Source: an uncultured Candidatus Peribacteria bacterium
Lineage (GTDB): Bacteria; Patescibacteriota; Gracilibacteria; Absconditabacterales; Absconditicoccaceae
Reading direction: 5' to 3'
Assembly (NCBI GenBank): GCA_964547365.1
Contig: CAZJMP010000001.1
Coordinates: 1 to 60,728 of the forward strand
Length of the DNA: 60,728 nucleotides
The notes beneath the pieces were generated by a model. It saw only the letters and a program-made list of their open reading frames with translations, was not told where the DNA came from and ran no database searches. This document shows, one piece after another, positions 1 through 60,728 of the stretch. Made by a program: the position numbers and the translations under genes. Within the stretch, counting starts at the first letter, position 1. The number at the start of each line of letters is the position of its first letter.

Positions 1-194
1 CCGGATGCTGTACTCTGGATAGATACTTTATATATGAATTATCTACGCCTCGCCTACATCCCCCGGTAATTACCGGGGGGCCCATTCCGGACTCGTCCAT
101 GCAAGCAGCTTCATCTTCTTTTTGATTCCTATCTCGTGGCGAGCATCCGGCGTTGTAGTATAGTTGATCTAATTACTGGCGAAAGTTTTTTTTT
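1..194. repeat. Structured repeat family, copy A (left part cut by window edge)
   Basis: Closing stem ccggatgct(1-9)/agcatccgg(142-150); internal GC hairpin at 60-80; 3' block ctatctcgtggcgagcatccggcg, then ggcgaaagt and a T-run. Same layout as copy B (6449-6668), with compensatory stem substitutions. Confidence 0.5.
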
Positions 195-204
195 GTCTAT
201 ATAC

Positions 205-232
205 TTGATTTCCTTTTTCGGAAATCTATATT
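205..232 (+). promoter_or_regulatory. Putative sigma70-type promoter for the riboswitch-metK transcript
   Basis: ttgatt(205-210), 16-nt spacer, tatatt(227-232). Confidence 0.3.
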
Positions 233-243
233 CTGACTGTGAT

Positions 244-360
244 ACTATCCAGAGTGGACGATAGAGACTAGGCTCGTTAAGCGTCCCGGCAACCTTCCAG
301 AGGCAGGTAAACTTCCATTGGGAACGGTGCCAATTCCTACCCTCACGGGAAAGATATGAG
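244..360 (+). promoter_or_regulatory. SAM-I (S-box) riboswitch aptamer
   Basis: S-box core blocks in the canonical order: tatccAGAGtgg, CCCGGCAACC (285-294), GGTGCCAATTCC (326-337), P4 hairpin ccctcacggg, closing GAAAGATAtGAG. Lies directly 5' of metK. Confidence 0.75.
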
Positions 361-383
361 AAAACATTCTATCGTTTTTTTTG

Positions 384-420
384 AACTCTTTCTTCGTGAT
401 AAAGAGTTTTTTATTTTTTT
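384..420 (+). terminator. Intrinsic terminator (riboswitch expression platform)
   Basis: Stem aactcttt(384-391)/aaagagtt(401-408) followed by a T-run, 13 nt before the metK ATG. Confidence 0.6.
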
Positions 421-432
421 ACACTCTTTTTC

Positions 433-1557
433 ATGAAACAATTCATTACCAGTGAATCCGTTACCGAGTGACATCCTGACAAAATCTGCGATCAGGTGTC
501 TGATGCTATTTTGGACGCTTGTCTGCACCAAGATCCTTTATCTCGTGTCGCTTGTGAATGTCTTACAACGACCGATACTATCATTGTTGCTGGGGAAATT
601 ACCACGCATGCCGATATCGATATCGAAGCTATCGTAAGAAAGACTATCTGCGATATCTGATATGATAGCGATGAAAAATATTTCGATGGTGAGACGTGCA
701 AGGTTCAGATACTCATTCATAAACAATCTCCGAATATCGCTCAAGGTGTCGATACGTGATGAGCAGGTGATCAGTGAATGATGTATGGGTATGCAAGCAA
801 TGAAACTAAAAATTATATGCCTATGCCGATCGATTTGGCACATGCCTTATCTAGAAGACTTGCTCATGTGAGAAAAGCATGAATCTTACATCGAATCTAT
901 CCTGATGGCAAGACACAAGTGACCGTGGAATATTATGGCCACAAGCCGTTGAGAGTCGATGCTGTCGTTGTTTCTGCACAGCATGCCAAAGATATCTCCA
1001 ACGAGCAGATCAAAAAAGATATTATCGAACAGGTCATCACACCTGTCATAGGTGAGTATATTGATGATCAAACTAAGATTTTTATTAATCCTACCTGAGC
1101 ATTCAATATCGGTGGTCCGGCTGGTGATACGTGAGTGACGTGAAGAAAGATTATCGTCGATACTTATGGTGGAGTTTGAAGGCATTGATGATGATGCTTC
1201 AGTGGAAAAGATCCGACCAAAGTCGATAGAAGCGGTGCATATATGATGCGTTATCTTGCCAAAAATGTCGTCGCTGCATGATTGTGCGACAAATGTGAAC
1301 TTCAGGTTTCCTATGCGATAGGTGTGAAACAGCCGTTGAATATCTATATCGATTGTTTCGGTACGGAAAAAGTCGATCTTCAAACGATTATTGATACGAT
1401 AAGAAATCATTTTGATCTGAGTCCAAAATGAATCATCGAAAGGTTATGATTGAGAACACCGATATTCAAATCAACTTCTGCGTACGGCCATTTCGGCAGG
1501 CATGAATTCCCTTGGGAACAGCTTGATAGCGTGGAGATTTTCAAAAAACTTATATAA
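433..1557 (+). CDS. metK: S-adenosylmethionine synthetase (table 25, about 15 in-frame TGA=Gly)
   Basis: [12 protein letters not shown][TGA=G][22 protein letters not shown][V][13 protein letters not shown]-terminal YGHFGR..FPWE. Triple TGA at 1186-1194 reads HGGGC. Ends in TAA. Confidence 0.95.
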
Positions 1558-1639
1558 TGTCATTTCTTTTTTGATATCGAAATATCCATAAGGCATCTGT
1601 TGTATCTTTGAATTATCTGTAAAAAATACGCATAATTTT

Positions 1640-1667
1640 TTGACAATTCAAAAAAAATATGTACAAT
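1640..1667 (+). promoter_or_regulatory. Putative promoter
   Basis: ttgaca(1640-1645), 16-nt spacer, tacaat(1662-1667), upstream of the 1701 ORF. Confidence 0.4.
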
Positions 1668-1700
1668 ATAATTGTGTTTTATATTTTACGATATGATGCT

Positions 1701-2261
1701 ATGAAAAAGTTTCTTTGAAAATTAGGAGAAAAAATTGGTTTTCCCTCTCCTAAAGAAAAACCCTCTAATATCGATTTCTCATGAAAGATGGAAAAAATAT
1801 CTGATGATACTTTTGTTTTTGAAAGCTATGGGCAGAAAACAGAAATTAAAGTATATGACGAGTGATTGTTTGATATAGGAGGGATTATTGAATCAGAAAA
1901 AAATATCAAATTAGTCGCTGATTTCATTAATCATTGAAAAAATCTAGCTGCTGAATGATATAGAAATTCTATTGAAAATATTGTTGGAGTCTCTTTTAAG
2001 TATGAACCTGATTTCCCTGAATATAATGTATCTGTTATTTTTGATATCGAACATGATATTGATCCTGAAGAACAGGGCGATGAATATGAATCATGATATG
2101 GTCTATCTCAATCAATTATAGAAAAGAAAATGTTTGCTAAGATGAATAAACAAGAAAAATATGTTATTGGTAAAAATGCTGCTGCTATGGCAAAATATTT
2201 GAATGAACGAGTGGAATGAGAGCATTTGTTTTCGTTTTCTGTAGCCGAAGAATCTGCATAA
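1701..2261 (+). CDS. Hypothetical protein (186 aa; invisible in the standard-code ORF track)
   Basis: ATG..TAA frame is open once 7 TGA codons are read as Gly (MKKFLGKLGEKIGFPSP...). No family recognised. Confidence 0.6.
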
Positions 2262-2417
2262 CTATTTATAATGTATGTAAAAATCTACATTACTATAAAA
2301 AAGCTTTTCAAACTTTTTCCAGAAAGTAGGGATGTCGTAGATAACTATTCCTTGCGAAAACTTCCTGATTGACTATAGTCTTTGGGAAGTTTTTTTTATT
2401 CTCTTTGTAATCATTCT

Positions 2418-3359
2418 ATGCTACTTTCGTGAAAAGATTTGTCTGTTGCGTTCAAACAGAAACTGATAGAAAAAAGAGCCAAGATATTCGGTGAGACAAA
2501 AGCGTACGTCGCTATCATTTTCTTGTGAGACGATTATTCTTCTGCTACCTATGTGAAACATAAGAAAGCGTACGGCGACTCCATCGGTTTGCCGGTCATT
2601 GTTTTTTGACAGAATCATCAGGCTGAATATGATAGGAATCAAGCTGGGAAATTCGATGATGTCGGTATCTATATCAATCAGAAATATGATAATGTTTGAA
2701 AAATCATGGAGCTTATCAGATATCTCAATCATGACGATGAATGTGCCGGTATCATCATCCAGCTACCATTACCTGAGCAATTCGAGCCATACAAAGAACA
2801 GTTGTTGGCTGCTATCACTCCGCAAAAAGATTTAGATTGACTCGGAGGCGTGATTCTCTGACTTTCTGAGATAGGACTTGTAGACTTTGTTCCTGCTACT
2901 CCGAAGGCGGTATTGTATCTCCTTGAACAGTACAAACTCGATGATTTCAGAGGCAAAACGATTGCTATTCTCGGTCAAAGCAATATCGTCGGCAAACCGC
3001 TCGCTATCGAATGTATCAAGAGATGAGCAACGGTCTATACCTGCAATTCTACTACACCTCCTGAACAGATCAAAACCATTGCGAAGATGGCTGACTATAT
3101 CATTTCCTCTACAGGGAAAGTGCATCTGATCGATGATTCATTTGTTCGTGATGACAAGACTCAGATCATCGTCGATGTCGGTTATGGACATATCGATGGC
3201 AAACCGGTCGGTGATGTAAACATTGAAACCATACAAGACAAAGTCGCTTCGTATACGCCGGTTCCTGGTGGAGTAGGGCCGCTTACGGTGGCGTGCATTT
3301 TCGATAATGTATTCACTTTACAAACTTATCAGGATGTATTGAAACCATATAAACTCTAA
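2418..3359 (+). CDS. folD: Bifunctional methylenetetrahydrofolate dehydrogenase/cyclohydrolase
   Basis: MLLSGKDLSVAFKQKL.., VAIIFLGDD..SATYVKHKKK, IIIQLPLP, ILGQSNIVGKPL, TPVPGGVGPLTVA. Several TGA codons fall at Gly positions. Confidence 0.93.
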
Positions 3360-3470
3360 GATAATTTAGCATTTAGAAAAAATAAAAAAAATTTAGAAAA
3401 CAGAAATATTTCTAAATTTAGAAACATTCTAAATTCTTAATTCTAAATTTTAAATTCTAAATTTATTCTT
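3360..3470. repeat. Heptamer-type tandem/inverted repeats (TTAGAAT / ATTCTAA family)
   Basis: aatttag/catttag units, palindrome tttctaaatttagaaa, then attctaa attctta attctaa attttaa attctaa between folD and the next gene. Confidence 0.8.
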
Positions 3471-4535
3471 TTGGTGTACGATATCATCATTATCGGTTGA
3501 GGCGCATCAGGGCTCTTTTGCTCTCTGTTTTTGCCGAAAGAACGAAAGAAATGCATCATAGAAAAGACAGATAAACTGTGAACAAAAGTGTTGCTTTCTT
3601 GATGAGAGAGATGCAATCTGACCAATATCAATCTAAACCCTGAACTGCATTATGTCGGTCAATCCTTGAAATCGCTTCCTTCCTTGTTCCATACGTTCTG
3701 ACCTGAAGATATGATTGCTTTTTTGCATGAGCATACGATAGAGACTAGAGTAGAGGAGTATGGGAGAGTGATGCTCAAAAGCGGTAAATCCAAGCAACTC
3801 GTGGAATTCCTTATCGATGAATCCAAGAAGAACGAGACGGAACTTTTGCTTTCGCATGAGGTCCTTTCGATAACGAAATCTGATGAAGATGTTTTTGTCG
3901 TTACGACTTCTGCAGGTGTATTTAGTTCCAAAAACGTAATTGTTGCGACGTGATGAATGACCTATCCGCAGATCGGCGCTACGCCGTTTGCGTATGAAAT
4001 GGCAGAACAGTTGTGACTTTCTCTTTCTGTTCCCCATCCGGCTTTGTGTGGGATAGGGACCAAGGAAGATCTTTCTTTGCTGGCTGGCAATACCGTACAA
4101 GCTCTACTTACGCTCTATCGTGAGAATAAACTTGTCTATAGCGCCAAATGACCGTTATTGTTTACTCATACGGGTATTAGCGGACCTATCGTGTTTGATG
4201 CTACTCTGTATATAGATGATATTTCCAAATATTCTTTGCAGATCGATTTTGATCTTTCGTGAACGAGCAAAAAAGTCATTCAAAAATTTAAGCTTGTAGA
4301 AGGGGATACGATCCGTGATTTTCGTATTAAGGAGTTGAAATCTATCCAAGAGGCGAAGGTGTCTGTGTGAGGAATTATTTTGAAAGATCTGGATCAAGGA
4401 TTTCAATCCAAGAAGATTCCAGGGCTTTATTTTATCGGCGAGTCGCTCGATATCACGGGCAAGACGTGAGGGTATAATCTGCAGCGAGCGCGGACGAGTG
4501 GGTATGTCTGTGCTCAACATCTAATAAAAAAATAA
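3471..4535 (+). CDS. HI0933/BaiN-family FAD-dependent oxidoreductase
   Basis: N-terminal dinucleotide motif YDIIIIG[G]GASG, C-terminal GLYFIGESLDITGKTGGYNLQ.A..SG. TTG (3471) or GTG (3474) start. In frame with track ORF 3711..3953. Confidence 0.8.
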
Positions 4536-4559
4536 CGGGAATTCCGTTATTTTTTTTTA
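4532..4559. terminator. Bidirectional intrinsic terminator
   Basis: ataacgg-gaatt-ccgttat hairpin flanked by an A-run and a T-run, between convergent genes. Confidence 0.7.
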
Positions 4560-4576
4560 TGAAACAGTATCGTACA

Positions 4577-5497
4577 TTATTTGTTCATGAAATACTTGCG
4601 AAGTATGAGATAGGTAATGAATGCTATAATGATGGAAAGCAATATGAAGAGAGGATAGGTGATCCTCCGATTCTCCGGTCCGGTTATCATGCTCCGTTCA
4701 GACATGCCTCCAATTCCCGCAATCACGGTCAATGGCATGAAGATAGAGTTGATGAAGGTCAATCTTGTTACACTTTTATTGCTTTTGATGCCGACAAACG
4801 TGTTGTATGCTTGCATGAGCGAATCGTTTTTTTCGGTCAACGCATTGATGGTCCTGATGATTTTTGCAAGTTTGGATTGCAGATCATTGAAATAGGTGTT
4901 TAGATGTTTCTCATGAAGCTGCTTTACGTGTTCTGTAAGCTCGTCGATAATCTCTTCTTGGGACAAGAAATTATGTTTTACAAATATCTTGTTGAGATCT
5001 TCTGTAATCAATTCATCGATCACTTCCTCTCATTTGCTGTCGATCTTTGTTTGGATATCCAGAAGTCTCTGTCATGACATCGCTAGTGATTTTATTGTCT
5101 TATCATAGAATGCATCGACAATCCTGTAGAGGATATAATATGGTGATGATTTATATGAACCATCGATAGTCTCTGCTTCTTTTTCCATCTCTTCTAGCAT
5201 CTTATTCAGCGTCTGGGATTCTAATCATGTAGTAGTGATGATAAGGTCTTGTCCTATGATTACATCCATTTCGTTGAATGTATATCTTGCTTCTTCAGGC
5301 ATATACTTGGTGAACGTCAATGCCATGAAAAAGTGATCACTGGTGGTATCGATTTTTGATTGTGCATTGATTCCCAAAATATCTTCTACGATCATTTCGT
5401 GGAAATTATGTTCTTTGGCTAGCTTATCTATCGCTTCTTTGTCAGGAGCTTGGATACATATCCATTGGGTCTTTCCGATCTGTAATGTTTTTTTCAT
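4577..5497 (-). CDS. corA: CorA-family Mg2+/Co2+ transporter (variant GMSE in place of GMNF)
   Basis: Track ORFs 5225..5497 and 4577..5023 are in frame and joined through TGA codons. YYILYRIVDAFYDK, SIFMPLTVIAGIGGMSE, two C-terminal TM helices. Confidence 0.85.
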
Positions 5498-5720
5498 ATT
5501 GTTCTTTTGGGGTAAAATTCACCTCTCATTATACTCGTAAATCTCTTTCTGTCAAATTTTGATGTGTTGACAAAATTGCAAAAAATCAGTTATCATCAGC
5601 AAAATATGCTTTTTTGATAACTCATGGTTTGCAAATACACATATTTTTTTTCTCTTGTAAATAATGATTCTATTTTTTTTCTTTTTTACCGAATAAATTC
5701 TTTTTTCCTGACCTTATTTT

Positions 5721-5749
5721 TTGATTTCCCTTTCTTTTCTGTGTATACT
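5721..5749 (+). promoter_or_regulatory. Putative promoter
   Basis: ttgatt, 17-nt spacer, tatact with an extended TGTG, 36 nt before the ATG at 5785. Confidence 0.4.
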
Positions 5750-5784
5750 TATATCGTCATCATTTTATTCCATATTATAGGCAG

Positions 5785-6222
5785 ATGGAAAACTTAAACA
5801 CAAGACTTTCACAAGAATCAATCCGCAATGTCAATTCGCTTATCCAAAAGATCGAAGGCGTATGCAAGGATATCGAAAAGAATCTTGCTATGTGTCTTGA
5901 GATTAGCGGAGATTCTGTAGCAAAATTCAGCGTCACTACTGCAAACAAGGTAGAATCTGAATTTGTGGATAGAGTAATCCTCAATATCGATAAGATCAAA
6001 AATCATCTCAAAGATCTCAAAAAAGCATTGAATAAAAAAGTTATTACGGATACTACCGATATCGAAAAAATCATCGGTTCACTCCAAGATACGTCTGATA
6101 CATTACAATCATTCTTGCTTTCCAACGGTTTCTTCCAGAATACCTTCCAGATGCCAGTCATGGAAATCCAAGGAGCTATCGATCAAATCCTCAATCATGT
6201 TACTTTGGTCGAGGCATACTAA
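5785..6222 (+). CDS. Hypothetical protein (145 aa, helical)
   Basis: Uninterrupted ORF ending in TAA, with a promoter upstream and terminators downstream. Confidence 0.6.
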   Translation: MENLNTRLSQESIRNVNSLIQKIEGVCKDIEKNLAMCLEISGDSVAKFSVTTANKVESEFVDRVILNIDKIKNHLKDLKKALNKKVITDTTDIEKIIGSLQDTSDTLQSFLLSNGFFQNTFQMPVMEIQGAIDQILNHVTLVEAY

Positions 6223-6339
6223 CAATGTACACCGACGGTGTCGGTATCCTTTCGATATCGTGAAAATCCTCATAAAAAATCTTCGGATTTTCATCGCATC
6301 TCAAGTAAGCGGTCTTTACAAATATATATAATGAAAAAC

Positions 6340-6378
6340 TCCCGCGGTATATCCGTCGGGATTTTTTTATTTTTTTTG
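6340..6378 (+). terminator. Intrinsic terminator
   Basis: tcccgcgg..ccgtcggga hairpin plus a long T-run. Confidence 0.6.
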
Positions 6379-6385
6379 ATGCTTC

Positions 6386-6690
6386 GCTGAATTACTTTTG
6401 AGGTGTTATTCTTAGACTTACTTTTGGGCGCTTCGCCCCAAACCCCGATTTACTTTTTGCCATTGCTGCAAAAAGTAAACAAAAAGATCTAGCCAGATGC
6501 AAAGCTCAGAATTTTATTTCCTTCTTTACGTTGCCTACCAACGAGCCTCCTCCCCATCTACGATGGGACCCAGTCGGCTCGTTCCATTTCTCTTTTTCGA
6601 TTTAACATTGTTCACTATCCCGCGGCGTGCATCTGGCGGATGTTATTTTAGTAATGGCGAAAAGTAAAAAAAGCGGAGTGGTTCCGCTTA
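6386..6690. repeat. Structured repeat family, copy B (complete), with flanking TTACTTTTG motifs
   Basis: Outer 16-bp stem tttactttttgccatt(6449-6464)/aatggcgaaaagtaaa(6653-6668). Inner stem gccagatgca(6492-6501)/tgcatctggc(6628-6637). Nested stems aacgagcc/ggctcgtt and cccatc/gatggg. ttacttttg occurs three times on the 5' side. Hairpin agcgga/tccgct at 6672-6688. Confidence 0.55.
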
Positions 6691-6832
6691 TAACATCTGT
6701 TTTTTTGCTGTATGTTGAAGATATATGGTAGAGCTTTTTGTTGGTTTTTTCTGCTTTTTGTTGATTGTTTGAAAAAGAGTGGAAAATTTTAACAGGGTTT
6801 TATCATAGGGGAAATGATAACTTTCTCAAAAG

Positions 6833-6866
6833 TATAAAAAAAACTTGGAGGATTTCCACCAAGTTT
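6833..6866 (-). terminator. Intrinsic terminator of the 6869..7306 gene
   Basis: aaacttgg..ccaagttt hairpin followed by a T-run on the minus strand. Confidence 0.6.
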
Positions 6867-6868
6867 AC

Positions 6869-7306
6869 TTATAATTTTTTAATACATCATTTTGTGAGTT
6901 CTTCTTCTGCCTTTTTAATGGCATTCATCACGTAAAGAGCAGATGCTAGGTCCTCATTGATTTCCTTGAAGTTACCAATATCATAGTTATAGCTTGCACT
7001 ATGATGGCTAGTAGCCCATTCCCTGGAAAAAATTATGTCTAAGTAGGTATAATCAGAACCATACTTTTCCGCTCTCTCAGCAATAGAAAAGAACGGGTGG
7101 AACCCGTTTTCATCAACATTGAATACCATAATCTTATTTGTTTCGAACAAACCAACGCCAATACTTGGAATACCCTGTTGTACGAGTTCAGGGACTACCA
7201 ATTCTGCGGTTTTATACCCGTGGATGTCGATAAAAGTTGAAGAACTCTTCGTTAAATTCTCAAATGCTCCTTTGAGAATTTGTTTTACTAATTCCTGATT
7301 TCTCAT
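6869..7306 (-). CDS. Hypothetical protein (145 aa)
   Basis: Track ORF 6887..7306 ends in TGA. Under table 25 it continues six more codons (G plus CIKKL) to TAA at 6869. Confidence 0.6.
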
Positions 7307-7494
7307 TTTGTTTCTCCTATATTAGTTAATGTTTTTTATTTTGTATGCTTATATATTTTCTCTATAAAAAGTCAACCATGGTGATTTCAAAAAAATCTCT
7401 GTTCCTTATTTGAAACAAAAAAGTAGATGTCCGACAATTTGTCGCTATCTGACACATGGTAGGTTTGTGATGAATTGTGGTGGGTAAACTGACA

Positions 7495-10488
7495 TTACTT
7501 TTGTGCTCGTACTACTTTCTGTTCGCCATTGATCTCCTTGAATTCTTTGGCTTTTACCTTGATCTTGTCGCCGATGTTGTAGTATTTTTTTCGTTCAACT
7601 CCGGCTGGAGCGACGATGAAATTCTTGTGGAGCAATCCTTCGACTCCTTTGACCGTAACGAACATTCCATAGTTGTACATCAGCTTGATGTATCCATCAT
7701 ATTCCTTTCCGATCCTGATATCTTTGATGCTGAAAGTGCCGTTGTCGTGGATTATCTCTCCTTCGTATGCAGGTGTTTTGATAATAGGTTCCGCTGCTGT
7801 TGCTGTCGGTGCAGCTGCTGGAGCGATGCCTTTTATTTTTTCTAGTTTCGCGATGTTCGGACAGAATTTGAAATAATCCTGTTTTTTTGCTCCTGCTTGT
7901 TTGTAGATATCATTCAATTGTTCGAGGGCGCGTTCTTTCTTTCCTATCCGGATCATCAATGGTCCGCCATTGTTTTCTATCTGTATGGTTTGGTGCTGAT
8001 AGATATCTACATGGACAGGTATCTCTGTCTCTTTTCCGAAACTTACTTTACCGCCGATCTCGTATTTGAGATTTGCTTGATCTTCTAATCATTTTGGTTT
8101 GCCATACCGGATCGCTTTGTGTGAATAGTACTCGGTATCGAAGATAATCGCATCTGGTTCTTCGCCGTCGATAGCGAATTCCGTGAAGTATGACGCGTGT
8201 TGTTCGACAAACATATCATGTAAATTTTCTACTTCTTCTTCTGTTATTCATAATGATTCCAATCTTGCTTTCTCCATGACTTTTTCTTGGACGGAGAATG
8301 TCTTGTTTGATCGCGCTGCCATAAGTTTTTCGAGCTGTCCTCTTTCCATTGCATATCTTTGTCTTGATTGTTTCCTTACTTTATCGATCAATTCCAATGA
8401 TCCTTCTCCAAGTTTTATCGGAGGCAATGTTTTCATCGAAAATGGATCTGATGAAATACCGTCGATCATCAGTCTGGTATAGGTCGTATATTTCGGCAAA
8501 GAAATCAGATCATTGACACTTGCCATTTCTTTGAATTGTCCCGTGATGATATCTGCATCATCTTTTCCTAAGGTAAATGCAACTGTTGTACCTACATTTC
8601 CAAAGATGGCATCTTTTGTCTTTTCATCGAGCTGTGCAGTATATTGGTTGGCGACGATAAGTGCTAACTTATATTTTCTCGCTTCTGAAAGGATAGTCGC
8701 GAATGATTCTGACGCGAAATTCTGGAACTCATCGATGTAGAGATAGAACGGTCTTCTTTCATGCGCTGCGATATTCGCTCTGGACATGGCATCGATCTGG
8801 AATTTCGTTACGAGCAATGATCCGATCATATTTGCATTATCTTCTCCGATCTTTCCTTTTGAGAGATTGACGAGCAGGATTTTTCCTTCATCCATCGCAT
8901 TTCTCAGATTGAGTTTTGTTCTTGGCTGACCAAAAATATTTCTGACCAATTTGGACGAAAGGAATTGTCCGACCTTGTTGGTGATAGGACCGATCGCTTC
9001 TTCCCTCTGTTTTGGCTGCCATTTATTGAATTCGCCTGTTCGGAATTTCAGGACGACTGGATCCTTGATATATGACATCACTTCCGTGCGGAAGTTATCA
9101 TCAATAAGCATTCTCAAAATATGCATGAGTGTCGCGTTCGGATAATCTACTAGCGAAAGCGCTACATTTCTCAATATGTATTCCAATCTTGGTCACCAGC
9201 TATCGCCGAAGAGTTTCTTGAATGTGGAAACAACACCTGATGCGATCAGGTTCTTTTCTTCTTCGGTCGCTCCTTGTAGCAGATTGAATCCGATAGGGTA
9301 GTCCGTATCTCCTACGTCGAATAGGATGACATCATTGATTCTATGTGTCGGAATATGTTCCAATATATTGTCTACAAGTTCACCATGCGGATCGAGCAAT
9401 GCGAGTCCATTTCCAGCTGCCATATCGCTTTTGAGAAGGTTCTCTATGAACGTAGATTTACCGGTACCGGTTTTTCCTACGATATACATATGTCTGAATT
9501 TATCTTCTTCCTTGATTCAAAATGTTATTTTTTCTCCTCTATAATCGGTGTATCCGAGTACCGTCAATTTTTTTGGATCGGTATTTTTTGTCGTAGGCAT
9601 GTTGGTAGGATATGCTAGCTTCCTGTAAAGGGTGTATTCTAATCCTTTGACGAAATTTTCCATCGTCGGGATGTGAAAGAAATTCACCGCTTGGGAATGC
9701 ATCATGCCGTGAAATTTTTCAGATGTCTTTATTTTTATTTTTCCGTTGGAGCTGAATGGAGCGAATGCTGCTACGATATTTTTTTTGAGATTCTCTCTGG
9801 CGTATTGATCTTTGGTCATGATCTTGTAACTGAATGATCCGTAGATTTCTGGCTTTTCTTCCTTGGGTTTTTCTATCGGCGTTCCGTCAGGATTTTTCTT
9901 TTTTGGTTCTCGGATCCGTTTGAAAATAGCATTCATATGTTGCAGAAAATTCTTCTCCAATTTGAACGTATAGGTAAAATAGATATCGAGCCTGGAATTT
10001 TGATCGACCATATTGTAGAGAGAAAAAATACCGTTCATAGGATCCATGTAGGTACCGCCTCTAGTGAATTCCTCTTTGGTAAGTAAGGTCCCTTCTTTGT
10101 CGAATTGCAATCGTTCTTTTCTTTGCGCTATCGGAAACGGTTCTTTCATCTCCTGGATATCTGAAGTAGGGAAACTCGTGTAGAACGTATTCTCGAAATA
10201 GGTTTTGAAATCTCTTGGTACTCCTACATAGAGTTTGATATCTATCGCATTTCCGCTGATGATGAACTTGATGTGTTTTTTCTTGAGGCTGATGATATTT
10301 TTGCTTATAGTATCTCGATGGTTTACTCCATGATCGTTGTCCTTGAATGGTTTAATATGAAAAAAAACATAGCCCTTGCTTTGTTCTTCGGAAATTTGCG
10401 TTCCTGGTATTTTTTGGGTGATGTTTCTTGGTTTGGTTGTGGTCGCTCAGGCAAGCATTTTGCCTAGTTTCTCTGCGTGTTTTAACAT
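7495..10488 (-). CDS. VirD4/TraD-like (T4SS coupling protein-type) P-loop ATPase with a C-terminal S1 RNA/ssDNA-binding domain (997 aa)
   Basis: Four track ORFs (9517..10149, 9193..9489, 8248..9186, 7495..7959) plus 10150..10488 share one frame joined by TGA codons. Walker A GKTGTGKST, LLDPHGEL, Walker B YIDEFQNF, ARKYKLALIVANQ. C-terminal S1 fold GKEYDGYI..YGMFVTVKGVEGLLHKN..IGDKIKVK. Confidence 0.8.
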
Positions 10489-10618
10489 TTTGTTTGGGAT
10501 AGTGCTAAAGTTTCAAAGGAGATACAGTTGAAACTGGTATTTCTTTATATGTCAATATTATACATATTTTGAGATAAAAAGCAAGTATTTATAGAAGTTT
10601 GTTTTTTCTTTTTTTTAG

Positions 10619-10754
10619 CAACCTTCTCTTCGTTTCCCCTTTGACTTCGCAAAGGACAAGTCCTCCTGTCAGAGGAGACTTCAGTAAAATCACACTCCTC
10701 TCTGACAGGAGAGGTGGGGTGAGGTTGTTCGCGAAAAAGCCGAAGAGGAGGTTG
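10619..10754. ncRNA. Candidate structured RNA (14-bp closing stem enclosing three hairpins); identity unknown
   Basis: caaccttctcttcg(10619-10632) pairs with cgaagaggaggttg(10741-10754). Internal hairpins cctttg/caaagg, ctcct-gtcag-aggag and cctctc-tgacag-gagagg. Confidence 0.35.
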
Positions 10755-10785
10755 ACTACGACACTCTTTTGCTTACATTCACAGC

Positions 10786-11511
10786 ATGTATCTCTATAGC
10801 TTCGATCGTTTTTTTGGCTTTGATAAGGTGTGTCTCTTGGGAGATTCTGGTAAGAAAAAAATCAAAGCGGGTGATCTGTTGGTCTTTTGAAACCAATATT
10901 TTCTCGCGTTGGGTGACAAGATATCATTTCCTGAACAGTATGGACACTTGGAATCTGTAAAAGCCGAATTTATGTACAAACAATTTTTAACACAATCTAC
11001 GCTGGATCTTCTTCATCGGATGGTGGAGACGTACTATACGACCTACAAATCTGTGATCAGACTTTTCGTCACGAATGAGATAGAGAAACTTCTTGAGCGT
11101 GAAGGAAAACTTAAAGCTCAAAGTTCAAAGCTCAAAGTTGTTGTGCAATCTTCAAGTTTTTCTTTGGCTGTTGAAGGGCAGACATTGATTGTCTTTCCTG
11201 ATTTATGGACGATGTTTAATTCTACTACAGAAGACTTTCGTGAAAGTGACGGAGTAGCGTTTTTGTCGGCGATGCATACCGAGAAACAGAAAGATATACA
11301 TCGATGGGAGATCAAAAAGTGAATGAAATCAGTCATATTATGTACGTATGCCGAGATATTTCAGGATTATCATAATTTAAAAAAAATCATATTCATCGAT
11401 CCGCATAAGCGATATTACGCCAATCAGCAGGACCCGAGATATAAGGTGGGGGATGTGCTGGAGGAGATGAAAAAACTGTATGGAGCTGAATTAGAAATTG
11501 TCTGAGTATAA
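10786..11511 (+). CDS. Truncated PriA-like protein lacking helicase catalytic motifs (241 aa)
   Basis: Collinear with the PriA N-terminus through motif II: TLDLLHRMVETYY, QTLIVFPDL, SVILCTYAEIF..LKKIIFIDPHKRYYANQQDPRYKVGDV. No GxGKT is present and DEEH is replaced by IDPH. Track ORFs 10909..11322 and 11323..11505 are in frame. Confidence 0.6.
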
Positions 11512-11550
11512 AAAAATCCAGGATATACCTGGAATTCTGTAAATTTTTTT
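11512..11550. terminator. Bidirectional terminator
   Basis: tccaggatatacctgga hairpin (11517-11533) flanked by an A-run and a T-run. Confidence 0.6.
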
Positions 11551-11551
11551 G

Positions 11552-11866
11552 CTAGTGTTGTTTTGCTTTTACGATTTGGAATCCTTTCCTGATTTTGAAC
11601 TCGAATGGACAAGGTATTGTCTTGGTCCTTTTCGAAATCATATAATCCAAGAAGCTTTTTAGGATTTCAGCGGCCATACAATTCATATCATCATTGATGG
11701 CTGACCATATTGCCTTTTCGAAGAAGTTTAATTCGCCGATAATCTCATCTTTTTCTTGAAGAGGTGTTGGCGAGTCAATAAAAGGAACAGTCCCTTCGAT
11801 GAATTTTCTTAGAAATTCGTATGATAAAAGGGAAATCCCTAATTCATTACATTGTTTTGCGTCCAT
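11552..11866 (-). CDS. Hypothetical protein (104 aa)
   Basis: Intact ORF ending in TAG, with its own terminator. Confidence 0.5.
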   Translation of the reverse strand: MDAKQCNELGISLLSYEFLRKFIEGTVPFIDSPTPLQEKDEIIGELNFFEKAIWSAINDDMNCMAAEILKSFLDYMISKRTKTIPCPFEFKIRKGFQIVKAKQH

Positions 11867-11981
11867 ATTTTTTTGTTTTATTCTATGAATAGAATATATA
11901 TATTTTTATATTAATGTCAAGTAAATGTTTTTTCGTGGTTGGATGCACTGTGTGTTTTTGTTATCAAAAATTTCTGAGTAT

Positions 11982-12015
11982 AAAAAAACACCTCTCTGGA
12001 AAGCCAGAAGAGGCG
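11982..12015 (-). terminator. Intrinsic terminator of the 12053..12352 gene
   Basis: cctctctgg-aaag-ccagaagagg hairpin plus a T-run on the minus strand. Confidence 0.6.
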
Positions 12016-12052
12016 TGCTCGTTACGATTCTGAGCCAGGGAATCTCACGAGA

Positions 12053-12352
12053 TTAACAATGAATAAGTCCTAATTCTTTGATTGCTTCATCAGCGTCTAC
12101 TCCTTTGTGATAGAGTTCTCCTAGATATCCAACCTTTTTGTCGAATGCACATATTTTTATCACACATGCAATTAGAATATATCCACATATCATTATGATA
12201 TACATGAGGCTGAATAATGGCTTCCATTCAAAGTAGAATGACGCATAGAATGCTATCGCTGCGAACAGAGCAGGCATTATTATTAATAACAGATCCTTCA
12301 CCAAAGAACTTATCAATAAGTTCTTAACTTCAACAAATTCAAAATTTCTCAT
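12053..12352 (-). CDS. Small membrane protein (99 aa, 2 TM)
   Basis: Intact ORF ending in TAA, with two hydrophobic helices. Confidence 0.5.
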   Translation of the reverse strand: MRNFEFVEVKNLLISSLVKDLLLIIMPALFAAIAFYASFYFEWKPLFSLMYIIMICGYILIACVIKICAFDKKVGYLGELYHKGVDADEAIKELGLIHC

Positions 12353-12463
12353 GGTATTAACAGTTTAGGTACTCTTCTTATATTTATTTTATTTTTAATG
12401 TCAACTATATTTTCTTTTTTTTCTAAATTAGAAAGGGTATAGTGTGTCTTTCTTTTTGTGGAT

Positions 12464-12492
12464 TTGGTAAATTTGCTGTTTCTGAATATACT
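12464..12492 (+). promoter_or_regulatory. Promoter of the pilus-like operon (shares about 60 nt of similarity with the promoter at 25194)
   Basis: ttggta, 17-nt spacer, tatact, followed by tagatgtactttatttattacct. Confidence 0.5.
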
Positions 12493-12521
12493 TAGATGTA
12501 CTTTATTTATTACCTATTGTT

Positions 12522-13094
12522 ATGAGTGCATGAAGATTCCATTCTAGACGAAAAGTATATTTCCAAGGGTTGTTGGTGATATTCGGCTTATCGTTGATTA
12601 CATTCGGCTATTTCAAGGTCGATATGTTTTTGATGAATCAGAAGATAACCGATAAGCGCGTGGTGCTTGAAGATCAGACCAAACAGCTTGATTCGTATAA
12701 ACTGCTCACGGGATATAATAAATTACAGGCAGTTAAGATCTTGGAAGAAAAACAAATCACTATGCCGCGATCTGATTACATCACCAAAGTCATCCAAATG
12801 CTTGAAGATATGAAACAGGTCGATACCAGTTCCACGGATAGCATCATCCTTTCTGACTTCAATGTCAGCTTGGATAAGATTACGCTCAAAGGGCAGGTTT
12901 CCAATCTTTTGCTCTTGTATTATTCCAATGCCAATAAGGGGATTGTTTCCCTCATAGATAGGTTTTCAAGTTTGGATTTCGTCAAGAATATCCGTATCCA
13001 GACCTATGATAGAGTGAGCGAAAGCAATTTCTATGAATTCGTTTTAGAAGCTAATGTCATCAATGATGCAGGAACAGGAAACACAGCAGAATAG
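12522..13094 (+). CDS. PilN-like pilus/T2SS assembly protein
   Basis: Short cytoplasmic N-terminus, one TM helix (LLVIFGLSLITFGYF), coiled coil, C-terminal ITLKGQV..NLL..DF fold pattern typical of PilN. Sits in pilus gene context. Confidence 0.5.
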
Positions 13095-13860
13095 TCAAAT
13101 CATCGATCGTTTGCTCGGTGAACAACAGCAGAAAAAATCCGTTGAAATCGATTCGCTCGCGGAAGATTCTCAGGTATTGATCACGACGTCGAGAGTCGTC
13201 AGTATCAGATATAGGATTTATTTCGTCGTATTGTTGCTTGTCCTTGTGATTTTCGGCAATAATATTTTGTTGCCTGCGCGAGACGATTATCAATCGACCA
13301 AGATCGAGGTGAGCGATATTAATATGCAGATCACGAGTTTCGAAACAAAAAAACTTCAAGCTGATGCAGACAAAGCGTTGATCCAAAAGGTGGAGAATCA
13401 GCAAGATACGATCATCTCTTGTCTCAATACGAGGACCAATTGCAGCTCTATAGATGCATCGTTGAGGAATAACTTCTCGTTCGCGAGATCATATATCCAA
13501 CTCAATAATCTGACTGATCCGAAAATGTCCGTCAACGAGAAAGTGCTGCTTGCCAATATCAATGAGTATCTTTTGAGGGATCCTGCGACGAAAACTAAAA
13601 ACGGTGTTATCAACAAGATCGCTATAGGAGAACCTAAACAATTCTTCTGAAACCTCTACTACGTTCCGCTCAAGCTCAATATCACTTTCGATACCAAGGA
13701 TGTTCTGCTTTCTTTCATCGACAATGTGGAAAAAAGAGTCCTTGCTGATGAACATTATCGTGTCCTCTACAAGATCGACAAAGTGAATTACGATATCGCT
13801 AATTACGCTGAACAACAACAAGTTGACGTAGATTTGAATGCATATTATTATACCGACTAA
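13054..13860 (+). CDS. PilO-like membrane protein (268 aa)
   Basis: Track ORF 13054..13650 extends through TGA to TAA at 13858. One TM helix then a coiled coil. The call rests mainly on its position between pilN-like and pilC. Confidence 0.35.
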
Positions 13861-13911
13861 ATTTAGAATTTAGCAATATAAAAAATTTAGAATTTAAAAT
13901 TTAGCATATAT
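13861..13911. repeat. Heptamer repeat spacer (ATTTAGA family)
   Basis: atttaga atttagc aatataa aaaattt agaattt aaaattt agc. Confidence 0.7.
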
Positions 13912-15048
13912 ATGACAGAAACAGAAGAACAGAAAACACAAGAGTATAAACCGGGTCCGATCGATGGTATGATCGTATCTACATTGCAATCCATGGACAG
14001 AGGAAGTTTTTGAACCAAGGATAAGATTCTCTTTTTCAAGGAATTGGCATATCTCTTGAACGGAGGAGTCTCTTTAGTAGATAGTATGAATATCATCGGT
14101 GAAAGTTCAGATAACTATGCACTCAAAGAAATCTCCAGAAATATCTTGGCATTTTTGCGCAAAGGTAAAAGCTTTTCATATGCGCTCAATAGACTGCCTG
14201 ATTATTTCGATCAGGGCGATTACACCATCGTCAAGGCAGGAGAGATGTCCGGTAATCTGCCTATGATCCTGCAATCATTATCCAATGAATATGTGTATAT
14301 CAAAGAGATGAAAAATAAATATATTTGAGCATTGATGTATCCTATGATTCTTGTCGTCATTTCTATCGTAGCGGTATTCGCCTTGTTCTTGTTGGTTTTG
14401 CCTGGTATTTTCTCTATAGCGACAAGTTTCCAGAATCTCGAATTGCCATGGATTACCAGAGCTTTACATGATACTTCGGTCTTTTTCCAAACACAACGGA
14501 AACTCATGCTTGGAATTATCGCTGGATTATGACTTGTCGGTGGCGTATTCTTCTCTACTGATCTCGGAAAGAAAACTCGGTTCAGTATCTTGCTCTGAAT
14601 CCCGTTGATTGGTAAGATGACAAAATATTTCTATCTCGTAAAATTCTGCAGATATACCAAACTGATGATGGCTGCCGGCATGAATTATCTCCAGACTTTT
14701 AGTTTGCTTAGGGATATCCTCGGCATCTCTGCGTATCAGAATATGATCGAACGTGTCGTCACGGGATTGAACAAATGAGAAACCATCTATTCTACTTTAC
14801 AATATGAAACAGATCTGATTCCTTCCGATGTAGCTGTGATGATCAAGGTCGGCGAGGAAACGGCGAATCTTTCCAACTCTTTGGATAATGTCCTCAAGAT
14901 GTATGAGGAGGATCTCAATGTCCTGATCGGTCGTTCGTCCAAAATCATTGAGCCAGTTATGTTGGTCGGTGTCTGAGGCGTGATTCTTGTCATCGCATTA
15001 GGAATCTTTGGATTGATTTTGCAGATCATGGAAGGTGCAGGATTATAA
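13912..15048 (+). CDS. pilC: Type IV pilus/T2SS platform protein (GspF/PilC family)
   Basis: Two GspF repeats: FFKELAYLLNGGVSL.DSM, GD.TIVKAGEMSGNL, IEPVMLVG[V]GGVILVIAL. Track ORFs 14044.. and 14332.. are in frame. Confidence 0.9.
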
Positions 15049-15051
15049 AAT

Positions 15052-15170
15052 GAATTCAGAATGCAGAATTCAAAATTTAGAATGTAGAATTCAGAATTTA
15101 GAATGTAGAATTTAGAATGTAGAATGTAGAATTCAGAATTTAGAATTTAGAATGTAAAATTCAGAAATAG
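15052..15170. repeat. 17-unit tandem heptamer array GAAT[T/G][T/C]A
   Basis: gaattca gaatgca gaattca aaattta gaatgta gaattca gaattta gaatgta gaattta gaatgta gaatgta gaattca gaattta gaattta gaatgta aaattca gaaatag. Begins 3 nt after the pilC stop. Confidence 0.95.
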
Positions 15171-15171
15171 A

Positions 15172-15198
15172 AAAACTGTCGGTGAAGACAGTTTTTTC
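15172..15198 (+). terminator. Intrinsic terminator after pilC and the repeat array
   Basis: actgtc-ggtgaa-gacagt hairpin plus a T-run. Confidence 0.7.
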
Positions 15199-15255
15199 GT
15201 TGAAAGCGAAAGTATAATGATTACATATGCATAGTGATTTATATTCGTTTATACT

Positions 15256-15750
15256 ATGAGAAAAGCATTTACGCTTATAGAGATAGTCATCGTATTGTTG
15301 GTGATCGGCATATTGATGGGAGCGACCATGAGGTTCTGATCCAATCGTATCACGGATCTCAAGGCACAGACGATCAAAGAGCAATTCGTCGGGCGATATA
15401 ACGATCTCTATAGTCAGAATATGACCTCGAGTTTCCACAATGGACAGAAATATGAAAAGATGACCGTCGTTCTTGGACAGCCATTCTTTTATCTTTTGGA
15501 TGCGGCATCATTCACTGACTCGATTATCACGTGATATCAGCTGACCAAGTTCCGTTTCCAGCCTGAAGGAACAACTTTTACCACCGCCAATCTTGTGTTT
15601 GCTCCGTATAAGCTCTGATGCAATATCTTAGATAACGACAATCCATGAGATCGTCTTTATTTCGATTTTATCGTTCCTGAGAACGGCAAAAAATATTGTT
15701 TTGAAATTCCTTCAGAAACCTGTAAATTAATCGAAAATCGTTGTGATTAA
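15256..15750 (+). CDS. Prepilin-type (pseudo)pilin 1
   Basis: N-terminal MRKAFTLIEIVIVLLVIGIL, the prepilin cleavage/methylation motif. Confidence 0.8.
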
Positions 15751-15778
15751 TTGAAAAATTTAGTTTATGAATCCATAT

Positions 15779-16420
15779 ATGAAAAAGAAATCTGCATTTA
15801 CGTTTATAGAAGTGATCATTGCGATCTCTGTTTTTGCTGTAGGCGTGCTTGCGGTTTTGCGTCTCATCACCCAGAATCTTGTGACTTTGGATATCACGGA
15901 AGCGCGTACGACCTCCACATTCCTCGCAAAGGAATGAATAGAGCTTGTCTACAATATGAGAGATTCCAATATCCAAAAATCTTTGCCGCGGGATTGTGTC
16001 ATGTATACTGAACTTGAAACGTGAGATTGGAATGAAATAGATCCTGAACATATTTGCATGCGGTATTTTGCTTCATGAACCGAAGATAAGCAAATGCTGC
16101 AAATCTCTTTTGCACCTGAAGGATATAGCTATACCCATATTGTCGAACAATGAACATGATTCGAATCATTACGGAACGATAATAGGTTGTATTATACCAC
16201 CTGATCGATTGCAAATAAGGATTTGTTCCGATATTCCAATCTTCCTGTAGAAGGGCAGGAACCTACGACATTTGCTAGATATATTGTCTTTGATGTCGTT
16301 CGTGAATGAGACAAGATATTGCCGCCAAATAAAATCCTCAAAATAGAATCCCATGTTGCATACATGAAGGGAACAAAAACCGGTGAAATAGTCCTGGAAA
16401 GTTTTATTTGAAAATATTAG
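15779..16420 (+). CDS. Prepilin-type (pseudo)pilin 2
   Basis: MKKKSAFTFIEVIIAISVFAVGVLA. Many TGA=Gly codons. Ends in TAG. Confidence 0.75.
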
Positions 16421-16423
16421 TGC

Positions 16424-17053
16424 ATGAAAAGGAAGTGAATGACTTTGCTTGAACTCGTAATCGTGATGGCTATTCTCGGTATCCTTTTTGTATTGCTGTT
16501 GAGGACGTACAATCGGATTTCTACCATGGTGTTTCGTGTTCAACAAGAAAAGGAAGTCGCTCAGGAAATATTGCAGATATCTCAGACGGTCCAAAATCTC
16601 GCTGATAGAAATGCTATCGATTACACCAAATATTCAGGAGTAGGAAATACGTGAGAAGAAATGAGTTTAGTTTCTACTGACGGAATCACTTCTGTTCTCT
16701 ATCTCAGCGGATTGGATGGCCAAGTGACATTGTACACCACAGGCGATTGTCTTAGTCCTAGTATAGAATATGCGTTTACCGGTGCTTGATCATGATGCTC
16801 GTTGTTTGTTGATGTCTGAGGCAAAACCAGAGAACTCATCAATTCCAAGAAAGTGCTCATCAGCGAAGTCGTTTTCAAGATCATCCCTTACGCTTCTGAA
16901 CAGCAATATATAGATACAGACAATCTTTGTGCAGGAAATTATCTCCAGTGTCTCAATAGCCCATGATTCCGGATGATATTCACTGCGTATAGCGTCAATT
17001 ATTGAACTCAGCGAGCCACTCATGTGCGTGTGCCGTTCCAACAATTTTTTTAA
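16424..17053 (+). CDS. Prepilin-type (pseudo)pilin 3
   Basis: MKRK[G]MTLLELVIVMAILGIL. In frame with track ORF 16439..16654. Confidence 0.75.
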
Positions 17054-17100
17054 TGAGTTCAGAGTTTAGAATTCAGCGTGCAGAATTTAGAATCTAATAT
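17054..17100. repeat. Heptamer repeat spacer
   Basis: gttcaga gtttaga attcagc gtgcaga atttaga atctaat. Confidence 0.7.
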
Positions 17101-17107
17101 ATCTTTT

Positions 17108-18028
17108 ATGGAGAAGAAGTGAAATATCAGCATATTAGTGATCTTTGTTTTACTAGCGTCGTCGTTGCTAGGGGTTTTGTCGATGAATTTCGTGCAGCAG
17201 ATGATGAGACAATCAGCAGTCGTACATTCGTATTATAGTTCTTATTATTTGGCGAAAGCCGGCGTAGAGCTTGGATTGGCGCAGATCGTCAATCGCGGTG
17301 TGGGCTTTGAACGTGTGGTCGGTAGCGGTGATGCTGTCATGTCCGGCAATTTCCTTTGCGGAGATCGTTGTGCTTTGTCGGTATCTATTTCTGGGACATC
17401 AACGATGCTCTCCAAAGCATTCCGGCAGGGCAGCGGATGCACCTCTCCGTATGTTTTGAGCGGTGGTGATTCTGTCATCATCCCATTGTTTAGGGATGTG
17501 ACTCCATGAACGGTAGCGGATATGTTTGCATCTTGAGTTGTCTATGAAAATCTTGCTCAGATCTTCAAGAATGATTGGATATCTTTCGATACGGAATTCG
17601 GCGGTGACGTCAATTTCGGTATCCTTATCTTGTCCGGCGATGATCTTTCGGAGAACGGCATCTTTTTTCAGAAATGAAATTTAAAATCCTGACTTACCGC
17701 ATTTAGGGAGGCTTTTGAACAATATCTATGAACCATAGATTCCGGTTTGTATCCTTTGGATGCTCAACTAAAAAACAATTATGATAAATCTCGATTGGTA
17801 GATAATGGATACAAGATGTATCTTCTTATTTCCAATACTAGTTCTGCGGAAGAACAATTTTGTGCTTCTGTCGTCCAGCCACAACAAGCTCCTACGGTAT
17901 ATGTGTTGCCTACCGATAGTTTCTTTGTCAGTAGCCAAGCATCTTATGGCAATCAATATGTAGCGCTTGATGCTTCATATGCACAACCTATTCCTGGTTT
18001 CTTGTTTAGTACATATTCTTCTTTCTAG
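17108..18028 (+). CDS. PilX/GspK-like minor pilin (306 aa)
   Basis: N-terminal hydrophobic anchor ISILVIFVLLASSLLGVLSM.F..Q. Track ORFs 17138.. and 17747.. are in frame. Last gene of the pilin block. Confidence 0.55.
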
Positions 18029-18120
18029 TTCGTTTTCTTGTATTGACTTTTCTTACTAAATAGATATTTTTTTTGTTTCACGAAAATAAAATCACTAAAT
18101 ATAAACCAAAACCAAACATT

Positions 18121-19482
18121 ATGGAGTTAAATTCGTTAACCGCTGTTTCTCCTGTTGACGGGAGATATCGCAAAAACACCCAACAACTTGATGAATATTT
18201 TTCAGAATTTGCACTTATCAGGTATCGGTTCAAAATCGAAGTGGAATATTTCATTGCGTTGACGGAAATTATTCCTCAGCTTAGTCATTTCAAAGATCAT
18301 ATCTTACTTCGCGAACTTCGTTCGAAAGTAGAAAATTTTGAAATGGCTGATGCGAAACGTGTCAAGGAAATCGAAAACATCACTAATCATGATGTCAAAG
18401 CTGTAGAGATATTCTTGCGTGAAATTATGGCTGATTATCCCAAAGAACGTGAGTTTATTCATTTCGGACTCACTTCGTTCGATGTGGATGGCATGGCCAG
18501 ACCGCTTATGCTCAAAGAAGCTCATGAAAAAATACTCATGCCTTCTTTGTCAGCTGTAGTGCATGAAATCGATCGGTATGCGGACGATACTATGGATGTT
18601 CCTATGATGGCATTCACTCACGGGCAACCTGCTTCTCCCACGTATCTGGGTAAAGAATTGTTGGTGTTTAGATGCCGTTTGGATGATGAGATTGAATATC
18701 TGAAACAGGTACGCCATTCTGCCAAATTCGGCGGTGCTACTGGAAATTTCAATGCACATCATGTTGCATATCCTGATATCGATTGGGAAGAATTCGCTAC
18801 CAAATTCATCGAAAACCTCGGCATGAAACGCAATCGTCTTACGACGCAGATCGAACCGTATGATCATTTCGCTGCATATTGCCATGCATTGTTTCGCATC
18901 AATACCACGTTGATTGATTTTTGCCGGGATGTGTGGGAATACATCAAGATGGAATATTTCATCCAACAGCCGAAATCGGGAGAAGTAGGATCATCCGCGA
19001 TGCCTCACAAAATCAATCCCATCGATTTTGAAAATGCAGAAGGCAATTTAGGATTCGCTAATGCGATGTTCGATCATTTCGCTGCGAAACTTCCTATCTC
19101 TCGTCTTCAGCGTGACCTCAGTGATTCTACAGTCATCCGTAATGCTGGCATGCCACTCGCTCATATCCTTATTGCTCATCAAGCGATTATCAAAGGTATG
19201 AAAAAATTACGTGTCGATGGCAAACCTAATGTAAATTTTGCTGTGATTGCTGCTGATCTTGAGAAAAATTGGGCAGTTGTCGCTGAAGCAATTCAAACTA
19301 TCCTTCGTCGAGAGGGATATCCGAGTTCGTATGATACCCTTAAGGAACTCACTCGTACCGGAAAAAAAATCACCAAAGAGACTATCCATGCTTTCATCGA
19401 CACTTTGGATGTAAGTATGAAGGTCAAACTTGAACTTAAGGAAATATCTCCTTCTAATTATACAGGAGTTCGTCCTTACTAA
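18121..19482 (+). CDS. purB: Adenylosuccinate lyase
   Basis: MELNSLTAVSPVDGRY (near-identical to the enterobacterial PurB N-terminus), TNHDVKAVE, THGQPASPT, SSAMPHKINPIDFEN. Contains no TGA codon in 453 codons. Confidence 0.95.
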   Translation: MELNSLTAVSPVDGRYRKNTQQLDEYFSEFALIRYRFKIEVEYFIALTEIIPQLSHFKDHILLRELRSKVENFEMADAKRVKEIENITNHDVKAVEIFLREIMADYPKEREFIHFGLTSFDVDGMARPLMLKEAHEKILMPSLSAVVHEIDRYADDTMDVPMMAFTHGQPASPTYLGKELLVFRCRLDDEIEYLKQVRHSAKFGGATGNFNAHHVAYPDIDWEEFATKFIENLGMKRNRLTTQIEPYDHFAAYCHALFRINTTLIDFCRDVWEYIKMEYFIQQPKSGEVGSSAMPHKINPIDFENAEGNLGFANAMFDHFAAKLPISRLQRDLSDSTVIRNAGMPLAHILIAHQAIIKGMKKLRVDGKPNVNFAVIAADLEKNWAVVAEAIQTILRREGYPSSYDTLKELTRTGKKITKETIHAFIDTLDVSMKVKLELKEISPSNYTGVRPY

Positions 19483-19487
19483 TACAT

Positions 19488-19517
19488 CCGGCTGGTCTTT
19501 CCAGCCGGGTTTTTTTT
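19488..19517 (+). terminator. Intrinsic terminator of purB
   Basis: ccggctgg-tcttt-ccagccgg hairpin plus a T-run. Confidence 0.8.
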
Positions 19518-19519
19518 AT

Positions 19520-19546
19520 AAAAAAACCCTTCGCTGTAGCGAAGAG
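19520..19546 (-). terminator. Intrinsic terminator of the 19570..20133 gene
   Basis: cttcgc-tgta-gcgaag hairpin plus a T-run on the minus strand. Confidence 0.65.
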
Positions 19547-19569
19547 CTTTCCCCCGTTGTATATATGTC

Positions 19570-20133
19570 CTAGAGTTTTCCCATAAGGTCATCAAGCTTT
19601 CCTGCTTGTTCTTCTTTTGCCTTGCCAGCAAGTTCTTCTCTGTCGATTGTTTCCATCACTGCTTGCCGTCTTTTGAGTCTCATCTCTCTTTCTTGATCGA
19701 TAGTGTTTTTTTCGTTTTCGTCTTCAGCTTTGAGTGCATGAAGATTCATCTGTTCTTCGATATAGATTTCGTATAGTCTGAGAATCTGGAATGACCGTAA
19801 TTCAGAAACGGTCTTTACTACGCTTTGATCTCCGCTTTTTACCGCTATATACAATTCTTTTTCTTTTTTCCCTTCCTCTTTTTTGAGTTCATAGTCGCTA
19901 CTGAATGATCATATGACTAGTTGCTCCAAAAGATCCCGATCAAAGTCGTTTTTTAGTTCTTCAGGGGTCTCGTACGGTAGTGGTTCGAATTTTGAAAGAT
20001 ATTCTGTATATCGAGGCTGGTTCTTGATATCTCCTGTAATTGGACCAAAAAGACTTTCGTATTTTTCAACGATCTGCTTTTTCTCTGGTTTTTCCCTGAG
20101 TTCTTCAATAAATGCCTGAAAATCAAAGAGCAT
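19570..20133 (-). CDS. Hypothetical acidic/coiled-coil protein (187 aa)
   Basis: Track ORFs 19909..20133 and 19570..19854 are in frame and joined through one TGA. Confidence 0.55.
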
Positions 20134-20185
20134 TTTTTGATGGATAAATAGTAAAAAATATTGTTTGATGTATTGTGTAGTGTAA

Positions 20186-21388
20186 TTATTTCATATATCA
20201 ATTCAAGAACTCTTTTCGACTCATCGGCTTTTTCCCTTCCGGTTTGAGTTGAATATCGATGACCGCTGGATGCAATGCTTTGTCTTTGAATAATGGTACT
20301 TCGTCATTGCTATTGTACAATGGTTCACTGAGTTTCAATTCTTCTATGATAATCCTTTTGTTGTCGAGCATAAAATAGATTTTGGGTCGGAGATAGAATG
20401 CGCGATATTTGTCGTAGATCGTTTCGATAGTATCGTTTCGTGGATCGATCAGTCAGGATTCTTTTTCTATTTTTCCGCAATATGTTGCTTTGTGTTCTTG
20501 CTGTGGCACTTCTCAAAGGATTTTTTTTCAGAATTTCCACAACGTATCGTTCAAAAATTTCGGACCGATCTTTTTCATCTCTTCTATCAATTCTTTCGTT
20601 GTCCGAGAGAATGGTATTGTGAATCTGAGAATGTCGATCATATTCCCTGTGTCCATGGTTGCGTCCATTTTCATGATAGTGATTCCTGTCTCTTTATCGT
20701 TATTGAGCAACGCAGATTGGATAGGTGAGGCGCCGCGGTATTTTGGCAATATCGATCCATGAACGTTGATCGGCGCAACATTTGCGATATCCAAGATCTG
20801 TTGAGGAATGATTTTTCCATAGGCGATAACTACTAACATATCTGGATTTTTTTCTTGCAATCGCTGGGCAAATTCATGTCCTTCCTCTGATTTTTCGGGA
20901 TTCAATTTTGTCGGGGTTTGAATGAATTCAGAATTCAGAATTCAGAGTCTAGAATTTTTTAATTTTTTTCCGCATTGTTTAATGATATTCTCGCACATCT
21001 CCATTCATCTGCCTGCTGGCTTGTCGCATTGCGTTACGACGCCGACGACTTCGAATCTTTTATCGTTCGCTAAACGTTCGAGGAATGGTACGCCTATCGG
21101 TGCTGACGAGAAAAAGACGATTCTGTAGTGGGCTGGATCGTAGTGTTTGTGCTTGCTTGCGGTACAGTGCAAAACTCTATCTGTGGCATAAAATATCCCT
21201 GGTCGGAATCCATATCTTTTGAGAACTTGTGTACTGTATTTGCTACAATGCGGCTCATGTGCGCACACTCTTCCTTTGAGTCGAAACGATAATACTCCTT
21301 TGTCGGGAGATAATGTGTATTGGTAGAGCTTGATGAGTCGGATAGCCGGTTTAGCAAGAGCTTTATTTAATTTTCTGAAAAAATGCAT
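20186..21388 (-). CDS. fmt: YidD-like domain fused to methionyl-tRNA formyltransferase (400 aa)
   Basis: N-terminal LIKLYQYTLSP..CAHEPHCSKYS..GF.PG..ATDR.L.C (YidD/DUF37), then with no stop or start RIVFFSSAPIGVPFLERL..VVGVVTQCDKPAGRG, VVIAYGKIIP, INVHGSILPKYRGASPIQ, and the C-terminal Fmt domain. Three track ORFs lie in one frame. Confidence 0.8.
20924..20958. repeat. Heptamer array inside the fmt coding sequence
   Basis: gaattca gaattca gaattca gagtcta gaatttt. On the coding strand this reads ..KNSRLGILNSEFI.., an insertion relative to the usual Fmt GRG..linker. Confidence 0.85.
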
Positions 21389-21489
21389 CTTTTGTATACT
21401 ATATAAACGGTAGTGAGTGTAATTACTTTGAATAAAAATACAAAGAAATTTTTCCGTTTGAATTTGGATGATGAAACGATAAAATAATT

Positions 21490-22536
21490 ATGCGTTACAA
21501 CGCGACTTTTTCACGACCATTATCGATTGCCACTATGTTGCAGAATGTCTACTTATTTACCGGGCAGGAGACCTATCTCCTAGATAAAGAAATCCTGAGA
21601 TGGAAGGAGAACTTTCTCGTAAAATTCGGTTTGGAAAGTGTTTTTCATTTTACTCTGGATAATCTCGATATCGGTCAAATCAAACAGGCGATCTATCATA
21701 GCTGACTCTTCACTACCAAAAAACTCATCCTGATCAATGGGTTGCCGCTTGATGCTACGACCAAACTTGGAGAAGATAAGAATGAGCAGTTGGCGACATT
21801 TGTCGATGCTTTCGTCAAAGCGGAAGGTAAAATACCTGATGATTCTTTATTGGTCTTTATCAGTTCTACTCCTGACAAAAGATTGAGATTGTATAAGTTT
21901 TTGGAAAAGAACGCGACCGTCAAAGAATTCAACCAGCTCAAGGGTAGTGACTTGGAGACATTCATCAAGAATGAGCTCAGCGAATTTACGATATCTCATG
22001 AGACGATACAACACTTTCTTACCAAGGTAGGATCTGATCTCTATCGTATCCGATTTGAGTGCGATAAACTCAAAACTTGGGCTAAAGTAAAACATCAAAG
22101 CGTCATAGATGAGGCTATGGTAGAATATATCGTTTTTGGGCAAGTGGAGACCGATTCTTTTTCTTTGCTCAAGGCGCTCTTTACTGATAAGAAAAAAGCG
22201 ATTCATATCCTTGAAAAGATCCAGGATTCCTGAAACGATCGGAATCAGTTTGCAGGTATGTTGTATCGAGCTATGAAATTCTATCTCTTTATGATAGATC
22301 TGGATGAAAGCGGAATCCATGAAAGCAAGGATATCGCTTCGTTCTTGAAAATGAATCCTTGGCAAGTGAAGAACGAATATGCCAAGATAGCTATGTTGAA
22401 AGCTAATAAACACAATATCGAGCGTTTTTATGGCGGTTTGATAGAACTTGATTCGGCGATCAAATCCTGAAGAGTTCCTGATACCTATTTCTGGCTCGGT
22501 ATAAAAAATCTTATCAATAACATACATTCTTCATAA
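21490..22536 (+). CDS. holA: DNA polymerase III delta subunit
   Basis: VYLFTGQETYLLDKE, LFTTKKLILI, the clamp-loader delta fold pattern. Three track ORFs are in frame and joined by TGA. An alternative start is at 21535. Confidence 0.7.
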
Positions 22537-22559
22537 CATCTTTTATTTGCAGTGACGTC

Positions 22560-23150
22560 ATGAGAAAAATTCTATTGATAGTCATAGTCTCATTATTGCG
22601 GATCTGAACTGCAAATGCTGGTCTGTCAGATTGATTTTTCTGTCAGGTGAGATCGACGGAAGTGGTTATTTCACTCAAGAAAGCTGGAGGATTTTACAGA
22701 TGTAGCGATACCGTTGCCTCTCTTGAGAAACTTATTATGCAAACAGCTAGAGATCTGATGAATATCCAGACATATATCAACAGTTGAAGAGATAGAGATT
22801 ATCGAATAGGCATCAAGACCGAGAAACTCTCTCTTTTGGAAAAATATCAGACTGCTAGAAAAAATATTCTCAAGAGTGTAGAGGCTTTTCAAAATAATCT
22901 TGTACAGAAATCCGTCTATTATTTTGTTCTTTCTATCACACCGTACAAACTCAACCTCCAGAGATCGTTGAACAAGATTGAAATGATGACCTGAACACTC
23001 CCTTCTTCATTGTCTTCTTATGCATCCTTGCTTAAGGGACAGATATCCACCATTACCTCGATTTCCACTACGCAAACGGTAGCCGAACTTATCCCTTTGC
23101 TGAAAAAATATATTTATCTCAAACATGAAATATCATGAAAATATGAATAA
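22560..23150 (+). CDS. Secreted hypothetical protein (196 aa, signal peptide)
   Basis: MRKILLIVIVSLLRIGTANA. The frame is open under table 25 only. Confidence 0.5.
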
Positions 23151-23965
23151 TCTCTTCATGATCCGAAACATTGACGCTCTTCAAGTTTTTGACGAAATAC
23201 GATCATGAGTATGTCGTATATTATGATGATCTCCATCGGCCGTATGGTGACAAAACATTCGATCAATCCTTGGAATTTGTAGAACAGGGCATGGCATATC
23301 TTGCGAAACAGAACGTTGACGTGCTCATCCTTCCTCCTATCTATGAACTTTATATAATGCAGAGTTCAAAATTCAGAATGCAGAAGAAAAATATTCTGCC
23401 ATTATTCACTTCTTATGTCCATGATTATTGTTTCACTCATTCGCTTGTGGGCAAATACTGAATACTCGGTGATTTTGCTGATATAGATAAGGCGCAATCA
23501 CTGCTTCAGAATTTGGAGAAAACCTATACACCGACCGCCAGTCAGAAAACTACCAGGAAGTTCCATTCACCGTTTGCTTATCGGGCCAAGGAAGTCCCTT
23601 TGCGAAAACATTATCTCACGGATCTTTCCTATTCCCATATCCTCGTCAACAAAATCATTAAATTTGATCTGAGATATTTCAAGGATGCAATGGTCGATAC
23701 GCTTATTCCTTTCAATTACGGATATTTCCATTACCAGCCCACGATTACCAAATTCCTTAATTTCAAAAAGATAAGATTCCATAAGTTAGAAAATCTTGAA
23801 CAGATTTTTCAGGGATTAACTATTGCGGACACATGACAAGGAACAACAACCTATTCTGTCACTGTGGCGTATACGTGACATCCAGAATTATTGAAAAGAG
23901 AAAAAAGAGTAATATGGCTTCTTCAGAGAGGAAAAAATGTAGAAATTCAACGAAAAAAAATTTAG
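23135..23965 (+). CDS. Glutamate racemase (MurI)-like protein with both catalytic Cys positions substituted
   Basis: MKIGIISSGSETLTLFKFL, YYDDLHRPYGDKT (compare GD.AR.PYG.KS). VDVLILPPIYE replaces ..ACNTA, and NYGYFHYQP replaces GCTHYP. Contains the heptamer array 23362-23389 (MQSSKFRMQKK). Confidence 0.5.
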
Positions 23966-23980
23966 CATATAGCATCCCCT

Positions 23981-24253
23981 ATGACTTTGGAAACGTACAG
24001 AAAAAAAATAGATCAGATAGATCATCAACTTATCGATCTTCTTGCTCAAAGATTCACGGTTGTAAAATCCATACGCGAATATAAAAACACTCATAAAATT
24101 CCTCCTTTGGATCTTTCCAGATGGGCTAGTGTATTGGCTTCCATTAAAAAATTTGCCAAGAAAAAATGATTATCCGAAACGTTTGTCACTGATCTTCGAG
24201 AACGTATCCACAAGGAATCCTTATTGTTGCAAAAAATAAAAAAATCCGCCTAG
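23981..24253 (+). CDS. Chorismate mutase (AroQ type, 90 aa)
   Basis: YRKKIDQIDHQLIDLLAQRF..V..I..YK. Continues through one TGA to a TAG stop. Confidence 0.75.
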
Positions 24254-24268
24254 GCGGATTTTTTTTAT
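24238..24268. terminator. Bidirectional terminator
   Basis: aaaaaaatccgcctaggcggatttttttt, a perfect palindrome. Confidence 0.8.
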
Positions 24269-24280
24269 CCTCAAGAGAGA

Positions 24281-24613
24281 TTATTTCTTGATCTTGACTG
24301 CAGCTCGTCCAACCAATTTCTTAGCAGGTTTTTTAGCAGCAGGTTTTTTTGCCTTCTTAACTTTTTTAGGAGCTTTTTTCTTGGCAACCTTCTTAACTTT
24401 TTTAGGAGCTTTTTTCTTAGCAACCTTCTTAGCTGGTTTCTTAGCAGCTTTCTTAGCTGGTTTTTTAGCAGCTTTTTTAGCAACTTTCTTTACAGCTTTT
24501 TTAGCAGGTTTCTTAGCAACCTTTTTAGCAGCTTTTTTAGCTGGTTTCTTAGCAACTTTTTTAGCAACTTTCTTTACAGCTTTTTTTGCAGCTGGTTTTT
24601 TCTTTGCAACCAT
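24281..24613 (-). CDS. Histone H1-like Lys/Ala-rich nucleoid protein (110 aa)
   Basis: MVAKKKPAAKKAVKKVAKKVAKKPAKKAAKK... AKKP/AKKV repeats. The start is set at the internal Met of track ORF 24281..24685. Confidence 0.7.
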   Translation of the reverse strand: MVAKKKPAAKKAVKKVAKKVAKKPAKKAAKKVAKKPAKKAVKKVAKKAAKKPAKKAAKKPAKKVAKKKAPKKVKKVAKKKAPKKVKKAKKPAAKKPAKKLVGRAAVKIKK

Positions 24614-24823
24614 TGTGAGTAGATAATAAGAGAATAAAAAAGAGATATAACACATCAGATATATGCTATTTAGTAGTAATTGCAAGAGAAAATGAATGAG
24701 AAGAAAATTTTTTTTTGTAATGTGTATCTATTGCAATCACTCTTTTTACCTAGTATTTCCTTGCTCTTATTTTTTTGCAAAAAAACCTTTTCAAAAAAAA
24801 TAAAAAAATAAAAAATTTTTTTT

Positions 24824-24850
24824 AAAAAAAACCGGCAACGCCGGTTTTTC
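24824..24850. terminator. Bidirectional terminator
   Basis: accgg-caacg-ccggt hairpin flanked by an A-run and a T-run. Confidence 0.55.
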
Positions 24851-24870
24851 CCATAGAATGAAAATTTACA

Positions 24871-24969
24871 TTATTTCTTGCATTTGCAGCAGCATCCTTT
24901 TTTAGCAGCTGTTTTTTTAGCAGCAGGTTTTTTTGCTGCCATTTTTTTCACTGGTTTCTTGACTACCAT
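24871..24969 (-). CDS. Small basic protein (32 aa) with a C-terminal Cys cluster
   Basis: MVVKKPVKKMAAKKPAAKKTAAKKGCCCKCKK. Lies in tandem with the H1-like gene and has its own terminator. Confidence 0.4.
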   Translation of the reverse strand: MVVKKPVKKMAAKKPAAKKTAAKKGCCCKCKK

Positions 24970-25193
24970 GGTGAATGAGTGATGAAAAGATAAAAAGGGT
25001 ATAACAATATTGTTAATATGCTTTTATATTATACATTCAAGAGTAAACTATGGATATCGATTGTCGCTATATCCAGTCGGTATTCATTGTGATTATCGGT
25101 AAAATATTATTTATCTAATAAGAGGACTAAAAATACAAGCCTAAACTGAGTATTCTCCGTTTTTCTCTGTCTGTTATTTCTTCGGTATAAAAT

Positions 25194-25222
25194 TTGACAA
25201 AAATGCCTGTTCTGGATATACT
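25194..25222 (+). promoter_or_regulatory. Consensus promoter of the 25256-29333 operon
   Basis: ttgaca, 17-nt spacer, tatact. The sequence ..tgcctgttctggatatacttagat.. closely matches 12471-12497. Confidence 0.6.
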
Positions 25223-25255
25223 TAGATATGATTTTTACCTGTTTATTGTTTGTGC

Positions 25256-26131
25256 ATGGGTATAGATATGACTGCATTCAAAGATGTGGCTAAAGATGCT
25301 GCTATCAATTATGGTAAGCAAAAGGCCAATGAGACGCTTACCGATCAGGAAAAATTCACTGCGACGCTTGAAAAGATCAAAACCAATAACGGATTCAAGA
25401 AAATCAAGGGAATCCGGGATTCTTGTGACGAGAGCGATAAGGAAAAAATATATAAAGCTGGTCAGCAGATGGGAAAAAGTATTCCTGAAAAAATTCTTGA
25501 TCCTTTGGGATTGGGTATCGTACAGACGACCAAACAGGCCGATCCGACATTGGCTACCATCCAGATGCTTCGTTACAAAAACAATAAGATCAAATGACTG
25601 AAGGCGGTATGTCCTCCACAGACATTTGAAACTACTATGAGATTCATGGTTCAGTTAGGATTATTGGATGCTCCTCAGAAGGTCACGCCAGAATCTATGC
25701 TTTCTGATCTCCAGAGCGATACAAAATCCGTCAACATGAAATTAACCGCTTTTGAGGCCATTGCTACAGTAGTCCCTTATTTGAGGCCGTTATTGCCGTT
25801 TATTCAGCTATTGAAACAATATGTAAAAAAACTTTGAGAGGCTAGTGTCCAAAAAGCCATGGTCAATCAGCTCGCAAAACAGGAAGCAGTTACTTCACCT
25901 GAATACAAGGAAAATAAGGTAATCAAGACAACCAAAGAATGAACGACTGTTTTGGGCACTAATGTTCAGGAAGAGAAAATCAAGGAATATATCGTTGATA
26001 ATCTTTCCACCAAGTCTTCAAAAAAGACAAACGATCCTGGTGTCTCCCATGAAACTCAGCAACAAGTGAAACATGAGAATGCAGGCACTCCTATGCCCAA
26101 GGAAGATGCTGTAGAAAAAATAGCTCAATAA
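25256..26131 (+). CDS. Hypothetical protein X1 (291 aa)
   Basis: Track ORFs 25250.. and 25637.. are in frame and joined by TGA. Ends in TAA at 26129. Confidence 0.55.
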
Positions 26132-26153
26132 TATCTTTTATTATTTATCATAT

Positions 26154-27014
26154 ATGCTTATGAACACGCTAGAACAACTTAAAGAATCCAAAGAAAAAAA
26201 ATCTTCTCAGACTCCTGAGGTTGAGAAAAAAGTAGATTCTTCCTTAGTCAAGCAAGAGACTAAAACTGATGAGACTGTTCTCAACAAGGACGTAACTTCT
26301 ACGGAGCAACAAGAAGAGGAACAGGCGAAAAAAGATACCCAGGAGATGTTCCAGGAACAGAAATTGAAGGACTTGAAGAGTATCGAAGATGTTCAGAAAG
26401 CGACGGAAAATTATGGTAAAATCATGGATAAATATGGTGTGGATACGGTCCTATGATGGCTTCCTGGCGGTGATATGGTGTCAGGAGCGTTCAGTACATT
26501 TTTCTTTATCTATCAGTGAGGTAAGCTCCCTAAAGGAAAAAATCTTCCTTGGATCGATAGAGTGAAAATTTTTTGACTTCAAGCTGTAGATTCCTTTGGT
26601 AAACCTGTAGGTAAAATAGCGTCTGCAGTCTATCTTGCTGCTCAATGAGCTGTTCTGGGTATGGCATTGGGTCCTATCGGTGCTGTTGTTGGATGAGTCG
26701 CTTGATGAGTAGGCTGATATCTGGTTTGAAACTTCTTGTTCGATTACTTTTTCAAAGCGAATAAATGGTCTGCTAAAATCTTCAATAAACATTGCGAAAC
26801 ATTGAAGTTGGAAGCACAGAAACAAGGCATGACTGCTGAAGAAATAGCTGCATTGGAAGCTGAACAAGCCAAACTTAGAGATCGTTTCTCAAAAGAAAAA
26901 AGCACCTTCCAAAAAACCAAAGAACATGTCTCTTGAATGTACAACAAGGGAAAAACTAATTATACATCCTACAAAGATAAACAAAAAGAGAAAAAAGAAA
27001 AAGATGCTGCATAG
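26154..27014 (+). CDS. DUF4112-like membrane protein X2 with a glycine-zipper helix
   Basis: GVDTVLGWLPGGDMVSGAFS, AVDSFGKPVG, FDYFFKANKWSAKIF resemble the DUF4112 pattern. GAVVG[G]VA[G][G]VG[G]YLV[G] uses 5 TGA codons. Confidence 0.5.
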
Positions 27015-27044
27015 TCGCAATTTATCTATTGATGCTATCTTCTT

Positions 27045-29333
27045 ATGAGCGAAACGCTTAGTATAGAGCAATTACAGGCACAGGTTGATCAGGTTAGCCT
27101 TGATCTTACTGACCTCAAAAAAGAGAGTTCTGATGATATCATCAAAACTAAGACTGCTGATTTGCAAAAAAAAGTGAACACAACAAAAGACAATATCAAT
27201 CAGAGGATAGACGAGCTTAAATCCTTGGGTGAGACATCCCATAGCGCTGAGATCGCTAAGCTTGAAAATATGCTTACTGTTCTAAAAACTTCCAATACCG
27301 ATCTCGATAATCTCAAAAAAGATGTTGTCACCACTTCTGCACAGACGGATAGTGATACAGATAACGATACAGATACTTCCAAGGACGAAACAAAAGATGA
27401 AACAAAAGACAAAGAGGATACTAAGGATAAAAATCGGTTCAAAAGACAAATCGATGGTTTCTCCGATAAGACAGAAGAACATCATTGATGGAAAAATACT
27501 GCTCGTATAGCATGAGGCGTCGGTATCCTTGCTTTGGGTATACGATGAATCAAAAAACTTTTCGGCAAAAAGAAAGACGAGAACGTAGCAGCTACTGTCA
27601 CTGATAAAACCTGAACAGAAACGACTCTTGATGATACCTGAACAGAAACAACTCCTTCGGCTACAGCTCAAGAGAAAAAGAAAACGAGTTTTGGCTCCAA
27701 AGTATGGAAAGTCATCAAATACGGCTGAATTGCAGTAGGATGATTCTTTGGCTTGAGATGGCTTATCGGCAAAGGCGGAAAGGATATTCTTGATTGGACG
27801 GGTATCAGGAAAAGACCTGATGCACCTGATGTCAGCGCTGACGATGCAAACAATACCATTACCTGATTGGCTGCCGGTATGGAATATAGTACTGATAACG
27901 GAAAAACATATACCGCATTTGATGAATCAAACGTTCCTACGTTTCCTGGTGTGAAGAAAATTCTAGTGAGGACAGCAAAAACGGATACGACACCGGAAAG
28001 CAAGACTAAGGAAATCTCTTTCACTGCCGCTGATGCAGGTCCTACTACGCCATGATATGAGGCGGAATATGAAACATTGGATGCTTGAAAAAAAGCTCAA
28101 TATGGAACTTTGGAGACGCATGTCTCTACGCTATATGATGATACCATGAAATCCGTGAATGATAAGATCAGGATTCCTCCGTTACTTGTCCGCAAAGACG
28201 CTTCCCTTTCTACATGAAGCTCTTATGCAAGCATCATGTATATGCTTGATGAACACTATGGCACTATGGATAAGGTGTTGCATGATGATTATTTCTCGAA
28301 AGTCGAAAAGAAAGCGGATTTGGTCGTAGATGATATCGTTGAATTCCTCAAAAAATATCAAGACAATAAGATCGTCGGCGGTATGTGCACTACCATTGCT
28401 AGTCGGCTTGAGTCATATCTCAAGAAATGAGGCTTTGATGAGACTTCGCTCAAGGCGAAATTGAAGGACGATCCTAATGCGCTCGCTCAGTTGAAGGTTT
28501 TGATTAAGAAAATAAGCGTTGTGAGATTCTTCGTATCTGAAAAAAGAAAGATATATGAGCAACATTTAGAGCAAAATGATGTCGATGAAACAGGCACTAC
28601 CCCTAGTACGTTGACCGATACGTTTGATGGCGTGAGATTTGTGTGAGCAAGCGAATCAGATGTCTCATTGTATTCGACACTAAAAGACAATAATCTTCTT
28701 GACTCGAAGATCTCTACTGAGACTCAGGCTGGCATCGATCTCAATAAGGCTGCTCAAACATTGCAGAAAAAAATAGAAAGCACTGAATCAACTTTGGATT
28801 ATTCGTGAAAGAGATGAAAAATAAAATATGACTATACTAACGGGGAATTACAAAGTCGAGATAATACAACTGAAATAGAGATACTCCCTAGTGGTGTATC
28901 GTCTTTTACTACTCCTACAGTTCAGCATGTTATCGATAATATGCCTGAATCAATCAAACCTAAAGATTATGTCTTTAGAATAAAGGATCTCCCTGTACGT
29001 CTTACTTCTGCAGATGAAGCTGTTTGGCTTGCTAATTTTATTAACAAAATGATGTATGATTATGGTTCGACATTTGCAGAAAAATTAAAGAATAATGCCA
29101 GTGGTGATTGTTTAGGACGATTTAACTCATATCGTGGAAATTTTAATAAGGATGTACTTTATCCTGGTATTTATGAAGCAGAACATGGACGAGAACTTTG
29201 GAATCCTTTTCATAATGCTACTCGTGTATTGTCAAAATCGACTTTATATGAAAATTGTCCTGGTTGGTGAGATGATGAAGCTGAGGCTTTGGTAGCATAT
29301 CTCAATAAGAGGTTTAAAAAACTTGCTGGTTAA
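27045..29333 (+). CDS. Large hypothetical membrane-anchored protein X3 (762 aa)
   Basis: Five track ORFs (27045, 27867, 28236, 28461, 28941) lie in one frame with only TGA codons between them. N-terminal coiled coil, D/T-rich tract, two TM segments, large C-terminal region. Confidence 0.6.
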
Positions 29334-29428
29334 TAATATATTTTCCATTGTTTTATAGGATAAATTTACTATTATCGATGAGTTGTCCGCCTTGGCGGAT
29401 ACTTATTTTAGCAATTTCGAAAAAAAAC

Positions 29429-32400
29429 ATGTTTGGGAAACTCATCAATTTGATAGCTGGTGATTATAATCAGAAACAGCTCAATAAACTCCGACCTATG
29501 GTAAAAAAGATAAACGAATTTTTTGTTGAATTTGATTCGCTTTCTGATGAACAAATCAAAGCTAAGACTCAGGAATTCAAAGACAGACTCGCAAAAGGCG
29601 ATACTTTGGATGATCTTTTGCCTGAAGCATTCGCTACGGTAAAACAGGCCTGCAAGAGAATGGTGGGTTCAGAAGTTGAAGTAAAATGAGAAAAACTCAT
29701 CCGAAATATGGTTCCTTATGATGTTCAGATGTTATGAGGTATCATATTACATAAATGAATCATCGCTGAGATGAAAACCTGAGAAGGAAAGACATTGGTT
29801 GCAGTCGCTCCTGTCTATCTCAATGCGTTATCTGGTAAATGAGTCCATGTCGTTACGGTCAATGATTATCTTGCTTCTCGTGATGCACAATGGATGGGAC
29901 ATGTCTACAATCGATTGGGACTTAGTTGTGGTTGTGTGACCAAGACAGTTTCTTTGCAAAAAAGAAGAGAGGAATATGCAAAAGATATCACGTACATTGA
30001 AAATTCAGAACTTGGATTTGATTATTTGAGAGATAACCTTGTAAAATCTATGAATGATAGATCTCTTGTCTGGAGACCTCTCAATTATGCTATCGTCGAT
30101 GAAATCGATAGTATCTTGATTGATGAAGCAAGAACTCCGCTGATTATTTCTGAGCCCAATGCTGAAGCTACCGATAAATATATCTACTATGCTCAGATAG
30201 CTAGAGGTTTGACTCCTTGCACAAGCAAGAAAAAAGTATCTAAGTGATTGCTACAAGAATTGCTGACTGAAGGAAAATCTGGAAAAGATCAAGAAGAAGA
30301 TGGAGATTATTATATTGATGAAAAAACAAAGACTGCTGCGCTCAGTGGAAGAGGTATCGCAAAGTTGGAGGAGATCCTTAAGGTAGAGAATCTCTACAAG
30401 GATTTGTGATACGAAGAGATTCATCATATCGAGAATGCTCTTCGTGCACAAGCTGTCTATGAAAAAGACAAAGAATATATCGTCAAGGATAATGAAGTCT
30501 TGATCGTTGATGAACATACAGGTCGTACGATGCCAGGAAGAAGATTTTCAGAATGATTGCATCAAGCTATCGAAGCAAAAGAGTGAGTCAGAATACAAAG
30601 AGAATCTAAGACGTTAGCTACCATTACGTACCAGAATTTCTTCAAACAATACAATAAGCTTTGTGGAATGACAGGAACTGCATTGACAGAGGGAGAGGAG
30701 TTTGAGAAAATTTATGAACTTTCTGTTTTGGAAGCTCCTACCAATAAGCCTACTATCAGAGTCGATAGAAATGATAAGGTCTATTACAATGAGTCTGTTA
30801 AATGGAAATTCGTCAAACAACATATCCAATTCGCTCATGAAATAGGACAGCCTATCTTGATTGGTACTGCGAATATCGCGACATCAGAATATGTTTCCAG
30901 AATGTTGGAAAAAGATGCTATCACGCATTATGTCTTGAATGCAAAGTTCCATGAACAAGAAGCGCATATCGTTTCCCAGGCCGGAAAATTCAAGAGTGTA
31001 GTCGTCGCTACCAATATGGCCGGTAGAGGAACGGATATCAAGCTTGAACAATGACTCAATGAAAAACTCGCTGATAATTATGCAAAACGGGTCAAAAAAC
31101 AGATCGTTACTGAGAAGAAATGAGTGTCTGTAGATATCTATTCGTCTGTGGAATTCGAACTTACTATGGATGGTATCAGGCGTGTTTTGGGTATGAGCGA
31201 TGAGTTGATCAGACAAGCCGAAAGCGATCGAGTGAGCCATGATGGCATTATGATGAAAATAAGATTCAATAGGAGCAAAAAAACAAATACCGACGCGTTT
31301 GTAGAGATATTCTTCAAACCTGCTGAAGGTGAAGCAAAAGAAACGCTTGAACAAGATTTCCATTATGGACTTTTCATCCTCGGTACGGAAAAACATGAAT
31401 CAAGGAGAATTGACAATCAGCTCAGAGGCCGTGCCGGTAGACAAGGAGATCCTGGTGTCTCTGTCTTTTTCGTCGCACTTGACGATCTTATCATGCGTAA
31501 GATGTGAGGAGAAAGAATTCAAGGCATTGCAGCAATGCTTCTTGGTAAGACAGAATTGGAAAACTTAGAGCTTACGCAAAGCCAATTCACTAGTTCTATC
31601 GTCAGATCACAGAAACAGATGGAAGGACGGCATTTTGGTATCAGAAAACACTTATTCGATTATGATAGCGTCATCAATAAACAAAGACAAGCAATCTACA
31701 AGAAGAGAGATGATATCCTAGCTAGTGAGACTGATGAAGAGATGAGAAAATATCTTGTCGAGACGATTAAACTTGAGATACAGGAAAATATGGATGATAT
31801 TGTCAGCAAACAAATAGCTAATGCTCAGACACTCGAACAATCTCCTGCACAATTCCTTCGTGTCATGGACAAGGAATTCTCTTTGAAACTTGAACATAAA
31901 CAATTCCAGATATTCGAAGAAATGACTTTTGATAAGCTTCAAATCGAGCTTTCGCTCTTTATGCTGGAACAGCTCAAGGCAAAATTCGCGATGATGGATG
32001 TAAATAAACTTTATCAGATCTTCAAGGATGTCTATCTCTATCATTTGGATACTTTACGGGTGAAACATCTCGATGAGATGGAGTATCTCAGAGATAAAGT
32101 AGGATTGATGTGATATGCACAGCTTGATCCGTTGATTGTTTACAAAGCAGAAGCCTATGATAAATTCCAGACGTTGCTTTATAGATTAAAGTTTGACGTG
32201 ACGGCATATATTGTCGGTATCGATTTTTCTATGCTTCAGCAGCCAGCTCCGCAGATTATAGAAGTCGGTTCCCAGAGCGAGGCTGAATATCTCAAAATGT
32301 TGCAAAAGGTCGGTTCTGAGATGAAAGATGTACAGATCCAACAACCTCAACCAGCTCCTCAAAAGGTAGTCTATGAAAATACTGATGGTTTTGAGATCTT

Positions 32401-32545
32401 TGAAGTGGATGATAAAAATCAACCGAAATGAACTCCTCAGGTGTTCGATGAACCTATGATTCCGCAGCCAGGAGGCAAGGCAAGACCTAATGATCCATGT
32501 CCATGCGGCTCCGGCAAGAAATACAAGAAATGCTGCGGTGCTTAA
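29429..32545 (+). CDS. secA: Preprotein translocase ATPase SecA (1038 aa)
   Basis: MKT[G][74 protein letters not shown]-terminal Zn motif [14 protein letters not shown]. Six track ORFs lie in one frame. Confidence 0.97.
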
Positions 32546-32609
32546 TATATGTTTTTGTAAGGGGCGGTTGTGAAACCGTCCCCTACCTTATATGCTAAAT
32601 TGTTTGTGT

Positions 32610-33797
32610 ATGGAATATTCTATTTTCTGATGTAGACTCAATAAATATTACCTCAATCAATGGCTCGACTATTTCCGCAGCCATGATTTTGTTGGTAATC
32701 CATATTTAATTACTACATGTGAAGTGACGGATAGAGCAAAGCAGAAGTGGGTTAAACTAGCCAAGAAAAAATTAACCGAATGATATCATATCTATATTAC
32801 CGGTTGTGGCTCATTGAAGAGAGGAAAAAAAATATCTGAAAAAATCTTCTATGAAATATATCCTGACCTGCTTCCTTTTTCTGATTCGATTACGTTGCTG
32901 GGCGAATATCCTGAGCGTACCTCTGCGTTCGATGCTTCGAAATCAAAAGAGAATATCTATACGAAAAAATATGTTGTTATCCAAAATGGTTGTGATAATT
33001 ACTGTTCCTTTTGTTTGACTGTCCACAAAAGGGGAGTGCATATCACGAGACCGCTTGACGATATTGTCGCTGAAATCAATCAATTTATTCAGTCTTGAGG
33101 TAAGGAAATCGTCCTTACGTGAGTGAATATCGCTGCGCGATGATGCAGCAATTCAACCAAATCGAATGAATCCCAGTTTGCATTCCTGTTGAAAAATATC
33201 TTAGAGAAGACAACAATCCAAAGAATAAGATTATCATCCCTTGGGCCTGAATACTTGGATGATGAATTCTTTGAAGTAATAAAGAATTCAAGGATTATCC
33301 CGCATTTCCATCTGTCTATCCAGAGTTTTTCGGACTGAGTATTGCAACGTATGAAGAGAAATTATAATTATGAAACACTAGGTAGAGTGCTTAGAAAAAT
33401 TCGTTCATTGAAAAGAGATGTCCCTGTATCCATAGGCGCTGATATTATTGTCGGTTTCCCTGGTGAAACGGAAAAAGAATTCCAAGAGACAGAAGCATGA
33501 CTAAAAAAATATATGGTAAATAAAGTACATTTATTTCCGTTTTCTGACCATCATACCTGAGAAAAAATCACGGCTTCATTACTTCCTGATCAGATAGATG
33601 CCGTGACCAAGAAACGCAGAGAAAAAGAGTTGAAAAAAATAGCCGATGGTCTCGCAGAGGAATTTCGTCAGCTTAATATTGGTATCGAACATTCTGTGTT
33701 AGTCGAGTGAAGATGATCGGGCTGGACTGAGAATTATCTCAAGGTTTCCGTAGATCCGAAGCACAAAAGAGGGGATATTATTCAGATTGTTTTCTAG
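32610..33797 (+). CDS. MiaB/MtaB-family radical SAM methylthiotransferase
   Basis: N-terminal FGCRLN, ITTCEVT, ITGC. Radical SAM CDNYCSFC. GADIIVGFPGETE. TRAM-like C-terminus. Confidence 0.8.
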
Positions 33798-35815
33798 TTT
33801 TCTAGATCGATAGTTCTCAAAATTTCCAAAGCTTTCGCAATAGTCTGTTCCTGTTTCTGATACTCCAATCGGACACACATTTTGCTGATGATCCTGATTA
33901 CCAGGCATGCATTGAAAATGCGCTTATCCACTTTTTTATTGCTGCCTTCTTCATATCATTCCCGAAGAGATTTGCTAAGAGGTCCTTTGTCGCCGACCAT
34001 ATTTTTCCCTAAGAGGATATGGAGCTGGACAGCTGCAAGATCGAGCAATGGATGGTCGATTTTCAAGTTCGGATCAAATACGGTTATAGGTTCTGTGAGC
34101 ATCAAGTTATCTAATCGTGGATCCTCATGATTGAGCGATGGTTTTAGTCCTCATTCGAATTCTTTCTCGACGATTTGGATGGCTTGGTGTAATTTCTCTT
34201 GCTCATTTTCCCCCATGATGCCTTTTTTTGTGAGTTTTTTCACCCAGCGCTTCTCAAATGCAGTGTAGTAATCTTCCATAATATCATTTTCTCCTATAGC
34301 CATTTTACCATCTATCTTTTTCAGTCGACCGAATCATTCTCCTTGTATCTGAGATATTTTTCAGATAGCCATTCCTATCTCTTTGACAATCTCCTGTTCA
34401 TTGTCTTTATCCAGTTTTCTTGTCGGCTTGACAAATTCCATTATGGAGTAGGGAAATTCCATTCCATTGAATTCCATGACGTCCATTTTGTAGATTTTCG
34501 GCGTTTTTACTCCTATATCTCTCCGCATATCCAGCGCTTTGGCTTCGATATGCACTTTATGATCTATCATTCCTGGAAAATCGCTGCATGATTTGAAGAC
34601 ATATTCTTTTCCATCATCGGTTACGATCTTAGCCACCACAGACATCACTCATTCTGTGAATATGTGGTAATCCTTGATCTTTCCTAGACCGAAAACATCT
34701 TTCCCTATAATATCTTCTAGGAATTTTTCTATATTTTTCCTGAATTCCATCTCTTTTTTATCTAGATGCTCGTGCTCGACTATTTTCTTGTTGGATGATT
34801 CTATTACCTCATAATCTTTGAAATAGATGGTCATAGGATGGCCGTTTTTTTCATCTTCTTTGGCTTGTTCTATGGCTGAGATATCTTGTTCCAGATTTTC
34901 GTTTGGCTCCTTTTCGTTACTTTTTCTGAAAACATTGATACCATAATCATAATTATCTCTATAGAGGCCGAACTTGAAATATGCTGTATTCTTTCGAATT
35001 TCTGGATGATTTGCGCTTGACGCTAATGGTCCATGATACTCGTCTTTTTCTATTTTGTCGGGATTTTTCAATGGTATTGCTTTCCCATTCATGGTGATTC
35101 TCAGATATCCATCATCCTTTCCTGAAAATTTGAATGTGTATTCCATCTCTGTTCGTTTCCCTAATATTTTTTTCACTGGTATCTCGCCTATTATTGTTGC
35201 TCATTTTTTCCCTTCTATGTCTCAGCTTGTGTTGATGTAAAACTGCATTTTCCCTCTTTTGAGCTTTTGTGCTAGGAATGGATTCTGTGATGCTCATTTT
35301 ATATCGGTATGCTGTTTCCATTGTCCGATTACTAATCTATTTGCTGTCAAAGGAAATTCTTCGGGTATCATGAATTTGAATTTGCAGGTATATTCCTTTC
35401 CAATCTCTATCTTTTCTTTATCTTGGATCTCTGTCCTTTCTGATGCTTTCTTATCGCCTAAGTTCGCTATCTCCCTTTCTTTGTCTTCATCGGTAAATCG
35501 TTGATGGTTGTTGACTTGGAGTATATCTCCTCTTTTTATCATCATCTTAAATGTCCCATCCTTTTCTATAGTTACTCTGTCCGGCTCTGTTTTGTCGAAT
35601 TGCCGTGTTGTTTTCCCTATAATCATTTCGGGTTTATCACCTCATTTCCTTCCTCTTGCTATATTCCCTCTCTTGTACTCGGCAATCTTATCTTGTAACC
35701 GTTGGTTCGGATTCTGTCATAAGTTTTCTAATTCTTCTTTTTTGATGGTAGCAGTAAATTCTCCTGTCTTATCAGGTAATTTTCATTTTGGTCATGTAGT
35801 TGGCGTATCGATCAT
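33794..35815 (-). CDS. Fusion ORF (673 aa): N-terminal polysaccharide-lyase-like jelly-roll domain plus C-terminal APH/choline-kinase-like phosphotransferase domain
   Basis: Track ORFs 35294..35626, 34649..35176 and 34361..34648 plus extensions lie in one frame. VIGQWKQH, YLRITMNGK, AYFKFGLYRDNYDYG (PF14099-like pattern). C-terminal HEDPRLDNLML (HxDxxxxN) and VFDP. Confidence 0.55.
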
Positions 35816-35835
35816 TTTATCTCTCTATGATAAAC

Positions 35836-38800
35836 TTATGCAGCAGGTGTAGCTGGTGGAGGTACTTGTATTGTAGGAGCCTGCTGTGGAGTAGGTTGAG
35901 CTGTCGGTGCTGAAACAGCTGTTTCTTCTGATCTTTTTTCCGTTATCGGTACGTGCGGTGCTTCCAATTTCGGTTGAATCGCTGCGACTTTCTCTGCTTC
36001 CGCTGCGGCTATTTTTTCCGCTTCCGTCTGTTCAGGCAGTTTAGTCTCATCCGTAGTTATGCCCAATCTCGCTTCCATCTCTGCATCTACGAATTCTCTC
36101 TTCCTTCCATATTTTTTTGCTGAATATTCTTTGAGGATAGGTACAATTTTTTTGTTCTGATAATCTTTGGTATAGATCATATTCATGCTGAATGCACGTG
36201 TAGTTGCGTTATCGATATTTAATTTGATATATGCTTTATAGTTCGCGATACCTACGATATCTTCCTGTGAAAGCACTGGTGCATATTCTTTTTCCAAGAA
36301 TTCCGCATCGGGTGCACCCACTTTGAATGATTGCATCGTACCCACGTTACCGAATACCGCTGCTTTAACATCGTTTTTTCCTCCTCCTACATCGCCCAAT
36401 CATTTTGGCGGTTCGAGCTGAGCGATATATTGGTGAGCCATGATGAGTGAAAGTCTGTATTTTCTCGCTTCTGAGAGGATATCTGCGAATGTTCCCGAAA
36501 CGAAGTTCTGGAATTCATCCACATAGAGAAAAAAGTCTTTTCTATCTTTTTCTTCCATTCTCGCTCTTGCCATTGCTGCGGTATAGATTTTTGATACGAT
36601 GATCATACCAAGCAAGTTCGCGTTCAATTCACCGATCTTACCTTTGCTGAGATTGATGATGAGAACTTTTTTGTTGTCCATCACGTCTTCAAATTTGAAA
36701 GCTGATTTTGTCTGTCCGATGATGTTCCTGATCAATCTATTCGTATTGAACGATACAAATTTTGCTGAGAAGTATGGGATGATCTCTTGTTTCTCTCTGT
36801 CTCCCATAGCATTGAATGTTCTATCCCGCCGATTCTTTACGGTAGGGTTCGTTATCTTTTTGATCTTGTATTCCCTATATCATTCATCCGTGAAGAGTCT
36901 TACAACATCCAAAAGCGTCGGTCTGTCCTCGAAGTCTTCAAGTAGTGTCAGTGATCAGTATTTGAAATATTCTTGCAATCTCGGACCGAAGATCTCTGGT
37001 CAGAACATTTTGATGAATATTTCTGTGGCATCATTGACGACTCTATCTGCCTCATCTAAGATATTGATTTCAAACATATTCAATCCCATAGGTCTTTCTT
37101 CATCGCCTGCATCAAAATAAATCACGTCTTTTGCTCTCTCTTTTGGAATATATGCCAGCATATCTTCCGCGAGATCTCCATGCGGATCTATTAGACAAAT
37201 TCCATCTCCATTTCGTATATCTTGTCTCGCTATCGTCTGCAAAAATACGGATTTTCAGGTACCTGATTTTCCTATACAGTAATGATGTCTCATCCTATCA
37301 TCTCTTTTCATATAGACGGGTGAGAGCGTATTTCTGAAGATATTCGTTCCTATGAGGATCGCATCTTTGAAAAGCTTATATCCTAGACCTTTTTTTTGTA
37401 CTACCGTTTTTACGAATTTCTTTCCATCTTTTTCGATGATCTCTTTCCCGATGAGATCTTTTTCTGTATATTTCTCTATCGGATCAAGAATTTCTTCGTT
37501 GCGCATTATTTCGCCGGTTGCTCGATGCTTGCTGTATTCCTGGAGAATGATATCAAGTTTACCTCATTTGTAACTTTCTGCCAATACTCCTCACATAACA
37601 TAACCATTCGCTTCTTTAGGAATAGGAAGATTCTCAGGAGCAGGAAGTACCTTGTATTGCATCCAAGAAATGATAGGAGAACGGTTATATGTTGCATCAG
37701 GGAAATGAAATAATGATGTGAGTTCGTTTATTCCGAAAGTGTTTTTTTTGAATCAGAATCTTGTGATGAAATTATTTACTGCAACTTTCCATAATGGTTT
37801 CAAAAGCCATCAGAATAAGTCTGTTTTTCCTTGCGGTTCTATCAATTCATTTCCGTATTCGTCTCCGTAGATGGTTAACGAACTTACCACTAAATCCATA
37901 TTCTTCTCTAGATTTTCCTTTTCGTCGGAACTTGTGGTGATCAACATTCATGAATTGAAAAACGGTAGTGCTGATTCCTCTCCCATTGCATTGAGATAGT
38001 CTTCTTTTGCTTTGACCATACGCACCATGGTTACCGTTTCTTCTTCTTTCTTGTTGCTCAAGAGTTTTTCGCTCGGTCCATGGATGAGAAATCCTATGAG
38101 TTTCCATGGCATGATAAAATATGTCCATCGTGCATTGCTTGTTCCGCGAAGAGAAAGGTTCTTGTAAAGTCTATCTACTGCTTTTTGTGATTTTTTATTG
38201 AATCGATCTCCCAATGGTTTGATTGGAATGATAATGCTTAGGGTGTCATATCTTGAAATCTTTCCGATAGAATCGATGATATTGTTCATCGGATCATCCG
38301 GCTGCTGTTTGAAAGTCTTGATGTTGTAGAGCTGGTCTCTTTTTGGTTCTATAGGTATCACATCTGTATATCTTTTTTTGAAAAATTTTGGTTTGCTTGT
38401 CCTTTCTATCGAGCAATTAGGGAATTGCGCTGAAATAGCTCCTTCTAGCACTTGTTGATATTCTGGATACGTTCCTATGATAAAGTTGAGCTGTCATTCT
38501 TCATAATGGTAAATCATTGTCGTTTTCGGTTTATCGAAAATCTTTCTCATCAGATTCTCTTTCATGCTAAGTGCTCAGATTTTATGAAAATTGTGAAATA
38601 CCAACGCCATACGTCATATTTTTTCTTTCATGTCTTTTGCTAATTCTTTTTCTTGTTCACGGTCTAGTTTGCTTTGTCCTCTTGGAAGCAATATCTTGAG
38701 ATAAATAATCCTTCACGAATTGAAAACGTCGTAGAAGAATCTCAGCATATTCTTGATGATAATAAGCAATATGAGTGTCCCTATTGTAATCAATACTCCG

Positions 38801-39150
38801 TTTAGCGCGTATTGTCCGTATTCTGTCACTATTGCTTTCCGTCCTGTTTCTGTGCTAGTACTTGCTGTCACTTGTGTTTCTTTTTGGTCTTTTTCGCTTG
38901 GTGTGGTTGTGAATCACGGTCCTGTCGTACTTACTGGAGGAGTATAGTTTTTATGTAATAGGAAATTCTTGATTTGTGTCGTACCTCCCATGAGTTGCAT
39001 ACAAGTAAGTTTATTGGTCCCTCGTGCATTGCTGGTCAATTGAGAAATATTCTCCAAGGCTGCTGGATTTTTATTGTATGCGTTCTGTATCTGTTGCTCA
39101 CACATTCCTAATTCCATACTTTGTTTAGCTGAAAGATTAAAGCCCGCCAT
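35836..39150 (-). CDS. VirD4/TraD-like coupling-type P-loop ATPase, membrane-anchored paralog (about 1104 aa)
   Basis: Seven track ORFs between 35836 and 39201 lie in one frame. TM helix NGVLITIGTLILLIII, YLKILLPRG.. N-domain, GKSGTGKS-type P-loop region, LIDPHGDL, YVDEFQNF, ARKYRLSLIMAHQ. Pro/Ala/Gln-rich tail. ATG at 39150 (alternative TTG at 39201). Confidence 0.75.
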
Positions 39151-39291
39151 GGCGGATAAACTTTTAAGCTTCAAGCTTGTGGCTTTTGGCTTATCAGTCA
39201 ATTATAGCCGGAAAAACTTCTTTTGTATAAAAAAAATGGCTTTTGGATGCTTGATCTAGGCCATTTTTTGTAAAATAGTATATAATAATGG

Positions 39292-40170
39292 TTATTTTTT
39301 GTCTTTAGTGCTCATGGTATTGTAGATTTCTTGTCGGAAATAAGCAAAAAATGCTCTGACGAAGGAACTGGAATATGCTCCAAAAAGGATTCCAAAGAAG
39401 AAAATCCCGTACACTGTCCATTTTACGCCTCCATATTGGATGATATTGAAGAGAATTGCGAGGTAGATCAGGATAATCGGAATAGCGTAAATAAGAATAA
39501 TGTTTAGGGAAAAATTAATCAGAAGAATAGTTTGTATTCTTACGTATTTGAAACTTTCTTTCATGTATTTTAAAGTGATGTCGCAACTTTGGACCAGCGC
39601 ATCATAGAGTCACTTTTTTTCCAGTGTCATGATATATCTGGTATATACTTTCAAGGCATTCACTATGCTCATTACACCGAATCGGATAAGTAATAACAGT
39701 ATCGTGCCATTACTATGCAATCCTCAGGAAACCATTATTTTGAGCACCGTCAGCCGATAAACGGTAGGGGAGAGGATCAACGAGATTATCCCGAATTCAA
39801 ACATCGGAAAAAAGTCATCCCTTCCTTTTTTGAGCGCTTCTCTGATGCTTTTTTTTTTGTCGTTGAGATAATGAATGATAGCAGACTGTCCTATGGGATA
39901 GATAATCGAATAGGCAATGAATAGGACGATCGCTATTCCGATAACTCGGCTGATGACATGATTGGTATTGATCTCTTGGACGAAAAATTCTGCCACCTTG
40001 CCTACATAAAGGCCATTTTCGTAGTTTTTTGCAAAGAGCGTGTTGATATTGAGCAAGATAAGCAGGCTCGCTATCAATGAATGGAAAAATGATGTCGCAA
40101 AGGTTAATCTGATGATTTTGCGGTCGTTTTTCATCTCTTCGATTGAATTTTTTACGATCGATTTTAGCAT
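39292..40170 (-). CDS. Polytopic membrane protein (292 aa)
   Basis: Track ORFs 39724..40170 and 39292..39564 are in frame and joined through TGA codons. At least 6 hydrophobic helices. Confidence 0.6.
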
Positions 40171-40217
40171 GTTCGGGTTTTACTGAAAACAGCTTGAGAG
40201 GCAATAGCATTTTATTT

Positions 40218-40259
40218 GAAAGCCTAAAGCTAAAAATTTAAAGCTTAACGTTCTAAGCA
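40218..40259. repeat. Heptamer repeat spacer, TAAAGCT variant
   Basis: gaaagcc taaagct aaaaatt taaagct taacgtt ctaagca. Confidence 0.7.
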
Positions 40260-40358
40260 TGAATTTCTATGTGTTTTCTAGCTTCTCATGTCTAATTCAT
40301 ATTGCAAGTTTTGAGCAAATCCATATATATTCTTTGCTTTATTTTTTGTGTAACCCAA

Positions 40359-40853
40359 ATGAGATTCATCAAAAGATTCATATTCATGGTGATCCTTTTA
40401 GTGATAGCGTTTTTTGCCTATCGTCTGATCAATCCTTCGTGAGCTACTTCATTGCTTTATGACCTTAAGTCTTTTGCTAATTCTAGCTTATGAACTAATT
40501 TTTCTTTGACGGAAGATGCACAAGTCGCTACCGGCGATATCTTGATAGATACGGGATTCGTTATCGATAATTCTTGAGCTCTTGAAGAGGTTTCTGATGA
40601 AGAATTGTTACTTGGGGATGTGGATCTTGTCGACACAACCATAGATACTGTTTCTATCGTTGATTCTTGAACTGACGTGCCTGTAACATGAACTATTGCC
40701 TCTCCGACGCCTTCAACGACAACTACGACGCCAAAGACTACGGTGACTACTCCAAAGACTACGGTGACCCCAAAAACTACTACGACATCAAACAACTGAC
40801 TTTCTAGTAAAGATATTCGCGATATGAAAAATCTTCTCGAAAATTTTCAATAA
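40359..40853 (+). CDS. Secreted or anchored Thr/Pro-rich hypothetical protein (164 aa)
   Basis: MRFIKRFIFMVILLVIAFFAY signal/anchor. TTTTTPKTTVTTPKTTVTPKTTTT tract. Confidence 0.5.
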
Positions 40854-40886
40854 TTGTTTTTTGTTTCTATTTATCTTATCATTTCT

Positions 40887-42305
40887 ATGAATTTAACACT
40901 CAAAACATATATCAACGACAAGAAACTTGTTGCTAAGGATGTCGTGAAAGGCTGCATGGAGAAAGCAAAAACATTGAATGCTGACTATTTTTCCTTTGTG
41001 AGATTCCATGATGACTATGTAGCTGCCCATCTCGACGAATTTGCTTCGAAACCGTTGAAGGCTGCACCTATTTGAATTAAGGACATTATTCTGACTCAAG
41101 AGTATATTACTTCATGCTGATCGAAAATACTTGAAGAGTATGTAAGTCCGTATAGCGCTACCTGTTTTTTGAACTTAGAGAAAAACGGAGGATTGATGAT
41201 CGGAAAAACGAATATGGACGAATTTGCGATGGGTTCCTCTACAGAAACATCATATTTCGGCAAGACGAAAAATATCTACGGAAAAGATAGAAGCCCTGGA
41301 TGAAGTTCTGGATGATCTGCGGTTGCTGTCGCTTCATGAGCGTGTTTAGCTGCATTGGGAACTGATACCTGAGGAAGCATTCGTCAGCCTGCTGCATGGT
41401 GCGGTATTGTCTGAATGAAGCCTACCTATGGTATGGTTTCTCGTTATGGCGTACAATCTATGGCTTCGAGTCTAGATCAAGTTGGTGTCTTTACGAACAC
41501 TGTTGAGGATGCAGAGATCTTATTGAAAGCCATAGCTGGATTCGATCCAAAAGATTCACAGAGTGATCCGAGAGCGGATGAATTTGTAAATTCAGAATTC
41601 AAAATTCAGAGTTCAGAGATAAAAAAATTTAAAGTTTGAGTGCCGAAAGAAGCATTAGGAGAATGATTAGACCCTCAAATAAAGGCATTATTTCTTGCAA
41701 CTATTGATAAACTTCGTGCAAACGATATTGTAGTCGACGATATCTCATTGCCGATGATGGCGTATGCTGTTCCCATGTATTATACTTTGATGCCTGCGGA
41801 AGTAAGTACGAATTTGGCGAGATTTGACGGTATCAAATACTGACTTCAGTCTGATAGCCTGAATGCTGATACTATACAAAAATATTATGAAAACATTAGA
41901 TCCGAATGATTTGGTGATGAGGTCAAGAGAAGGATATTGCTCGGTACTTTTGTTTTGAGCTCAGCTAACTATGAAGGATATTATCTCAAGGCTCAGAAGG
42001 CAAGAGAGGAGTTGCAGGCAGAGTTTGACAAAACATTTGCAAACTATGATATTATTCTTACACCTACTACACCTGAGGCAGCATGGAAGCTCGGTGCAAA
42101 AAATGACGATCCTTTGAAAATGTATTTAGCTGATATGTACACTATCCCTGCCAATATGGCGTGATTGCCAGCCATGTCTGTTCCTATGGGTATGGTTGAG
42201 GATCAAGGGGAAAAGCTACCTGCATGAATACAACTTATGGCAGATAAGCGAGCTGAGAGCAAGCTTTTCGGGTTTGGTTGTTATCTCGAAAAATTACTTG
42301 CGTAA
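40887..42305 (+). CDS. gatA: Glutamyl-tRNA(Gln) amidotransferase subunit A
   Basis: Amidase signature [18 protein letters not shown][G]SSG[G]SAVAVAS (TGA at 41301 and 41313), GTDT[G][17 protein letters not shown]. Confidence 0.95.
41588..41618. repeat. Heptamer array inside the gatA coding sequence
   Basis: aaattca gaattca aaattca gagttca gag encodes [11 protein letters not shown] in a variable GatA linker. Confidence 0.85.
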
Positions 42306-42327
42306 ACAAAAGAATTAATTACAACAT

Positions 42328-42399
42328 GGTCCGGTCGTTTAGTGGATAGGACACAACCCTGCGAAGGTTGTAACCCCGGTTCGACTCCGGGTCGGGCCG
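42328..42399 (+). tRNA. tRNA-Arg (anticodon GCG)
   Basis: Hand-folded cloverleaf: acceptor GGTCCGG/TCGGGCC, anticodon arm CAACC-CTGCGAA-GGTTG, T arm CCCGG-TTCGACT-CCGGG. Confidence 0.8.
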
Positions 42400-42411
42400 A
42401 ATGAATACTAT

Positions 42412-42473
42412 GGGTGATTAGCTCAGTTGGCTACCCCGCAGCGAGTGCGGGGCTCGTTCCACTCGGAGCGTTT
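42412..42473 (+). other. Pseudo-copy of the tRNA-Val 5' part (nt 1-30) with a 32-nt insertion in the D-loop
   Basis: GGGTGATTAGCTCAGTTGGCTA (identical to tRNA-Val 1-22), then 32 nt (42434-42465, containing hairpin ccccgca-gcgag-tgcgggg), then GAGCGTTT (tRNA-Val 23-30). The 5' leader tactat is also duplicated. Confidence 0.7.
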
Positions 42474-42492
42474 TGAAAGATTATATTACTAT

Positions 42493-42569
42493 GGGTGATT
42501 AGCTCAGTTGGCTAGAGCGTTTGCTTGACGTGCAAAAGGTCACAGGTTCGACTCCTGTATCACCCACCA
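42493..42569 (+). tRNA. tRNA-Val (anticodon GAC), CCA encoded
   Basis: GGGTGAT/ATCACCC acceptor, TTTGC-TTGACGT-GCAAA anticodon arm, ACAGG-TTCGACT-CCTGT T arm, ACCA 3' end. Confidence 0.9.
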
Positions 42570-42615
42570 TCAAATCTGGCTTACTACCAGGTTTTTTTTG
42601 TTATTTTCATGTTAC

Positions 42616-42643
42616 TTGACAAATATGCTTCAATAAATATAAT
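42616..42643 (+). promoter_or_regulatory. Consensus promoter
   Basis: ttgaca, 16-nt spacer, tataat. Confidence 0.5.
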
Positions 42644-42674
42644 CGCATCTCTATTTTTATATGTTTTGCTTCTT

Positions 42675-43535
42675 ATGATGAAGAAAAAAGATTCTTTATC
42701 TCAGCAACATGTCGAGGATATATGATTTGAACATTCTTCAGATTCAGGCATGCTTTCAAAAAAAGATAAACTTTCTCGTAAACAAAATTTGATGAAGCTT
42801 TTTTTGACTTCAGATATCAAGAATACAAAATTATGGAAACCACTTCAGTCTGTTAAAGAAAACATGATCAAAAATTTCCATGATTGAGGCTTTGATTCTT
42901 CAGATGTAGATAAACTGTTCCGGATATATTTTAATGAACATAAGGATGTATTCATACCAAAACACCTCAAGGGACGTATTACTCATTTCAAGGTATTTGT
43001 TTCTCAAATGCCTAATAACACTAAGCTTGCTCTCCATGAATATCTCTATGTTCTTAGTAATGTGAGGAAACAAATAGATGATTTTATAGTTGCTATAGAA
43101 CCACTGAAGAAAGCAGCTCATGATTATGCAAATGTGGAAATGAAAGAGGCTTTGGAAGAAGATATCTATACTGACTTTGATCGTGATGCTAAACAACAGC
43201 AGTATCGTGCTTTGGCTAAAGCGAAATTCTCTGATCTTATGCAAGCGTCGCCAGATGTATCTTATGATCGAGATCGATTCCAGCAGGGAATGTCTGTATT
43301 GCCAGATACACGACGTCTCAATACTTATAAGGATCTTACTGTTTTCGCTTTGTTAGGATTTCATTATTTTGATAAAAAAGATCTTGTATATTCTACTTTC
43401 TCTGATCAGCAGCTTGAAGAGGAACTTGTCTTTGATTTACCAAAATACCAGCCTGACAAGGTATCGCTCACTCTTGAAGAATACCTTCATCTCATAGAAA
43501 AACTCGATTTCAAGAATAAAGCATTTTCTTTCTAA
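42675..43535 (+). CDS. Hypothetical protein (286 aa)
   Basis: The frame of track ORFs 42525.. and 43008.. is continuous through two TGA codons. Start set at MMKKK, downstream of the promoter. Confidence 0.5.
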
Positions 43536-43554
43536 AAAACTTTTTATATAAGGT

Positions 43555-43596
43555 AAAGCCGCTCAAATAGAAAGAAATTCAGTGAGCGGCTTTTTA
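43555..43596 (+). terminator. Intrinsic terminator
   Basis: aaagccgctca..tgagcggcttt hairpin plus T's. Confidence 0.55.
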
Positions 43597-43627
43597 ATGT
43601 TTGGCTGATGTCATAATGAAATTTTTT

Positions 43628-44038
43628 TTACACTGGTTTAACAATTACTTTTACCGTTTGTAATTCATCCAAGAGGATGCGTTCTTTACCCACGGGTAGT
43701 GGAGCAGGAATCTCAGCAAGGAAAACAAATGTTTTCCGCGGCTTCTTCGTCTCTACAATTCCGAAGAAGTAGGTTTTCCCCCAATGGATCTGTCCTTCGA
43801 AGATTTTTTGCGGATCCATTTGCTTGAATGTTTCAGGATCTGATGCTTTAATCTCCCTGTAGATGCTGAATCCATTGATCTTAGTATTAGCAGGATGGGT
43901 GATGTAGATTTCTTCCAGGCTTGAGACATGCCATCCTAATTTTTTTGTGATTTCAAGCAGTACCTGCTTTTTTGCATCTTTTTTGATGTTGCGGGGAATC
44001 ACTATCCCGCTGCCTGCTGTTGAAACAAAAATTTTCAT
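43628..44038 (-). CDS. Hypothetical protein (136 aa)
   Basis: Intact ORF with no TGA codon. Confidence 0.5.
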   Translation of the reverse strand: MKIFVSTAGSGIVIPRNIKKDAKKQVLLEITKKLGWHVSSLEEIYITHPANTKINGFSIYREIKASDPETFKQMDPQKIFEGQIHWGKTYFFGIVETKKPRKTFVFLAEIPAPLPVGKERILLDELQTVKVIVKPV

Positions 44039-44134
44039 TGGTAACCTCCTTTTGGGTCGTTTTGATGGTTAGACATTTGTTTTTGTTAACTTCATTACTG
44101 ATAATCAGTTTTTCCTTGAAAACAAGGGAAAATT

Positions 44135-45001
44135 TTAAGATACATATTTCGTATATGTATTTATATTTTTTCGTATTTTTTCTGGAGTGAGCTTTTGTAG
44201 CTTGCTGATTAGTTTAGAATCTTCTAATTCTTTTTGCTCTATGGGAATGGTGATGCCGTCTATTGTCTTAAAATCCTTGATGTGTAAAGAAAATGGACAT
44301 CTCGCCAATTTTCCTGGAGGCGTATTGCTAGTATCTAGGATGATCGCTCATTTTCTTCTTTCGTGTCCTGCTATAACATTCAATTTCGTCGATTCACTGA
44401 CTTGTTTCGCTCGTTTGGTAGGAAAACTATCTTCTTTGCCTTTGCCGTAACTCATGTGTGTATCATAAAAATCATGATCCACTGCTGTGTTCAATAGGAT
44501 GTAGATATGGAAACTTGCTCCTGTTCGGAGAATTAATGTTTTGTAGGAAACAAGCTTCGTGAATAATTTATCAGAAGAAATTATTTTTATCAATTCACAG
44601 GCTACTTTTCTCGCATCGTCCGCTGAATTTGTCTGTCTATCAATATCGATGAAGATCCTGTCGATGATGTTTCAGAATTCATTGTTGCAGGCGTAGAAAA
44701 AATTCACCAATTTTCTTGGGACAAAATATTGTCGTAGCAAGACTTGTTTTGGTGTGAGTTGTTCTTTGACTTCGTCTAAGTGATGATCAGCTCTGAGTTT
44801 CAGATAATGCTCATCTATTTCTTTGAAATCTTTGATGTATAATGGTTCGTTTTTTGTTCCTCTTTTGAGGAGTATAAATCTTTCGCCTATGATCTTGCTG
44901 GCGATTTCTTTTCATTTCAGTATCTTGTCCAGTAAGGGAGCGACTTTGCTATATCGCCCTAGAACGTCTAGATTTTTGTAAGGATGAAGAAAATCCTTCA
45001 T
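44135..45001 (-). CDS. Archaeo-eukaryotic primase (AEP/PriS-like) superfamily protein (288 aa)
   Basis: AEP motifs in order: IFIDIDR (DxD), GASFHIYILL (sxH), ILDTSNTPPGKLARCPFSLH (hD..R.P.S.H). Three TGA=Gly codons. In frame with track ORF 44348..44593. Confidence 0.6.
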
Positions 45002-45041
45002 GGATTATCTATGCAATAAAAAATTCCTAGCATATTATGTC

Positions 45042-45123
45042 TGCCGTCGGGGGGACTCGAACCCCCAAGTCTTGCGACATACGTACCTGAAACGTACGTG
45101 TATACCAATTCCACCACGACGGC
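45042..45123 (-). tRNA. tRNA-Leu (anticodon CAG), class II long variable arm, no encoded CCA
   Basis: GCCGTCG-TG-GTGGAATTGGTATACAC-G-TACGT-TTCAGGT-ACGTA-TGTCGCAAGACTT-GGGGG-TTCGAGT-CCCCC-CGACGGC-A. Collinear with E. coli tRNA-Leu(CAG). Confidence 0.9.
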
Positions 45124-45136
45124 ATGTATAATTGAA

Positions 45137-45204
45137 GCCTATCGTGGTGTATACCAACCTTGCTAAAGCAAGGCCCTGCTTCAGCAGGGTTCCACCACGA
45201 CGGC
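45137..45204 (-). other. Pseudo-copy of the tRNA-Leu 5' part (nt 1-26) with a 32-nt double-hairpin insertion in the D-loop
   Basis: Minus strand: GCCGTCGTGGTGGAA, then ccctgctgaagcaggg and ccttgctttagcaagg (32 nt, 45158-45189), then TTGGTATACAC, then CACGATAGGC, which pairs back to the 5' end. A further hairpin gcccgctatagcgggc lies at 45210-45225. Confidence 0.7.
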
Positions 45205-45238
45205 TTGTTGCCCGCTATAGCGGGCAGATAGCTGGTGA

Positions 45239-45481
45239 TTATTTTTTTCCTTTCTCTTTCTTCTGGAAAAATGCTAGGTAGACGATAGGAAGCAATCCTA
45301 CGGTATTTAAGATGAACATAACGATAAACCGTGTCATCTGCTTTTTTGTTCCTGCTTTCCAAAGTGCGATTCCCTTTCGTACTGCGCTTCGTATAAGGAG
45401 GATGTAGATCAAGATTACTTGTCATTGACTAAGTGCCAAAGGCGCCATGTTACTAGCTAATGATGCTGTTTGAGCTTCCAT
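45239..45481 (-). CDS. Small membrane protein (80 aa, DUF5652-like)
   Basis: ..GIALWKAGTKKQMTRFIVMFILNTVGLLPIVYLAFF.. One TGA codon. Not present in the ORF track. Confidence 0.5.
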
Positions 45482-45512
45482 TGTATGTGATTAATAGATA
45501 AAAAAACTTGTT

Positions 45513-46043
45513 TTAATTGTGGTATACAACTATTTTTTTTGCTTTTTCGAAGAGCTTTTTTGCAGGGCAACCGAGCTCACCTTGTTTGCAATGGTTGCAT
45601 GCTAGTTTATTTCTGATACAGCTATTCCCTTGAGAAGTGAGTGCAAGAATTATTATGACTCCGACTAATATCCATCGATTGAATGTTTGCATCAATAGCA
45701 TGATTCCCGTGATGATGGGGATAAACGAAATCAATAGGTCAGGTAGCATATTTTTCCGAGTTATTTTCCTGTTCAAAAATTTTTCCGGTTTGCCTTTTGG
45801 GTAGATCAATGCACTCAGCTTCCCTTTGCCGAAGGCACAATATTTTTCATAATACCAGCAGTTTCTGCAACTTTTCTGAAGTAATCTGAATTCCATATAG
45901 ATGACGAAGATGATATACGCGATTCCTCGGCCGTTCCCTATCTGGAAGATAATGCTTGCACCTATTGCATAGATAATAGTCGTATTGAGATTGGAAATCA
46001 ATATTATTCGTCGTGGATATGCGTCATAGATTTTTCCTTGCAT
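45513..46043 (-). CDS. Cys-rich polytopic membrane protein (176 aa)
   Basis: Intact ORF. CRNCWYYEKYCAFGKG and CNHCKQGELGCP motifs. No TGA codon despite about 15 Gly. Confidence 0.55.
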   Translation of the reverse strand: MQGKIYDAYPRRIILISNLNTTIIYAIGASIIFQIGNGRGIAYIIFVIYMEFRLLQKSCRNCWYYEKYCAFGKGKLSALIYPKGKPEKFLNRKITRKNMLPDLLISFIPIITGIMLLMQTFNRWILVGVIIILALTSQGNSCIRNKLACNHCKQGELGCPAKKLFEKAKKIVVYHN

Positions 46044-46065
46044 AGTGATATCTGAAATAAAGATT

Positions 46066-46623
46066 TTATTTGCAATATTCTTTCAACTGTTCTTTCACTT
46101 CCATGAAATCATTTATGAATCATGGACAGAAATCCTCCTTATGCTCCGTTAATTCTTTTTCTACTTCTTCAAAATTCATTTCTTTGGATTCCACTAATTC
46201 TTCATTGAGCTGTATGATATCATCCGTTTTGCCGACGAAGACTCCGCAGAATATCTTGTAGGTCTTGTCATCATTGTGTACTTCCTGGTAGAATTTTTTG
46301 AGTAGAGTGAGCGGACATGATATGTTCAACTCTTCTTGTAATTCACGTTGAGCTGCTTCTTCGTATGATTCTCATTGGATTACGTTTCCAGCTACTGCTA
46401 GATCATAGAGTCCTGCAACATCTTTTTTATCATCGGCTCTTTTGCAGACGATAAGTTTCCTATTCGATCTTATCAGGAATATGGCGACTACTCTGGATAT
46501 GAATCCTTGCTCTATTTTTTTGCTTTTCAATTCTTGTCCTATGATTTCATCTTTTTCGTTCACAACATCTACCAAATGATCTGCCATTATGCTAATTATG
46601 AAACTAAAATCCTTCCTGCTCAT
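46066..46623 (-). CDS. NUDIX hydrolase
   Basis: Nudix box G[G]ESYEEAAQRELQEELN spans the TGA junction of track ORFs 46372..46623 and 46120..46329. An alternative internal Met start is possible. Confidence 0.75.
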
Positions 46624-47537
46624 GTTTTCTCTATTTTTCCTAATTTGAGGAGTAATGGTTCAACATCCTCTTCTACTGCTTTTTCATTGACTCATAATTG
46701 GACAGCGATAGCTTTGACGCCCATGGGTCTGTCCGCTTTTTCGAGTATTTCTAGATATTTTTTGTGAAGGGGAGTCATACCTCCTTCATCGATCTTGCTG
46801 TGTTTGAGGAAATCCTCCCATAGTGAATCAGTCAGCTTTTTTTCTTGTGATTTAGTTATTACGAAATCTCTGATCTTGATACAGAGGTTATGAATCTCTC
46901 TTGGTACAGAACCAACTTTCTCGCTTATTTTCTTGATGATTTCTTCACTGGTTTGGATTTCGTATTTGTCGAGATACTTCTTTATGATGCTTTCTTTTTC
47001 ATTTGGCGTGTATTCCATGAAATGGAAATTGTAGACGAACCTATTCTTGATCGGTTGGCTCAAGGACTCGGATTTCGTTGTTGCTCCGATAAGCGTGAAC
47101 GGATTGATCGGGATCCTGACATTGCCTCATTCCGGCATTACCATATCGATGACAAAGTCTTCCATCGCTATATACAAGACCTCTTCGATGTTCGGTTTCA
47201 ATCTGTGGATCTCGTCGATGAACAGGATGTCTCAGGTTTCAAGCGTATTTAGAATACTTATGATCTCTGATGGCTTGGTGATGGCATACCCGGTAACTGC
47301 TTTGATGTTCACTTGTCCTTGCTTGGAGATGATGTGTGCCATTGTCGTCTTTCCGAATCCGCTGGGACCGGAAAAAAGGATATGTCCTATATGTCATTTT
47401 CTTTTCTTTCAACTTTCTATCGCTGTTTTTACGATTCCTTTGATATTTTCTTGTCCGATGAATTCTTCGAAGGTATCTGGTCTTCCACTATGACTTATGT
47501 TCATCAATTTATCGGTGTTGATCTTTTTTACTTCCAT
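46596..47537 (-). CDS. ruvB: Holliday junction branch migration ATPase RuvB
   Basis: [35 protein letters not shown]-terminal [12 protein letters not shown][G]AGR. Overlaps the NUDIX gene start by 28 nt. Confidence 0.93.
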
Positions 47538-47562
47538 ATTTCGACGATAAAATGGTAAATGC

Positions 47563-47967
47563 TTAATCTTTTTTGTTCTGTTTCATGAATCTTGGATAAT
47601 GCGTCATCAATATTATGAAGAATAATATCGTCCGGATTCCGCCGCTGAGCATATCAGTCTTGAATGTTGCGTTCCTTGATTGGATGAGCATCGTCTTTTT
47701 CTCTTCCTTGCATTTCGCTATGTCTGCATCGGAAGGTTTGATGGTCTCTTTTTCTGCGATGATGGTGTTGGTGCATTGGTCCAATTCGTAATATCTCTCT
47801 CCTACAATGTATTCGTCGTTGGTTATGATGAGCTTTTTCCCGATATTGAAAAGAAAAAATCCTAATGCGATGAGCGTTCCGATCATACCGACGAGCGTCA
47901 TGAGGAGAAAATAGATTCTGAGGACGCTTCGTCCGTGAGATTTGTTTGGAGTAGCTTTAGTTGCCAT
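47563..47967 (-). CDS. Membrane protein (134 aa, 2 TM)
   Basis: Start set at the internal Met (MATKATPNK..) of track ORF 47563..48039. The upstream part of that ORF overlaps the GC-rich repeat. Confidence 0.5.
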   Translation of the reverse strand: MATKATPNKSHGRSVLRIYFLLMTLVGMIGTLIALGFFLFNIGKKLIITNDEYIVGERYYELDQCTNTIIAEKETIKPSDADIAKCKEEKKTMLIQSRNATFKTDMLSGGIRTILFFIILMTHYPRFMKQNKKD

Positions 47968-48007
47968 GTGTGATTGATATGTGATAAAAGAAATTGCAGT
48001 TTGGATT

Positions 48008-48085
48008 CCGGCTAGATCCCGGCTAGATCCCGGCTGCAAAACTTAACGCCGGGATGACGAGCCGTGATGACGAGCCGGAATGACG
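48008..48085. repeat. GC-rich tandem/inverted repeat block
   Basis: ccggctagatc twice, then ccggctgc, a spacer, then gccgggatgacgag / ccgtgatgacgag / ccggaatgacg. A related motif lies at 60232-60263. Confidence 0.8.
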
Positions 48086-48097
48086 TATAATTATGAT

Positions 48098-49834
48098 CTA
48101 TTTTGTCTGATTTAATTTGTAGTAAGCATTTGTGTTTGCTAATGGACTTATGACAAATGTTGAATCACTTATCCTGATCGTGCCTTCGATAAGCGATAGG
48201 CTGCTGACGATGAAACTAGCCGTTCCTATTTTCTCTTCCGTATCGATTTTGAAGAGATCTCCGTATCGTACAAAGTTATTGGTGAAATATTTCTCTGTAT
48301 TGGATTTTACGACTTTGTATCTCTGTCAGAACATCTCTATATATCCTACATCGAAGTTCCCATTGCTCAGGAGATTCATATCTACATAGACATTGGATTG
48401 CGGCATATTGTTTGTCCCTGTCATAATGGATCATGGGACGGTACTGATGATCTGATTTTGGATAGTGTTGGTATTGAGATTCTGGATGATCTGATATTTG
48501 ACTTTGAATCTATAGAGGAATAATGCTACTTCATATCTGGTGATTGGATTGTCGAACGTGATTGCGTCTGCAGGTCATATCATTCCCAGGTCTTGCGCTT
48601 TCTCGAAATATTTTTTTCGTCGAGGCGTTCATGTCTCGTCTAATTTTTTCCCTTCGAACAATCTGATGATCGCTGCGATGAATTGGGATTTTGTTATCGT
48701 TCCTTTCGGCGTAAAGTATCCATTTGATCATTGCATGATACTCATCTTACACGCTTCCTCTATATAATTGACCAATGATGCATCAGCGTTTCCGATGTCG
48801 GCGAAGATACAATTGTTCGCTAATGCGTTGGTTGCATTGAAATTGAAGACTCCTGCGAACATGGTCAATATCTTCGCAGCTTGTTCTCTATTTAAAATTT
48901 CGAACGGCTGATATTCCGCTATGGTTTTGTAGCTCGTCAATCCGTTGTCGTTCATCCGTCTAATCGCTTCCAAAAGTTCAGGATCGTTATTTACGCTCAA
49001 TGAGTCTGCCAATCCTGCAAAGTTATCCAAAATTCCTGTATTTGTCGTGTTTGTAGAAGTAAGCTCAGCCAATCTTCAGAGCATCATGACTTTGAGGGTG
49101 TCGTTGGTGACGATATTTTTTAATCTGTAGATGTATATTGCCATCTCTCTTCTCGTGATGCTAGTGTCAAACGATACTTGATTATTCAATGTTGTCAAAC
49201 CCATTGCTTGTCCTTTGACGTAATAATCTCCCCATCGAGGCGTTCTGCTTTCGTTGGAGGTCTTGCCTTCGAAAATCCTTACCAATACCGCCATGGATTG
49301 CGGTCTGGTCAATTGCTCTCTCGGCAAGAATTTTCCATCGGTTGTCCCTTTGAATATCCCTCGTTTGCAGCTATCTGTTATATACGATGAGAGGCTAGGA
49401 TCCATCTGATCATTGTCTGAAAATGAGCAGCTGCTGTTTTTTGTTGTTTGCGGATATCCTAATACCTTGAAAGCTTGTCCTATGATCTTTGCTGCTTCTT
49501 CCCTTAATACTCCATCGTCAGGTCTATATTCGTTTTCGTCGCTATATTTCGTCAACCCGTTTGCGTACATCCATGCGAGTGCTTGCTGAAATTCTGTTCC
49601 GGTAAATGTAGTATCGGTTCCTGTTGCATTCGTGCCTGTCGCAATTGTTCCGGTTTCCGTATCGCCTGTGATTGTCGTACCTGTATTGGCAGTTCCGGTA
49701 TTCATCACTATATTGATCTGATGCGTTATCGGATCTATGGTGATCTGGAAATCTCCGCTAGTCTCTGCTTTTGCTGAAAAAGCTAGCAAAGAAACAGTCA
49801 AAATGAGTCCTATTCAGAATAATTTTTTGTTCAT
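48098..49834 (-). CDS. Surface protein with six SLH-like repeats (578 aa)
   Basis: Signal peptide MNKKLFGIGLILTVSLLAFSAKA. Thr/Gly-rich tract. Repeats such as ALAWMYANGLT..YRPDDGVLREEAAKII and GYFTPKGTITKSQFIAAIIRLFEG. Track ORFs 49076.. and 48728.. plus extensions lie in one frame. Confidence 0.6.
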
Positions 49835-49988
49835 GGAAAACTTTTTGTATAGAATAAAATATTCGAAAAAAGTATAACTAATGCACCAAGCTTTTCAATA
49901 TAAAAATGCCGTGTAATTACGCTTGAAAATACTTAGCAAAACAGTAATACTCAAACAACCTTTTATTTTTTTGTATTGAAAAAAGAAA

Positions 49989-50492
49989 ATGACTCATGTA
50001 CAGAGGACTCTAGTTGTCTTGAAACCAGATAGCGTAGGACGCAGCATTACTTGAGAGATCATCTCCCGTTTCGAAAGAGCAGGATTACATATCGTAGGTA
50101 TGAAAATGATCAGACCTGATGAAGATTTCCTTTACCATCATTATGAAAATCTTGGTAAAATGATTTCAAGACGCGGACAAAAAGCGTTTGATGTGACACT
50201 CAAAATGATGCAGCAATGACCTATGATAGCTATTGTTCTTGAAGGCGTAGAAATAGTCGAATATGTGCGCAAAATTGTTGGTGCTACGGAACCTAAGGCA
50301 GCTGCCCCTGGAACTATCAGAGGTGATTATGCTCATATGTCGTTCGCATATGCTGATACCAAAGATATAGGTGTACCTAATCTTATCCACGCTTCAGGGA
50401 ATGCCGAAGAAGCGGAAGCTGAAATCAAGCATCGATTCAATGAAGAAGAACTGTTCGAATACGAACCTCTTCATAACAAATATACTCGCTAA
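49989..50492 (+). CDS. ndk: Nucleoside diphosphate kinase
   Basis: QRTLVVLKPDSVGR, GPMIAIVLEG, GTIRGDY, NLIHASG. Confidence 0.9.
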
Positions 50493-50609
50493 TCGCTATG
50501 ATTATCATAACAATGTAAGATTGAAAGATTGTATAACAACTGTCCACTAAAAAATTCCCGTCTTTTGATCTCAAACATTATCTTCTTTTAATTTGTTTAC
50601 CTTATTTCA

Positions 50610-50849
50610 ATGAAAAAGTGAATCCATGGAAATTATTATAAAGATGTCGAAGTACAATGCATCTGTGGTGCTAAGTTTACCGTGAACGCTACTGTTCCTG
50701 GTCCTATCAAAGTAGAAACATGCTATCAATGCCATCCTGCTTTCAATAAGGACAAAGTAATCAAGAAAGTCATCAAGGGAAGAATGGAAAAATTCTTGGA
50801 GAAGCAAAAGAAAATCGACAGTATTGCAAAACCAAACAAGAAGAAATAA
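50610..50849 (+). CDS. rpmE: 50S ribosomal protein L31
   Basis: MKK[G]IHGNYY..V.C.CG..F...ST, and CxxCHPAF. Confidence 0.85.
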
Positions 50850-50850
50850 A

Positions 50851-50878
50851 TTTTAGCTTGAAGCTTAAAGCGTAAAGC
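50851..50878. repeat. Heptamer repeat spacer, TAAAGC variant
   Basis: ttttagc ttgaagc ttaaagc gtaaagc, directly after the rpmE stop. Confidence 0.65.
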
Positions 50879-50926
50879 CATCCTTGGCTGATATCCTTGA
50901 AGCTCGAGTTCTTTTGGAACGAGTCC

Positions 50927-51556
50927 ATGCTGAGAAAACAGATCATGCAGAAATATGTAGATGTTGGAACTGTTTTTCATGTGATTTGACACAATGGAAG
51001 TGTATTCATCAAGTTGACCTTGAGGACACTTCTTTTTTTGTTGGTGCTGTATGTACTTTTCGTGGTACTCAATAGATATATCATTTGGCCATATCTTGAT
51101 TGGACTTTCGGTATTTTGGGTATCGGTTTCTTCGTCAAATATATCATAGATTTTCTCAATCTCTATCTTGACGGCTTGATTATGACCGATAAAGGCATTA
51201 CCTTATTTATGCGGGAAGGGCTTTTTGACTATAAGACTGATTTTTTTGAGTGGTCAAAGATAGAGGCTATTTCTCATAATCAAAATAGCTTTCGAGACAA
51301 AGTATTTGCAAGAGGTGATTTGATCATCAGGTTAGATCATGGTGTAGAATATCCTTTTGAAAATATTAATTTTCCTCAGAAACAGGCTGAAAAAATCCAA
51401 AAATATAAGGATCAGTTCTCTATAGAAATATCCGAAGCTTCTCCTTCCCCTATAACTGATGATAAGATGGCTATTATTGCTGAGGCATTGAGTGAAGTGG
51501 TGAAAGAATATATGGACAAGAAAACAACCGACGAGGAAGAGGATGAAGACTATTAA
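50927..51556 (+). CDS. Membrane protein with a PH-like (YdbT/bPH-type) domain. Paralog of 59264..59839
   Basis: Two TM helices then ..WSKIEAIS..NSFRDKVFARGDLIIRL. Acidic tail. Start uncertain (ATG at 50927 or 50945, or TTG at 51014). Confidence 0.5.
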
Positions 51557-51559
51557 ATA

Positions 51560-51620
51560 ATGGAAAGATGGAGAATGGAGAGATGGAAAATTAATCCCTC
51601 AATCTTTCAATGTTTCAATT
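51560..51620. repeat. Short tandem repeats ATGGA[G/A]A followed by inverted TTTCAAT units
   Basis: atggaaag atggagaa tggagag atggaaaa .. ctcaatc tttcaat gtttcaat. Confidence 0.65.
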
Positions 51621-51623
51621 TTT

Positions 51624-52892
51624 TTATAATAGTTTCAGCTCTTTCAATATCTTTTCGTACTTCGGGTAATCGGACCCGAATTTTTTTTGCATATATTCAG
51701 TGAGAATGTTCTTTCGGTCGGAGAATCAGGCTAATTGACTGGCATCGACTTTAAAACTGGAGAGCAGTTCGTCCAGATTCTCCGCGCTTTTTTTTAGCCT
51801 TAGATCTTTACAACTCTTTCTTAGATCAGCATCAACCACTTCATCTATCTTGTCGTAATCTATCTGATCGACTTGGAGTGTCAATGCTATATTCTCAAGA
51901 TTTTTTTTCTGATCCTCTTTGAACGTGATGTCTCGCGATGGACTTTGAAAATATCCTTTGTTCGCCTGATCGATCTTCTCTATCTCTTCAAGCAAGATTT
52001 TCTCTGTCAGGATTTCTTTACTTTGGACTAGGATCTGCGGGTTGATGGTAATTGGTAATGTGGTGATCTTTTTCGTTGTCGTATCATACTGGAAGATATA
52101 TTTATTTTGGTTCGTCTCTAGCGAGCTCGTTGATCGAACGCTTCCGGTGCAGAGATAATTCGTATGCGTGAATCCTTGGTGGAGATGTCCTGAGATGAAT
52201 CTCACATCCGGTAATTCCAAAAACTGCTCATTCAATGCGATGTCTTTGTAATTGAATTTCGATTTCTGACCTGGAAAAACCGTGTTGTTGAAATAATAAT
52301 GATGGAAGACATTGATTCACGGATATTTTTCCAGTTGTTCCGCCAAATACTTATTGATATATCATGAAAACGCTTCGTGTTTGTGATTTGATTTCTCGAG
52401 CAAAGCAGAAAAATCACTTATGGATTTTAGCTTTTCGTTCTTTGGCGTATAATCGAGCGTCTCGTTTTCGCCCTCCGAATTGGCGGGCAAGCCTGGTAAG
52501 AAGAACGGCATAAACAATATTTTTTCTCCTTCGATGGTTTCTATTCTTGGCTTGGTTATAAATTGTATATTTCATTCCTCTGAATTCTGACCTCTAAATT
52601 CTGAATTCTGAATTATATCAAAAGCCTTTTTAGCTTCTTCGAAGACAAAAGAATTTCCTAGTCGATCGTGATTTCCTGAAAGAATATAGATATGTTTTCA
52701 TTGAGCGAAGAGGTCGAGGAAGAGTCAGTAGAGCTGGAGCAATGCGTTCCTGTCGTAGGCGAAATGGTAAACATAGTCTCAGAGAAAAATGATATTCTTT
52801 TCATTCGGATACTGAGCAAAAATATCTTTTAGTTGTGCTAAAATCTTTTCGTGGTAACGTGCGTTGATATGAATATCTCCTACTAATAACAT
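51624..52892 (-). CDS. Calcineurin-like metallophosphoesterase (SbcD/Mre11-like), 422 aa
   Basis: LLVGDIHI, FLGDYV, LSGNHD, SGHLHQ in order. Track ORF 51726..52235 plus in-frame extensions through TGA codons. Confidence 0.7.
52581..52615. repeat. Heptamer array inside the phosphoesterase coding sequence
   Basis: tgaattc tgacctc taaattc tgaattc tgaatta. The coding strand reads IQNSEFRGQNSEE. Confidence 0.85.
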
Positions 52893-52921
52893 TACGAATT
52901 ACGGATTACGGATTACGAATT
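52891..52921. repeat. Tandem heptamer ATTACG[A/G], four units
   Basis: attacga attacgg attacgg attacga att, abutting the start codon of the phosphoesterase gene. Confidence 0.85.
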
Positions 52922-52970
52922 AAAATGACTCACCCATGATACTAATTCGATTTGTAAAAAAAAGGCAGAA

Positions 52971-53630
52971 ATGTATATTCTTGGTATGAAAAAACGTCTA
53001 CGACTCGTATTGATCGTCATTTGCGTCCTTGTTCTTGTAGGACTAAAGGTATTTTCTCCTGAGGATACGCGAATATGCGACGGCGATACTTTAGTGAAAC
53101 ATGGGAATCCTAGCTCTGATGGCTCAGGATTTTTTTGTTCGTGAGGTAAACTTATGAACAAAACACTTTTACCTTTTTCCACTACATCAATGAAAATCAT
53201 TACGGATTTTACCGATAATGGACTCATCCCTTCCAAATACACTTGCGACGGGGATGGCTATTTTCCTCATCTGACGATAGAAGATATTCCTGCAAACACT
53301 AAAGCTCTAGCGCTTGTCGTCGATGATCCTGATGCGCCTGGGGGGACTTGGGATCATTTGTTGCTTGCGAATATCCCTGTAGAATGAGTCCGTATCATCA
53401 TTTCCCAAGACAGTTTCGATACTTCTATCTTGTGACAGAATTCGTGGGGTGAATTGGCTCGATGAGCTCCTTGTCCGCCAAATTGAACGCATAGATATGT
53501 TTTCAAGGTGTATGCACTATCGGAAAAACTGGAAATCTCTTCGGGATTCTCCAAAGAAAGATTATCTGAGTTGTTATGAGGAAAAATAAACGCTCAAGCA
53601 CAGCTTGTAGGATTGTACAAAAGACAATAA
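52971..53630 (+). CDS. YbhB/YbcL-family PEBP (Raf kinase inhibitor-like) protein with an N-terminal anchor
   Basis: VVDDPDAPGGTWDHLLLANIP, PCPPN[G]THRYVFKVYAL. Confidence 0.85.
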
Positions 53631-53675
53631 GATATCCCTTATCATATGCTGTATTTACTTATTTTTGTATTTCTA

Positions 53676-53837
53676 TTGACTTTTTCTTTAAATTATTTAT
53701 ATAATATGTTATAATATCCATTTATCCTTTCATATATCACATGTCCAGGTGCAGGTATAGGTACAGACGAAAACATTGCGAAAGCGTGGATGCGCTGGGA
53801 TAGTGAACAAGAAAGAGCCATACGGCTCTTTTTTTTA
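53676..53837 (+). promoter_or_regulatory. Promoter plus a ~130-nt leader ending in an intrinsic terminator (candidate attenuator, riboswitch or sRNA)
   Basis: ttgact, 18-nt spacer, tataat (53700-53705). Terminator agagcc-atac-ggctct plus T8 at 53814-53837, 88 nt before the ATG at 53925. Confidence 0.4.
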
Positions 53838-53924
53838 TCCTCCAAAGAAAAACACAAACATATACAGAACCTTAACAAAACCTTAACAAAACCTCCCTGT
53901 CTTTTATCTTTTCTCCCCATTGCC

Positions 53925-54938
53925 ATGAAAAAATCTTCACCATCACAACATCCTAGGATCGCTGCTAGGACTTCTGAAGAACAAATCTCCAGAGATGAAT
54001 TAGCTCAAGTGATACTATCCGTCAAACAGGATTTGAATTCTTGTTATGTTACCAAACAAGATGAAGCAGCCCAAGTCATTCAACAAAACATCCTAAAGAC
54101 GTTAGGATTCACCAAAGCTGCTATTCTTGAATGTTTAAAGGTTCCTTTTATGTGATCTTATCGTTTTTTTGATACTGCTATGTCGAGGTTTGAGTGATTA
54201 GATAATGAAGTTGCTATGAAATTGATTGCTAATGGTTATTGATGACTTGTTGCTAAACATCTCACATTATTCTCATGAGTCGATCATAAAGAAATAGCAC
54301 TTGCACTCCTTGCTAAAAAAAAATGAGATGATTTACTTTCTCACATAAGTAAATTTGATCGTATATCTCTCGATAGAGAAATTGCTATGAAATTGCTTGA
54401 AAATAAGACCCGATATTCTTTTGCTGATAGAATACAATATTTTACTCTGGAACCATGAGATTATAAAGATATAGCATATACATTAGTTTGCAGGGGAGAG
54501 GGTAATTCAATCGATAGAAATCTCTATAAATTTACATGACTGACTCCTGAAGATATCATCTACCTCAATGACAATATCTCAAATGCTTCTGAAATGATAT
54601 ATACTGTAGATGATGAGAAATTTGTCTTATCAGAAGATACTAAAGGTATTTCGTTCAATATTTCTTGATGGAGAGATGCTACTTCTCTCTCTATGGATTA
54701 TAAAAACAATGTAAGCTATTTTAGGGTAACATCAAATAATTGTGAGAATCCTTGCGAGCATTGCAAAAAATCTATGTTCACAGCCTGACGTAGAACTTGA
54801 TATCATTTCTACAGAAGCCAATATTATTCTTATTCTAATTATGCGCTTTATCAAAAACTTCCCGGTGTACCAAAAGACACTTCCATCGAATCCCTCAAGG
54901 AATTTTTGCAGCTTCCTGTTGTCGCTGACAAACAATAA
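53925..54938 (+). CDS. Hypothetical helical-repeat protein (337 aa)
   Basis: Track ORF 53790..54155 continues through about 10 TGA codons to TAA at 54936. Repeated EVAMKLI../REIAMKLLEN.. units. C-terminal CENPCEHC. Confidence 0.5.
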
Positions 54939-54941
54939 TAA

Positions 54942-56318
54942 CTATTTCCCTAAATAATTTCTTATCTTGTAATCGATATCGCCGGCGCTGTAGATGACGA
55001 TTACAGTGTCATTTTTCGCTTGTTCGATAGCTTTGGTTATGATTGCGAAATCAGTCGTATATGTTCCTCCGCAGACTTTGGCGAAGTGATTGCCTAAATC
55101 ATCCAAGGTACGAATATTCTCTTGCTTGATGAATGCGTGATGATCGATGAAATCTTGGATATTCTCTCTCGCTGCGTAGATGTCGTAGATCATGACGTGG
55201 TCGTATTTTTTCAATGCTTGCTGGAAATCTTTCCATCACAAAACTATCCTGTTTATCTGATGCGGTTGGAAAATGACGAACAATTTCTTCTTTGGAAATT
55301 TCTTTTTCAACGCTTGATATCCCAGCTCGATAGAGGAAGCCATGTGTCCGTAGTCTGTGAATATCTTTATACCATTCTTGTTTGTTTTGAGATATTCCAA
55401 TCTTCTTCGGATTCATCAAAAGGACTTCATAGTTGTAAGTATTTTTGTTTTCGGTTGCTTTGTGATTGTACTTAATGTTTCAAGAACCAACGAACCATTG
55501 ACGTTGTTGTGGTCACCGAGTAGATGAGTGAACGGAATGTTTTTGATTGCTACTTCTTTGATTTTTTTGGACTTCACTCACTTCAATCACTTCGGTACGA
55601 AAATAGTTTTTTTCGTTTTCGTGATGAGTTGATCAAATGCGGAAAGATAGTCTTTCATGTCTTTGTAGTAATCCGTGTGATCGAGTTCCAGTGAAGTTAT
55701 TATCGCATAATCCAAATCCAAATTGAGGAAGTGTCTTTTGTATTCACATGCTTCCACGAAAAAACTTCGCTTTTTTATCAGTTTATACTCTAGTTTTTTG
55801 CCTGTGAAAATATAATCGAAAATGTTTTTGATATCTTTCTTCGCTTTCGTGTTGATGGCATAACTTTTTTCGTCGAAGCTTGGGACTAGCGCTCATAGGA
55901 TGCCGAGTCAGAATTGCTTATCCAATTTTTTTGCCGTATGGATCGCTAGGGCAGTAGATGAGCTTTTCCCGTTCGTCCCTGTAAATCCTATCGTCGTGAA
56001 ATATTTGGAGACTTCTCCCAAAAATTGAAAATAATTCAGGATGACCATCACTTTCCTATTCTCTTTCATGATCTTTCTCGCTTCGAGTACTTCCGGACTT
56101 TCTGCAACGGCTTCGGAATAGATGACAACATCACCGAGATGAACCTTATATTTCTCGTGACCGATAATTACTTGTAATCACTTCGTTTTCAGTTTGTCCG
56201 TGAGCTCGCTTTGATTTGCATCGATGCACACGATGTTGGTATATCACAAATCATGCAGCATTCACGCTACGCCGGACATTCCTGTTCATCATGCTCAGAC
56301 TAAAACGATATTTCTCAT
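54942..56318 (-). CDS. murC: UDP-N-acetylmuramate--L-alanine ligase
   Basis: VLVGAGGTGMSGVAGML, GFTGTNGKSSSTAL, LELDHTDYY, GDHNNVNG, F[G]GIRRR.E, DYGHM, IFQPHQ, DIYAAREN. Confidence 0.88.
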
Positions 56319-56323
56319 GAGGT

Positions 56324-57172
56324 TTACTTAAAGTAAAATCCTATTCCTACTAAAACTGTCGTGATGATGGTAAGATAGATATCTTTTTTGCTAGGTTTCT
56401 CTTTGAGGATCAGATATCCGAAGAGCATAGTGACTCCTGTTGCCAAGAAGGATAATAGTGTCGAAACCACTATCCCAAATTCTGATACCAAGAAAAGGTA
56501 GAGGATGAATGAGAGATTCGTACCCGTCGCTTGTCCTGTCTCATATCATCGGAATTTCATCTTTGTGCCTTTGACTTTGGTCAGATATCATTTTACGAGT
56601 ACAGGAATGAGGAGTATCGCTACGATAATGATTTCATACAGGATGAAGTATTCTTTGTCTCCCAAGTCTGTCAGAAAGTATCCTGTAAGTACTGATTCTG
56701 CCGCTATTAGGAATTGGACAAGAAGAATCGTTTTGAGGTTTTTCGGCCGTTCGAACTTTTTGAAATCTATGGAGGAACCTATCGTTATTATGATGACGAG
56801 TATCCCTATGCCAACAGCTATCCGTGATGAATCTTTGAAAATAAGGAATCCCGCTATGATGGTGAATACACTATTGAGGTTCTCATAAGGCATAAGTGCG
56901 GATATCTTTTCTTTTCTGTATAATCATTGCTGGATATAATCGTAAGCTATTGCGATGAGGAGTATCACTACTATTCCTCATACTATTTTTCGATCCGTCA
57001 ATATCTGCCGGTTGAATCCTACTATTGCTACCAAGATAAGCGCTATGATGATACCATTCAATTCTCCCAGAAAACGGAAAAATATCTTAGGCAAACGAGA
57101 GATCAATAACGTTTTTTTCCATAATACGGTCGATATGCTGCCTAGAAGGTTTCCTACTATTGCTCGAAACAT
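56324..57172 (-). CDS. EamA/DMT-family transporter (282 aa)
   Basis: About 10 hydrophobic helices. Track ORFs 56978..57172 and 56588..56893 are in frame and joined through TGA codons. Confidence 0.6.
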
Positions 57173-57177
57173 AGTAA

Positions 57178-57747
57178 TTAATTATTTTTTAAATAATTTT
57201 TCATATCTATCATATGCTCTTGAATATGTATGATTTTCTGATTTGCCAAAAACATCAGATTCTCTCGCATGGCGATATTTCTAGAAAACGGATTCCCTCC
57301 TATTTTTCCTCAGCCGCTACGTACCTGATCGTTTACACAATCCAAGGCAGCGTCTATCTTCATCAATAACGCTGGTCTTTTGTCTTTGTCCATACAAGCA
57401 TCCTTGAATTCTTTTTGTGTTATCCTGAGCTCTTTTGGTAAGATATTTTCTATATCTGGACTATTTGTTATTTCTTCTATTTTTTTCAATAATTCTTTCA
57501 TTTCCAATGATTCTATTATGTTATTGAATTCCGTGTTGTCGAGTTTGTTGTCTTTTTGGATCTTTTCAAATGTTGTCTGATCGAGATCTATCGATCCCTC
57601 TTTGATCATATCTTTGAGCTCTTTGAGACTTAATTTGCTCTGGTGTAATGTTTTTTCATTCTCTTTATTGATATCTCATTTTTCTCTTTTGTTTTTTGAT
57701 TCGTTTTTTTTCCTCTCTTTTTCGTATTCTGATATGTATTCTGACAT
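57178..57747 (-). CDS. Hypothetical Lys/Glu-rich protein (189 aa)
   Basis: Track ORF 57310..57609 extended in frame on both sides under table 25. The extents are uncertain. Confidence 0.4.
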
Positions 57748-57853
57748 ACGTACAATATTAGGATATAAAATCCATTGTGATGTAGTGATATTTAATAGTC
57801 AGGGAAAAACAAGAAAAAAGAAAAATTCTCTGACAAGGAGAATTTCATTTTGA

Positions 57854-57940
57854 TGGTACCCAGAGGGGGACTTGAACCCCCACGACCTTACGGTCACCAG
57901 ATTTTGAGTCTAGCATGTCTACCAATTCCATCATCTGGGC
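57854..57940 (-). tRNA. tRNA-Leu (anticodon CAA), CCA encoded
   Basis: GCCCAGA-TG-ATGGAATTGGTAGACAT-G-CTAGA-CTCAAAA-TCTGG-TGACCGTAAGGTCGT-GGGGG-TTCAAGT-CCCCC-TCTGGGT-ACCA. Confidence 0.9.
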
Positions 57941-58077
57941 ATGGATTTTTTTGGGACTTTAGTGGTGAGTGTTTACTAAAATCCGGACAAAAATCAATTG
58001 ATTTTATGCTATATTTGTTTACATATCATGTGATGAATGTTTTTCATCCTATTTTTACACGATAATTCGATCGAATC

Positions 58078-58482
58078 ATGGATCTGAATAAGGTAATGAT
58101 TATCGGAAGAGCTACGAACAATCTGCAGGTCAAGACTATCGAAAGCAGTTGAACTTCTGTCGTGAACTTCACTGTTGCAACCAACAGGAAATTCAAGAAT
58201 AAGGAGGGTAACGTGCTGGAAGATGCAGAGTACCACAGATGTGTGGCCTACGGTAAAGGCGCTGAAGTATTGTCTAAGTATCTGAACAAGGGTAAGAGAA
58301 TCTACATTGAAGGTAGATTGAGAACAAGAAAACGGCAAGACAGTGAAGGTAAAGACAAATTCTCCACTGAAATTATCGTTGACAATTTCATCTTCTTGGA
58401 TCCTAAGGGACAAGGTGATGATGATCATGTATTGGATGCTGTTGAATCAGCTATCCCAGAAGACGAAGATGTACCATTCTAA
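58078..58482 (+). CDS. ssb: Single-stranded DNA-binding protein
   Basis: LNKVMIIGR.T, F.VATNR, H.CV..GK.AE, IEGRL.TR, acidic tail EDEDVPF. Confidence 0.92.
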
Positions 58483-58570
58483 AACGTTGATAAAATGATA
58501 AATTGATAAAATGTTAAATTGCTATCATTCATCTGTTTAACGTTTAAGCATTTTATCGTTTTAACATCAT
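58483..58570. repeat. 8-nt tandem repeat TGATAAAW with an inverted partner
   Basis: tgataaaa tgataaat tgataaaa tgttaaat, then ..cattttatcgttttaac (an inverted copy). Confidence 0.7.
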
Positions 58571-58651
58571 AATATTATGTCGATACTTATCTATGCACAA
58601 AGAAGTATCTATGTTTTTTAGACAGTTTTATACAGTTAGCGTTCGGTGATT

Positions 58652-59236
58652 ATGAGCTTCAAGACTAAATTCAAATATTTTCTCCTCGATCTTTTCGATA
58701 TGGTATCGTTTTTGATATTTGTGTGAGGAATAGTTCTGTTTATCAGATTTTTTGTCGCAAATCCATATACGGTAGTATGAGCGAGCATGTCTCCTACTTT
58801 TGAGGAAAATGATTTTATTATCGTGGACAAAATCACTCCAAGGTTTAGTGATCTTCAAAGAGGCGATGTCATTGTCTTTGTCCCTCCTGGAAAGACTATC
58901 CCATATATCAAGAGAGTTATTTGATTGCCTGGAGAGACTATTAGGATAAAAAACAATAGAGTATCTGTTTGTAAAACAGAAAATGCTATAGAGCAATGCA
59001 ATATCCTTGAAGAAAAATATCTTACTTGATCTGTGCAAACTGATGCAAGATGCTGAAAAAGCGAATTTGAAGTCAAAGAATGATTGTTTGTCATGTGAGA
59101 TAATAGATGATTCTCTACTGATTCTCGCTGTTGTTTCTGATTGGATTGCTATGAATGATCCTCGTATGAAGTACCATTCGATCATATCATAGGCAAGGTA
59201 TATGTCAGATTTTTCCCTCGTTTTCAGACATTCTAA
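58652..59236 (+). CDS. lepB: Signal peptidase I
   Basis: V[G]ASMSPT, KRVI[G]LPGE, M[G]DNR[G]FSTDSR. Confidence 0.9.
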
Positions 59237-59263
59237 TGCTATTTTATCCTTAGTGTTTTCCCT

Positions 59264-59839
59264 ATGAAAATATTTTCAAACTTTGACACTAGGCTAAGAC
59301 AGAAGGTTTTTGAAGAATACAAGATCAAATACGGCAGTGAAAACGTCCTTTGCTTCTGAAGAAGCAAGCTTTATCATATCATCAAAGTAGGAATCCCTCT
59401 TTTTATACTGACTCTAATCACTGTATTATGATTGGTCTTTTTCTATAAACGGGTGGGAGGCGATTATTTCTCTTATATATTGGCAGCAATATTGATTATA
59501 GATGTTGTATTTATCTTTCCTATCATCGGGAAATATATCGACTACAAAATGGATTTCATTATTGTGATACCCAATGCTATCATGATGTATGAACAATGAT
59601 GAATACTCAAGAGAAATGTCTCTACCATTAGCGCCCAAAGTGTCAAAACTATTACTATCCAAAAGTCTGGTTTGCTCTATAGTATCTTTGATAATGGCGA
59701 TATTATCGTGTTGACGGAAGGGGATACTGAACGTAATGGTGAAATTAAATTCCGCTGGATACCGAGACCTGAAAAAAGAAGAAATCAGATTGTCAAAGTC
59801 ATAGGTCTTGATTTGGAGGCAAATCCGAATCCTAAATAA
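59264..59839 (+). CDS. Membrane protein with a PH-like domain (paralog of 50927..51556)
   Basis: Two TM helices then ISAQSVKTITIQKSGLLYSIFDNGDIIVLTEGD. Confidence 0.5.
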
Positions 59840-59864
59840 TATTTATCTCTTATCTATCGTATAT

Positions 59865-60218
59865 ATGAAACAATCTGATCAGATACCTACTATCCCTTAT
59901 GATATCTACGAATCACCTCAGGAGATCGTCATTATGCTTCCATTGGGATGAGTGAAAAAAGAAAGCTTAAATTTACATATAAAAGATTATAGATTGGTAA
60001 TTACCGGTGAGAGAATCAAACCTAAGGTAAAAGAACATCTAATTCCACTCAAGGAAGAATGCTATCGGGGTCCTATCGATATGATTATCGATTTACCTCC
60101 TCAGGTATATTTCGATAAGATCCATTCTAAATTGACTCCTGACAATACGTTGCAGATCATTGTTCCAAAAGCTTTGGTTCCGGACAAGATCAAATTAGAA
60201 GTAGAATATGATAAATAA
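59865..60218 (+). CDS. Hsp20/alpha-crystallin family small heat-shock protein
   Basis: DIYES..E.VI.LPL[G]GVKKE.L.L.I.D..L.I.GER, L.I.VPK. Confidence 0.8.
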
Positions 60219-60284
60219 ATTCAAAATTTAGTTCCGGCTGTAATCCGGAACGCCGGAATGAGGATTCAGAAAAAATAATTTAGC

Positions 60285-60310
60285 ATGGGGACGCTAGTCC
60301 CTTTTTTCTA
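60285..60310 (+). terminator. Intrinsic terminator of hsp20
   Basis: gggac-gcta-gtccc hairpin plus T6. Overlaps the 3' end of the convergent gene. Confidence 0.6.
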
Positions 60311-60728
60311 TATAGGTAGATAAGTAGCCAGTCAATATTCACCGTATAACGAAGAAGAGGTAGTTAACCATACTGTCTTCAAAGACATGTAGAAAAATTC
60401 CCATGACCAATAGTGTAAATCGTCCTATATTGAGTCATTTTCGTACAATGTATATGGTCCTTTCGTTTGCATTCATCTGTATATTCTTGAGTTTGGTCTG
60501 TATCTTTCTCGCTAATCGTATCATCTGCAATGTTACGATAGTCCATAAGAGGAATCCTATGGTACCAATATCGAGCATCAACTGCATATAATAATTCTCA
60601 GGCAAAATAGTCCCATTGTGGTGGATTGCTGGACCTGATGTCCCCAAACCATATCCTCCTGGTTGCTGGATGATGTATTTGATGCTACCGAATTTTGCTT
60701 GAATATGCCCTAGTGTGGATTCTCCTTT
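60294..60728 (-). CDS. O-antigen ligase/Wzy_C-like membrane protein, C-terminal part (5' end outside the window)
   Basis: ..QQPGGYGLGTSGPAIHHNGTILPENYYMQLMLDIGTIGFLLW.. Track ORF 60435..60647 extended through TGA to TAG at 60294. Confidence 0.6.

Follow-up and report, generated by a model that had tools for sequence, protein, structure and literature searches.

The 60,728-nt stretch of DNA analysed here (hereafter the window) raises the question of which genetic code its genes are written in. A first-pass annotation had read UGA as glycine throughout and had taken the code to be NCBI translation table 25, a prerequisite for reading everything else. Alignments with standard-code orthologs, together with codon exchange among 79 related genomes, point to a further departure from the standard code: the window very probably uses a three-codon code in which UGA stands for glycine, CGA and CGG stand for tryptophan and only UAA and UAG are stops, that is, the code of Shulgina & Eddy (2021) and not table 25 alone. 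This three-codon code is already known and has been published for Absconditabacteria (PMC8629427).

The placement of the organism, an uncultured bacterium, in Absconditabacteria (SR1) is supported by sequence comparison of SecA. The 79 SecA-related loci come from SR1/Absconditabacterales genomes or MAGs with the same synteny, and their SecA identity ranges from 92% to 50% (65% for RAAC1_SR1_1, 59% for the oral HOT-345 and 51% for Vampirococcus among the named references). The annotation had named two lineages, Absconditabacteria (SR1) and Gracilibacteria, and these relatives indicate the first. The main features of the window are collected in the table.

Table. Coordinates of the features discussed, with the codons that bear on the code
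Feature	Position (nt)	Strand	Content
Chromosomal segment, Absconditabacteria (SR1)	1..60728		62 ORFs, read with UGA probably as Gly and CGA/CGG probably as Trp; based on coverage, Pfam and syntenic relatives
metK	433..1557	+	16 in-frame TGA (e.g. 469-471, 1186-1194); one CGA (892-894)
purB (adenylosuccinate lyase)	18121..19482	+	0 TGA; standard code
yidD-fmt fusion	20186..21388	-	6 TGA, 7 CGA, 1 CGG; Pfam YidD and Formyl_trans_N/C
secA	29348..32545	+	14 TGA; CGA at 29702 and 29912; CGG at 31088, 31628 and 32057
gatA	40854..42305	+	13 TGA; amidase signature TGAs at 41301 and 41313
tRNA-Arg(GCG)	42327..42400	+	detected by both ARAGORN and Rfam
Small Nudix hydrolase gene	46066..46587	-	TGA 46372-46374 on a Nudix-box Gly

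Reading frames and the meaning of UGA

Genes were called again as a greedy set of non-overlapping ORFs. With TAA, TAG and TGA as stops, the ORFs covered 59% of the window and had a mean length of 132 aa, whereas with TAA and TAG only the coverage rose to 90% and the mean length to 295 aa (n=62 ORFs). The fragmentation of the earlier ORF track is thus due to the treatment of TGA as a stop, as the annotation had proposed. In-frame TGA was present at least once in 53 of these 62 ORFs, and the window ORFs held 309 TGA codons against 839 GGN codons, so that UGA accounts for 26% of the glycine codons. The claim that genes end in TAA or TAG was borne out by all 62 ORFs (45 TAA and 17 TAG), and the TGA coordinates quoted for MetK, SecA and GatA were all real and in frame. 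The word 'throughout' has a local exception in purB, which contains no TGA and follows the standard code. Sequence look-ups with two TGA-free ORFs close to the window ends gave no matches.

The identity of the residue at TGA was examined by aligning eight orthologs from E. coli. The 59 aligned TGA sites corresponded to glycine in 31 cases, alanine in 10 and tryptophan in none, an enrichment of glycine over its 7.4% background with P=7e-20; in the same comparison, GGN codons fell on glycine at 104 of 156 sites. Alignments of MetK, GatA and SecA with PDB chains concurred. The metK gene is one illustration, with TGA making up 46% of its glycine-family codons (16/35), somewhat above the 'about 40%' first estimated. 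Thirteen of these 16 TGAs lie on glycines of E. coli MetK, including those of the HGGG motif, where the sequence TGATGATGA (1186-1194) consists of three consecutive in-frame TGA codons. In the Walker A motif of SecA (MKT-x-EGKT), the TGA at 29780 is a glycine both in E. coli SecA and in the best-matching PDB SecA2 chain. For GatA, glycine stands at the TGA positions in 11 of 13 sites of the P. aeruginosa ortholog, 10 of 12 of the S. aureus ortholog and 9 of 13 of the Aquifex GatA, and tryptophan in none. The other motifs cited in the annotation were found as well: the FAD motif (IIIIGxGASG), the LepB boxes (xASMSPT, xDNRx) and, on the minus strand, the Nudix box 'AGNVIQ-x-ESYEEAAQRELQEELNI', which a regular expression run on the six-frame translations matched as 'GNVIQxESYEEAAQRELQEEL'.

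Codon exchange among the relatives agrees with these alignments. TGA exchanges freely with GGN across the 79 related loci, its non-identical partners being glycine codons in 72% of cases, and TGA-TGG exchange is close to zero. Taken together, the comparisons support the reading of UGA as glycine, not as tryptophan, selenocysteine, readthrough or pseudogene decay. Table 4, in which UGA is read as tryptophan as in Mycoplasmatales and several endosymbionts, also makes UGA a sense codon and would suit an AT-rich genome (38% GC) in which UGG is rare, but the absence of tryptophan from the aligned TGA sites, the exchange partners of TGA and the affiliation of the relatives with SR1 and not with Mollicutes reduce its probability almost to nil. 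No more credible is the idea that the TGAs are true stops, whether they lie in pseudogenes, encode selenocysteine, undergo programmed readthrough or belong to a phage with recoded stops: apart from the very existence of in-frame TGAs nothing favours it, and it is contradicted by their number and spread, by the tandem triplet in metK, by the conserved glycines at their positions, by frames that stay open in orthologs from 79 genomes and, for the phage version, by a Pfam content of cellular housekeeping genes. The ortholog alignments refute table 4, and the true-stop explanations are refuted as well; the annotation had already argued against selenocysteine, readthrough and pseudogenes.

CGA and CGG as probable tryptophan codons

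A screen of all 64 codons flagged TGA, CGA and CGG only. The window contains 112 CGA and 58 CGG codons (about 170 in total), which would represent 70% of the tryptophan-family codons, CGA being the commonest; the tryptophan share of all codons is 0.34% without the reassignment and 1.13% with it. In 19 well-supported genes, CGA, CGG and TGG are used 55, 24 and 34 times per 10,000 codons, respectively. Among close relatives, CGA accounts for 33% and CGG for 10% of the pairings of TGG, and CGA and CGG pair only with each other and with TGG, while CGT, CGC, AGA and AGG pair with one another. The non-identical partners of CGA are TGG in 56% of cases, with arginine codons absent among the top partners listed, and those of CGG are TGG in 68%. 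Within SecA alone, 308 exchanges between CGA or CGG (CGR) and TGG and 153 between CGR codons were counted, and none between CGR and an arginine codon. At each CGR site of secA the 79 relatives have TGG, CGA or CGG or else, where the position varies more, codons mostly for aromatic or hydrophobic residues; an arginine codon stands at none of these sites.

Standard-code proteins anchor this reading at a small number of positions, three clear tryptophan sites and one aromatic site; the E. coli proteins MetK, Fmt and SecA have conserved tryptophans where the window has CGA or CGG. In MetK, the CGA at aa154 lies on the tryptophan of 'PWLRPD'; in SecA, the CGG at 32057 lies on the conserved tryptophan of 'LW.eHL' in E. 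coli and PDB 6t4h; and in the yidD-fmt fusion, the CGA at 20387-20389 (aa334) lies on the Fmt tryptophan of 'NPWP', a site occupied in relatives by TGG (9), CGA (8) or CGG (1). From these comparisons, CGA and CGG are almost certainly reassigned to tryptophan in this genome, and the view that table 25 is the code and suffices for reading everything is not supported. CGR codons average 62% of the tryptophan codons in the sub-clade with SecA identity of at least 80% and 27% in distant SR1, and in this sub-clade the reassigned codons have overtaken UGG.

The tRNA complement was searched with ARAGORN and Rfam, which found four tRNAs in the window, and 36 were found in the related loci. The tRNA-Arg(GCG), syntenic in 17 related loci and with a role in the clade that has been described (PMC8629427), serves CGU and CGC only and leaves CGA and CGG to other tRNAs. 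ARAGORN detected no anticodon UCA, UCG or CCG, whether in the window or in the related loci (about 1.3 Mb), Rfam reported just the four tRNAs of the window, none of them with these anticodons, and tblastn searches that used the two E. coli release factors, RF1 and RF2, as queries gave no match to either in the window or 1.4 Mb of related loci. On the basis of the literature, UGA would be decoded by a tRNA-Gly(UCA) with RF2 absent, and CGA and CGG by tRNA(UCG) and tRNA(CCG) of tryptophan identity; the clade would lack a tRNA-Arg(ICG), so that CGA could be separated from CGU and CGC.

A standard-code purB gene

The purB gene does not follow these rules. Its CGG (18226, 18925) and CGA (19309) codons all fall on invariant arginines (93-100% Arg among 108 homologs), and its tryptophans are encoded by TGG only. 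The same pattern is repeated in eight SR1 copies of purB at the same locus, and sister SR1 genomes carry a purB-purH pair in which both genes lack any TGA and place CGR at invariant arginine sites with a distribution like that of true arginine codons. The SR1 copies are monophyletic and occupy one fixed locus, the closest pair shows purifying selection (dN/dS 0.11), and an identical PurB protein is encoded on the Logan contig SRR8925824_397708.

Three explanations of purB were weighed and none fits. An assembly chimera is unlikely, as the arrangement recurs in at least eight independent assemblies; the monophyly and the single locus speak against separate imports from several donors; and a dead relic is unlikely given the intact ORFs and the low dN/dS. 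The gene counts against the three-codon reading and implies either that the host misreads it or that CGR decoding is not purely tryptophan. A further proposal is that the recoded genome keeps under selection a small standard-code module (purB, and purB-purH in the sisters), derived from a single acquisition from a Bacteroidota-like donor, held at a fixed locus and maintained in eight diverged SR1 lineages with no UGA-glycine and no CGR-tryptophan, CGA and CGG serving as ordinary arginine codons; we regard it as unlikely.

Improbable to a greater degree is that CGA and CGG are decoded ambiguously, as a mixture of arginine and tryptophan, in a lineage at an ambiguous-intermediate stage with the reassignment still incomplete. 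The position of CGR at tryptophan sites in native genes and at invariant arginine sites, distributed like true arginine codons, in selected purB and purH genes is what such decoding would produce, and its exclusion is said to need experiments (PMC8629427). Against it, CGR occupies 70% of tryptophan positions, including invariant ones of essential proteins, so a mixture would harm most proteins; it leaves the total avoidance of TGA in purB and purH unaccounted for; and no arginine-type CGR tRNA occurs among the tRNAs of the window and related loci. Still less probable is plain table 25, with UGA as glycine and all other codons standard. Its UGA assignment is well founded, the invariant arginine sites of purB do use CGA and CGG, and some CGR sites elsewhere align to weakly conserved arginine or lysine of E. 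coli (secA aa49 and aa761, murC aa184), three CGA sites lying on E. coli arginine at poorly conserved positions. However, it is opposed by native genes, in which CGA and CGG swap freely with TGG and never with CGT, CGC, AGA or AGG, by the tryptophan sites of MetK, Fmt and SecA, by the drop in tryptophan usage that it would entail and by the published code for the clade (PMC8629427).

Relation to known codes and consequences

The code proposed here shares its three reassignments and its lineage with that described by Shulgina & Eddy (2021, eLife 10:e71402, PMC8629427), for which there is further published precedent (PMC13092985). GC content is low in both (38% here, 0.26-0.38 in the paper), and in both arginine is encoded chiefly by AGA, with a tRNA-Arg(GCG) able to serve CGU and CGC. 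The usage of CGA in the window exceeds the range of the paper, a comparison that is approximate since whole genes are set against Pfam columns. NCBI may list the three-codon code as a separate 'Absconditabacterales' table; a literature search for its number gave no result. The UGA-glycine code of SR1 and Gracilibacteria (table 25) was reportedly described by Campbell and colleagues in PNAS in 2013. Table 25 has in common with the present code UGA as glycine, UAA and UAG as sole stops and the phylogenetic group, but keeps CGA and CGG as arginine and would mistranslate about 0.9% of codons. Table 4, used by Mycoplasma/Spiroplasma and others, likewise occurs in AT-rich, reduced genomes and makes UGA a sense codon, but assigns it to tryptophan, whereas here tryptophan would have gained CGA and CGG.

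Public gene calls for these MAGs mostly use table 11, 4 or 25. Annotation of the contig and its clade with table 11 breaks genes apart, and table 25 inserts arginine where the cell almost certainly has tryptophan, at 70% of tryptophan positions; a wrong code distorts domain detection, structure prediction and phylogenies across the lineage. The sense-codon reassignment of this sub-clade, with captured codons more frequent than the original UGG, has gone further than was described for most species in 2021.

For specialists, the surprising part is the purB-purH module. Code-11-compatible phages are known to interact with code-25 Gracilibacteria/Absconditabacteria (mBio 2023, PMC10746230), and in both cases TGA-free genes are tied to a UGA-glycine host; unlike the phage genes, purB and purH serve metabolism, lie on the chromosome at one fixed position and use CGA and CGG as arginine, a usage that is not neutral for such a host. 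If the retained standard-code module were real and not the product of repeated re-import, its mRNAs would be decoded unlike the rest of the genome, by gene-specific or ambiguous CGR decoding, or, alternatively, its proteins would be made under the standard code, one candidate site being the host cell on which this epibiotic or predatory lineage depends, and the parasite would profit from the purine output there. The purB-purH pair provides a natural test of how far an altered code shuts out horizontally acquired genes.

Reading frames, lineage and the assignment of UGA

The GC content of the 60,728-bp window is 38%. When genes were called as a greedy set of non-overlapping ORFs with TAA, TAG and TGA as stops, 59% of the window was covered and the mean ORF measured 132 aa, while re-calling with only TAA and TAG as stops raised coverage to 90%, with 62 ORFs averaging 295 aa. 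These ORFs end in TAA (45) or TAG (17), and 53 of the 62 contain at least one in-frame TGA, a codon counted 309 times over the window ORFs against 839 for the four standard Gly codons (GGN). The first-pass annotation had proposed that UGA is read as glycine under translation table 25 and that the supplied ORF track is fragmented as a result. This observation is confirmed: all the TGA coordinates that it gave in metK, secA and gatA are right, the run TGATGATGA is present in metK within H-xxx-C, and its Nudix example is real (positions in the table). Pfam scans of X-masked translations revealed an ordinary housekeeping gene set (MetK, FolD, an HI0933-like flavoprotein, CorA, PilC-like T2SSF, PurB, YidD-Fmt, HolA, chorismate mutase, GatA, RuvB, a MurC-like ligase, LepB, a PEBP protein and an SLH protein); SecA was identified by PDB search and not by the Pfam scans.

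The residue that corresponds to TGA was examined by masking the codon as X before alignment, so that no residue was favoured. In alignments to PDB entries, 13 of the 16 TGA codons of MetK fell on Gly of the E. coli protein, the HGGG triplet included, and for GatA the residue opposite TGA was Gly at 11/13 sites of the P. aeruginosa protein, 10/12 of that from S. aureus and 9/13 of that from Aquifex; the TGA of the SecA Walker A motif likewise aligned to Gly. A scripted alignment of window genes to eight E. coli K-12 orthologs yielded 59 aligned TGA sites, which matched Gly 31 times, Ala 10 times and Trp never (P=7e-20; background Gly 7.4%). GGN codons in the same alignments matched Gly at 104 of 156 sites and Ala at 13. 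Four conserved Trp of the orthologs are retained as Trp codons in the window, each of them TGG. These TGA alignments bear out the reading of UGA as glycine and rule out table 4, selenocysteine, readthrough and pseudogenes as explanations of the in-frame TGA.

A SecA scan over one genome per GTDB species retrieved 79 loci; wherever a lineage name is attached, it reads 'candidate division SR1', 'Candidatus Absconditabacterales', Vampirococcus lugosii, RAAC1_SR1_1 or oral taxon HOT-345. The closest SecA matches are CAZIVH010000013.1 (92% identity) and CAZJFP010000004.1 (91%), followed by Lake Pavin SR1 MAGs (82-84%), RAAC1_SR1_1 (65%), oral SR1 (59%) and Vampirococcus (51%), and gene order in the SecA neighbourhood is kept among relatives. 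Judged from these sequences, the organism is an Absconditabacteria species of a freshwater clade, one of the two lineages that the first-pass annotation had named. Many of the closest public MAGs among the 79 loci (TPA records) carry the submitter label 'uncultured Candidatus Peribacteria bacterium'. Their SecA identities of 80-92%, together with a synteny and recoded codons common to SR1 genomes, make this submitter taxonomy look wrong.

Coordinates and properties of features in the window
Feature	Position (strand)	Remarks
SAM riboswitch (Rfam RF00162)	242-360 (+)	Directly 5' of metK; 44.5 bits, gathering score 44.4
metK	433-1557	TGA at 469-471 (SVTE-x-HPDK); TGA run at 1186-1194; CGA 892-894 (aa154) on Trp of 'PWLRPD' (E. 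coli alignment)
P-loop ATPase, 998 aa	7495-10488 (-)	Paralogous to the 1,122-aa ATPase; weak matches to a TrwB/VirD4-type coupling protein and to HerA (DUF87); unusually TGA-poor (5/69 Gly codons, P<1e-4)
Type IV pilus/competence-like cluster	13912-18028 (+)	PilC-like T2SSF and four small proteins with prepilin-like N-termini; directly upstream of foreign purB, arrangement kept in relatives
purB	18121-19482 (+)
YidD-Fmt	20186-21388 (-)	One 400-aa ORF: YidD (membrane insertion efficiency factor) fused N-terminally to methionyl-tRNA formyltransferase; preserved in relatives, with a 597-aa ORF and an additional Ser_hydrolase match in L094 (SR1 assembly); CGA 20387-20389 (aa334) on Trp of 'NPWP' (E. 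coli alignment)
Lys/Ala-rich repeat protein (AKKxAKK...)	24281-24685 (-)	Resembles histone H1-like nucleoid proteins; kept beside the SecA region in relatives
secA		TGA at 29780 (MKT-x-EGKT); CGA (aa189) on an aromatic residue and CGG 32057-32059 (aa904) on Trp of 'LW.eHL' (E. coli alignment; the latter also Trp in PDB 6t4h)
674-aa ORF	33794-35815 (-)	Polysaccharide lyase domain and APH-type phosphotransferase domain
P-loop ATPase, 1,122 aa	35836-39201 (-)	No Pfam match
gatA		TGA at 41301 and 41313 (SPG-x-SSG-x-SA)
tRNA-Arg(GCG)	42327-42400	Syntenic in 17 relatives
133-aa ORF	45027-45425 (-)	TGG 5, TGA 0; overlaps tRNA-Leu(CAG); almost certainly spurious
tRNA-Leu(CAG)	45041-45124
Nudix gene	46066-46587 (-)	TGA at 46372-46374

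CGA and CGG at tryptophan positions

TGG is rare in the window, at 4.5 per 1,000 codons, whereas CGA at 6.1 and CGG at 3.2 are not, and in metK, fmt and secA these two codons (together CGR) fall on conserved Trp of E. coli orthologs (see the table). Window genes were compared with the orthologous genes of the 79 loci in a codon-exchange matrix, with TGA, CGA and CGG entered as X on both sides. In close relatives, TGA was paired with TGA (48%) or GGN (47%), and TGG with TGG (54%), CGA (33%) or CGG (10%); the partners of CGA and CGG were one another and TGG, and those of CGT, CGC, AGA and AGG only one another and Lys codons. SecA contributed 308 CGR-TGG and 153 CGR-CGR exchanges and none between CGR and Arg, and Fmt, HolA, GatA and the other genes show the same pattern. 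At every CGR site in SecA, in Fmt and in the 1,122-aa ATPase, relatives carry TGG, CGA or CGG, the more variable of these sites showing mostly aromatic or hydrophobic codons, and an Arg codon was found among relatives at none. A screen of all 64 codons flagged just three, TGA as a Gly codon (72%) and CGA (56%) and CGG (68%) as Trp codons, and in 19 well-supported genes Trp accounts for 1.13% of codons with CGR counted as Trp and 0.34% without. On this sequence evidence table 25 is incomplete for this genome: of the original interpretation, UGA as glycine and the lineage stand, and table 25 as the full code does not, as CGA and CGG behave as Trp.

The code found here is already known and matches exactly the prediction for Absconditabacteria, in which CGA/CGG are read as Trp besides UGA as Gly (Shulgina & Eddy, eLife 2021, PMC8629427, section 11); it is treated as established in a 2026 NAR paper (PMC13092985). 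According to the prediction, CGU/CGC are read by tRNA-Arg(GCG) and CGA/CGG have been taken by tRNA(UCG) and tRNA(CCG), the CPR being devoid of tRNA-Arg(ACG) (PMC8629427). A search of the window and about 1.3 Mb of related loci for tRNAs with anticodon UCA, UCG or CCG was negative, as was one for release factor genes that covered the window and about 1.4 Mb of such loci, and we therefore infer the decoding machinery for the reassigned codons from the literature. In L017, a close relative, ARAGORN also detected a 92-nt tRNA-Arg(GCG)-like sequence (21390-21481) immediately 5' of the regular 74-nt tRNA-Arg(GCG), which may be a degenerate duplicate or an insertion-bearing copy.

Although the assignments are those of Shulgina & Eddy, usage differs in degree, in a comparison that is approximate, with whole-gene counts here and Pfam columns there. 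Per 10,000 codons of the 19 well-supported genes CGA was counted 55 times, CGG 24 and TGG 34, so that 70% of Trp codons are captured ones. CGR has a share of 0.62 in the sub-clade defined by at least 80% SecA identity, compared with 0.27 in SR1 whose identity is 58-65%; use of CGA/CGG for Trp has simply advanced further in this sub-clade. Across the phylum, the CGA/CGG share of Trp codons ranges from about 0.2 to 0.78. In matched SecA-region ORFs of Vampirococcus lugosii (L083), TGA accounts for 74% of the Gly codons (54 TGA vs 19 GGN; GC3 0.08), far above the 26-32% of other SR1.

The purB-purH locus

The claim that UGA is glycine throughout meets one local exception in purB, which follows a standard-code pattern. 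None of its 19 Gly codons is TGA (P=0.003, a single-gene value), and its Arg codons are 18 CGT/CGC (CGY) vs 4 AGA/AGG, the CGY share of the window overall being 26% (P=7e-8); it is the sole gene in the window with a CGY-rich Arg bias. In an alignment of 108 homologs, three of its four CGR codons, CGG aa36, CGG aa269 and CGA aa397, occupy columns that are 100%, 93% and 98% Arg, and its three invariant Trp are all TGG. The gene is found at the same locus in seven other SR1 assemblies (L088, L089, L091, L065, L019, L094 and L096), in the order pilin cluster, purB, purH in some, YidD-Fmt, holA and on to SecA. Among the close relatives that lack it are L009 (at 92% SecA identity the closest), L017 and L018, and the L014 copy is broken. 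The window has lost purH, and the purH of L096 is truncated.

In the eight SR1 copies of purB, CGA/CGG hold 19 of 104 Arg-invariant positions with a distribution matching that of genuine Arg codons (Fisher P=0.71), Trp-invariant columns contain TGG at 30 of 32 positions and CGR at none, and Gly-invariant columns contain GGN at 113 of 120 and TGA at none. Similarly, two purH copies from sister genomes have no TGA in 103 Gly codons, vs 26-56% in neighbouring genes. Ambiguous decoding of CGR leaves this avoidance of TGA unaccounted for. Between the window and L088, purB shares 87% aa identity, the flanks align too, five CGY-CGR swaps are seen and dN/dS under the standard code is 0.11; a dead relic conflicts with the intact ORFs and this low dN/dS. 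In a neighbour-joining tree the SR1 copies form a single clade separate from every other homolog, those of Bacteroidota being closest at about 60% identity, and purB distances do not follow SecA distances. Separate imports do not fit a single clade at a single locus. An assembly chimera is unlikely, as the arrangement recurs in independent assemblies.

None of the explanations considered fits the standard-code pattern of purB. No paper joining Absconditabacteria with adenylosuccinate lyase was found in the literature searched, and the nearest published parallel to purB-purH is provided by phages of these hosts that are code-11-compatible (PMC10746230). Of all the items described, only the standard-code module purB-purH merits dedicated follow-up.

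What the first reader, a model, noticed from the sequence alone, without database searches (positions are those of the whole stretch)
1..194. Two copies of a ~170-nt structured element with compensatory stem changes (candidate ncRNA family or MITE)
Copy A (1-194, truncated by the window edge) and copy B (6449-6668) share a layout. It consists of a closing stem, a variable arm ending in a GC hairpin, a conserved block ctatc[t/c]cg[t/c]ggcg[a/t]gcatc[c/t]ggcg, then [t/a]a[t]ggcgaaa(a)gt. The closing stems differ by a paired substitution: ccgGatgc/gcatCcgg versus ccaGatgc-type gccAgatgca/tgcatcTggc. The internal hairpins have different sequences at the same position (cccccggta/taccggggg versus cccatc/gatggg). 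Copy B is further enclosed by a 16-bp outer stem (6449-6464 with 6653-6668), and the motif TTACTTTTG occurs three times on its 5' side, which is reminiscent of terminal inverted repeats. Structure is conserved more than sequence, which favours a functional RNA (or a structured DNA element). I could not match it to tmRNA, RNase P, SRP or 6S signature motifs.
Basis: seen in the sequence. Interest (0 to 1): 0.7.

Follow-up and report, generated by a model that had tools for sequence, protein, structure and literature searches.

The report
New structured RNA-like element family
The two look-alike stretches are real members of a previously uncatalogued family of folded, non-coding intergenic elements found only in a group of tiny uncultured bacteria that read the stop codon TGA as glycine; they look like small RNA genes, probably read from the opposite strand to the one first assumed, and their job is unknown.

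Summary
Copies A (1-166, cut by the window edge) and B (core 6487-6653) are weakly alike in sequence (48%). Both belong to a family of at least 24 distinct copies recovered from Absconditabacterales-type genomes and metagenomes that all use TGA as a sense codon.

The copies share four structural features:
- a 10-bp closing stem;
- a helix with an invariant 2x2 internal loop;
- a hairpin whose sequence changes while pairing is kept (17 different arms in 24 copies);
- an AT-rich hairpin outside the core (18 different arms in 19 copies).

No Rfam 15 family, tRNA or tmRNA matches. There is no conserved ORF, and no transposase, reverse transcriptase or Cas gene lies nearby. No terminal inverted repeats were seen; target duplications could not be tested. 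The family was not found in IMG/VR.

The 16-bp outer stem of copy B is peculiar to this window. The three TTACTTTTG motifs are partial tandem duplications of a flanking module.

Wobble statistics, folding energies and tandem G·A motifs favour the minus strand. The same flanking module is joined to other, unrelated cores elsewhere. Close relatives lack both copies.

Best reading: a lineage-specific family of small structured RNA genes, possibly dispersed by an unknown mobility mechanism. Function unknown.

The parts
1..166 (-). Copy A core (A-type), cut at its module end by the window edge. The linker, AT-rich hairpin and GC hairpin seen in A-type homologues would lie off the window.
   Evidence: Covariance model R1: 139 bits, model positions 7-170, flagged as cut at the 5' end. 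It is 76-78% identical to A-type copies L068, L074, L075 and L080. The strand is assigned from wobble, energy and G·A evidence and is not proven.
1..9 (-). Copy A closing stem, one strand (CCGGATGCT). It pairs with 142-150.
   Evidence: Sequence. Pair counts across the family.
142..150 (-). Copy A closing stem, other strand (AGCATCCGG), inside the conserved block 129-152.
60..79 (-). Copy A variable hairpin P4 (CCCCCGGT / ACCGGGGG).
   Evidence: The same position holds 17 different arm sequences in 24 copies: 150 Watson-Crick pairs, 7 A·C, 1 G·U.
47..97 (-). Copy A helix P3. It reads GCC-TC-GCC ... GG(A)C-TC-G on the + strand, which is a helix with a tandem GA/GA loop on the - strand. It encloses P4.
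   Evidence: Alignment A2; pair counts. P3 pairs less well in the A-type copies than in the B-type.
6381..6448 (-). Partial tandem repeats of the flanking module: a GCTTCGC motif plus the TTACTTTTG half-arm (6381-6400, 6412-6427), and a small GC hairpin GGGCGCTTCGCCC followed by AAACCCC.
   Evidence: The same arrangement occurs in L146 and L012. GGGGC...GCCCCAAACCCC also precedes A-type copies.
6449..6480 (-). AT-rich module hairpin of copy B: arms 6449-6460 and 6469-6480 (12 perfect pairs), with the 8-nt loop CATTGCTG between them.
   Evidence: In 19 family copies there are 18 different arms. Own-arm pairing is 96.5%, against 68.5% when arms of different copies are paired.
6481..6491 (-). A-rich linker ending in CTAG (CAAAAAGATCTAG). 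In many copies it can pair with sequence just beyond the tail (helix P0).
   Evidence: Alignments. P0 appears in the L142 fold. Linker type and tail co-vary in several copies but not in all (reading).
6487..6653 (-). Copy B core (B-type).
   Evidence: R1: 135.7 bits, full length.
6492..6501 (-). Copy B closing stem, one strand (GCCAGATGCA). It pairs with 6629-6638.
6629..6638 (-). Copy B closing stem, other strand (TGCATCTGGC), inside the conserved block 6615-6638.
6540..6583 (-). Copy B helix P3 (AACGAGCC 6540-6547 with GGCTCGTT 6576-6583). Here it is fully Watson-Crick, where most other copies have the 2x2 loop. It encloses P4 (6553-6558 with 6562-6567).
6639..6653 (-). Semi-conserved tail (consensus GTTGTAATATAGTT in + orientation).
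   Evidence: Alignments. The tail is also present in the divergent C- and F-type elements.
6653..6668 (.). It is probably flank, not part of the element.
   Evidence: Absent from L146 and L004. A similar ACTGGCGAAAAG plus A-run plus terminator is present in L151, which lacks the element.

Best explanation
Copies A and B are two diverged paralogues (A-type and B-type) of a lineage-specific family of independent, non-coding, structured elements. The family is found in Absconditabacterales-like bacteria that use TGA as a sense codon. They are most likely small RNA genes of about 230-320 nt.

Each unit has a core of about 170 nt:
- a 10-bp closing stem;
- conserved single-stranded blocks;
- helix P3 with an invariant 2x2 internal loop;
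- a variable hairpin P4.

Outside the core lie a U/A-rich linker, an AT-rich hairpin and a short GC-rich motif (CGCTCCGCTGGGG in + orientation).

I infer that the RNA is made from the window's minus strand. On that strand the invariant loops become tandem sheared G·A pairs flanking a 3-bp helix. This is a typical protein-binding or tertiary-contact motif, so the RNA probably works as a folded scaffold, likely bound by a protein, rather than as a simple antisense regulator.

The flanking module is a shared 'handle'. In related genomes it is attached to other, unrelated cores.

Shown: the family, the covarying helices, the non-coding nature, the intergenic and independent placement, and the restriction to this lineage within the searches made.

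Inferred: transcription, the strand, protein binding and action in trans.
For: Family:
- Pattern scans recovered 7 low-GC genome loci and 19 metagenome loci, giving 24 distinct cores.
- Model R1 scores them at 92-181 bits and also finds two divergent copies.

Structure:
- 94.0% of cells are paired, against 87.3% in shuffles (0 of 500 shuffles reach the observed value).
- 29 cells have changes on both sides, against 7.8 in shuffles.
- When the 3' partners are slid by 1-3 columns, only 22-37% pair.
- P3 shows GCC/GGC, ACC/GGT, GAC/GTC, GTC/GAC and ATC/GAT.
- P4 has 17 different arms in 24 copies, with 150 Watson-Crick pairs.
- The AT hairpin has 18 different arms in 19 copies. Its own arms pair at 96.5%, against 68.5% across copies.

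Strand:
- All 21 full copies fold more stably as the reverse complement (mean -64.4 against -56.3 kcal/mol, Wilcoxon p = 6e-5).
- In + orientation, A·C cells outnumber G·U 11 to 2 in the modelled pairs and 7 to 1 in P4.
- The alifold energy is -53.1 for the reverse complement against -49.2, and only the reverse complement recovers P3.
- For L142 the z-score is -3.2 for the reverse complement against -0.8.

Not coding:
- The open frames differ between copies, and copy lengths differ by 1-2 nt.

Independent unit:
- The neighbours are unrelated housekeeping genes in every orientation.

Not a known family.
Against: - There are no expression data.
- No consistent promoter or intrinsic terminator lies on either side. 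Only 3-6 of 24 copies have a canonical terminator within 160-200 nt in any of the four positions.
- L004 looks like a + strand gene: a TATAAT lies upstream and a strong terminator follows just after the tail. L075 looks like a - strand gene.
- In the window and in L004 a terminator lies 17-28 nt upstream of the core in the minus orientation, leaving little room for a promoter.
- A few pairs favour the + strand: the UUCG loop of P4 in L142, a U·G in the L038 hairpin, and G·U in L075 P4.
- The closest relatives (L001-L003, L151) lack both copies at the syntenic sites. L146 carries a copy disrupted by inserted palindromes. So individual copies are dispensable.
Confidence: 0.5

Rival explanations
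1. It is a dispersed, non-autonomous mobile or recombining repeat. Candidates are MITE-like elements, palindrome-associated elements of the IS200/IS605 kind, or REP/BIME-like modular repeats. Its hairpins would be recognised as single-stranded DNA by an enzyme encoded elsewhere. Any RNA structure would be secondary, or would serve the element, for example as a guide-RNA scaffold.
For: - Presence and absence differ between close relatives.
- Window B and L146 B carry nearly the same 5' module but sit in different gene contexts.
- The build is modular, with one module joined to different cores: C-type in L147, L130 and L138; E-type in L009, L010 and L011; F-type in L009; short forms in L007.
- The module shows partial tandem duplications.
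- Small GC palindromes are inserted into some elements.
- Elements cluster in one variable region of otherwise conserved synteny.
Against: - I saw no terminal inverted repeats at the unit's boundaries (reading of the alignments). Target-site duplications could not be tested, because no filled/empty pair has alignable flanks on both sides.
- Copies within a genome are old paralogues (48% identical), while orthologous types are 65-78% identical across genomes.
- Only two copies occur in 60 kb.
- The site downstream of the 146-aa gene is occupied in the window, in L004, in L007 and, as a remnant, in L151. That fits vertical descent with decay rather than insertion.
- No transposase, integrase or reverse-transcriptase domain appears in the precomputed Pfam lists of the flanking 10 kb or among ten tested neighbours.
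- The complex core, with invariant loops under purifying selection, is more than a transposase-binding hairpin needs.
Confidence: 0.22
2. It is a cis-acting part of neighbouring mRNAs. On the minus strand it would be a structured 3' untranslated region that ends or stabilises the upstream transcript, or from which a small RNA is cut.
For: - In minus orientation, 15 of 22 copies lie downstream of a co-directional gene. The gap is sometimes only 3-27 nt after the stop codon (L080, L133, L012), which leaves no room for a separate promoter.
- On that strand the closing stem is followed by a U-rich tract (UAGAGUUUUUU or UUGAUCUUUUU).
- Most copies have no canonical terminator of their own.
Against: - The upstream genes are unrelated to one another.
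- Seven of 22 copies are divergent from the gene on that side. Copy A would point away from metK, and copy B follows a terminator.
- A closing stem that encloses about 140 nt, followed by a 5-nt spacer, is not a normal intrinsic terminator.
- The 15 of 22 bias is weak.
Confidence: 0.13
3. It is a DNA-level site, such as a recombination, replication-priming or DNA-uptake site. It would be read as double-stranded palindromes or as folded single-stranded DNA, with no RNA product.
For: - The module hairpin has 11-14-bp inverted arms around a 6-8-nt spacer of conserved sequence (CATTGMC). That is the geometry of tyrosine-recombinase core sites.
- The organisms carry type IV pilus/competence-type genes and DUF87/TraG-like ATPases next to the elements.
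Against: - Several copies carry a 20-45-nt GC hairpin inserted into the spacer or arm (L130, L131, L139, L140, L143, L074). That would destroy a recombinase site but preserves or lengthens a folded hairpin.
- The arms differ between copies of one genome.
- The wobble asymmetry and tandem G·A motifs are typical of RNA.
Confidence: 0.07
4. It is a chance resemblance of two GC-richer intergenic stretches and has no function.
For: The pairwise similarity between A and B alone is barely above background.
Against: There are 24 homologues with covariation and covariance-model E-values of 1e-18 to 1e-37.
Confidence: 0.01

Closest known systems
Orphan structured bacterial RNA motifs found by comparative genomics (for example raiA, OLE, HEARO, GOLLD/ROOL-type candidates in Rfam)
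   Same: - An intergenic, non-coding element of about 170-300 nt.
- Several helices supported by compensatory changes, with conserved unpaired blocks.
- Restricted to one lineage.
- No fixed neighbouring gene.
   Different: - No sequence or structure match to any of the 4227 Rfam 15 models, even at E = 10.
- Several diverged paralogue types occur per genome.
- A shared flanking module is reused with different cores.
Paralogous small-RNA gene families (for example 6S-1/6S-2 in Bacillus, Qrr1-5 in Vibrio); comparison from my own knowledge
   Same: - Two or more diverged copies per genome.
- Each type is conserved across related genomes.
- The loci stand alone.
   Different: - Not a 6S-like rod with a central bubble.
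- Larger and more branched than base-pairing small RNAs.
- Promoters and terminators are not evident.
Modular dispersed repeats (REP/BIME, BOX, Correia/NEMIS, Rickettsia palindromic elements) and MITEs; comparison from my own knowledge
   Same: - A modular build from a few reusable pieces.
- Hairpin-forming and intergenic.
- Present or absent between close relatives.
- Partial tandem duplications.
   Different: - Low copy number in the 60-kb window.
- Copies are strongly diverged within a genome.
- No terminal inverted repeats seen.
- The large core has invariant internal loops and covariation maintained across genera.
Guide-RNA scaffolds of transposon-encoded nucleases and recombinases (omega RNA of TnpB/IscB, IS110 bridge RNA); comparison from my own knowledge
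   Same: - A structured RNA of about 150-300 nt with a hairpin near one end.
- Can occur as stand-alone copies.
- Associated with mobile DNA.
   Different: - No TnpB, IscB or IS110 gene next to any copy.
- The variable segments are base-paired (structural) rather than free guide segments.
- The HEARO model does not match.

Membership tests
MITE (miniature inverted-repeat transposable element) | Terminal inverted repeats at the extreme ends of the unit | tested here: not met
   The conserved unit runs from the AAACGCTYCGCT motif to the ...TATAGTT tail, and these ends are not complementary (alignments). The 16-bp 'outer stem' of copy B is absent from homologues L146 and L004.
MITE (miniature inverted-repeat transposable element) | Target-site duplication flanking the unit; precise filled and empty sites | tested here: inconclusive
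   I did not notice direct repeats at the boundaries when reading the flanks, but no systematic test was run. The relatives that lack the element (L001, L151) differ by replacement or decay of the whole region, so no precise empty site could be aligned.
MITE (miniature inverted-repeat transposable element) | Many near-identical copies within a genome | tested here: not met
   Two copies in 60 kb, 48% identical. Whole-genome copy number could not be counted.
Known Rfam families (including tmRNA, RNase P, SRP, 6S, HEARO, riboswitches, ribozymes) | Match to the family covariance model at or near its gathering score | tested here: not met
   No hit over the elements at the gathering thresholds or at E <= 10. 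ARAGORN finds no tRNA or tmRNA there.
Housekeeping RNA (RNase P, tmRNA, SRP RNA) | Normally a single, indispensable copy per genome | tested here: not met
   Two paralogues in the window. Both are absent from the syntenic sites in the closest relatives. One disrupted copy occurs in L146.
Cis-regulatory leader / riboswitch | Fixed position and orientation upstream of a functionally related gene set | tested here: not met
   The neighbours are unrelated and occur in all orientations. Copy A lies upstream of an independent SAM riboswitch (242-360), which is present without copy A in L001, L004 and L151.
IS200/IS605-derived palindrome-associated element or omega-RNA locus | Subterminal hairpins at both ends, and a TnpA/TnpB-type gene in the genome or next to some copies | tested here: inconclusive
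   A hairpin is conserved at one end only. The sequence blocks beyond the tail do not form a consistent hairpin. No such gene is seen within 10 kb of the annotated loci. Whole genomes were not available.
Retron non-coding RNA | Adjacent reverse-transcriptase gene; flanking a1/a2 repeats with the branching G inside | tested here: not met
   No RVT domain appears in the flanking genes.
Protein-coding small ORF | A frame that stays open, with indels in multiples of three | tested here: not met
   The open frames differ from copy to copy. Five copies have none. Core lengths of 166-173 nt differ by 1-2 nt.
Structured non-coding RNA (generic) | Helices supported by compensatory changes beyond the controls | tested here: met
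   (see the full report).
Structured non-coding RNA (generic) | Evidence of a discrete transcript | not testable with these tools
   No expression data are available. Promoter and terminator scans were uninformative.

The most novel reading that the evidence does not exclude
The family is a new class of protein-binding (or catalytic) RNA specific to TGA-recoded candidate-phyla-radiation bacteria. It would be built on a reusable 'handle' (GC motif, AT-rich hairpin and U/A-rich linker) that a dedicated, still unknown protein recognises. Several different structured cores (types A, B, C, E, F) would be plugged into that handle. In other words, this would be a modular RNA-protein system without a described counterpart.
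Probability: 0.15. Interest if true: 0.85.

Novelty: new variant of a known kind. Interest (0 to 1): 0.62.

Why it matters
Absconditabacteria and their relatives are uncultured or barely cultured. They have genomes of about 1 Mb, live as episymbionts or predators, and use a changed genetic code. As far as my searches found, almost nothing is known about their non-coding RNAs.

A conserved, multi-paralogue structured element that survives in such reduced genomes points to a function worth finding. It could be an RNA-protein particle, a regulator, or a new kind of selfish element.

The covariance model and alignment made here give a direct handle for three uses: annotating these genomes, mining metatranscriptomes, and looking for a partner protein by co-occurrence.

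The case also shows that a pair of sequences with almost no detectable similarity can be linked through shared architecture.

Tried and rejected
- **Rfam and ARAGORN.** Rfam at gathering and at E <= 10 on the window and 27 loci, plus ARAGORN, found nothing over the elements.
- **Protein coding.** Rejected.
- **Outer stem and TTACTTTTG repeats as inverted terminal repeats.** Rejected.
- **Phage origin.** Three IMG/VR scans gave only two chance hits in high-GC contigs.
- **First genome-wide pattern.** It was too GC-rich.
- **Window's own contig.** Fetching it to recover the missing end of copy A failed; the protein is not on record.
- **Extra structure.** I looked for a pseudoknot (CCAC with GUGG) and for pairing of the tail with the AU-rich region. 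The partners are invariant or inconsistent, so there is no support.
- **Variable region.** A consistent hairpin between P3 and the conserved 3' block was not found. Different copies form different local hairpins.
- **Motif checks by eye.** Hammerhead, kink-turn/box C/D, T-box, tRNA-like, sigma-54 promoter and CsrA-site readings did not fit.
- **Strand by transcription signals.** Inconclusive.
- **Literature.** Three full-text searches found no description of such an RNA in these bacteria.
Full report
**Setting**

The window has 38% G+C. Its genes are open only if TGA is read as a sense codon. For example, metK (433-1557) reads through many TGA codons at positions where I recalled MetK proteins having glycine; I did not align it.

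A neighbouring 145-aa protein (5785-6222) has homologues named Candidatus Absconditabacterales or candidate division SR1. So the source is a genetic-code-25 bacterium of that lineage.

Copy A (1-194) lies just upstream of a SAM riboswitch (242-360) that precedes metK. Copy B lies between two features. On one side is the terminator of gene 5785-6222 (6336-6370). On the other is a minus-strand terminator (6689-6671) that follows gene 6869-7306.

As a pair, however, the two copies are hardly similar:
- blastn does not report them.
- Their local alignment is only marginally the best in the window.
- In the family alignment they are 48% identical.
- Rfam finds nothing there, even at E = 10.

So the claim could only be settled with outside sequences.

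**Homologues**

Orthologous loci were fetched through the neighbouring protein. Synteny is conserved: DUF8128 ATPase, metK, folD, HI0933-like gene, CorA, the 146-aa gene, then a DUF87/TraG-like ATPase.
- The closest relatives (L001-L003 and L151, 92% protein identity) lack both copies.
- A more distant relative (L004-L006, 84%) has a copy-B orthologue but no copy A.

I then ran a two-block pattern taken from the three copies (closing-stem half, a gap of 107-137 nt, then the conserved 3' block).
- In species-representative genomes it found 7 low-GC loci, all labelled Absconditabacterales or 'Peribacteria'.
- A stricter version found 19 loci in JGI metagenomes.
- After removing duplicates there are 24 distinct cores.
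- In all nine element-bearing loci I tested, the longest ORF contains 5-23 in-frame TGA codons.
- Nothing was found in IMG/VR viral contigs.

The unit reads, in order:
1. A T-rich run, then the motif AAACGCTYCGCTRGGG. In A-type and some B-type copies this is replaced or followed by a small GC hairpin plus AAACCCC.
2. An AT-rich hairpin of 11-14 bp, such as TTACTTTTTGG/CCAAAAAGTAA, with a loop near CATTGMC.
3. An A-rich linker ending in TCWAG.
4. The 10-bp closing stem GCCRGATGCW/WGCATCYGGC.
5. The conserved blocks ACTCAG, AATATTTCA and CTACC.
6. Helix P3: AAC-TC-GCC paired with GGC-TC-GTT.
7. The variable hairpin P4, followed by GTCCCAC.
8. A variable stretch of about 30 nt.
9. The block CTATCTCGTGGCG.
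10. The second strand of the closing stem.
11. The tail GTTGTAATATAGTT.

There are two core subtypes:
- **A-type:** CCGGATGC ... GGCGAGCATCCGG. Members are window A, L068, L074, L075 and L080.
- **B-type:** CCAGATGC ... GGCGTGCATCTGG. Members are window B and 18 others.

Window A is 76-78% identical to the other A-type copies, and window B is 51-71% identical to the other B-type copies (lowest for the outlier L004), though each is only 48% identical to the other. They are therefore old paralogues, each conserved across genomes.

**Structure support**

I counted pairs on the 24-sequence alignment for the closing stem, P3 and the base of P4:
- 94.0% of cells are standard pairs, against 87.3% in shuffles. 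None of 500 shuffles reached the observed value.
- 29 cells have changes on both sides, against 7.8 in shuffles.
- The covariation score is 0.190, against 0.074.
- Sliding the 3' partner by 1-3 columns drops pairing to 22-37%.

The shuffle control does not correct for relatedness, so I rely mainly on the slid controls and on the variety of pair types.

Helix by helix:
- **P3** shows GCC/GGC, ACC/GGT, GAC/GTC, GTC/GAC and ATC/GAT.
- **P4** has 17 different 5' arms in 24 copies, with 150 Watson-Crick pairs out of 159.
- **The AT-rich hairpin** has 18 different arms in 19 copies. Its own arms pair at 96.5%, against 68.5% when arms from different copies are combined. In the four base-proximal pairs the figures are 96% against 44%.
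- In six copies a GC-rich hairpin of 20-45 nt is inserted into this hairpin and lengthens it. That argues for a folded strand rather than a double-stranded protein site.

A covariance model of the core (R1) scores all members at 92-181 bits, with window A at 139 and window B at 136. It finds no further copy in the window or in L001-L011.

No frame stays open across copies, and lengths differ by 1-2 nt, so the core is not coding.

The 16-bp outer stem of copy B is real in this sequence and dominates its predicted fold (z = -6.5). Three points count against it as a feature of the element:
- Its 5' half is simply one arm of the conserved AT-rich hairpin (6449-6460 with 6469-6480).
- Its 3' half is missing in L146, which has an almost identical 5' module, and in L004.
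- Its 3' half resembles flank that persists in L151 without the element.

The three TTACTTTTG motifs are partial tandem copies of 'motif plus 5' arm'. The same is seen in L146 (three units) and L012 (two units).

**Which strand?**

Several independent measures favour the reverse complement, that is, the window's minus strand.
- **Energy.** All 21 full-length copies fold more stably as the reverse complement, with means of -64.4 and -56.3 kcal/mol. For L142 the z-scores are -3.2 and -0.8.
- **Wobble pairs.** In the modelled pairs, A·C/C·A cells (which are G·U on the other strand) outnumber G·U by 11 to 2. In P4 the ratio is 7 to 1.
- **Consensus fold.** The alifold energy is -53.1 for the reverse complement against -49.2, and only the reverse complement recovers P3.
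- **Internal loops.** The nearly invariant TC/TC loop inside P3, and a second one between P3 and P4, read as 5'-GA-3'/5'-GA-3' on the minus strand. From general RNA structural knowledge, tandem sheared G·A pairs are a common stable motif and UC/UC is not. Window B replaces the first loop with Watson-Crick GA/TC.

Some evidence points the other way:
- a UUCG loop in the P4 hairpin of L142;
- a few G·U pairs on the + strand;
- L004, where a TATAAT lies before the motif and a strong terminator follows just after the tail.

Promoter and terminator scans do not decide the question. I put the minus strand at roughly 70%.

**A wider, modular family**

The motif-hairpin-linker module is also joined to other cores:
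- **C-type.** Found in L147 at 1196-1365 (25.6 bits) and, as its 5' end and module, in L130 and L138, arranged head-to-head with a B-type copy. Its closing stem is entirely different (CGATTGT/ACAATCG), but it has the same P3/P4 layout and tail.
- **E-type.** Found in L009, L010 and L011. Its stem GGAAAAATGA/TCATTTTTCC shows compensatory changes.
- **F-type.** Found in L009. Its closing stem is GCGCCATTT/AAATGGCGC and it has the same tail.
- **Short forms.** Found in L007.
- **A disrupted A-type copy.** Found in L146. It is interrupted by small GC palindromes (CCTGCCTGCGGNAGGCAGG), one of them inside the closing stem.

These elements cluster in the same variable stretch of otherwise conserved synteny. 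The site downstream of the 146-aa gene carries a B-type copy in the window and in L004, a short form in L007, and a remnant in L151. That fits vertical descent with decay rather than repeated insertion.

**Context**

- Neighbours are unrelated: a metallo-beta-lactamase-fold protein, a PLD-like protein, a TrmB regulator, a pseudouridine synthase, RecA, alanine racemase and others by Pfam, plus tRNA synthetases and Clp ATPases recognised by eye.
- Neighbours occur in every orientation relative to the element.
- No transposase, integrase, reverse-transcriptase or Cas domain was found.
- In minus orientation, 15 of 22 copies follow a co-directional gene, in three cases within 3-27 nt of its stop codon. 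This keeps a 3'-UTR reading alive.

**Conclusion**

The finding is real and more interesting than a pair of repeats. It is a lineage-restricted, modular family of structured non-coding elements with no counterpart in Rfam 15.

My ranking of the explanations:
- Stand-alone structured small RNA genes, probably on the minus strand and probably protein-bound: about 0.5.
- A mobile or recombining structured repeat: about 0.2.
- A cis-acting 3'-UTR element: about 0.13.
- A DNA-level site: about 0.07.

The MITE reading in its specific form (terminal inverted repeats, recent copies; target duplications could not be tested) is not supported. What the RNA does remains unknown. Expression data and a genome-wide census are the decisive missing pieces.

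Noticed in passing
window 433-1557 and most other genes: TGA is a sense codon. metK is one 374-aa ORF only if TGA is translated, and the TGA codons fall where I recalled MetK having glycine (not aligned). This fits genetic code 25 of Absconditabacteria/Gracilibacteria. ORF lists made with table 11 are therefore fragmented and misleading for this window.
   Followed up: yes
window 242-360 (+): A SAM-I riboswitch (RF00162, 44.5 bits, just at the gathering score) lies upstream of metK. It is also present in relatives L001 and L004 by Rfam (L151 by eye), all of which lack copy A.
   Followed up: partly
L146 5100-5080 and 5005-4985 (-); L010 17487-17510; L011 14405-14425: A small GC-rich palindrome (CCTGCCTGCGGNAGGCAGG) recurs in several genomes. 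In L146 it has inserted into an A-type element, once inside its closing stem. It looks like a separate miniature insertion sequence or REP-like repeat.
   Followed up: no
window 6829-6665 (-): A promoter-like site (TTGAGA, 16 nt, TATGAT; 10 of 12 matches) at 6829-6802 and an intrinsic terminator at 6689-6671 lie on the minus strand. Together they delimit a possible transcript of about 130 nt directly upstream of copy B, separate from gene 6869-7306.
   Followed up: no
L130 6860-6910, L138 290-340, L147 1134-1185, L133 2683-2740, L011 14470-14525: A second module variant occurs: an AT-rich hairpin next to GCCCAGCCGGCGAGGCGATAG. It turned out to be the flanking module of C-type and E-type elements. 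In L130, L138 and L147 a C-type and a B-type element sit head-to-head, with only about 25-30 AT-rich bases between their modules.
   Followed up: partly
L009 2984-3140, L010 17374-17560, L011 14478-14660: E-type elements consist of the same module followed by CTAG, a 10-bp hairpin with compensatory changes (loop TCCGCCATT), then ACTAGACAATCAGRG. In L010 and L011 they sit in the divergent region next to the DUF87/TraG-like ATPase gene.
   Followed up: partly
window 7495-10488 (-), and the DUF8128 orthologue just off the window start: Two large DUF87/TraG/TrwB-like ATPase genes bracket the metK-folD-CorA block in all relatives. Type IV pilus / T2SS-F and pseudopilin-like genes follow at 13912-17053.
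   Followed up: no
window 24281-24655 (-): An ORF encodes a lysine/alanine-rich repeat protein (…AKKKPAAKKAVKKVAKKVAKKPAKKAAKK…), histone H1-like in composition.
   Followed up: no
window 42328-42399, 42493-42566 (+); 45042-45123, 57857-57940 (-): Four tRNA genes were found by Rfam. Their anticodons were not examined, so whether one is the UGA-reading tRNA-Gly was not checked.
   Followed up: no

What the first reader, a model, noticed from the sequence alone, without database searches (positions are those of the whole stretch)
7495..10488. VirD4/TraD-like coupling ATPase fused to a C-terminal S1 nucleic-acid-binding domain
Under table 25, five ORF fragments merge into one 997-aa protein. It has a T4SS-coupling-protein-type ATPase core (GKTGTGKST, LLDPHGEL, DEFQNF, ARKYKLALIVANQ) and lacks the N-terminal TM anchor seen in the paralog at 35836-39150. 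After an Ala/Pro linker it ends in a clear S1/OB fold (GKEYDGYI..YGMFVTVKGVEGLLHKN..IGDKIKVK). I do not know of an S1 domain on a coupling-type translocase. It would give the motor its own ssDNA/RNA-binding module, which is plausible for DNA uptake or export in an episymbiotic CPR cell that also encodes a pilus system nearby (12522-18028).
Basis: partly seen in the sequence, partly recalled or inferred. Interest (0 to 1): 0.65.

Follow-up and report, generated by a model that had tools for sequence, protein, structure and literature searches.

The report
Anchorless coupling-type ATPase with S1 tail
This is one real, intact gene of an SR1/Absconditabacteria bacterium: a motor ATPase of the kind that feeds DNA into conjugation machines, which in this whole order has lost its membrane anchors and gained an S1 nucleic-acid-binding tail, and nobody has studied it.

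Summary
Window 7495-10488 (-) is one 997-codon gene once TGA is read as Gly. CGA and CGG must also be read as Trp, which changes 10 residues that table 25 gives as Arg.

The protein has these parts:
- a short amphipathic N-helix;
- an uncatalogued N-domain;
- a TrwB/VirD4-type ATPase with an all-alpha insert;
- a confidently folded 150-aa middle domain with no known relative;
- a disordered linker;
- a bona fide S1 domain.

It is the reciprocal-best ortholog of a membrane-anchored coupling-protein-like ATPase found in 151 of 151 sampled CPR genomes. In its own order (SR1/Absconditabacterales), at least 119 of 121 genomes carry the S1 tail. There the N-terminal TM helix and an internal hydrophobic hairpin are gone. 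Within the family S1 is as conserved as the motor (76% against about 80%).

The gene is monocistronic, has no conserved neighbours, and is not linked to T4SS or relaxase genes.

Most likely function (inferred, not shown): a ring ATPase that works on single-stranded nucleic acid captured by flexibly tethered S1 domains. Whether the substrate is RNA or ssDNA, and whether the motor still docks at the membrane, remains open.

Verdict: a new variant of a known kind, of moderate to high interest.

The parts
7495..10488 (-). Whole CDS, 997 codons plus stop, read with TGA=Gly and CGA/CGG=Trp (protein P0122)
   Evidence: Full-length homologs.
10447..10488 (-). aa 1-14, MLKHAEKLGKMLAG: conserved amphipathic N-terminal helix. 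It stands where orthologs elsewhere in CPR have a TM helix.
   Evidence: Hydrophobic moment 0.52, above the 95th percentile of the protein's own 14-mers, and conserved in many family members. A role in docking is inferred.
10375..10446 (-). aa 15-38: variable low-complexity linker
   Evidence: 15% mean pairwise identity; pLDDT below 50.
9589..10374 (-). aa 39-300: N-domain with motifs IKPFKDN..G and FFHIPT. It is homologous to the N-domain of the membrane-anchored CPR orthologs, but their internal hydrophobic hairpin is replaced by a K/E-rich loop (about aa 193-212).
   Evidence: Alignment A4. No Pfam family. No similarity to the genome's own VirB4-like N-domain by hhalign, probability 0.3%.
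8284..9588 (-). aa 301-735: TrwB/VirD4-type P-loop ATPase core (nucleotide-binding domain plus TraG-D_C region)
   Evidence: Pfam. phrog_5156 at 5.9e-64. Foldseek matches to TrwB, DotL, Cag-beta and HerA. 78-81% identity within the family and about 50% across CPR.
9451..9477 (-). Walker A, GKTGTGKST (aa 338-346)
   Evidence: G338 K339 G341 G343 K344 S345 are invariant across CPR orthologs and the in-window paralog (A2); K339, T340, T342, K344 and S345 are also invariant within the family (A1).
8884..9276 (-). aa 405-535: all-alpha domain inserted in the ATPase, as in T4CPs
   Evidence: Seven predicted helices between 409 and 519. TrwB_AAD_bind covers profile positions 12-330 in orthologs.
8716..8745 (-). 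Walker B region, YLYIDEFQNF (aa 582-591)
   Evidence: D586 E587 F588 Q589 N590 F591 invariant.
7819..8268 (-). aa 741-890: middle domain (short helices, a 7-stranded beta region, a long helix), unknown fold family. Present in only part of the order.
   Evidence: AF2 pLDDT 78-97 over the 10-residue blocks (86 or more in all but one). No PDB or BFVD match and no Pfam family. Distribution.
7738..7818 (-). aa 891-917: disordered Ala/Pro/Thr-rich tether
   Evidence: pLDDT below 50. 12% identity and variable length.
7498..7737 (-). aa 918-997: S1 (OB-fold) domain with the YG(M)FV...GVEGLLH signature
   Evidence: Pfam S1, 26.3 bits against a cut-off of 22. bS1 at E=1.1e-13. Foldseek returns S1 domains only, probability about 1.0 and rmsd about 3 A. 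76% identity within the family.
10557..10562 (-). Candidate -10 hexamer TATAAT, 69 nt upstream of the ATG
   Evidence: Read directly from the sequence. No matching -35; not validated.

Best explanation
The gene encodes a soluble or at most peripherally attached ring ATPase of the type IV coupling protein (TrwB/VirD4) lineage.

It is the Absconditabacterales ortholog of a membrane-anchored T4CP-like protein that every sampled CPR genome carries. At the base of this order the protein:
- lost its N-terminal TM helix;
- lost an internal hydrophobic hairpin;
- exchanged a Lys/Glu-rich C-terminal tail for a flexibly tethered S1 domain, with an extra 150-aa domain in some genera.

Proposed mechanism:
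- The protein forms a hexamer, like TrwB.
- The six S1 domains, on disordered tethers of roughly 25-60 residues, capture single-stranded nucleic acid.
- They hand the strand to the ATP-driven ring, which translocates or remodels it.

Shown here: gene integrity, domain content, orthology, loss of the anchors, conservation, and an intact S1 signature.

Inferred: the hexamer, nucleic-acid binding, the nature of the substrate (RNA or ssDNA), and any docking to a membrane partner through the N-terminal amphipathic helix or the TM-anchored paralogs.
For: ATPase of T4CP type:
- Pfam TrwB_AAD_bind, TraG-D_C and DUF87 match over their cut-offs, and over longer stretches in orthologs.
- Foldseek finds TrwB with TM-score 0.46-0.51 normalised to the target, plus DotL and Cag-beta.
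- Walker A and B residues are invariant.

Orthology:
- The TM-anchored proteins of three standard-code CPR genomes have this gene as their best hit in the window's genome, 496-525 bits against 370-384 for the next paralog.
- The core is found in 151 of 151 genomes at about 45-54% identity.

Anchor loss:
- No TM segment here, against an N-terminal TM helix or an internal TM pair in orthologs.
- The internal hydrophobic segment is deleted.

S1 domain:
- Supported.
- Present in at least 119 of 121 genomes of the order, 37 of 37 genera, and contiguous with the ATPase in every case checked.
- Absent from other code-25 families and from standard-code CPR.
- As conserved as the motor, 0.76 against 0.78-0.81, while the linkers are at 0.12-0.15.
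- This S1 subtype occurs only in this family among 1.84 billion representatives and in the tail-only search.

Background:
- TrwB-type T4CPs are DNA-dependent hexameric ATPases (established knowledge of the family; structures 1e9r and 1gki were hit).
- The S1 domains of bS1 D3-D5 bind single-stranded RNA (established knowledge).
- Most CPR T4CP homologs are orphans away from virB4, and exaptation has been suggested (10.1101/2025.01.22.634366).
Against: - There is no experimental or expression data. No RNA runs hold the gene.
- No conserved neighbour points to a pathway.
- S1 domains can also mediate protein contacts, as bS1 D1-D2 do.
- The S1 part of the AF2 model is only moderately confident, pLDDT 50-82 over its 10-residue blocks. 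The full-length model is poor, pLDDT 59.
- The oligomeric state was not tested.
- The T4CP homolog of Southlakia is reported as non-essential, so the ancestral job is unknown.
Confidence: 0.6

Rival explanations
1. It is still a working T4SS coupling protein. It docks on the CPR T4SS (VirB4-like and partners) or on a TM-anchored paralog. It uses S1 in place of a relaxosome to recognise ssDNA or RNA for export to, or import from, the host cell.
For: - The genome has a VirB4-like gene (C13, 86.9 bits) and two TM-anchored paralogs (C73 and window 35836-39201).
- The N-terminal amphipathic helix could serve as a docking peptide.
- CPR T4SSs lack relaxases.
- CPR bacteria must scavenge nucleotides.
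Against: - The gene is not linked to virB4 or any T4SS gene in any of seven genomes examined.
- Both membrane-embedding segments that T4CPs use to sit on the channel were lost.
- Curated T4CP family cut-offs are far from met, 40 bits against 250.
- The T4CP homolog is dispensable where the T4SS is essential.
Confidence: 0.2
2. It is an RNA-directed cytoplasmic motor: a T4CP ring exapted for RNA work such as remodelling, feeding RNA to decay enzymes, or Rho-like release of transcripts. The S1 domain would act as the primary RNA-loading site, by analogy with the OB fold plus ring ATPase layout of Rho.
For: - S1 is closest to the mRNA-binding domains D3-D5 of bS1 and to S1 domains of RNase R, DHX8, Tex and PNPase.
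- The protein is soluble.
- In RAAC1_SR1_1 and one further genome the gene lies among housekeeping genes (rplJ/rplL, rpsB; plus nusA in the second).
- TGA density is lowish, at the 17th percentile.
- Rho is over its cut-off in only 1 of 101 genomes of the class.
Against: - Rho is missing throughout CPR, not only where S1 was gained, so there is no complementary pattern.
- The motor family is known for DNA, not RNA.
- No RNase or transcription partner is linked to the gene.
Confidence: 0.15
3. It is an artefact or a decaying gene: two genes (an ATPase and a small S1 protein) joined by wrongly reading stops, or a pseudogene.
For: Under table 11 the frame is split by five TGA.
Against: - A tRNA(UCA) resembling tRNA-Gly is present.
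- At three of the five TGA sites (G324, G432, G747) relatives have Gly or nothing else, the W there being table-4 readings of their own TGA; G14 is mostly so and G800 lies in a variable column.
- The architecture is intact in at least 119 of 121 genomes.
- One ortholog has no TGA at all.
- No stop or start separates the S1 part.
- S1 is under strong purifying constraint.
- Unitigs agree with the assembly.
Confidence: 0.01
4. It is a chromosome-handling or repair ATPase (FtsK-like or HerA-like), or a component of a defence system.
For: - DUF87/HerA and FtsK_SpoIIIE profiles touch the P-loop region.
- HerA is the top Foldseek hit.
- PADLOC gives mad8 at 57.9 bits and weak HerA models.
Against: - Those matches cover mainly the P-loop. 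The FtsK score of 23.7 is below the cut-off of 24.
- Genuine FtsK genes exist elsewhere in the genome.
- No NurA, Sir2 or other defence partners are adjacent.
- The HerA alignment is poor, rmsd 18 A.
- An all-alpha insert is typical of T4CPs, not of HerA.
Confidence: 0.04

Closest known systems
Type IV coupling proteins (TrwB of R388, VirD4, TraD, TraG, DotL, Cag-beta)
   Same: - P-loop nucleotide-binding domain with an inserted all-alpha domain and a TraG-D_C region.
- Walker A and B motifs.
- Fold match to TrwB, DotL and Cag-beta.
   Different: - No transmembrane domain.
- A 260-aa uncatalogued N-domain.
- A C-terminal S1 domain.
- No linkage to T4SS or relaxase genes.
- A chromosomal, order-wide, single-copy core gene.
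- Curated T4CP model cut-offs are not reached.
Orphan VirD4-like T4CP homologs of Patescibacteria/CPR (Quinonero-Coronel et al., 10.1101/2025.01.22.634366)
   Same: - Same orthologous group by reciprocal best hit.
- About 50% identity over the motor.
- Shared N-domain motifs.
- Encoded away from virB4.
   Different: Those proteins have an N-terminal TM helix and/or an internal hydrophobic hairpin, and a Lys/Glu-rich tail. This order's protein has neither anchor and carries S1, with or without the middle domain.
S1 domains of ribosomal protein bS1 (domains 3-5), PNPase, RNase R, Tex, YabR/GSP13
   Same: - OB-fold sequence signature YG.FV...G.(E/D)GL(L/V)H.
- Pfam S1 over its cut-off, and a structural match.
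   Different: A single copy at the end of a ring-ATPase. The subtype is found nowhere else. It is about 40% identical to a repeat of the genome's own bS1-like protein.
Transcription terminator Rho (analogy only)
   Same: Layout of an OB-fold single-strand-binding module plus a hexameric RecA-like motor. This is a resemblance of design, not of descent.
   Different: - A different ATPase family.
- The OB fold is N-terminal in Rho and C-terminal and tethered here.
- There is no evidence of a role in transcription.
PHROG phrog_5156 and phage homologs (Bacillus phage G gp156, SPO1 gp27.4)
   Same: The motor and the pre-motor segment are related: 5.9e-64 to the profile, and 23-27% identity to the phage proteins.
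   Different: The listed phage hits match no further than about residue 720, so they show no S1 tail. Their function is unknown as well.

Membership tests
Type IV coupling protein (VirD4/TrwB/TraD/TraG) | FtsK/HerA-superfamily P-loop NBD with Walker A and Walker B | tested here: met
   GKTGTGKST and YLYIDEFQNF are invariant. Pfam TrwB_AAD_bind scores 30.3 bits against 20.5.
Type IV coupling protein (VirD4/TrwB/TraD/TraG) | All-alpha domain inserted in the NBD | tested here: met
   Helical block at aa 409-519 in the AF2 model. The TrwB_AAD_bind profile is covered at positions 12-330 in orthologs. TrwB TM-score is 0.46-0.51. The model itself is of low confidence.
Type IV coupling protein (VirD4/TrwB/TraD/TraG) | N-terminal transmembrane domain anchoring the hexamer at the channel | tested here: not met
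   The maximum 19-mer hydropathy is 1.05. Orthologs elsewhere reach 1.9-2.8. The internal hydrophobic hairpin is deleted.
Type IV coupling protein (VirD4/TrwB/TraD/TraG) | Genetic association with T4SS (VirB4 etc.) and/or a relaxase | tested here: not met
   Neighbourhoods in seven genomes hold no T4SS or relaxase gene. The VirB4-like gene lies on another contig.
Type IV coupling protein (VirD4/TrwB/TraD/TraG) | Reaches the curated NCBIfam cut-off of a T4CP family | tested here: not met
   conju_CD1115 scores 40.1 against 250, SXT_TraD 27.4 against 366, and TraD_Ftype 20.6 against 521.
Type IV coupling protein (VirD4/TrwB/TraD/TraG) | Hexameric ring; DNA-dependent ATPase; substrate delivery to a T4SS | not testable with these tools
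   This needs biochemistry or multimer modelling.
S1 domain (PF00575) | Profile score over Pfam's gathering threshold | tested here: met
   26.3 bits against 22 here. Orthologs score 34.9, 29.1 and 26.2.
S1 domain (PF00575) | Five-stranded OB fold | tested here: met
   The tail model has pLDDT 50-82 over its blocks in this part. Nearly all of the best 50 Foldseek matches are S1 or S1-like OB domains, at probability 0.97-1.0 and rmsd about 3 A over about 75 columns. E-values are weak (0.015-0.1), as expected for a 75-aa domain.
S1 domain (PF00575) | Conserved aromatic and His residues of the nucleic-acid-binding face (YG.FV, GLLH) | tested here: met
   Y940, F943 and H954 are invariant in the family and align with DYGAFV...GLLH of bS1 D3. 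Actual binding was not tested.
HerA (DUF87, PF01935) | HerA-type ATPase with an N-terminal HAS barrel and a NurA or other partner | tested here: inconclusive
   DUF87 is over its cut-off but covers only aa 331-371 here. HerA is the top fold hit, with rmsd 18 A. No HAS barrel or partner was identified.
FtsK/SpoIIIE (PF01580) | Profile over the cut-off; alpha, beta and gamma domains | tested here: not met
   23.7 bits against 24, at the P-loop only. True FtsK genes lie on C39 and C130.

The most novel reading that the evidence does not exclude
The CPR-wide 'orphan coupling protein' is not a secretion component at all but a nucleic-acid ring motor. In Absconditabacterales it has become a free cytoplasmic RNA translocase. 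Six tethered S1 domains would load single-stranded RNA into a T4CP-type ring, a design convergent with Rho, in a radiation where Rho is essentially absent (1 of 101 genomes). If so, this would be the first RNA-directed member of the VirD4/TrwB lineage.
Probability: 0.15. Interest if true: 0.85.

Novelty: new variant of a known kind. Interest (0 to 1): 0.6.

Why it matters
CPR/Patescibacteria genomes carry about two coupling-protein homologs each. Nearly all are encoded away from any T4SS, and their function is unknown and debated (10.1101/2025.01.22.634366).

This order offers a natural experiment on one of them. The membrane anchors were removed and a dedicated single-strand nucleic-acid binder was added, and the result has been kept in essentially every genome.

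That argues that the cargo or substrate of the whole orthologous group is nucleic acid. It also provides a soluble, expressible version for biochemistry and cryo-EM.

There is a practical point too. Table 25 alone mistranslates this protein, and roughly two thirds of the Trp codons in a crude set of 626 long ORFs of this genome, because CGA and CGG are Trp. Any recombinant work must recode both TGA and CGA/CGG.

Tried and rejected
1. Full-length AF2 on 26 close homologs gave pLDDT 59. It was usable only for coarse fold matching.
2. A link between the N-domain and a VirB4 N-domain (an earlier scan idea) was tested by hhalign against the genome's own VirB4-like protein. Probability was 0.3%, so there is no support. 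The N-domain and the middle domain have no Pfam family.
3. A phyletic complement with Rho was tested. Rho is absent almost everywhere in the class, so its absence does not track the gain of S1.
4. FtsK replacement was rejected because FtsK is present.
5. A defence system was rejected. PADLOC gives only superfamily-level hits and no partner genes.
6. No conserved operon partner was found; the neighbourhoods differ. The T2SSF...ATPase...CorA order is shared only with one close relative.
7. Rfam finds nothing in 7200-11000.
8. The promoter and terminator scans gave no convincing signal for this gene.
9. No RNA-seq run holds the gene.
10. Foldseek against BFVD returned only S1 proteins, plus one 966-aa 'gcode 4' phage-binned protein that is probably a family member.
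11. Phage and plasmid databases were searched. None of the listed best hits matches beyond residue 762, so none shows an S1 tail.
Full report
**1. Observation**

Under table 11 the minus strand of 7495-10488 is a string of fragments. Under table 25 it is a single 997-codon frame with five in-frame TGA, at G14, G324, G432, G747 and G800.

The 1.2-Mb, 38% GC genome that holds the window has a tRNA with anticodon UCA. Its sequence is closest to the tRNA-Gly genes.

At three of the five TGA sites (G324, G432, G747), relatives have only Gly or 'W'. The W residues are table-4 translations of their own TGA. At G14 Gly and W predominate, and G800 lies in a variable column.

Unitigs from a bioreactor metagenome lie over four of the five TGA sites with no differences. 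The fifth (8089-8091) has depth but no listed piece. No insertion or deletion is reported inside the gene.

**2. A correction to the code**

In an alignment of 26 full-length homologs, the 10 CGA/CGG codons of this gene behave differently from the other Arg codons.
- They fall almost entirely in columns that alternate W and R and never hold K; at two (W126, W191) Tyr is as common or commoner.
- The AGA, AGG and CGC codons fall in R/K columns.
- The two TGG codons also sit in W/R columns.

The tRNA(CCG) shares its acceptor stem with tRNA-Trp(CCA).

This is the CGA/CGG-to-Trp reassignment that Shulgina and Eddy predicted for Absconditabacteria (PMC8629427).

The corrected protein (P0122) has Trp at positions 58, 126, 191, 193, 483, 726, 794, 847, 966 and 994.

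In a crude gene set of this genome, CGA plus CGG (2334 codons) outnumber TGG (1149) two to one.

**3. Domain anatomy**

Pfam gives the following matches over their gathering scores:
- DUF87/HerA;
- TrwB_AAD_bind;
- TraG-D_C;
- S1 at residues 925-983, 26.3 bits against a cut-off of 22.

NCBIfam gives only sub-threshold hits to T4CP families and to bS1. PHROGs gives a strong match (5.9e-64) of aa 307-739 to phrog_5156, a family of unknown function.

PDB sequence search finds bS1 and TrwB. The isolated tail hits E. coli bS1 domains 3-5 at E=1.1e-13, with the YG.FV...GLLH signature aligned.

The full-length AF2 model is poor, pLDDT 59. It still finds HerA, TrwB (TM-score 0.46-0.51 normalised to the target), DotL, Cag-beta and VirB4.

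A second model of aa 741-997 is good, mean pLDDT 79.9.
- A 150-aa middle domain reaches pLDDT of 86 or more in all but one 10-residue block, mostly 89-97.
- A disordered tether follows.
- The last part is an OB fold. Nearly all of its best PDB matches are S1 or S1-like OB domains: DHX8, bS1 D3/D4/D6, YabR, RNase R, GSP13, Tex, eIF2-alpha and PNPase.

The middle domain matches nothing in PDB, BFVD or Pfam.

Hydropathy shows no TM segment. The first 14 residues form a conserved, strongly amphipathic helix.

**4. Relatives and distribution**

More than 7,400 database proteins match. The best 120 are 920-1030 aa, 53-92% identical and cover the whole length. Their source names are SR1, Absconditabacterales, 'Gracilibacteria' and 'Peribacteria'.

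One of them (P0043, 993 aa) has no TGA and reads as one ORF in the standard code. That settles that the motor and S1 are one polypeptide.

Whole-genome searches give these results.
- The motor (aa about 265-740) is found in 151 of 151 genomes sampled across the class, at about 45-54% identity. Genomes that use the standard code are included.
- The tail is found in the window's own order. All 121 genomes sampled there belong to one family, which includes RAAC1_SR1_1.
- A tail match was found in 120 of those 121. One of the 120 is only the bS1 paralog, so at least 119 carry the true tail. The count is 79 of 79 high-quality genomes and 37 of 37 genera.
- The S1 part is always kept. The middle domain is found in only some genera.
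- In every case checked, the tail lies contiguous with the ATPase.

Orthologs from other code-25 families and from standard-code CPR have no S1. They end in Lys/Glu-rich tails.

Three standard-code orthologs have this gene as their best hit in the window's genome, 496-525 bits against 370-384 for the next paralog. This gene is therefore the ortholog of the CPR-wide protein.

Those orthologs carry an N-terminal TM helix or an internal TM pair. The N-domain alignment shows an internal hydrophobic hairpin in them. Here that hairpin is replaced by a K/E-rich loop.

Within the family, mean pairwise identity by region is as follows:

| Region | Mean pairwise identity |
|---|---|
| Motor | 0.78-0.81 |
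| S1 | 0.76 |
| N-domain | 0.47 |
| Middle domain | 0.40 |
| Linkers | 0.12-0.15 |

A search of 1.84 billion cluster representatives with S1 alone finds this subtype only at the C-terminus of this ATPase family, or in its table-11 fragments. Everything else it finds is a multi-S1 protein of bS1 type. The tail-only homolog search agrees.

Phage and plasmid homologs share only the motor.

**5. Surroundings**

The gene is monocistronic.
- Downstream on the same strand lie a 145-aa ORF with no family and, further on, CorA.
- Upstream and divergent lie an unassigned ORF and then a pilus block that includes PilC/T2SSF.

Neighbourhoods in six other genomes differ. They include ribosomal genes, NusA, a CNNM transporter and others. 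Only one close relative keeps the order T2SSF...ATPase...CorA. None has T4SS or relaxase genes.

The window's genome also has:
- three paralogous motors, one soluble (C45) and two TM-anchored (C73 and window 35836-39201);
- a VirB4-like gene;
- FtsK;
- a four-repeat bS1-like protein. One of its repeats is about 40% identical to the tail S1.

TGA density in the gene is 0.50 per 100 codons, the 17th percentile of the genome.

**6. Interpretation**

The evidence supports a T4CP-lineage ring ATPase that was freed from the membrane and equipped with a tethered single-strand binder.

The strict conservation of S1, equal to that of the motor, says S1 is integral to the job.

S1 stands where orthologs carry a Lys/Glu-rich tail. 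That would fit nucleic acid being the substrate of the whole orthologous group, but this is inference.

I commit to 'an ATP-driven ring motor acting on single-stranded nucleic acid captured by S1' at about 0.6.

I cannot decide the following:
- whether the substrate is RNA or ssDNA;
- whether the motor works free in the cytoplasm, or docks at a channel or a TM-anchored paralog through its N-terminal amphipathic helix.

The rivals are set out separately in this report.

Membership in the canonical T4CP family fails on three counts: the TM domain, the genetic context and the curated thresholds. It should therefore be called T4CP-like, not a coupling protein.

**7. Literature**

- CPR T4CP homologs are known as abundant orphans, 5,713 in 2,918 genomes with only 148 near virB4. 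The homolog in Southlakia is non-essential, and exaptation has been suggested (10.1101/2025.01.22.634366).
- The T4SS review PMC12857230 gives the same picture.
- No paper found in three searches mentions an S1 fusion or this family.

**8. Verdict**

This is a new variant of a known kind, with interest 0.6.

Noticed in passing
whole genome; in this gene codons 58, 126, 191, 193, 483, 726, 794, 847, 966, 994: CGA and CGG are read as Trp. In a crude set of 626 long ORFs, CGA plus CGG (2334) outnumber TGG (1149) about 2:1. That is a more advanced stage of the reassignment than most genomes described in PMC8629427. tRNA(CCG) on contig C57 shares its acceptor stem with tRNA-Trp(CCA) on C52. Table 25 alone mistranslates this genome.
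   Followed up: partly
window 7819-8268 (-), aa 741-890: A 150-aa domain between the motor and S1 is predicted with very high confidence, pLDDT 86 or more in all but one 10-residue block. It has no match in PDB, BFVD or Pfam. It is present in only some genera of the order.
   Followed up: partly
window 9853-9912 (-), aa ~193-212, compared with L002, L004, L005, L010-L012: The membrane-anchored CPR orthologs carry an internal hydrophobic hairpin in the N-domain. In this order it is cleanly replaced by a Lys/Glu/Pro-rich loop. This is a second, independent loss of membrane contact.
   Followed up: yes
class-wide genome sample: A bona fide Rho (TIGR00767 over its cut-off) was found in only 1 of 101 sampled genomes of the class. 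All other hits look like cross-matches to unrelated ATPases of about 470 aa, possibly ATP synthase subunits; I did not check.
   Followed up: no
L017 6001-8982 (ortholog P0043): This 993-codon ortholog contains no TGA codon, although neighbouring genes on the contig are shredded by table-11 gene calling. In the window's genome the gene is also TGA-poor, at the 17th percentile. This may reflect high expression or strong constraint.
   Followed up: partly
window 4577-5602 (-) CorA; L016 8928-10211 CNNM/CBS/CorC; L020 9519-10445 CorA: A Mg2+/metal transporter gene lies within 0-3 kb downstream of the ATPase gene in three of seven genomes, from two unrelated transporter families. This is probably coincidence.
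   Followed up: no
window 10619-10754 and 10557-10562: The multi-hairpin element flagged by another reader lies upstream of a perfect TATAAT hexamer, which sits 69 nt before this gene's ATG. If that hexamer is the promoter, the element is probably outside this gene's 5' UTR. Rfam finds nothing here.
   Followed up: no
genome contig C45:1555-3771 (-): A fourth paralog of the motor (757 aa) also lacks any TM segment. This genome therefore has two soluble and two anchored T4CP-like ATPases.
   Followed up: partly
genome contig C130:71-493: One of the two FtsK-like hits has no TGA in a 523-aa open frame. It may come from a contaminating standard-code organism, since contamination of the bin is 6.3%.
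   Followed up: no

What the first reader, a model, noticed from the sequence alone, without database searches (positions are those of the whole stretch)
15052..15170. Dispersed 7-bp tandem repeat family GAAT[T/G][T/C]A occupying 3' intergenic spacers
A 17-unit heptamer array starts 3 nt after the pilC stop and runs into a canonical terminator hairpin, so it would be transcribed as a 3' UTR. Shorter arrays of the same unit, in either orientation, follow the stops of folD (3360-3470), the pilO-like gene (13861-13911), pilin 3 (17054-17100) and hsp20 (60219-60275). The unit is too short and has no spacers, so it is not CRISPR, and I do not recognise it as any REP/BIME-type element. Three units make 21 bp, two helical turns, so the arrays could form a phased protein-binding or curvature element. 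As RNA they would be an A/U-rich repetitive tail. Recurrence immediately after stop codons suggests a function (mRNA stability, termination, nucleoid-protein loading) or an active slippage/insertion process.
Basis: seen in the sequence. Interest (0 to 1): 0.75.

Follow-up and report, generated by a model that had tools for sequence, protein, structure and literature searches.

The report
Seven-base tandem repeats in SR1 bacteria
The run of about 16 copies of a 7-base unit behind the pilus gene pilC is real, and it is the largest local example of a lineage-wide tendency of candidate division SR1 bacteria to carry 7-base tandem repeats in gene spacers and even in frame inside essential genes; this is a known kind of bacterial microsatellite whose function, if any, is unknown.

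Summary
The array at 15052-15166 is real: 16.4 units of GAAT[T/G][T/C]A with a 21-bp higher-order period. It starts 3 nt after the pilC stop and ends 4 nt before an intrinsic terminator. The unit recurs far above chance: 33 double-unit matches against 1.5 expected. Tandem repeats in this window are almost exclusively period 7: 12 regions against 0.15 expected, and almost none at other periods.

- Four copies lie in frame inside ORFs, including GatA, a YidD-Fmt fusion and a metallophosphoesterase.
- Other heptamer units also occur.
- Related SR1 genomes show the same period-7 excess.

PilC orthologues carry 2-5 units at the same site, so the window's array is a lineage-specific expansion. In the GatA linker, seven species each keep four units in one register but with different unit sequences, which indicates concerted evolution.

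GAATKYA arrays also occur in many other phyla, without strand bias. This fits the known class of over-represented heptanucleotide simple-sequence repeats: STRR, TAACTGA and GGGAATC. The best explanation is DNA-level slippage in tolerant sites. A regulatory role, such as HutP-like XAG-N4 antitermination, is not excluded. I rate it a new member of a known kind, of moderate interest.

The parts
15052..15166 (+). Main heptamer array, about 16.4 units of GAAT[T/G][T/C]A, with a 21-bp higher-order repeat (TTC, TTT, TGT units)
   Evidence: TRF; sequence; 15 in-register double-unit matches
13912..15048 (+). pilC (T2SSF family); stop TAA at 15046-15048, 3 nt before the array
   Evidence: Code-25 ORF with 6 in-frame TGA; Pfam PF00482, E = 2e-44
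15171..15196 (+). Intrinsic terminator hairpin AAAAACTGTC/GACAGTTTTT plus T run, conserved in PilC orthologue loci
   Evidence: Terminator scan; the only structure kept in the centroid fold; same hairpin after pilC in L004, L008, L015, L022, L024, L030, L031
13861..13911 (+). Array of AATTTAG-type units filling the spacer between the upstream ORF stop (13860) and the pilC start (13912)
   Evidence: TRF 6.0 copies
17054..17100 (+). Degenerate array of six units between the third pilin stop (17053) and the next ORF start (17108)
   Evidence: Sequence; two double-unit matches
3360..3470 (.). The whole folD-to-HI0933-like spacer is made of heptamer units: forward units at 3360-3421 and a reverse array at 3422-3466. 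Together they can form an A/U-rich hairpin.
   Evidence: TRF 3426-3463; fold z = -2.8; gene ends from Pfam
60219..60233 (+). Two units directly after the hsp20 stop (marginal member)
   Evidence: Sequence; no hit at 1 mismatch or fewer
20919..20957 (+). Array inside the YidD-Fmt ORF (gene on the minus strand), translated as KNSRLGILNSEFIQ. It gives a roughly 9-13 aa longer loop than in solved Fmt structures.
   Evidence: alignment to 3r8x and 3tqq; Pfam domains
23358..23385 (+). Array inside ORF 23135-23965 (no Pfam hit), translated as MQSSKFRMQK
41581..41624 (+). Array inside gatA, translated as [15 protein letters not shown]. It occupies the variable linker before the KFKVGVPKE motif.
52579..52617 (-). 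Array inside the metallophosphoesterase gene (minus strand), translated as IQNSEFRGQNSE. The orthologous array is present in L156.
11110..11139 (+). Heptamer array with a different unit (AAAGYTC) inside ORF 10549-11511
   Evidence: TRF
39163..39194 (.). AAGCTTN-type heptamer array just upstream of the start of the 1104-aa gene (35836-39150, minus strand). It is conserved in L001/L002.
50855..50878 (+). AGCTTRA heptamer array 5 nt after the L31 stop (50849). The orthologous array is present in L156.
   Evidence: TRF
52890..52923 (.). ATTACGR heptamer array abutting the start codon of the metallophosphoesterase gene. The same unit follows pilC in L015, L016 and L022.
   Evidence: TRF 4.6 copies

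Best explanation
The array is a heptanucleotide simple-sequence repeat, that is, a 7-bp microsatellite of the kind called LSSR or STRR in other bacteria. It is the longest local member of a genome-wide and lineage-wide population of period-7 tandem repeats in candidate division SR1 (Absconditabacterales, genetic code 25).

Shown:
- Tandem repeats in this lineage are almost exclusively period 7.
- They occupy about 5% of non-coding DNA against 0.35% of coding DNA.
- The pilC 3' site carries 2-5 units in relatives and about 16 here.
- Arrays also sit in frame in surface loops or linkers of housekeeping enzymes.
- In the GatA linker the tandem structure persists while the unit sequence is replaced between species.

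Inferred:
- Arrays arise and change length by strand slippage or unequal exchange at the DNA level. The main array's recent growth was in 14-21-bp blocks.
- They survive where they do little harm: the few bases between a stop codon and the next signal, and protein loops.
- Stop-containing variants (TTTAG, GTAG, or TAA on the other strand) are restricted to spacers, and often supply or abut the stop.
- GAATTCA-type variants are open in all six frames under code 25, because TGAATTC reads TGA as Gly. They can therefore persist inside genes in either orientation.
- On this view the array itself is a passive A/U-rich, unstructured spacer between the pilC stop and the terminator. It is not a dedicated regulatory device.
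For: Period specificity:
- In the window, 12 period-7 regions against 0.15 in dinucleotide shuffles; periods 5, 6 and 8-15 give 0-2.
- The same holds in syntenic relatives: L001 has 11 period-7 regions against 0-1 for other periods, and L003 has 4.
- The SR1 census gives 54 arrays in 271 kb.

Copy-number change at one orthologous site:
- 13 of 19 distinct PilC orthologue loci (67-91% identity) carry 2-5 units right after the stop, followed by the same terminator. The window has 16.4.
- The 21-bp higher-order period matches better than period 7, 88% against 81%.

Distribution and tolerance:
- Arrays are 15-fold enriched in non-coding DNA.
- In-frame coding copies fall in loops or linkers.

Concerted evolution in the GatA linker:
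- Within-array unit identity is 0.76-0.93 in each of 7 species, against 0.18-0.64 between clades, in the same register with 4 units each.

Against an RNA or structural function:
- There is no stable RNA structure apart from the terminator.
- There is no Rfam family at any array.
- Across phyla, GAATKYA arrays show no strand bias in co-directional spacers, 25 against 27.

Literature:
- Heptamers are reported as the most abundant long SSR class in many bacteria, with polymerase slippage proposed as the cause (Mrazek et al. 2007, as summarised in PMC4679880 and PMC4692102).
Against: - Random-seed slippage does not explain why one unit family dominates. 39% of SR1 arrays are within 1 mismatch of GAATKYA, against 6-9% for random heptamers.
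- It also does not explain AT-rich GAATKYA arrays in genomes of 60-72% GC. There, neighbouring arrays share the unit in 26 of 58 cases.
- The pilC 3' array keeps the same unit at the same site across species whose PilC is only about 70% identical. That suggests selection, or a sequence-specific propensity.
- Near-identical strain pairs (99.9-100% identity, five pairs) show no indel in any array, so hypermutability is not demonstrated. Those arrays are short, however, and the sequences are consensus assemblies.
- In the window, 7-8 GAATKYA arrays read on the + strand and 2 on the - strand. This weak bias could reflect either transcription or replication.
- Why the period is 7 is not explained by anything tested here.
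Confidence: 0.6

Rival explanations
1. The array is a strand-specific RNA element in the pilC 3' UTR and pilC-pilin intercistronic region. The transcript presents (U/C)AG-N4 repeats with a 7-nt period directly upstream of the terminator. An oligomeric RNA-binding protein could load on them and modulate termination or read-through into the pilin gene, as HutP does on (XAG-N4)x3 sites. Alternatively the repeats could modulate mRNA decay.
For: - The repeat reads YAGAAUK 16 times and ends 4 nt before the terminator stem.
- HutP recognises three XAG motifs spaced by four nucleotides, model RNA (UUUAGUU)3, next to a terminator (PMC2425495).
- The array plus terminator arrangement is conserved after pilC in most relatives.
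- SR1 GAATKYA arrays in co-directional spacers are 7 sense against 2 antisense.
- The lineage lacks Shine-Dalgarno sites, 1 of 42 genes, so A/U-rich leaders matter. The TAACTGA repeats of Beggiatoaceae were proposed to be post-transcriptional sites (PMC4679880).
Against: - The 7 to 2 bias includes several orthologous, non-independent sites.
- Across phyla there is no strand bias, 25 against 27.
- Copy number ranges from 2 to 16 among relatives.
- Orthologous sites in some relatives use units without AG, such as AATTACG.
- The same units occur inside ORFs and in reverse orientation.
- No second XAG site was seen on the 3' side of the terminator.
- The 19 window proteins scanned against Pfam gave no HutP hit. 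HutP is known from Bacillus.
Confidence: 0.12
2. The arrays are double-stranded DNA binding or architectural sites. Candidates are overlapping sigma-70-like promoters (TTTAGA or TTCAGA, 17 bp, TAGAAT, created by the 21+2 bp phasing), or loading sites for an AT-hook or H1-like nucleoid protein. The unit sequence would be kept by selection for binding.
For: - There are five promoter-like matches with a 17-bp spacer inside the main array and one in 17065-17093.
- Arrays sit directly upstream of pilC, ORF 17108 and the metallophosphoesterase gene.
- The lack of orientation bias across phyla fits a DNA-level role.
- AT-rich arrays in high-GC genomes suggest the sequence is specified.
- A lysine-rich H1-like protein is encoded at 24281-24655.
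Against: - Promoter-like sites are not enriched in the region as a whole, 23 against 18.1 +/- 3.2.
- Transcripts started in the main array would meet the terminator within 10-120 nt.
- Many arrays use unrelated units that lack these hexamers.
- Coding copies cannot all be promoters.
- No binding data exist.
Confidence: 0.1
3. The arrays are written or homogenised by a sequence-specific process: a mobile micro-element, ectopic gene conversion between dispersed arrays, or an enzyme that adds 7-nt units. This would explain one dominant unit per genome and the recurrence of the same units in distant phyla.
For: - One unit family dominates the window, about 9 of 13 arrays, and accounts for 39% of SR1 arrays.
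- In L155 and L154 the GatA-internal unit resembles the units of neighbouring spacers.
Flanking arrays there are enriched for the same unit.
- A parallel distribution was noted for TAACTGA, and horizontal spread was suggested (PMC4679880).
Against: - No associated gene, terminal structure or target duplication was seen.
- Each genome carries a library of many units, which argues against a single template.
- Arrays at orthologous sites look inherited rather than inserted.
- With about 185,000 genomes and many heptamer-rich lineages, more than 120 hits for four unit variants may be reached without any transfer.
Confidence: 0.1
4. The array is an assembly artefact caused by mis-assembled low-complexity reads.
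For: - The window's copy number (115 bp) could not be checked against reads.
- Two assemblies of one relative differ by a 68-bp tandem duplication elsewhere.
Against: - Arrays of the same unit lie at the same site after pilC in many independent assemblies from different samples.
- Arrays inside GatA keep the reading frame in seven species.
- Duplicate contigs from different samples agree base for base across arrays.
Confidence: 0.02

Closest known systems
Over-represented heptanucleotide long simple-sequence repeats (LSSR) of prokaryotes (Mrazek, Guo and Shah 2007, as summarised in PMC4679880 and PMC4692102)
   Same: They are head-to-tail 7-bp units without spacers. Period 7 is specifically over-represented relative to neighbouring periods. 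They are mostly intergenic, and their length and sequence vary between related species. Slippage is proposed as the cause.
   Different: They were described mainly for Burkholderia, Xanthomonas, cyanobacteria and actinobacteria. I found no report for SR1/Absconditabacteria. Here code 25 lets some units persist in frame in both orientations inside genes.
STRR (short tandemly repeated repetitive) heptamers of heterocystous cyanobacteria (Calothrix PCC 7601, Nostoc/Anabaena; cited in PMC4692102; named from my own knowledge as Mazel et al. 1990)
   Same: Several families of tandem heptamers are dispersed through one genome, mainly between genes, and their function is unknown.
   Different: The units differ (for example CCCCAGT-type) and so does the phylum. 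However, the GAATKYA unit itself also occurs as arrays in Nostoc, Calothrix, Moorena and Okeania.
TAACTGA direct repeats of marine Beggiatoaceae, Cyanobacteria and Bacteroidetes (MacGregor 2015, PMC4679880)
   Same: A single dominant heptamer is dispersed in short arrays. It gives stops in all three frames in one orientation, so arrays overlap or abut upstream stop codons and sit just before start codons. A few copies are in frame inside ORFs at tolerant positions. Shine-Dalgarno sites are rare nearby. The unit is spread across phyla.
   Different: The unit is different. There the arrays are mostly start-proximal; here they are more often stop-proximal. Here several units coexist, and there is direct evidence for turnover at orthologous coding sites.
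GGGAATC / GGGGAYT repeats of Xanthomonas and Nostoc (Rehm et al. 2015, PMC4692102)
   Same: They are intergenic heptamer arrays conserved in position between related species but variable in length and sequence. Some form inverted pairs.
   Different: Those are G-rich and form G-quadruplexes. The SR1 unit is A/T-rich and cannot.
HutP binding sites on the Bacillus subtilis hut terminator RNA (PMC2425495)
   Same: XAG triplets are spaced by 4 nt, giving a 7-nt period, and lie directly upstream of an intrinsic terminator between two cistrons. This is a resemblance in how it might work.
   Different: HutP uses two sites of three motifs that flank the stem. Here there are 16 contiguous units on the 5' side only. 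No HutP homologue was identified, and many family members have other positions, orientations or units.
Contingency-locus SSRs (phase variation) of Haemophilus, Neisseria and Moraxella
   Same: Tandem short repeats lie near surface-structure genes; here the locus is a type IV pilus locus.
   Different: The main array lies after the stop and before the terminator, so unit changes cannot shift a frame or alter promoter spacing. The coding copies are imperfect and sit in housekeeping genes, where a 7-bp change would be a lethal frameshift.
Rickettsia palindromic elements (in-frame insertions in genes; from my own knowledge, Ogata et al. 2000)
   Same: Repetitive DNA is found translated in frame in surface loops of conserved proteins.
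   Different: RPEs are palindromic elements of 100-150 bp, not tandem heptamers.

Membership tests
Heptanucleotide simple-sequence repeats (LSSR / STRR-like) | Head-to-tail copies of a 7-bp unit without spacers | tested here: met
   TRF gives period 7, 16.4 copies, 0% indels; the units are in register
Heptanucleotide simple-sequence repeats (LSSR / STRR-like) | Arrays longer and more numerous than chance expectation for the genome's composition | tested here: met
   33 matches against 1.46 expected; 12 period-7 regions against 0.15 in shuffles
Heptanucleotide simple-sequence repeats (LSSR / STRR-like) | Period 7 is over-represented relative to other unit lengths, genome-wide | tested here: met
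   Met in the window, in SR1 relatives and in 884 kb of other phyla (430 period-7 arrays against 3-30 for other periods). Only 60-kb and 10-20-kb samples were available, not whole genomes.
Heptanucleotide simple-sequence repeats (LSSR / STRR-like) | Copy number and unit sequence vary between related genomes at the same locus | tested here: met
   The pilC 3' site has 2-5 units in relatives and 16.4 here. The GatA linker units are replaced between species.
Heptanucleotide simple-sequence repeats (LSSR / STRR-like) | Length polymorphism within populations or strains (slippage in action) | tested here: inconclusive
   Five near-identical contig pairs show no indels. Their arrays are short and imperfect, the sequences are consensus assemblies, and no second sample of the window's species was found.
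Phase-variation contingency locus | The repeat is placed in an ORF or between promoter elements, so that unit gain or loss switches a gene | tested here: not met
   The main array lies between the pilC stop (15048) and the terminator (15171). The coding copies are in GatA, Fmt and a phosphoesterase loop.
HutP-type antiterminator RNA site | At least three XAG motifs spaced by 4 nt upstream of a terminator | tested here: met
   YAG-AAUK is repeated 16 times and ends 4 nt before the stem. The criterion is taken from PMC2425495.
HutP-type antiterminator RNA site | A second XAG-rich site on the 3' side of the GC-rich stem, 12-17 nt away | tested here: not met
   The sequence after the stem (15197-15255) shows no 7-nt-spaced AG series.
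HutP-type antiterminator RNA site | A HutP-family protein encoded in the genome | not testable with these tools
   Only a 60-kb window is available. The 19 window proteins scanned gave no such Pfam hit.
CRISPR array | Repeats of about 24-48 bp separated by unique spacers of similar size | tested here: not met
   The units are 7 bp and contiguous.
REP/BIME-type elements | Imperfect palindromic units of 20-40 bp forming stable hairpins, dispersed after genes | tested here: not met
   The array region has no stable fold; only the terminator survives in the centroid structure. The unit is 7 bp.
Rfam RNA families | A match to a curated covariance model at the gathering score | tested here: not met
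   Only four tRNAs and a SAM riboswitch were found; nothing lies at any array.

The most novel reading that the evidence does not exclude
GAATKYA-type heptad arrays are not passive microsatellites. They would be a cross-phylum cis-element read, or written, by a conserved sequence-specific factor. That would explain four things: AT-rich arrays of this exact unit in genomes of 60-72% GC; the dominance of one unit family within a genome; the retention of the array plus terminator module after pilC across SR1; and the maintenance of a four-unit tandem structure in the GatA linker while its sequence is replaced. In SR1 the pilC array would then tune termination or read-through into the pilin gene.
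Probability: 0.15. Interest if true: 0.8.

Novelty: new member of a known kind. Interest (0 to 1): 0.45.

Why it matters
Heptanucleotide repeats are one of the oldest unexplained regularities of bacterial genomes. They have been known since the cyanobacterial STRR sequences, and neither the reason for the period of 7 nor any function has been established.

SR1 bacteria add a small-genome, alternative-code lineage in which the phenomenon is dense: about one array per 5 kb, and 5% of non-coding DNA. Orthologous sites can be compared across dozens of metagenomic relatives.

Two observations here bear directly on the open question.
- First, tandem structure is maintained in frame in an essential gene (the GatA linker) while the unit sequence turns over. 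That requires homogenisation without net frameshift.
- Second, the same AT-rich unit recurs as arrays in very GC-rich genomes of other phyla. Random-seed slippage does not predict this.

On the practical side, these arrays supply or abut stop codons and create false promoter-like and ORF signals. Annotators of code-25 genomes should expect them.

Tried and rejected
- Structured RNA: Rfam found nothing at any array. Folding shows only the terminator as a robust structure. The folD spacer forms a weak A/U hairpin from inverted arrays, z = -2.8.
- Promoter cluster: the periodicity does create TTTAGA/TTCAGA-17-TAGAAT matches, but promoter-like sites are not enriched regionally.
- Replication origin or iterons: GC skew is positive throughout with no switch, and the arrays are dispersed.
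- CRISPR and REP/BIME: the architecture does not fit.
- Phase variation of pili: the array is outside both ORF and promoter.
- Backup stop codons: the next in-frame stop after the pilC TAA is 12 codons away, and GAATTCA units carry no stops.
- Footprints of 7-bp target duplications: this would need about 16 cycles at one site, and no element was seen. I rejected it by reasoning only.
- Strain-level polymorphism: none in five near-identical contig pairs, which is uninformative for long arrays.
- A second sample of the window's own species: not found. The nearest GatA is 85% identical and the nearest PilC 91%.
- Literature on SR1 heptamers: none found.
- A recurring GC-rich ATYCCGGCT motif: not enriched, 23 against 16.3 expected.
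Full report
**Observation**

The stretch 15052-15166 is a head-to-tail array of a 7-bp unit. Tandem Repeats Finder gives period 7, 16.4 copies, 81% matches and no indels. It also gives a better-matching 21-bp period: 4.9 copies, 88% matches, consensus GAATTTAGAATGTAGAATTCA. The pilC stop TAA is at 15046-15048 and the first unit is at 15052. After the last unit come GAAATAG and the hairpin AAAAACTGTC-GGTGAA-GACAGTTTTT (15171-15196) with a T run. That hairpin is the only structure that survives in the centroid fold of the region.

The window uses genetic code 25. MetK alone has 16 in-frame TGA codons, so I called all ORFs with TGA read as Gly. Pfam confirms PilC (T2SSF), three N-methyl pilins, FolD, an HI0933-like gene starting at 3471, Hsp20 and a metallophosphoesterase.

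**More than chance**

The double unit GAATKYAGAATKYA with at most one mismatch occurs 33 times, against 1.46 +/- 1.39 in dinucleotide shuffles. Eighteen of those matches lie at eight places outside the main array.

- 3360-3470 is confirmed.
- 13861-13911 is confirmed.
- 17054-17100 is confirmed, although it is degenerate.
- 60219-60275 is marginal, with only two units.

1. The same unit lies inside ORFs, in frame:
   - 41581-41624 in gatA, translated as [15 protein letters not shown].
   - 20919-20957 in a YidD-Fmt fused ORF, translated as KNSRLGILNSEFIQ.
   - 52579-52617 in the metallophosphoesterase gene, translated as IQNSEFRGQNSE.
   - 23358-23385 in an unassigned ORF.

   Alignment to solved structures places the Fmt copy in a roughly 9-13-residue longer loop. 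The GatA copy falls in the naturally variable linker before the conserved KxKxGxPKE motif.

2. Other heptamer units form arrays: AAAGYTC, AAGCTTN, AGCTTRA and ATTACGR at 11110, 39163, 50855 and 52890.

3. The real regularity is the period. With one detection rule, period 7 gives 12 regions against 0.15 expected, whereas periods 5, 6 and 8-15 give 0-2. Arrays cover 5.3% of non-coding bases and 0.35% of coding bases, a 15-fold difference.

**A consequence of the code**

Seven is coprime to three, so an array is read in all three frames.
- GAATTTA and GAATGTA units give TAG in every frame.
- The reverse of GAATTTA gives TAA.
- GAATTCA, and its reverse TGAATTC, are open in all six frames only because TGA is Gly here.

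This matches the distribution. Coding copies are of the GAATTCA, GAGTTCA, AAATTCA and GAATGCA types. Spacer copies are rich in TTTAG and GTAG. It also explains why arrays abut or include stop codons: an ORF that runs into such an array must end within about 21 nt. The same point was made for TAACTGA repeats (PMC4679880).

**Lineage and relatives**

GatA homologues identify the source as candidate division SR1 / Absconditabacterales. The nearest relative is 85% identical.

Syntenic contigs of relatives show the same period-7-only excess with a library of units. L001 has 11 period-7 arrays in 21 kb, L003 has 4, and L154 has 7. A census of the window plus 24 non-redundant SR1 loci (271 kb) finds 54 arrays, mostly intergenic. 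Of these, 39% are within one mismatch of GAATKYA, against 6-9% for random heptamers. A Gracilibacteria locus (L157) has almost none.

**The orthologous pilC site**

I obtained twenty-eight metagenomic PilC loci. In 13 of 19 distinct loci, with 67-91% PilC identity, an array of 2-5 units begins within a few bases of the pilC stop. It is followed by an A-rich stretch and the same terminator. Most use GAATKYA, three use AATTACG/AATTACA, one uses CTTAGAK and one uses AATKWGG. Six have no array.

The module is therefore old, and the window's 16 units are a lineage-specific expansion. The 21-bp higher-order structure suggests it grew in blocks of two or three units. These independent assemblies rule out an assembly artefact for the family. 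The exact copy number here could not be checked against reads.

**Turnover inside a gene**

At the DNA level, the GatA linker in seven species holds four units in the same register, but with different units:
- TTCAGAA-type in the window, L001 and L003.
- YAGTGAA in L152.
- TGACCAA in L153.
- AAAATTG in L154.
- TGATRAA in L155.

Mean identity between units within a species is 0.76-0.93. Identity between clades at aligned positions is 0.18-0.64. Another clade (L156) has only a decayed trace.

This is concerted evolution or repeated replacement of a tandem array in an essential gene, where a single-unit change would shift the frame. The phosphoesterase loop behaves similarly: the array is shared by the window and L156, absent in L001 and L153, and replaced by a period-8 array in L154.

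**Beyond SR1**

The hits are in Cyanobacteria, Bacteroidota, Planctomycetota, Acidobacteriota, Clostridia, Chloroflexota, Verrucomicrobiota and several CPR groups. They include loci of 60-72% GC.

In those 884 kb, period 7 gives 430 arrays against 3-30 for neighbouring periods. The other arrays are enriched for the same unit, and TAACTGA arrays also appear among them. Some arrays form inverted pairs or precede GC-rich hairpins.

In co-directional spacers the orientation is 25 sense against 27 antisense. That argues for a DNA-level phenomenon rather than a strand-specific RNA signal. I could not run control units, so I cannot say whether GAATKYA is exceptional among heptamers.

**What is known**

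Heptamers are reported as the most abundant long simple-sequence repeat class in many bacteria, with polymerase slippage over about 7 nt proposed as the cause. This is Mrazek et al. 2007, as summarised in PMC4679880 and PMC4692102. Described cases are:
- STRR heptamers in Calothrix and Nostoc.
- GGGAATC in Xanthomonas.
- TAACTGA in Beggiatoaceae, Cyanobacteria and Bacteroidetes.

The TAACTGA case shares these features: a dominant unit, stops in three frames, arrays touching stops and starts, rare Shine-Dalgarno sites, and a few in-frame copies. The window likewise lacks Shine-Dalgarno motifs, with 1 of 42 genes. I found no report of heptamer repeats in SR1.

**Mechanism**

Best supported (0.6): these are slippage-driven heptanucleotide microsatellites. 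They are tolerated in the few bases after stop codons and in protein loops. Stop content filters which units survive where, and code 25 widens what coding regions can hold. On this view the pilC array is an unstructured A/U-rich spacer between stop and terminator.

Steps shown: period specificity, copy-number change between species, coding tolerance, concerted evolution, and no strand bias across phyla.

Steps inferred: slippage itself, and neutrality.

Against a purely neutral view:
- One unit family dominates.
- The unit and site are retained after pilC.
- AT-rich arrays occur in GC-rich genomes.
- Near-identical strain pairs show no indels, although that test involved only short arrays.

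**Rivals**

- An RNA platform for an oligomeric protein, working like HutP. HutP binds three XAG motifs spaced by 4 nt next to a terminator (PMC2425495). The spacing criterion is met, the second-site criterion is not, and the protein is untestable (0.12).
- A dsDNA site or promoter cluster. TTTAGA-17-TAGAAT arises from the 21+2 phasing, but promoter-like sites are not enriched and transcripts would run straight into the terminator (0.10).
- A sequence-specific writing or homogenising process (0.10).
- An assembly artefact (0.02).

**Verdict**

The array is a new member of a known kind. Interest is moderate (0.45). The value lies in the dense, comparable SR1 data set, the in-frame concerted evolution, and the cross-phylum recurrence of the unit.

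Noticed in passing
window 20186-21388 (minus strand): YidD (PF01809, residues 15-85) and methionyl-tRNA formyltransferase (PF00551 and PF02911, residues 89-398) lie in one uninterrupted ORF under code 25. This is either a gene fusion or two genes with no stop between them.
   Followed up: partly
window, all gene starts: Only 1 of 42 genes of 150 aa or more has a Shine-Dalgarno-like motif at -22 to -4, below the 12% background rate. Leaders are A/T-rich, so translation initiation appears to be independent of Shine-Dalgarno sites.
   Followed up: partly
window 242-360 (+), upstream of metK 433-1557: A SAM riboswitch (RF00162, 44.5 bits, just above the gathering score) lies in front of a metK gene that carries 16 in-frame TGA codons.
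   Followed up: no
window 24281-24655 (minus strand); TRF 24352-24593: A lysine/alanine-rich, H1-like protein (AKKxAKK repeats) is encoded by 12- and 36-bp tandem repeats. It has no Pfam hit. It is a candidate nucleoid protein.
   Followed up: partly
window 48004-48085: This is a GC-rich structure in an AT-rich spacer. Three copies of GATCCCGGCTA are followed by three copies of GCCGGGATGACGA, and the CCGGC/GCCGG cores are complementary, so a multi-step inverted repeat can form. A related TTCCGG...CCGGAA hairpin follows hsp20 at 60231-60259. The core motif is not enriched window-wide, 23 against 16.3 expected.
   Followed up: partly
L002 7994-8138 compared with L001 8062-8138: Two assemblies (JGI and ENA) of the closest relative's contig are otherwise identical. 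They differ by one extra copy of a perfect 68-bp tandem unit in the spacer upstream of the large DUF87-like gene.
   Followed up: partly
L154 11406-12650 (metallophosphoesterase gene): This SR1 relative also has three period-8 arrays. One (ACATTKAA, four copies) is in frame at the same protein loop that holds the heptamer array in the window.
   Followed up: no
L036, L049, L140, L035, L102 (other phyla): GAATKYA arrays often come as inverted pairs 15-100 nt apart, which would form long imperfect hairpins. In L044 (72% GC) the array abuts a GC-rich hairpin.
   Followed up: no
window 40727-40780 and 27602-27654: Further in-ORF tandem repeats with periods that are multiples of three (21 bp at 2.8 copies, 27 bp at 2.0 copies). 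They are unrelated to the heptamer family.
   Followed up: no
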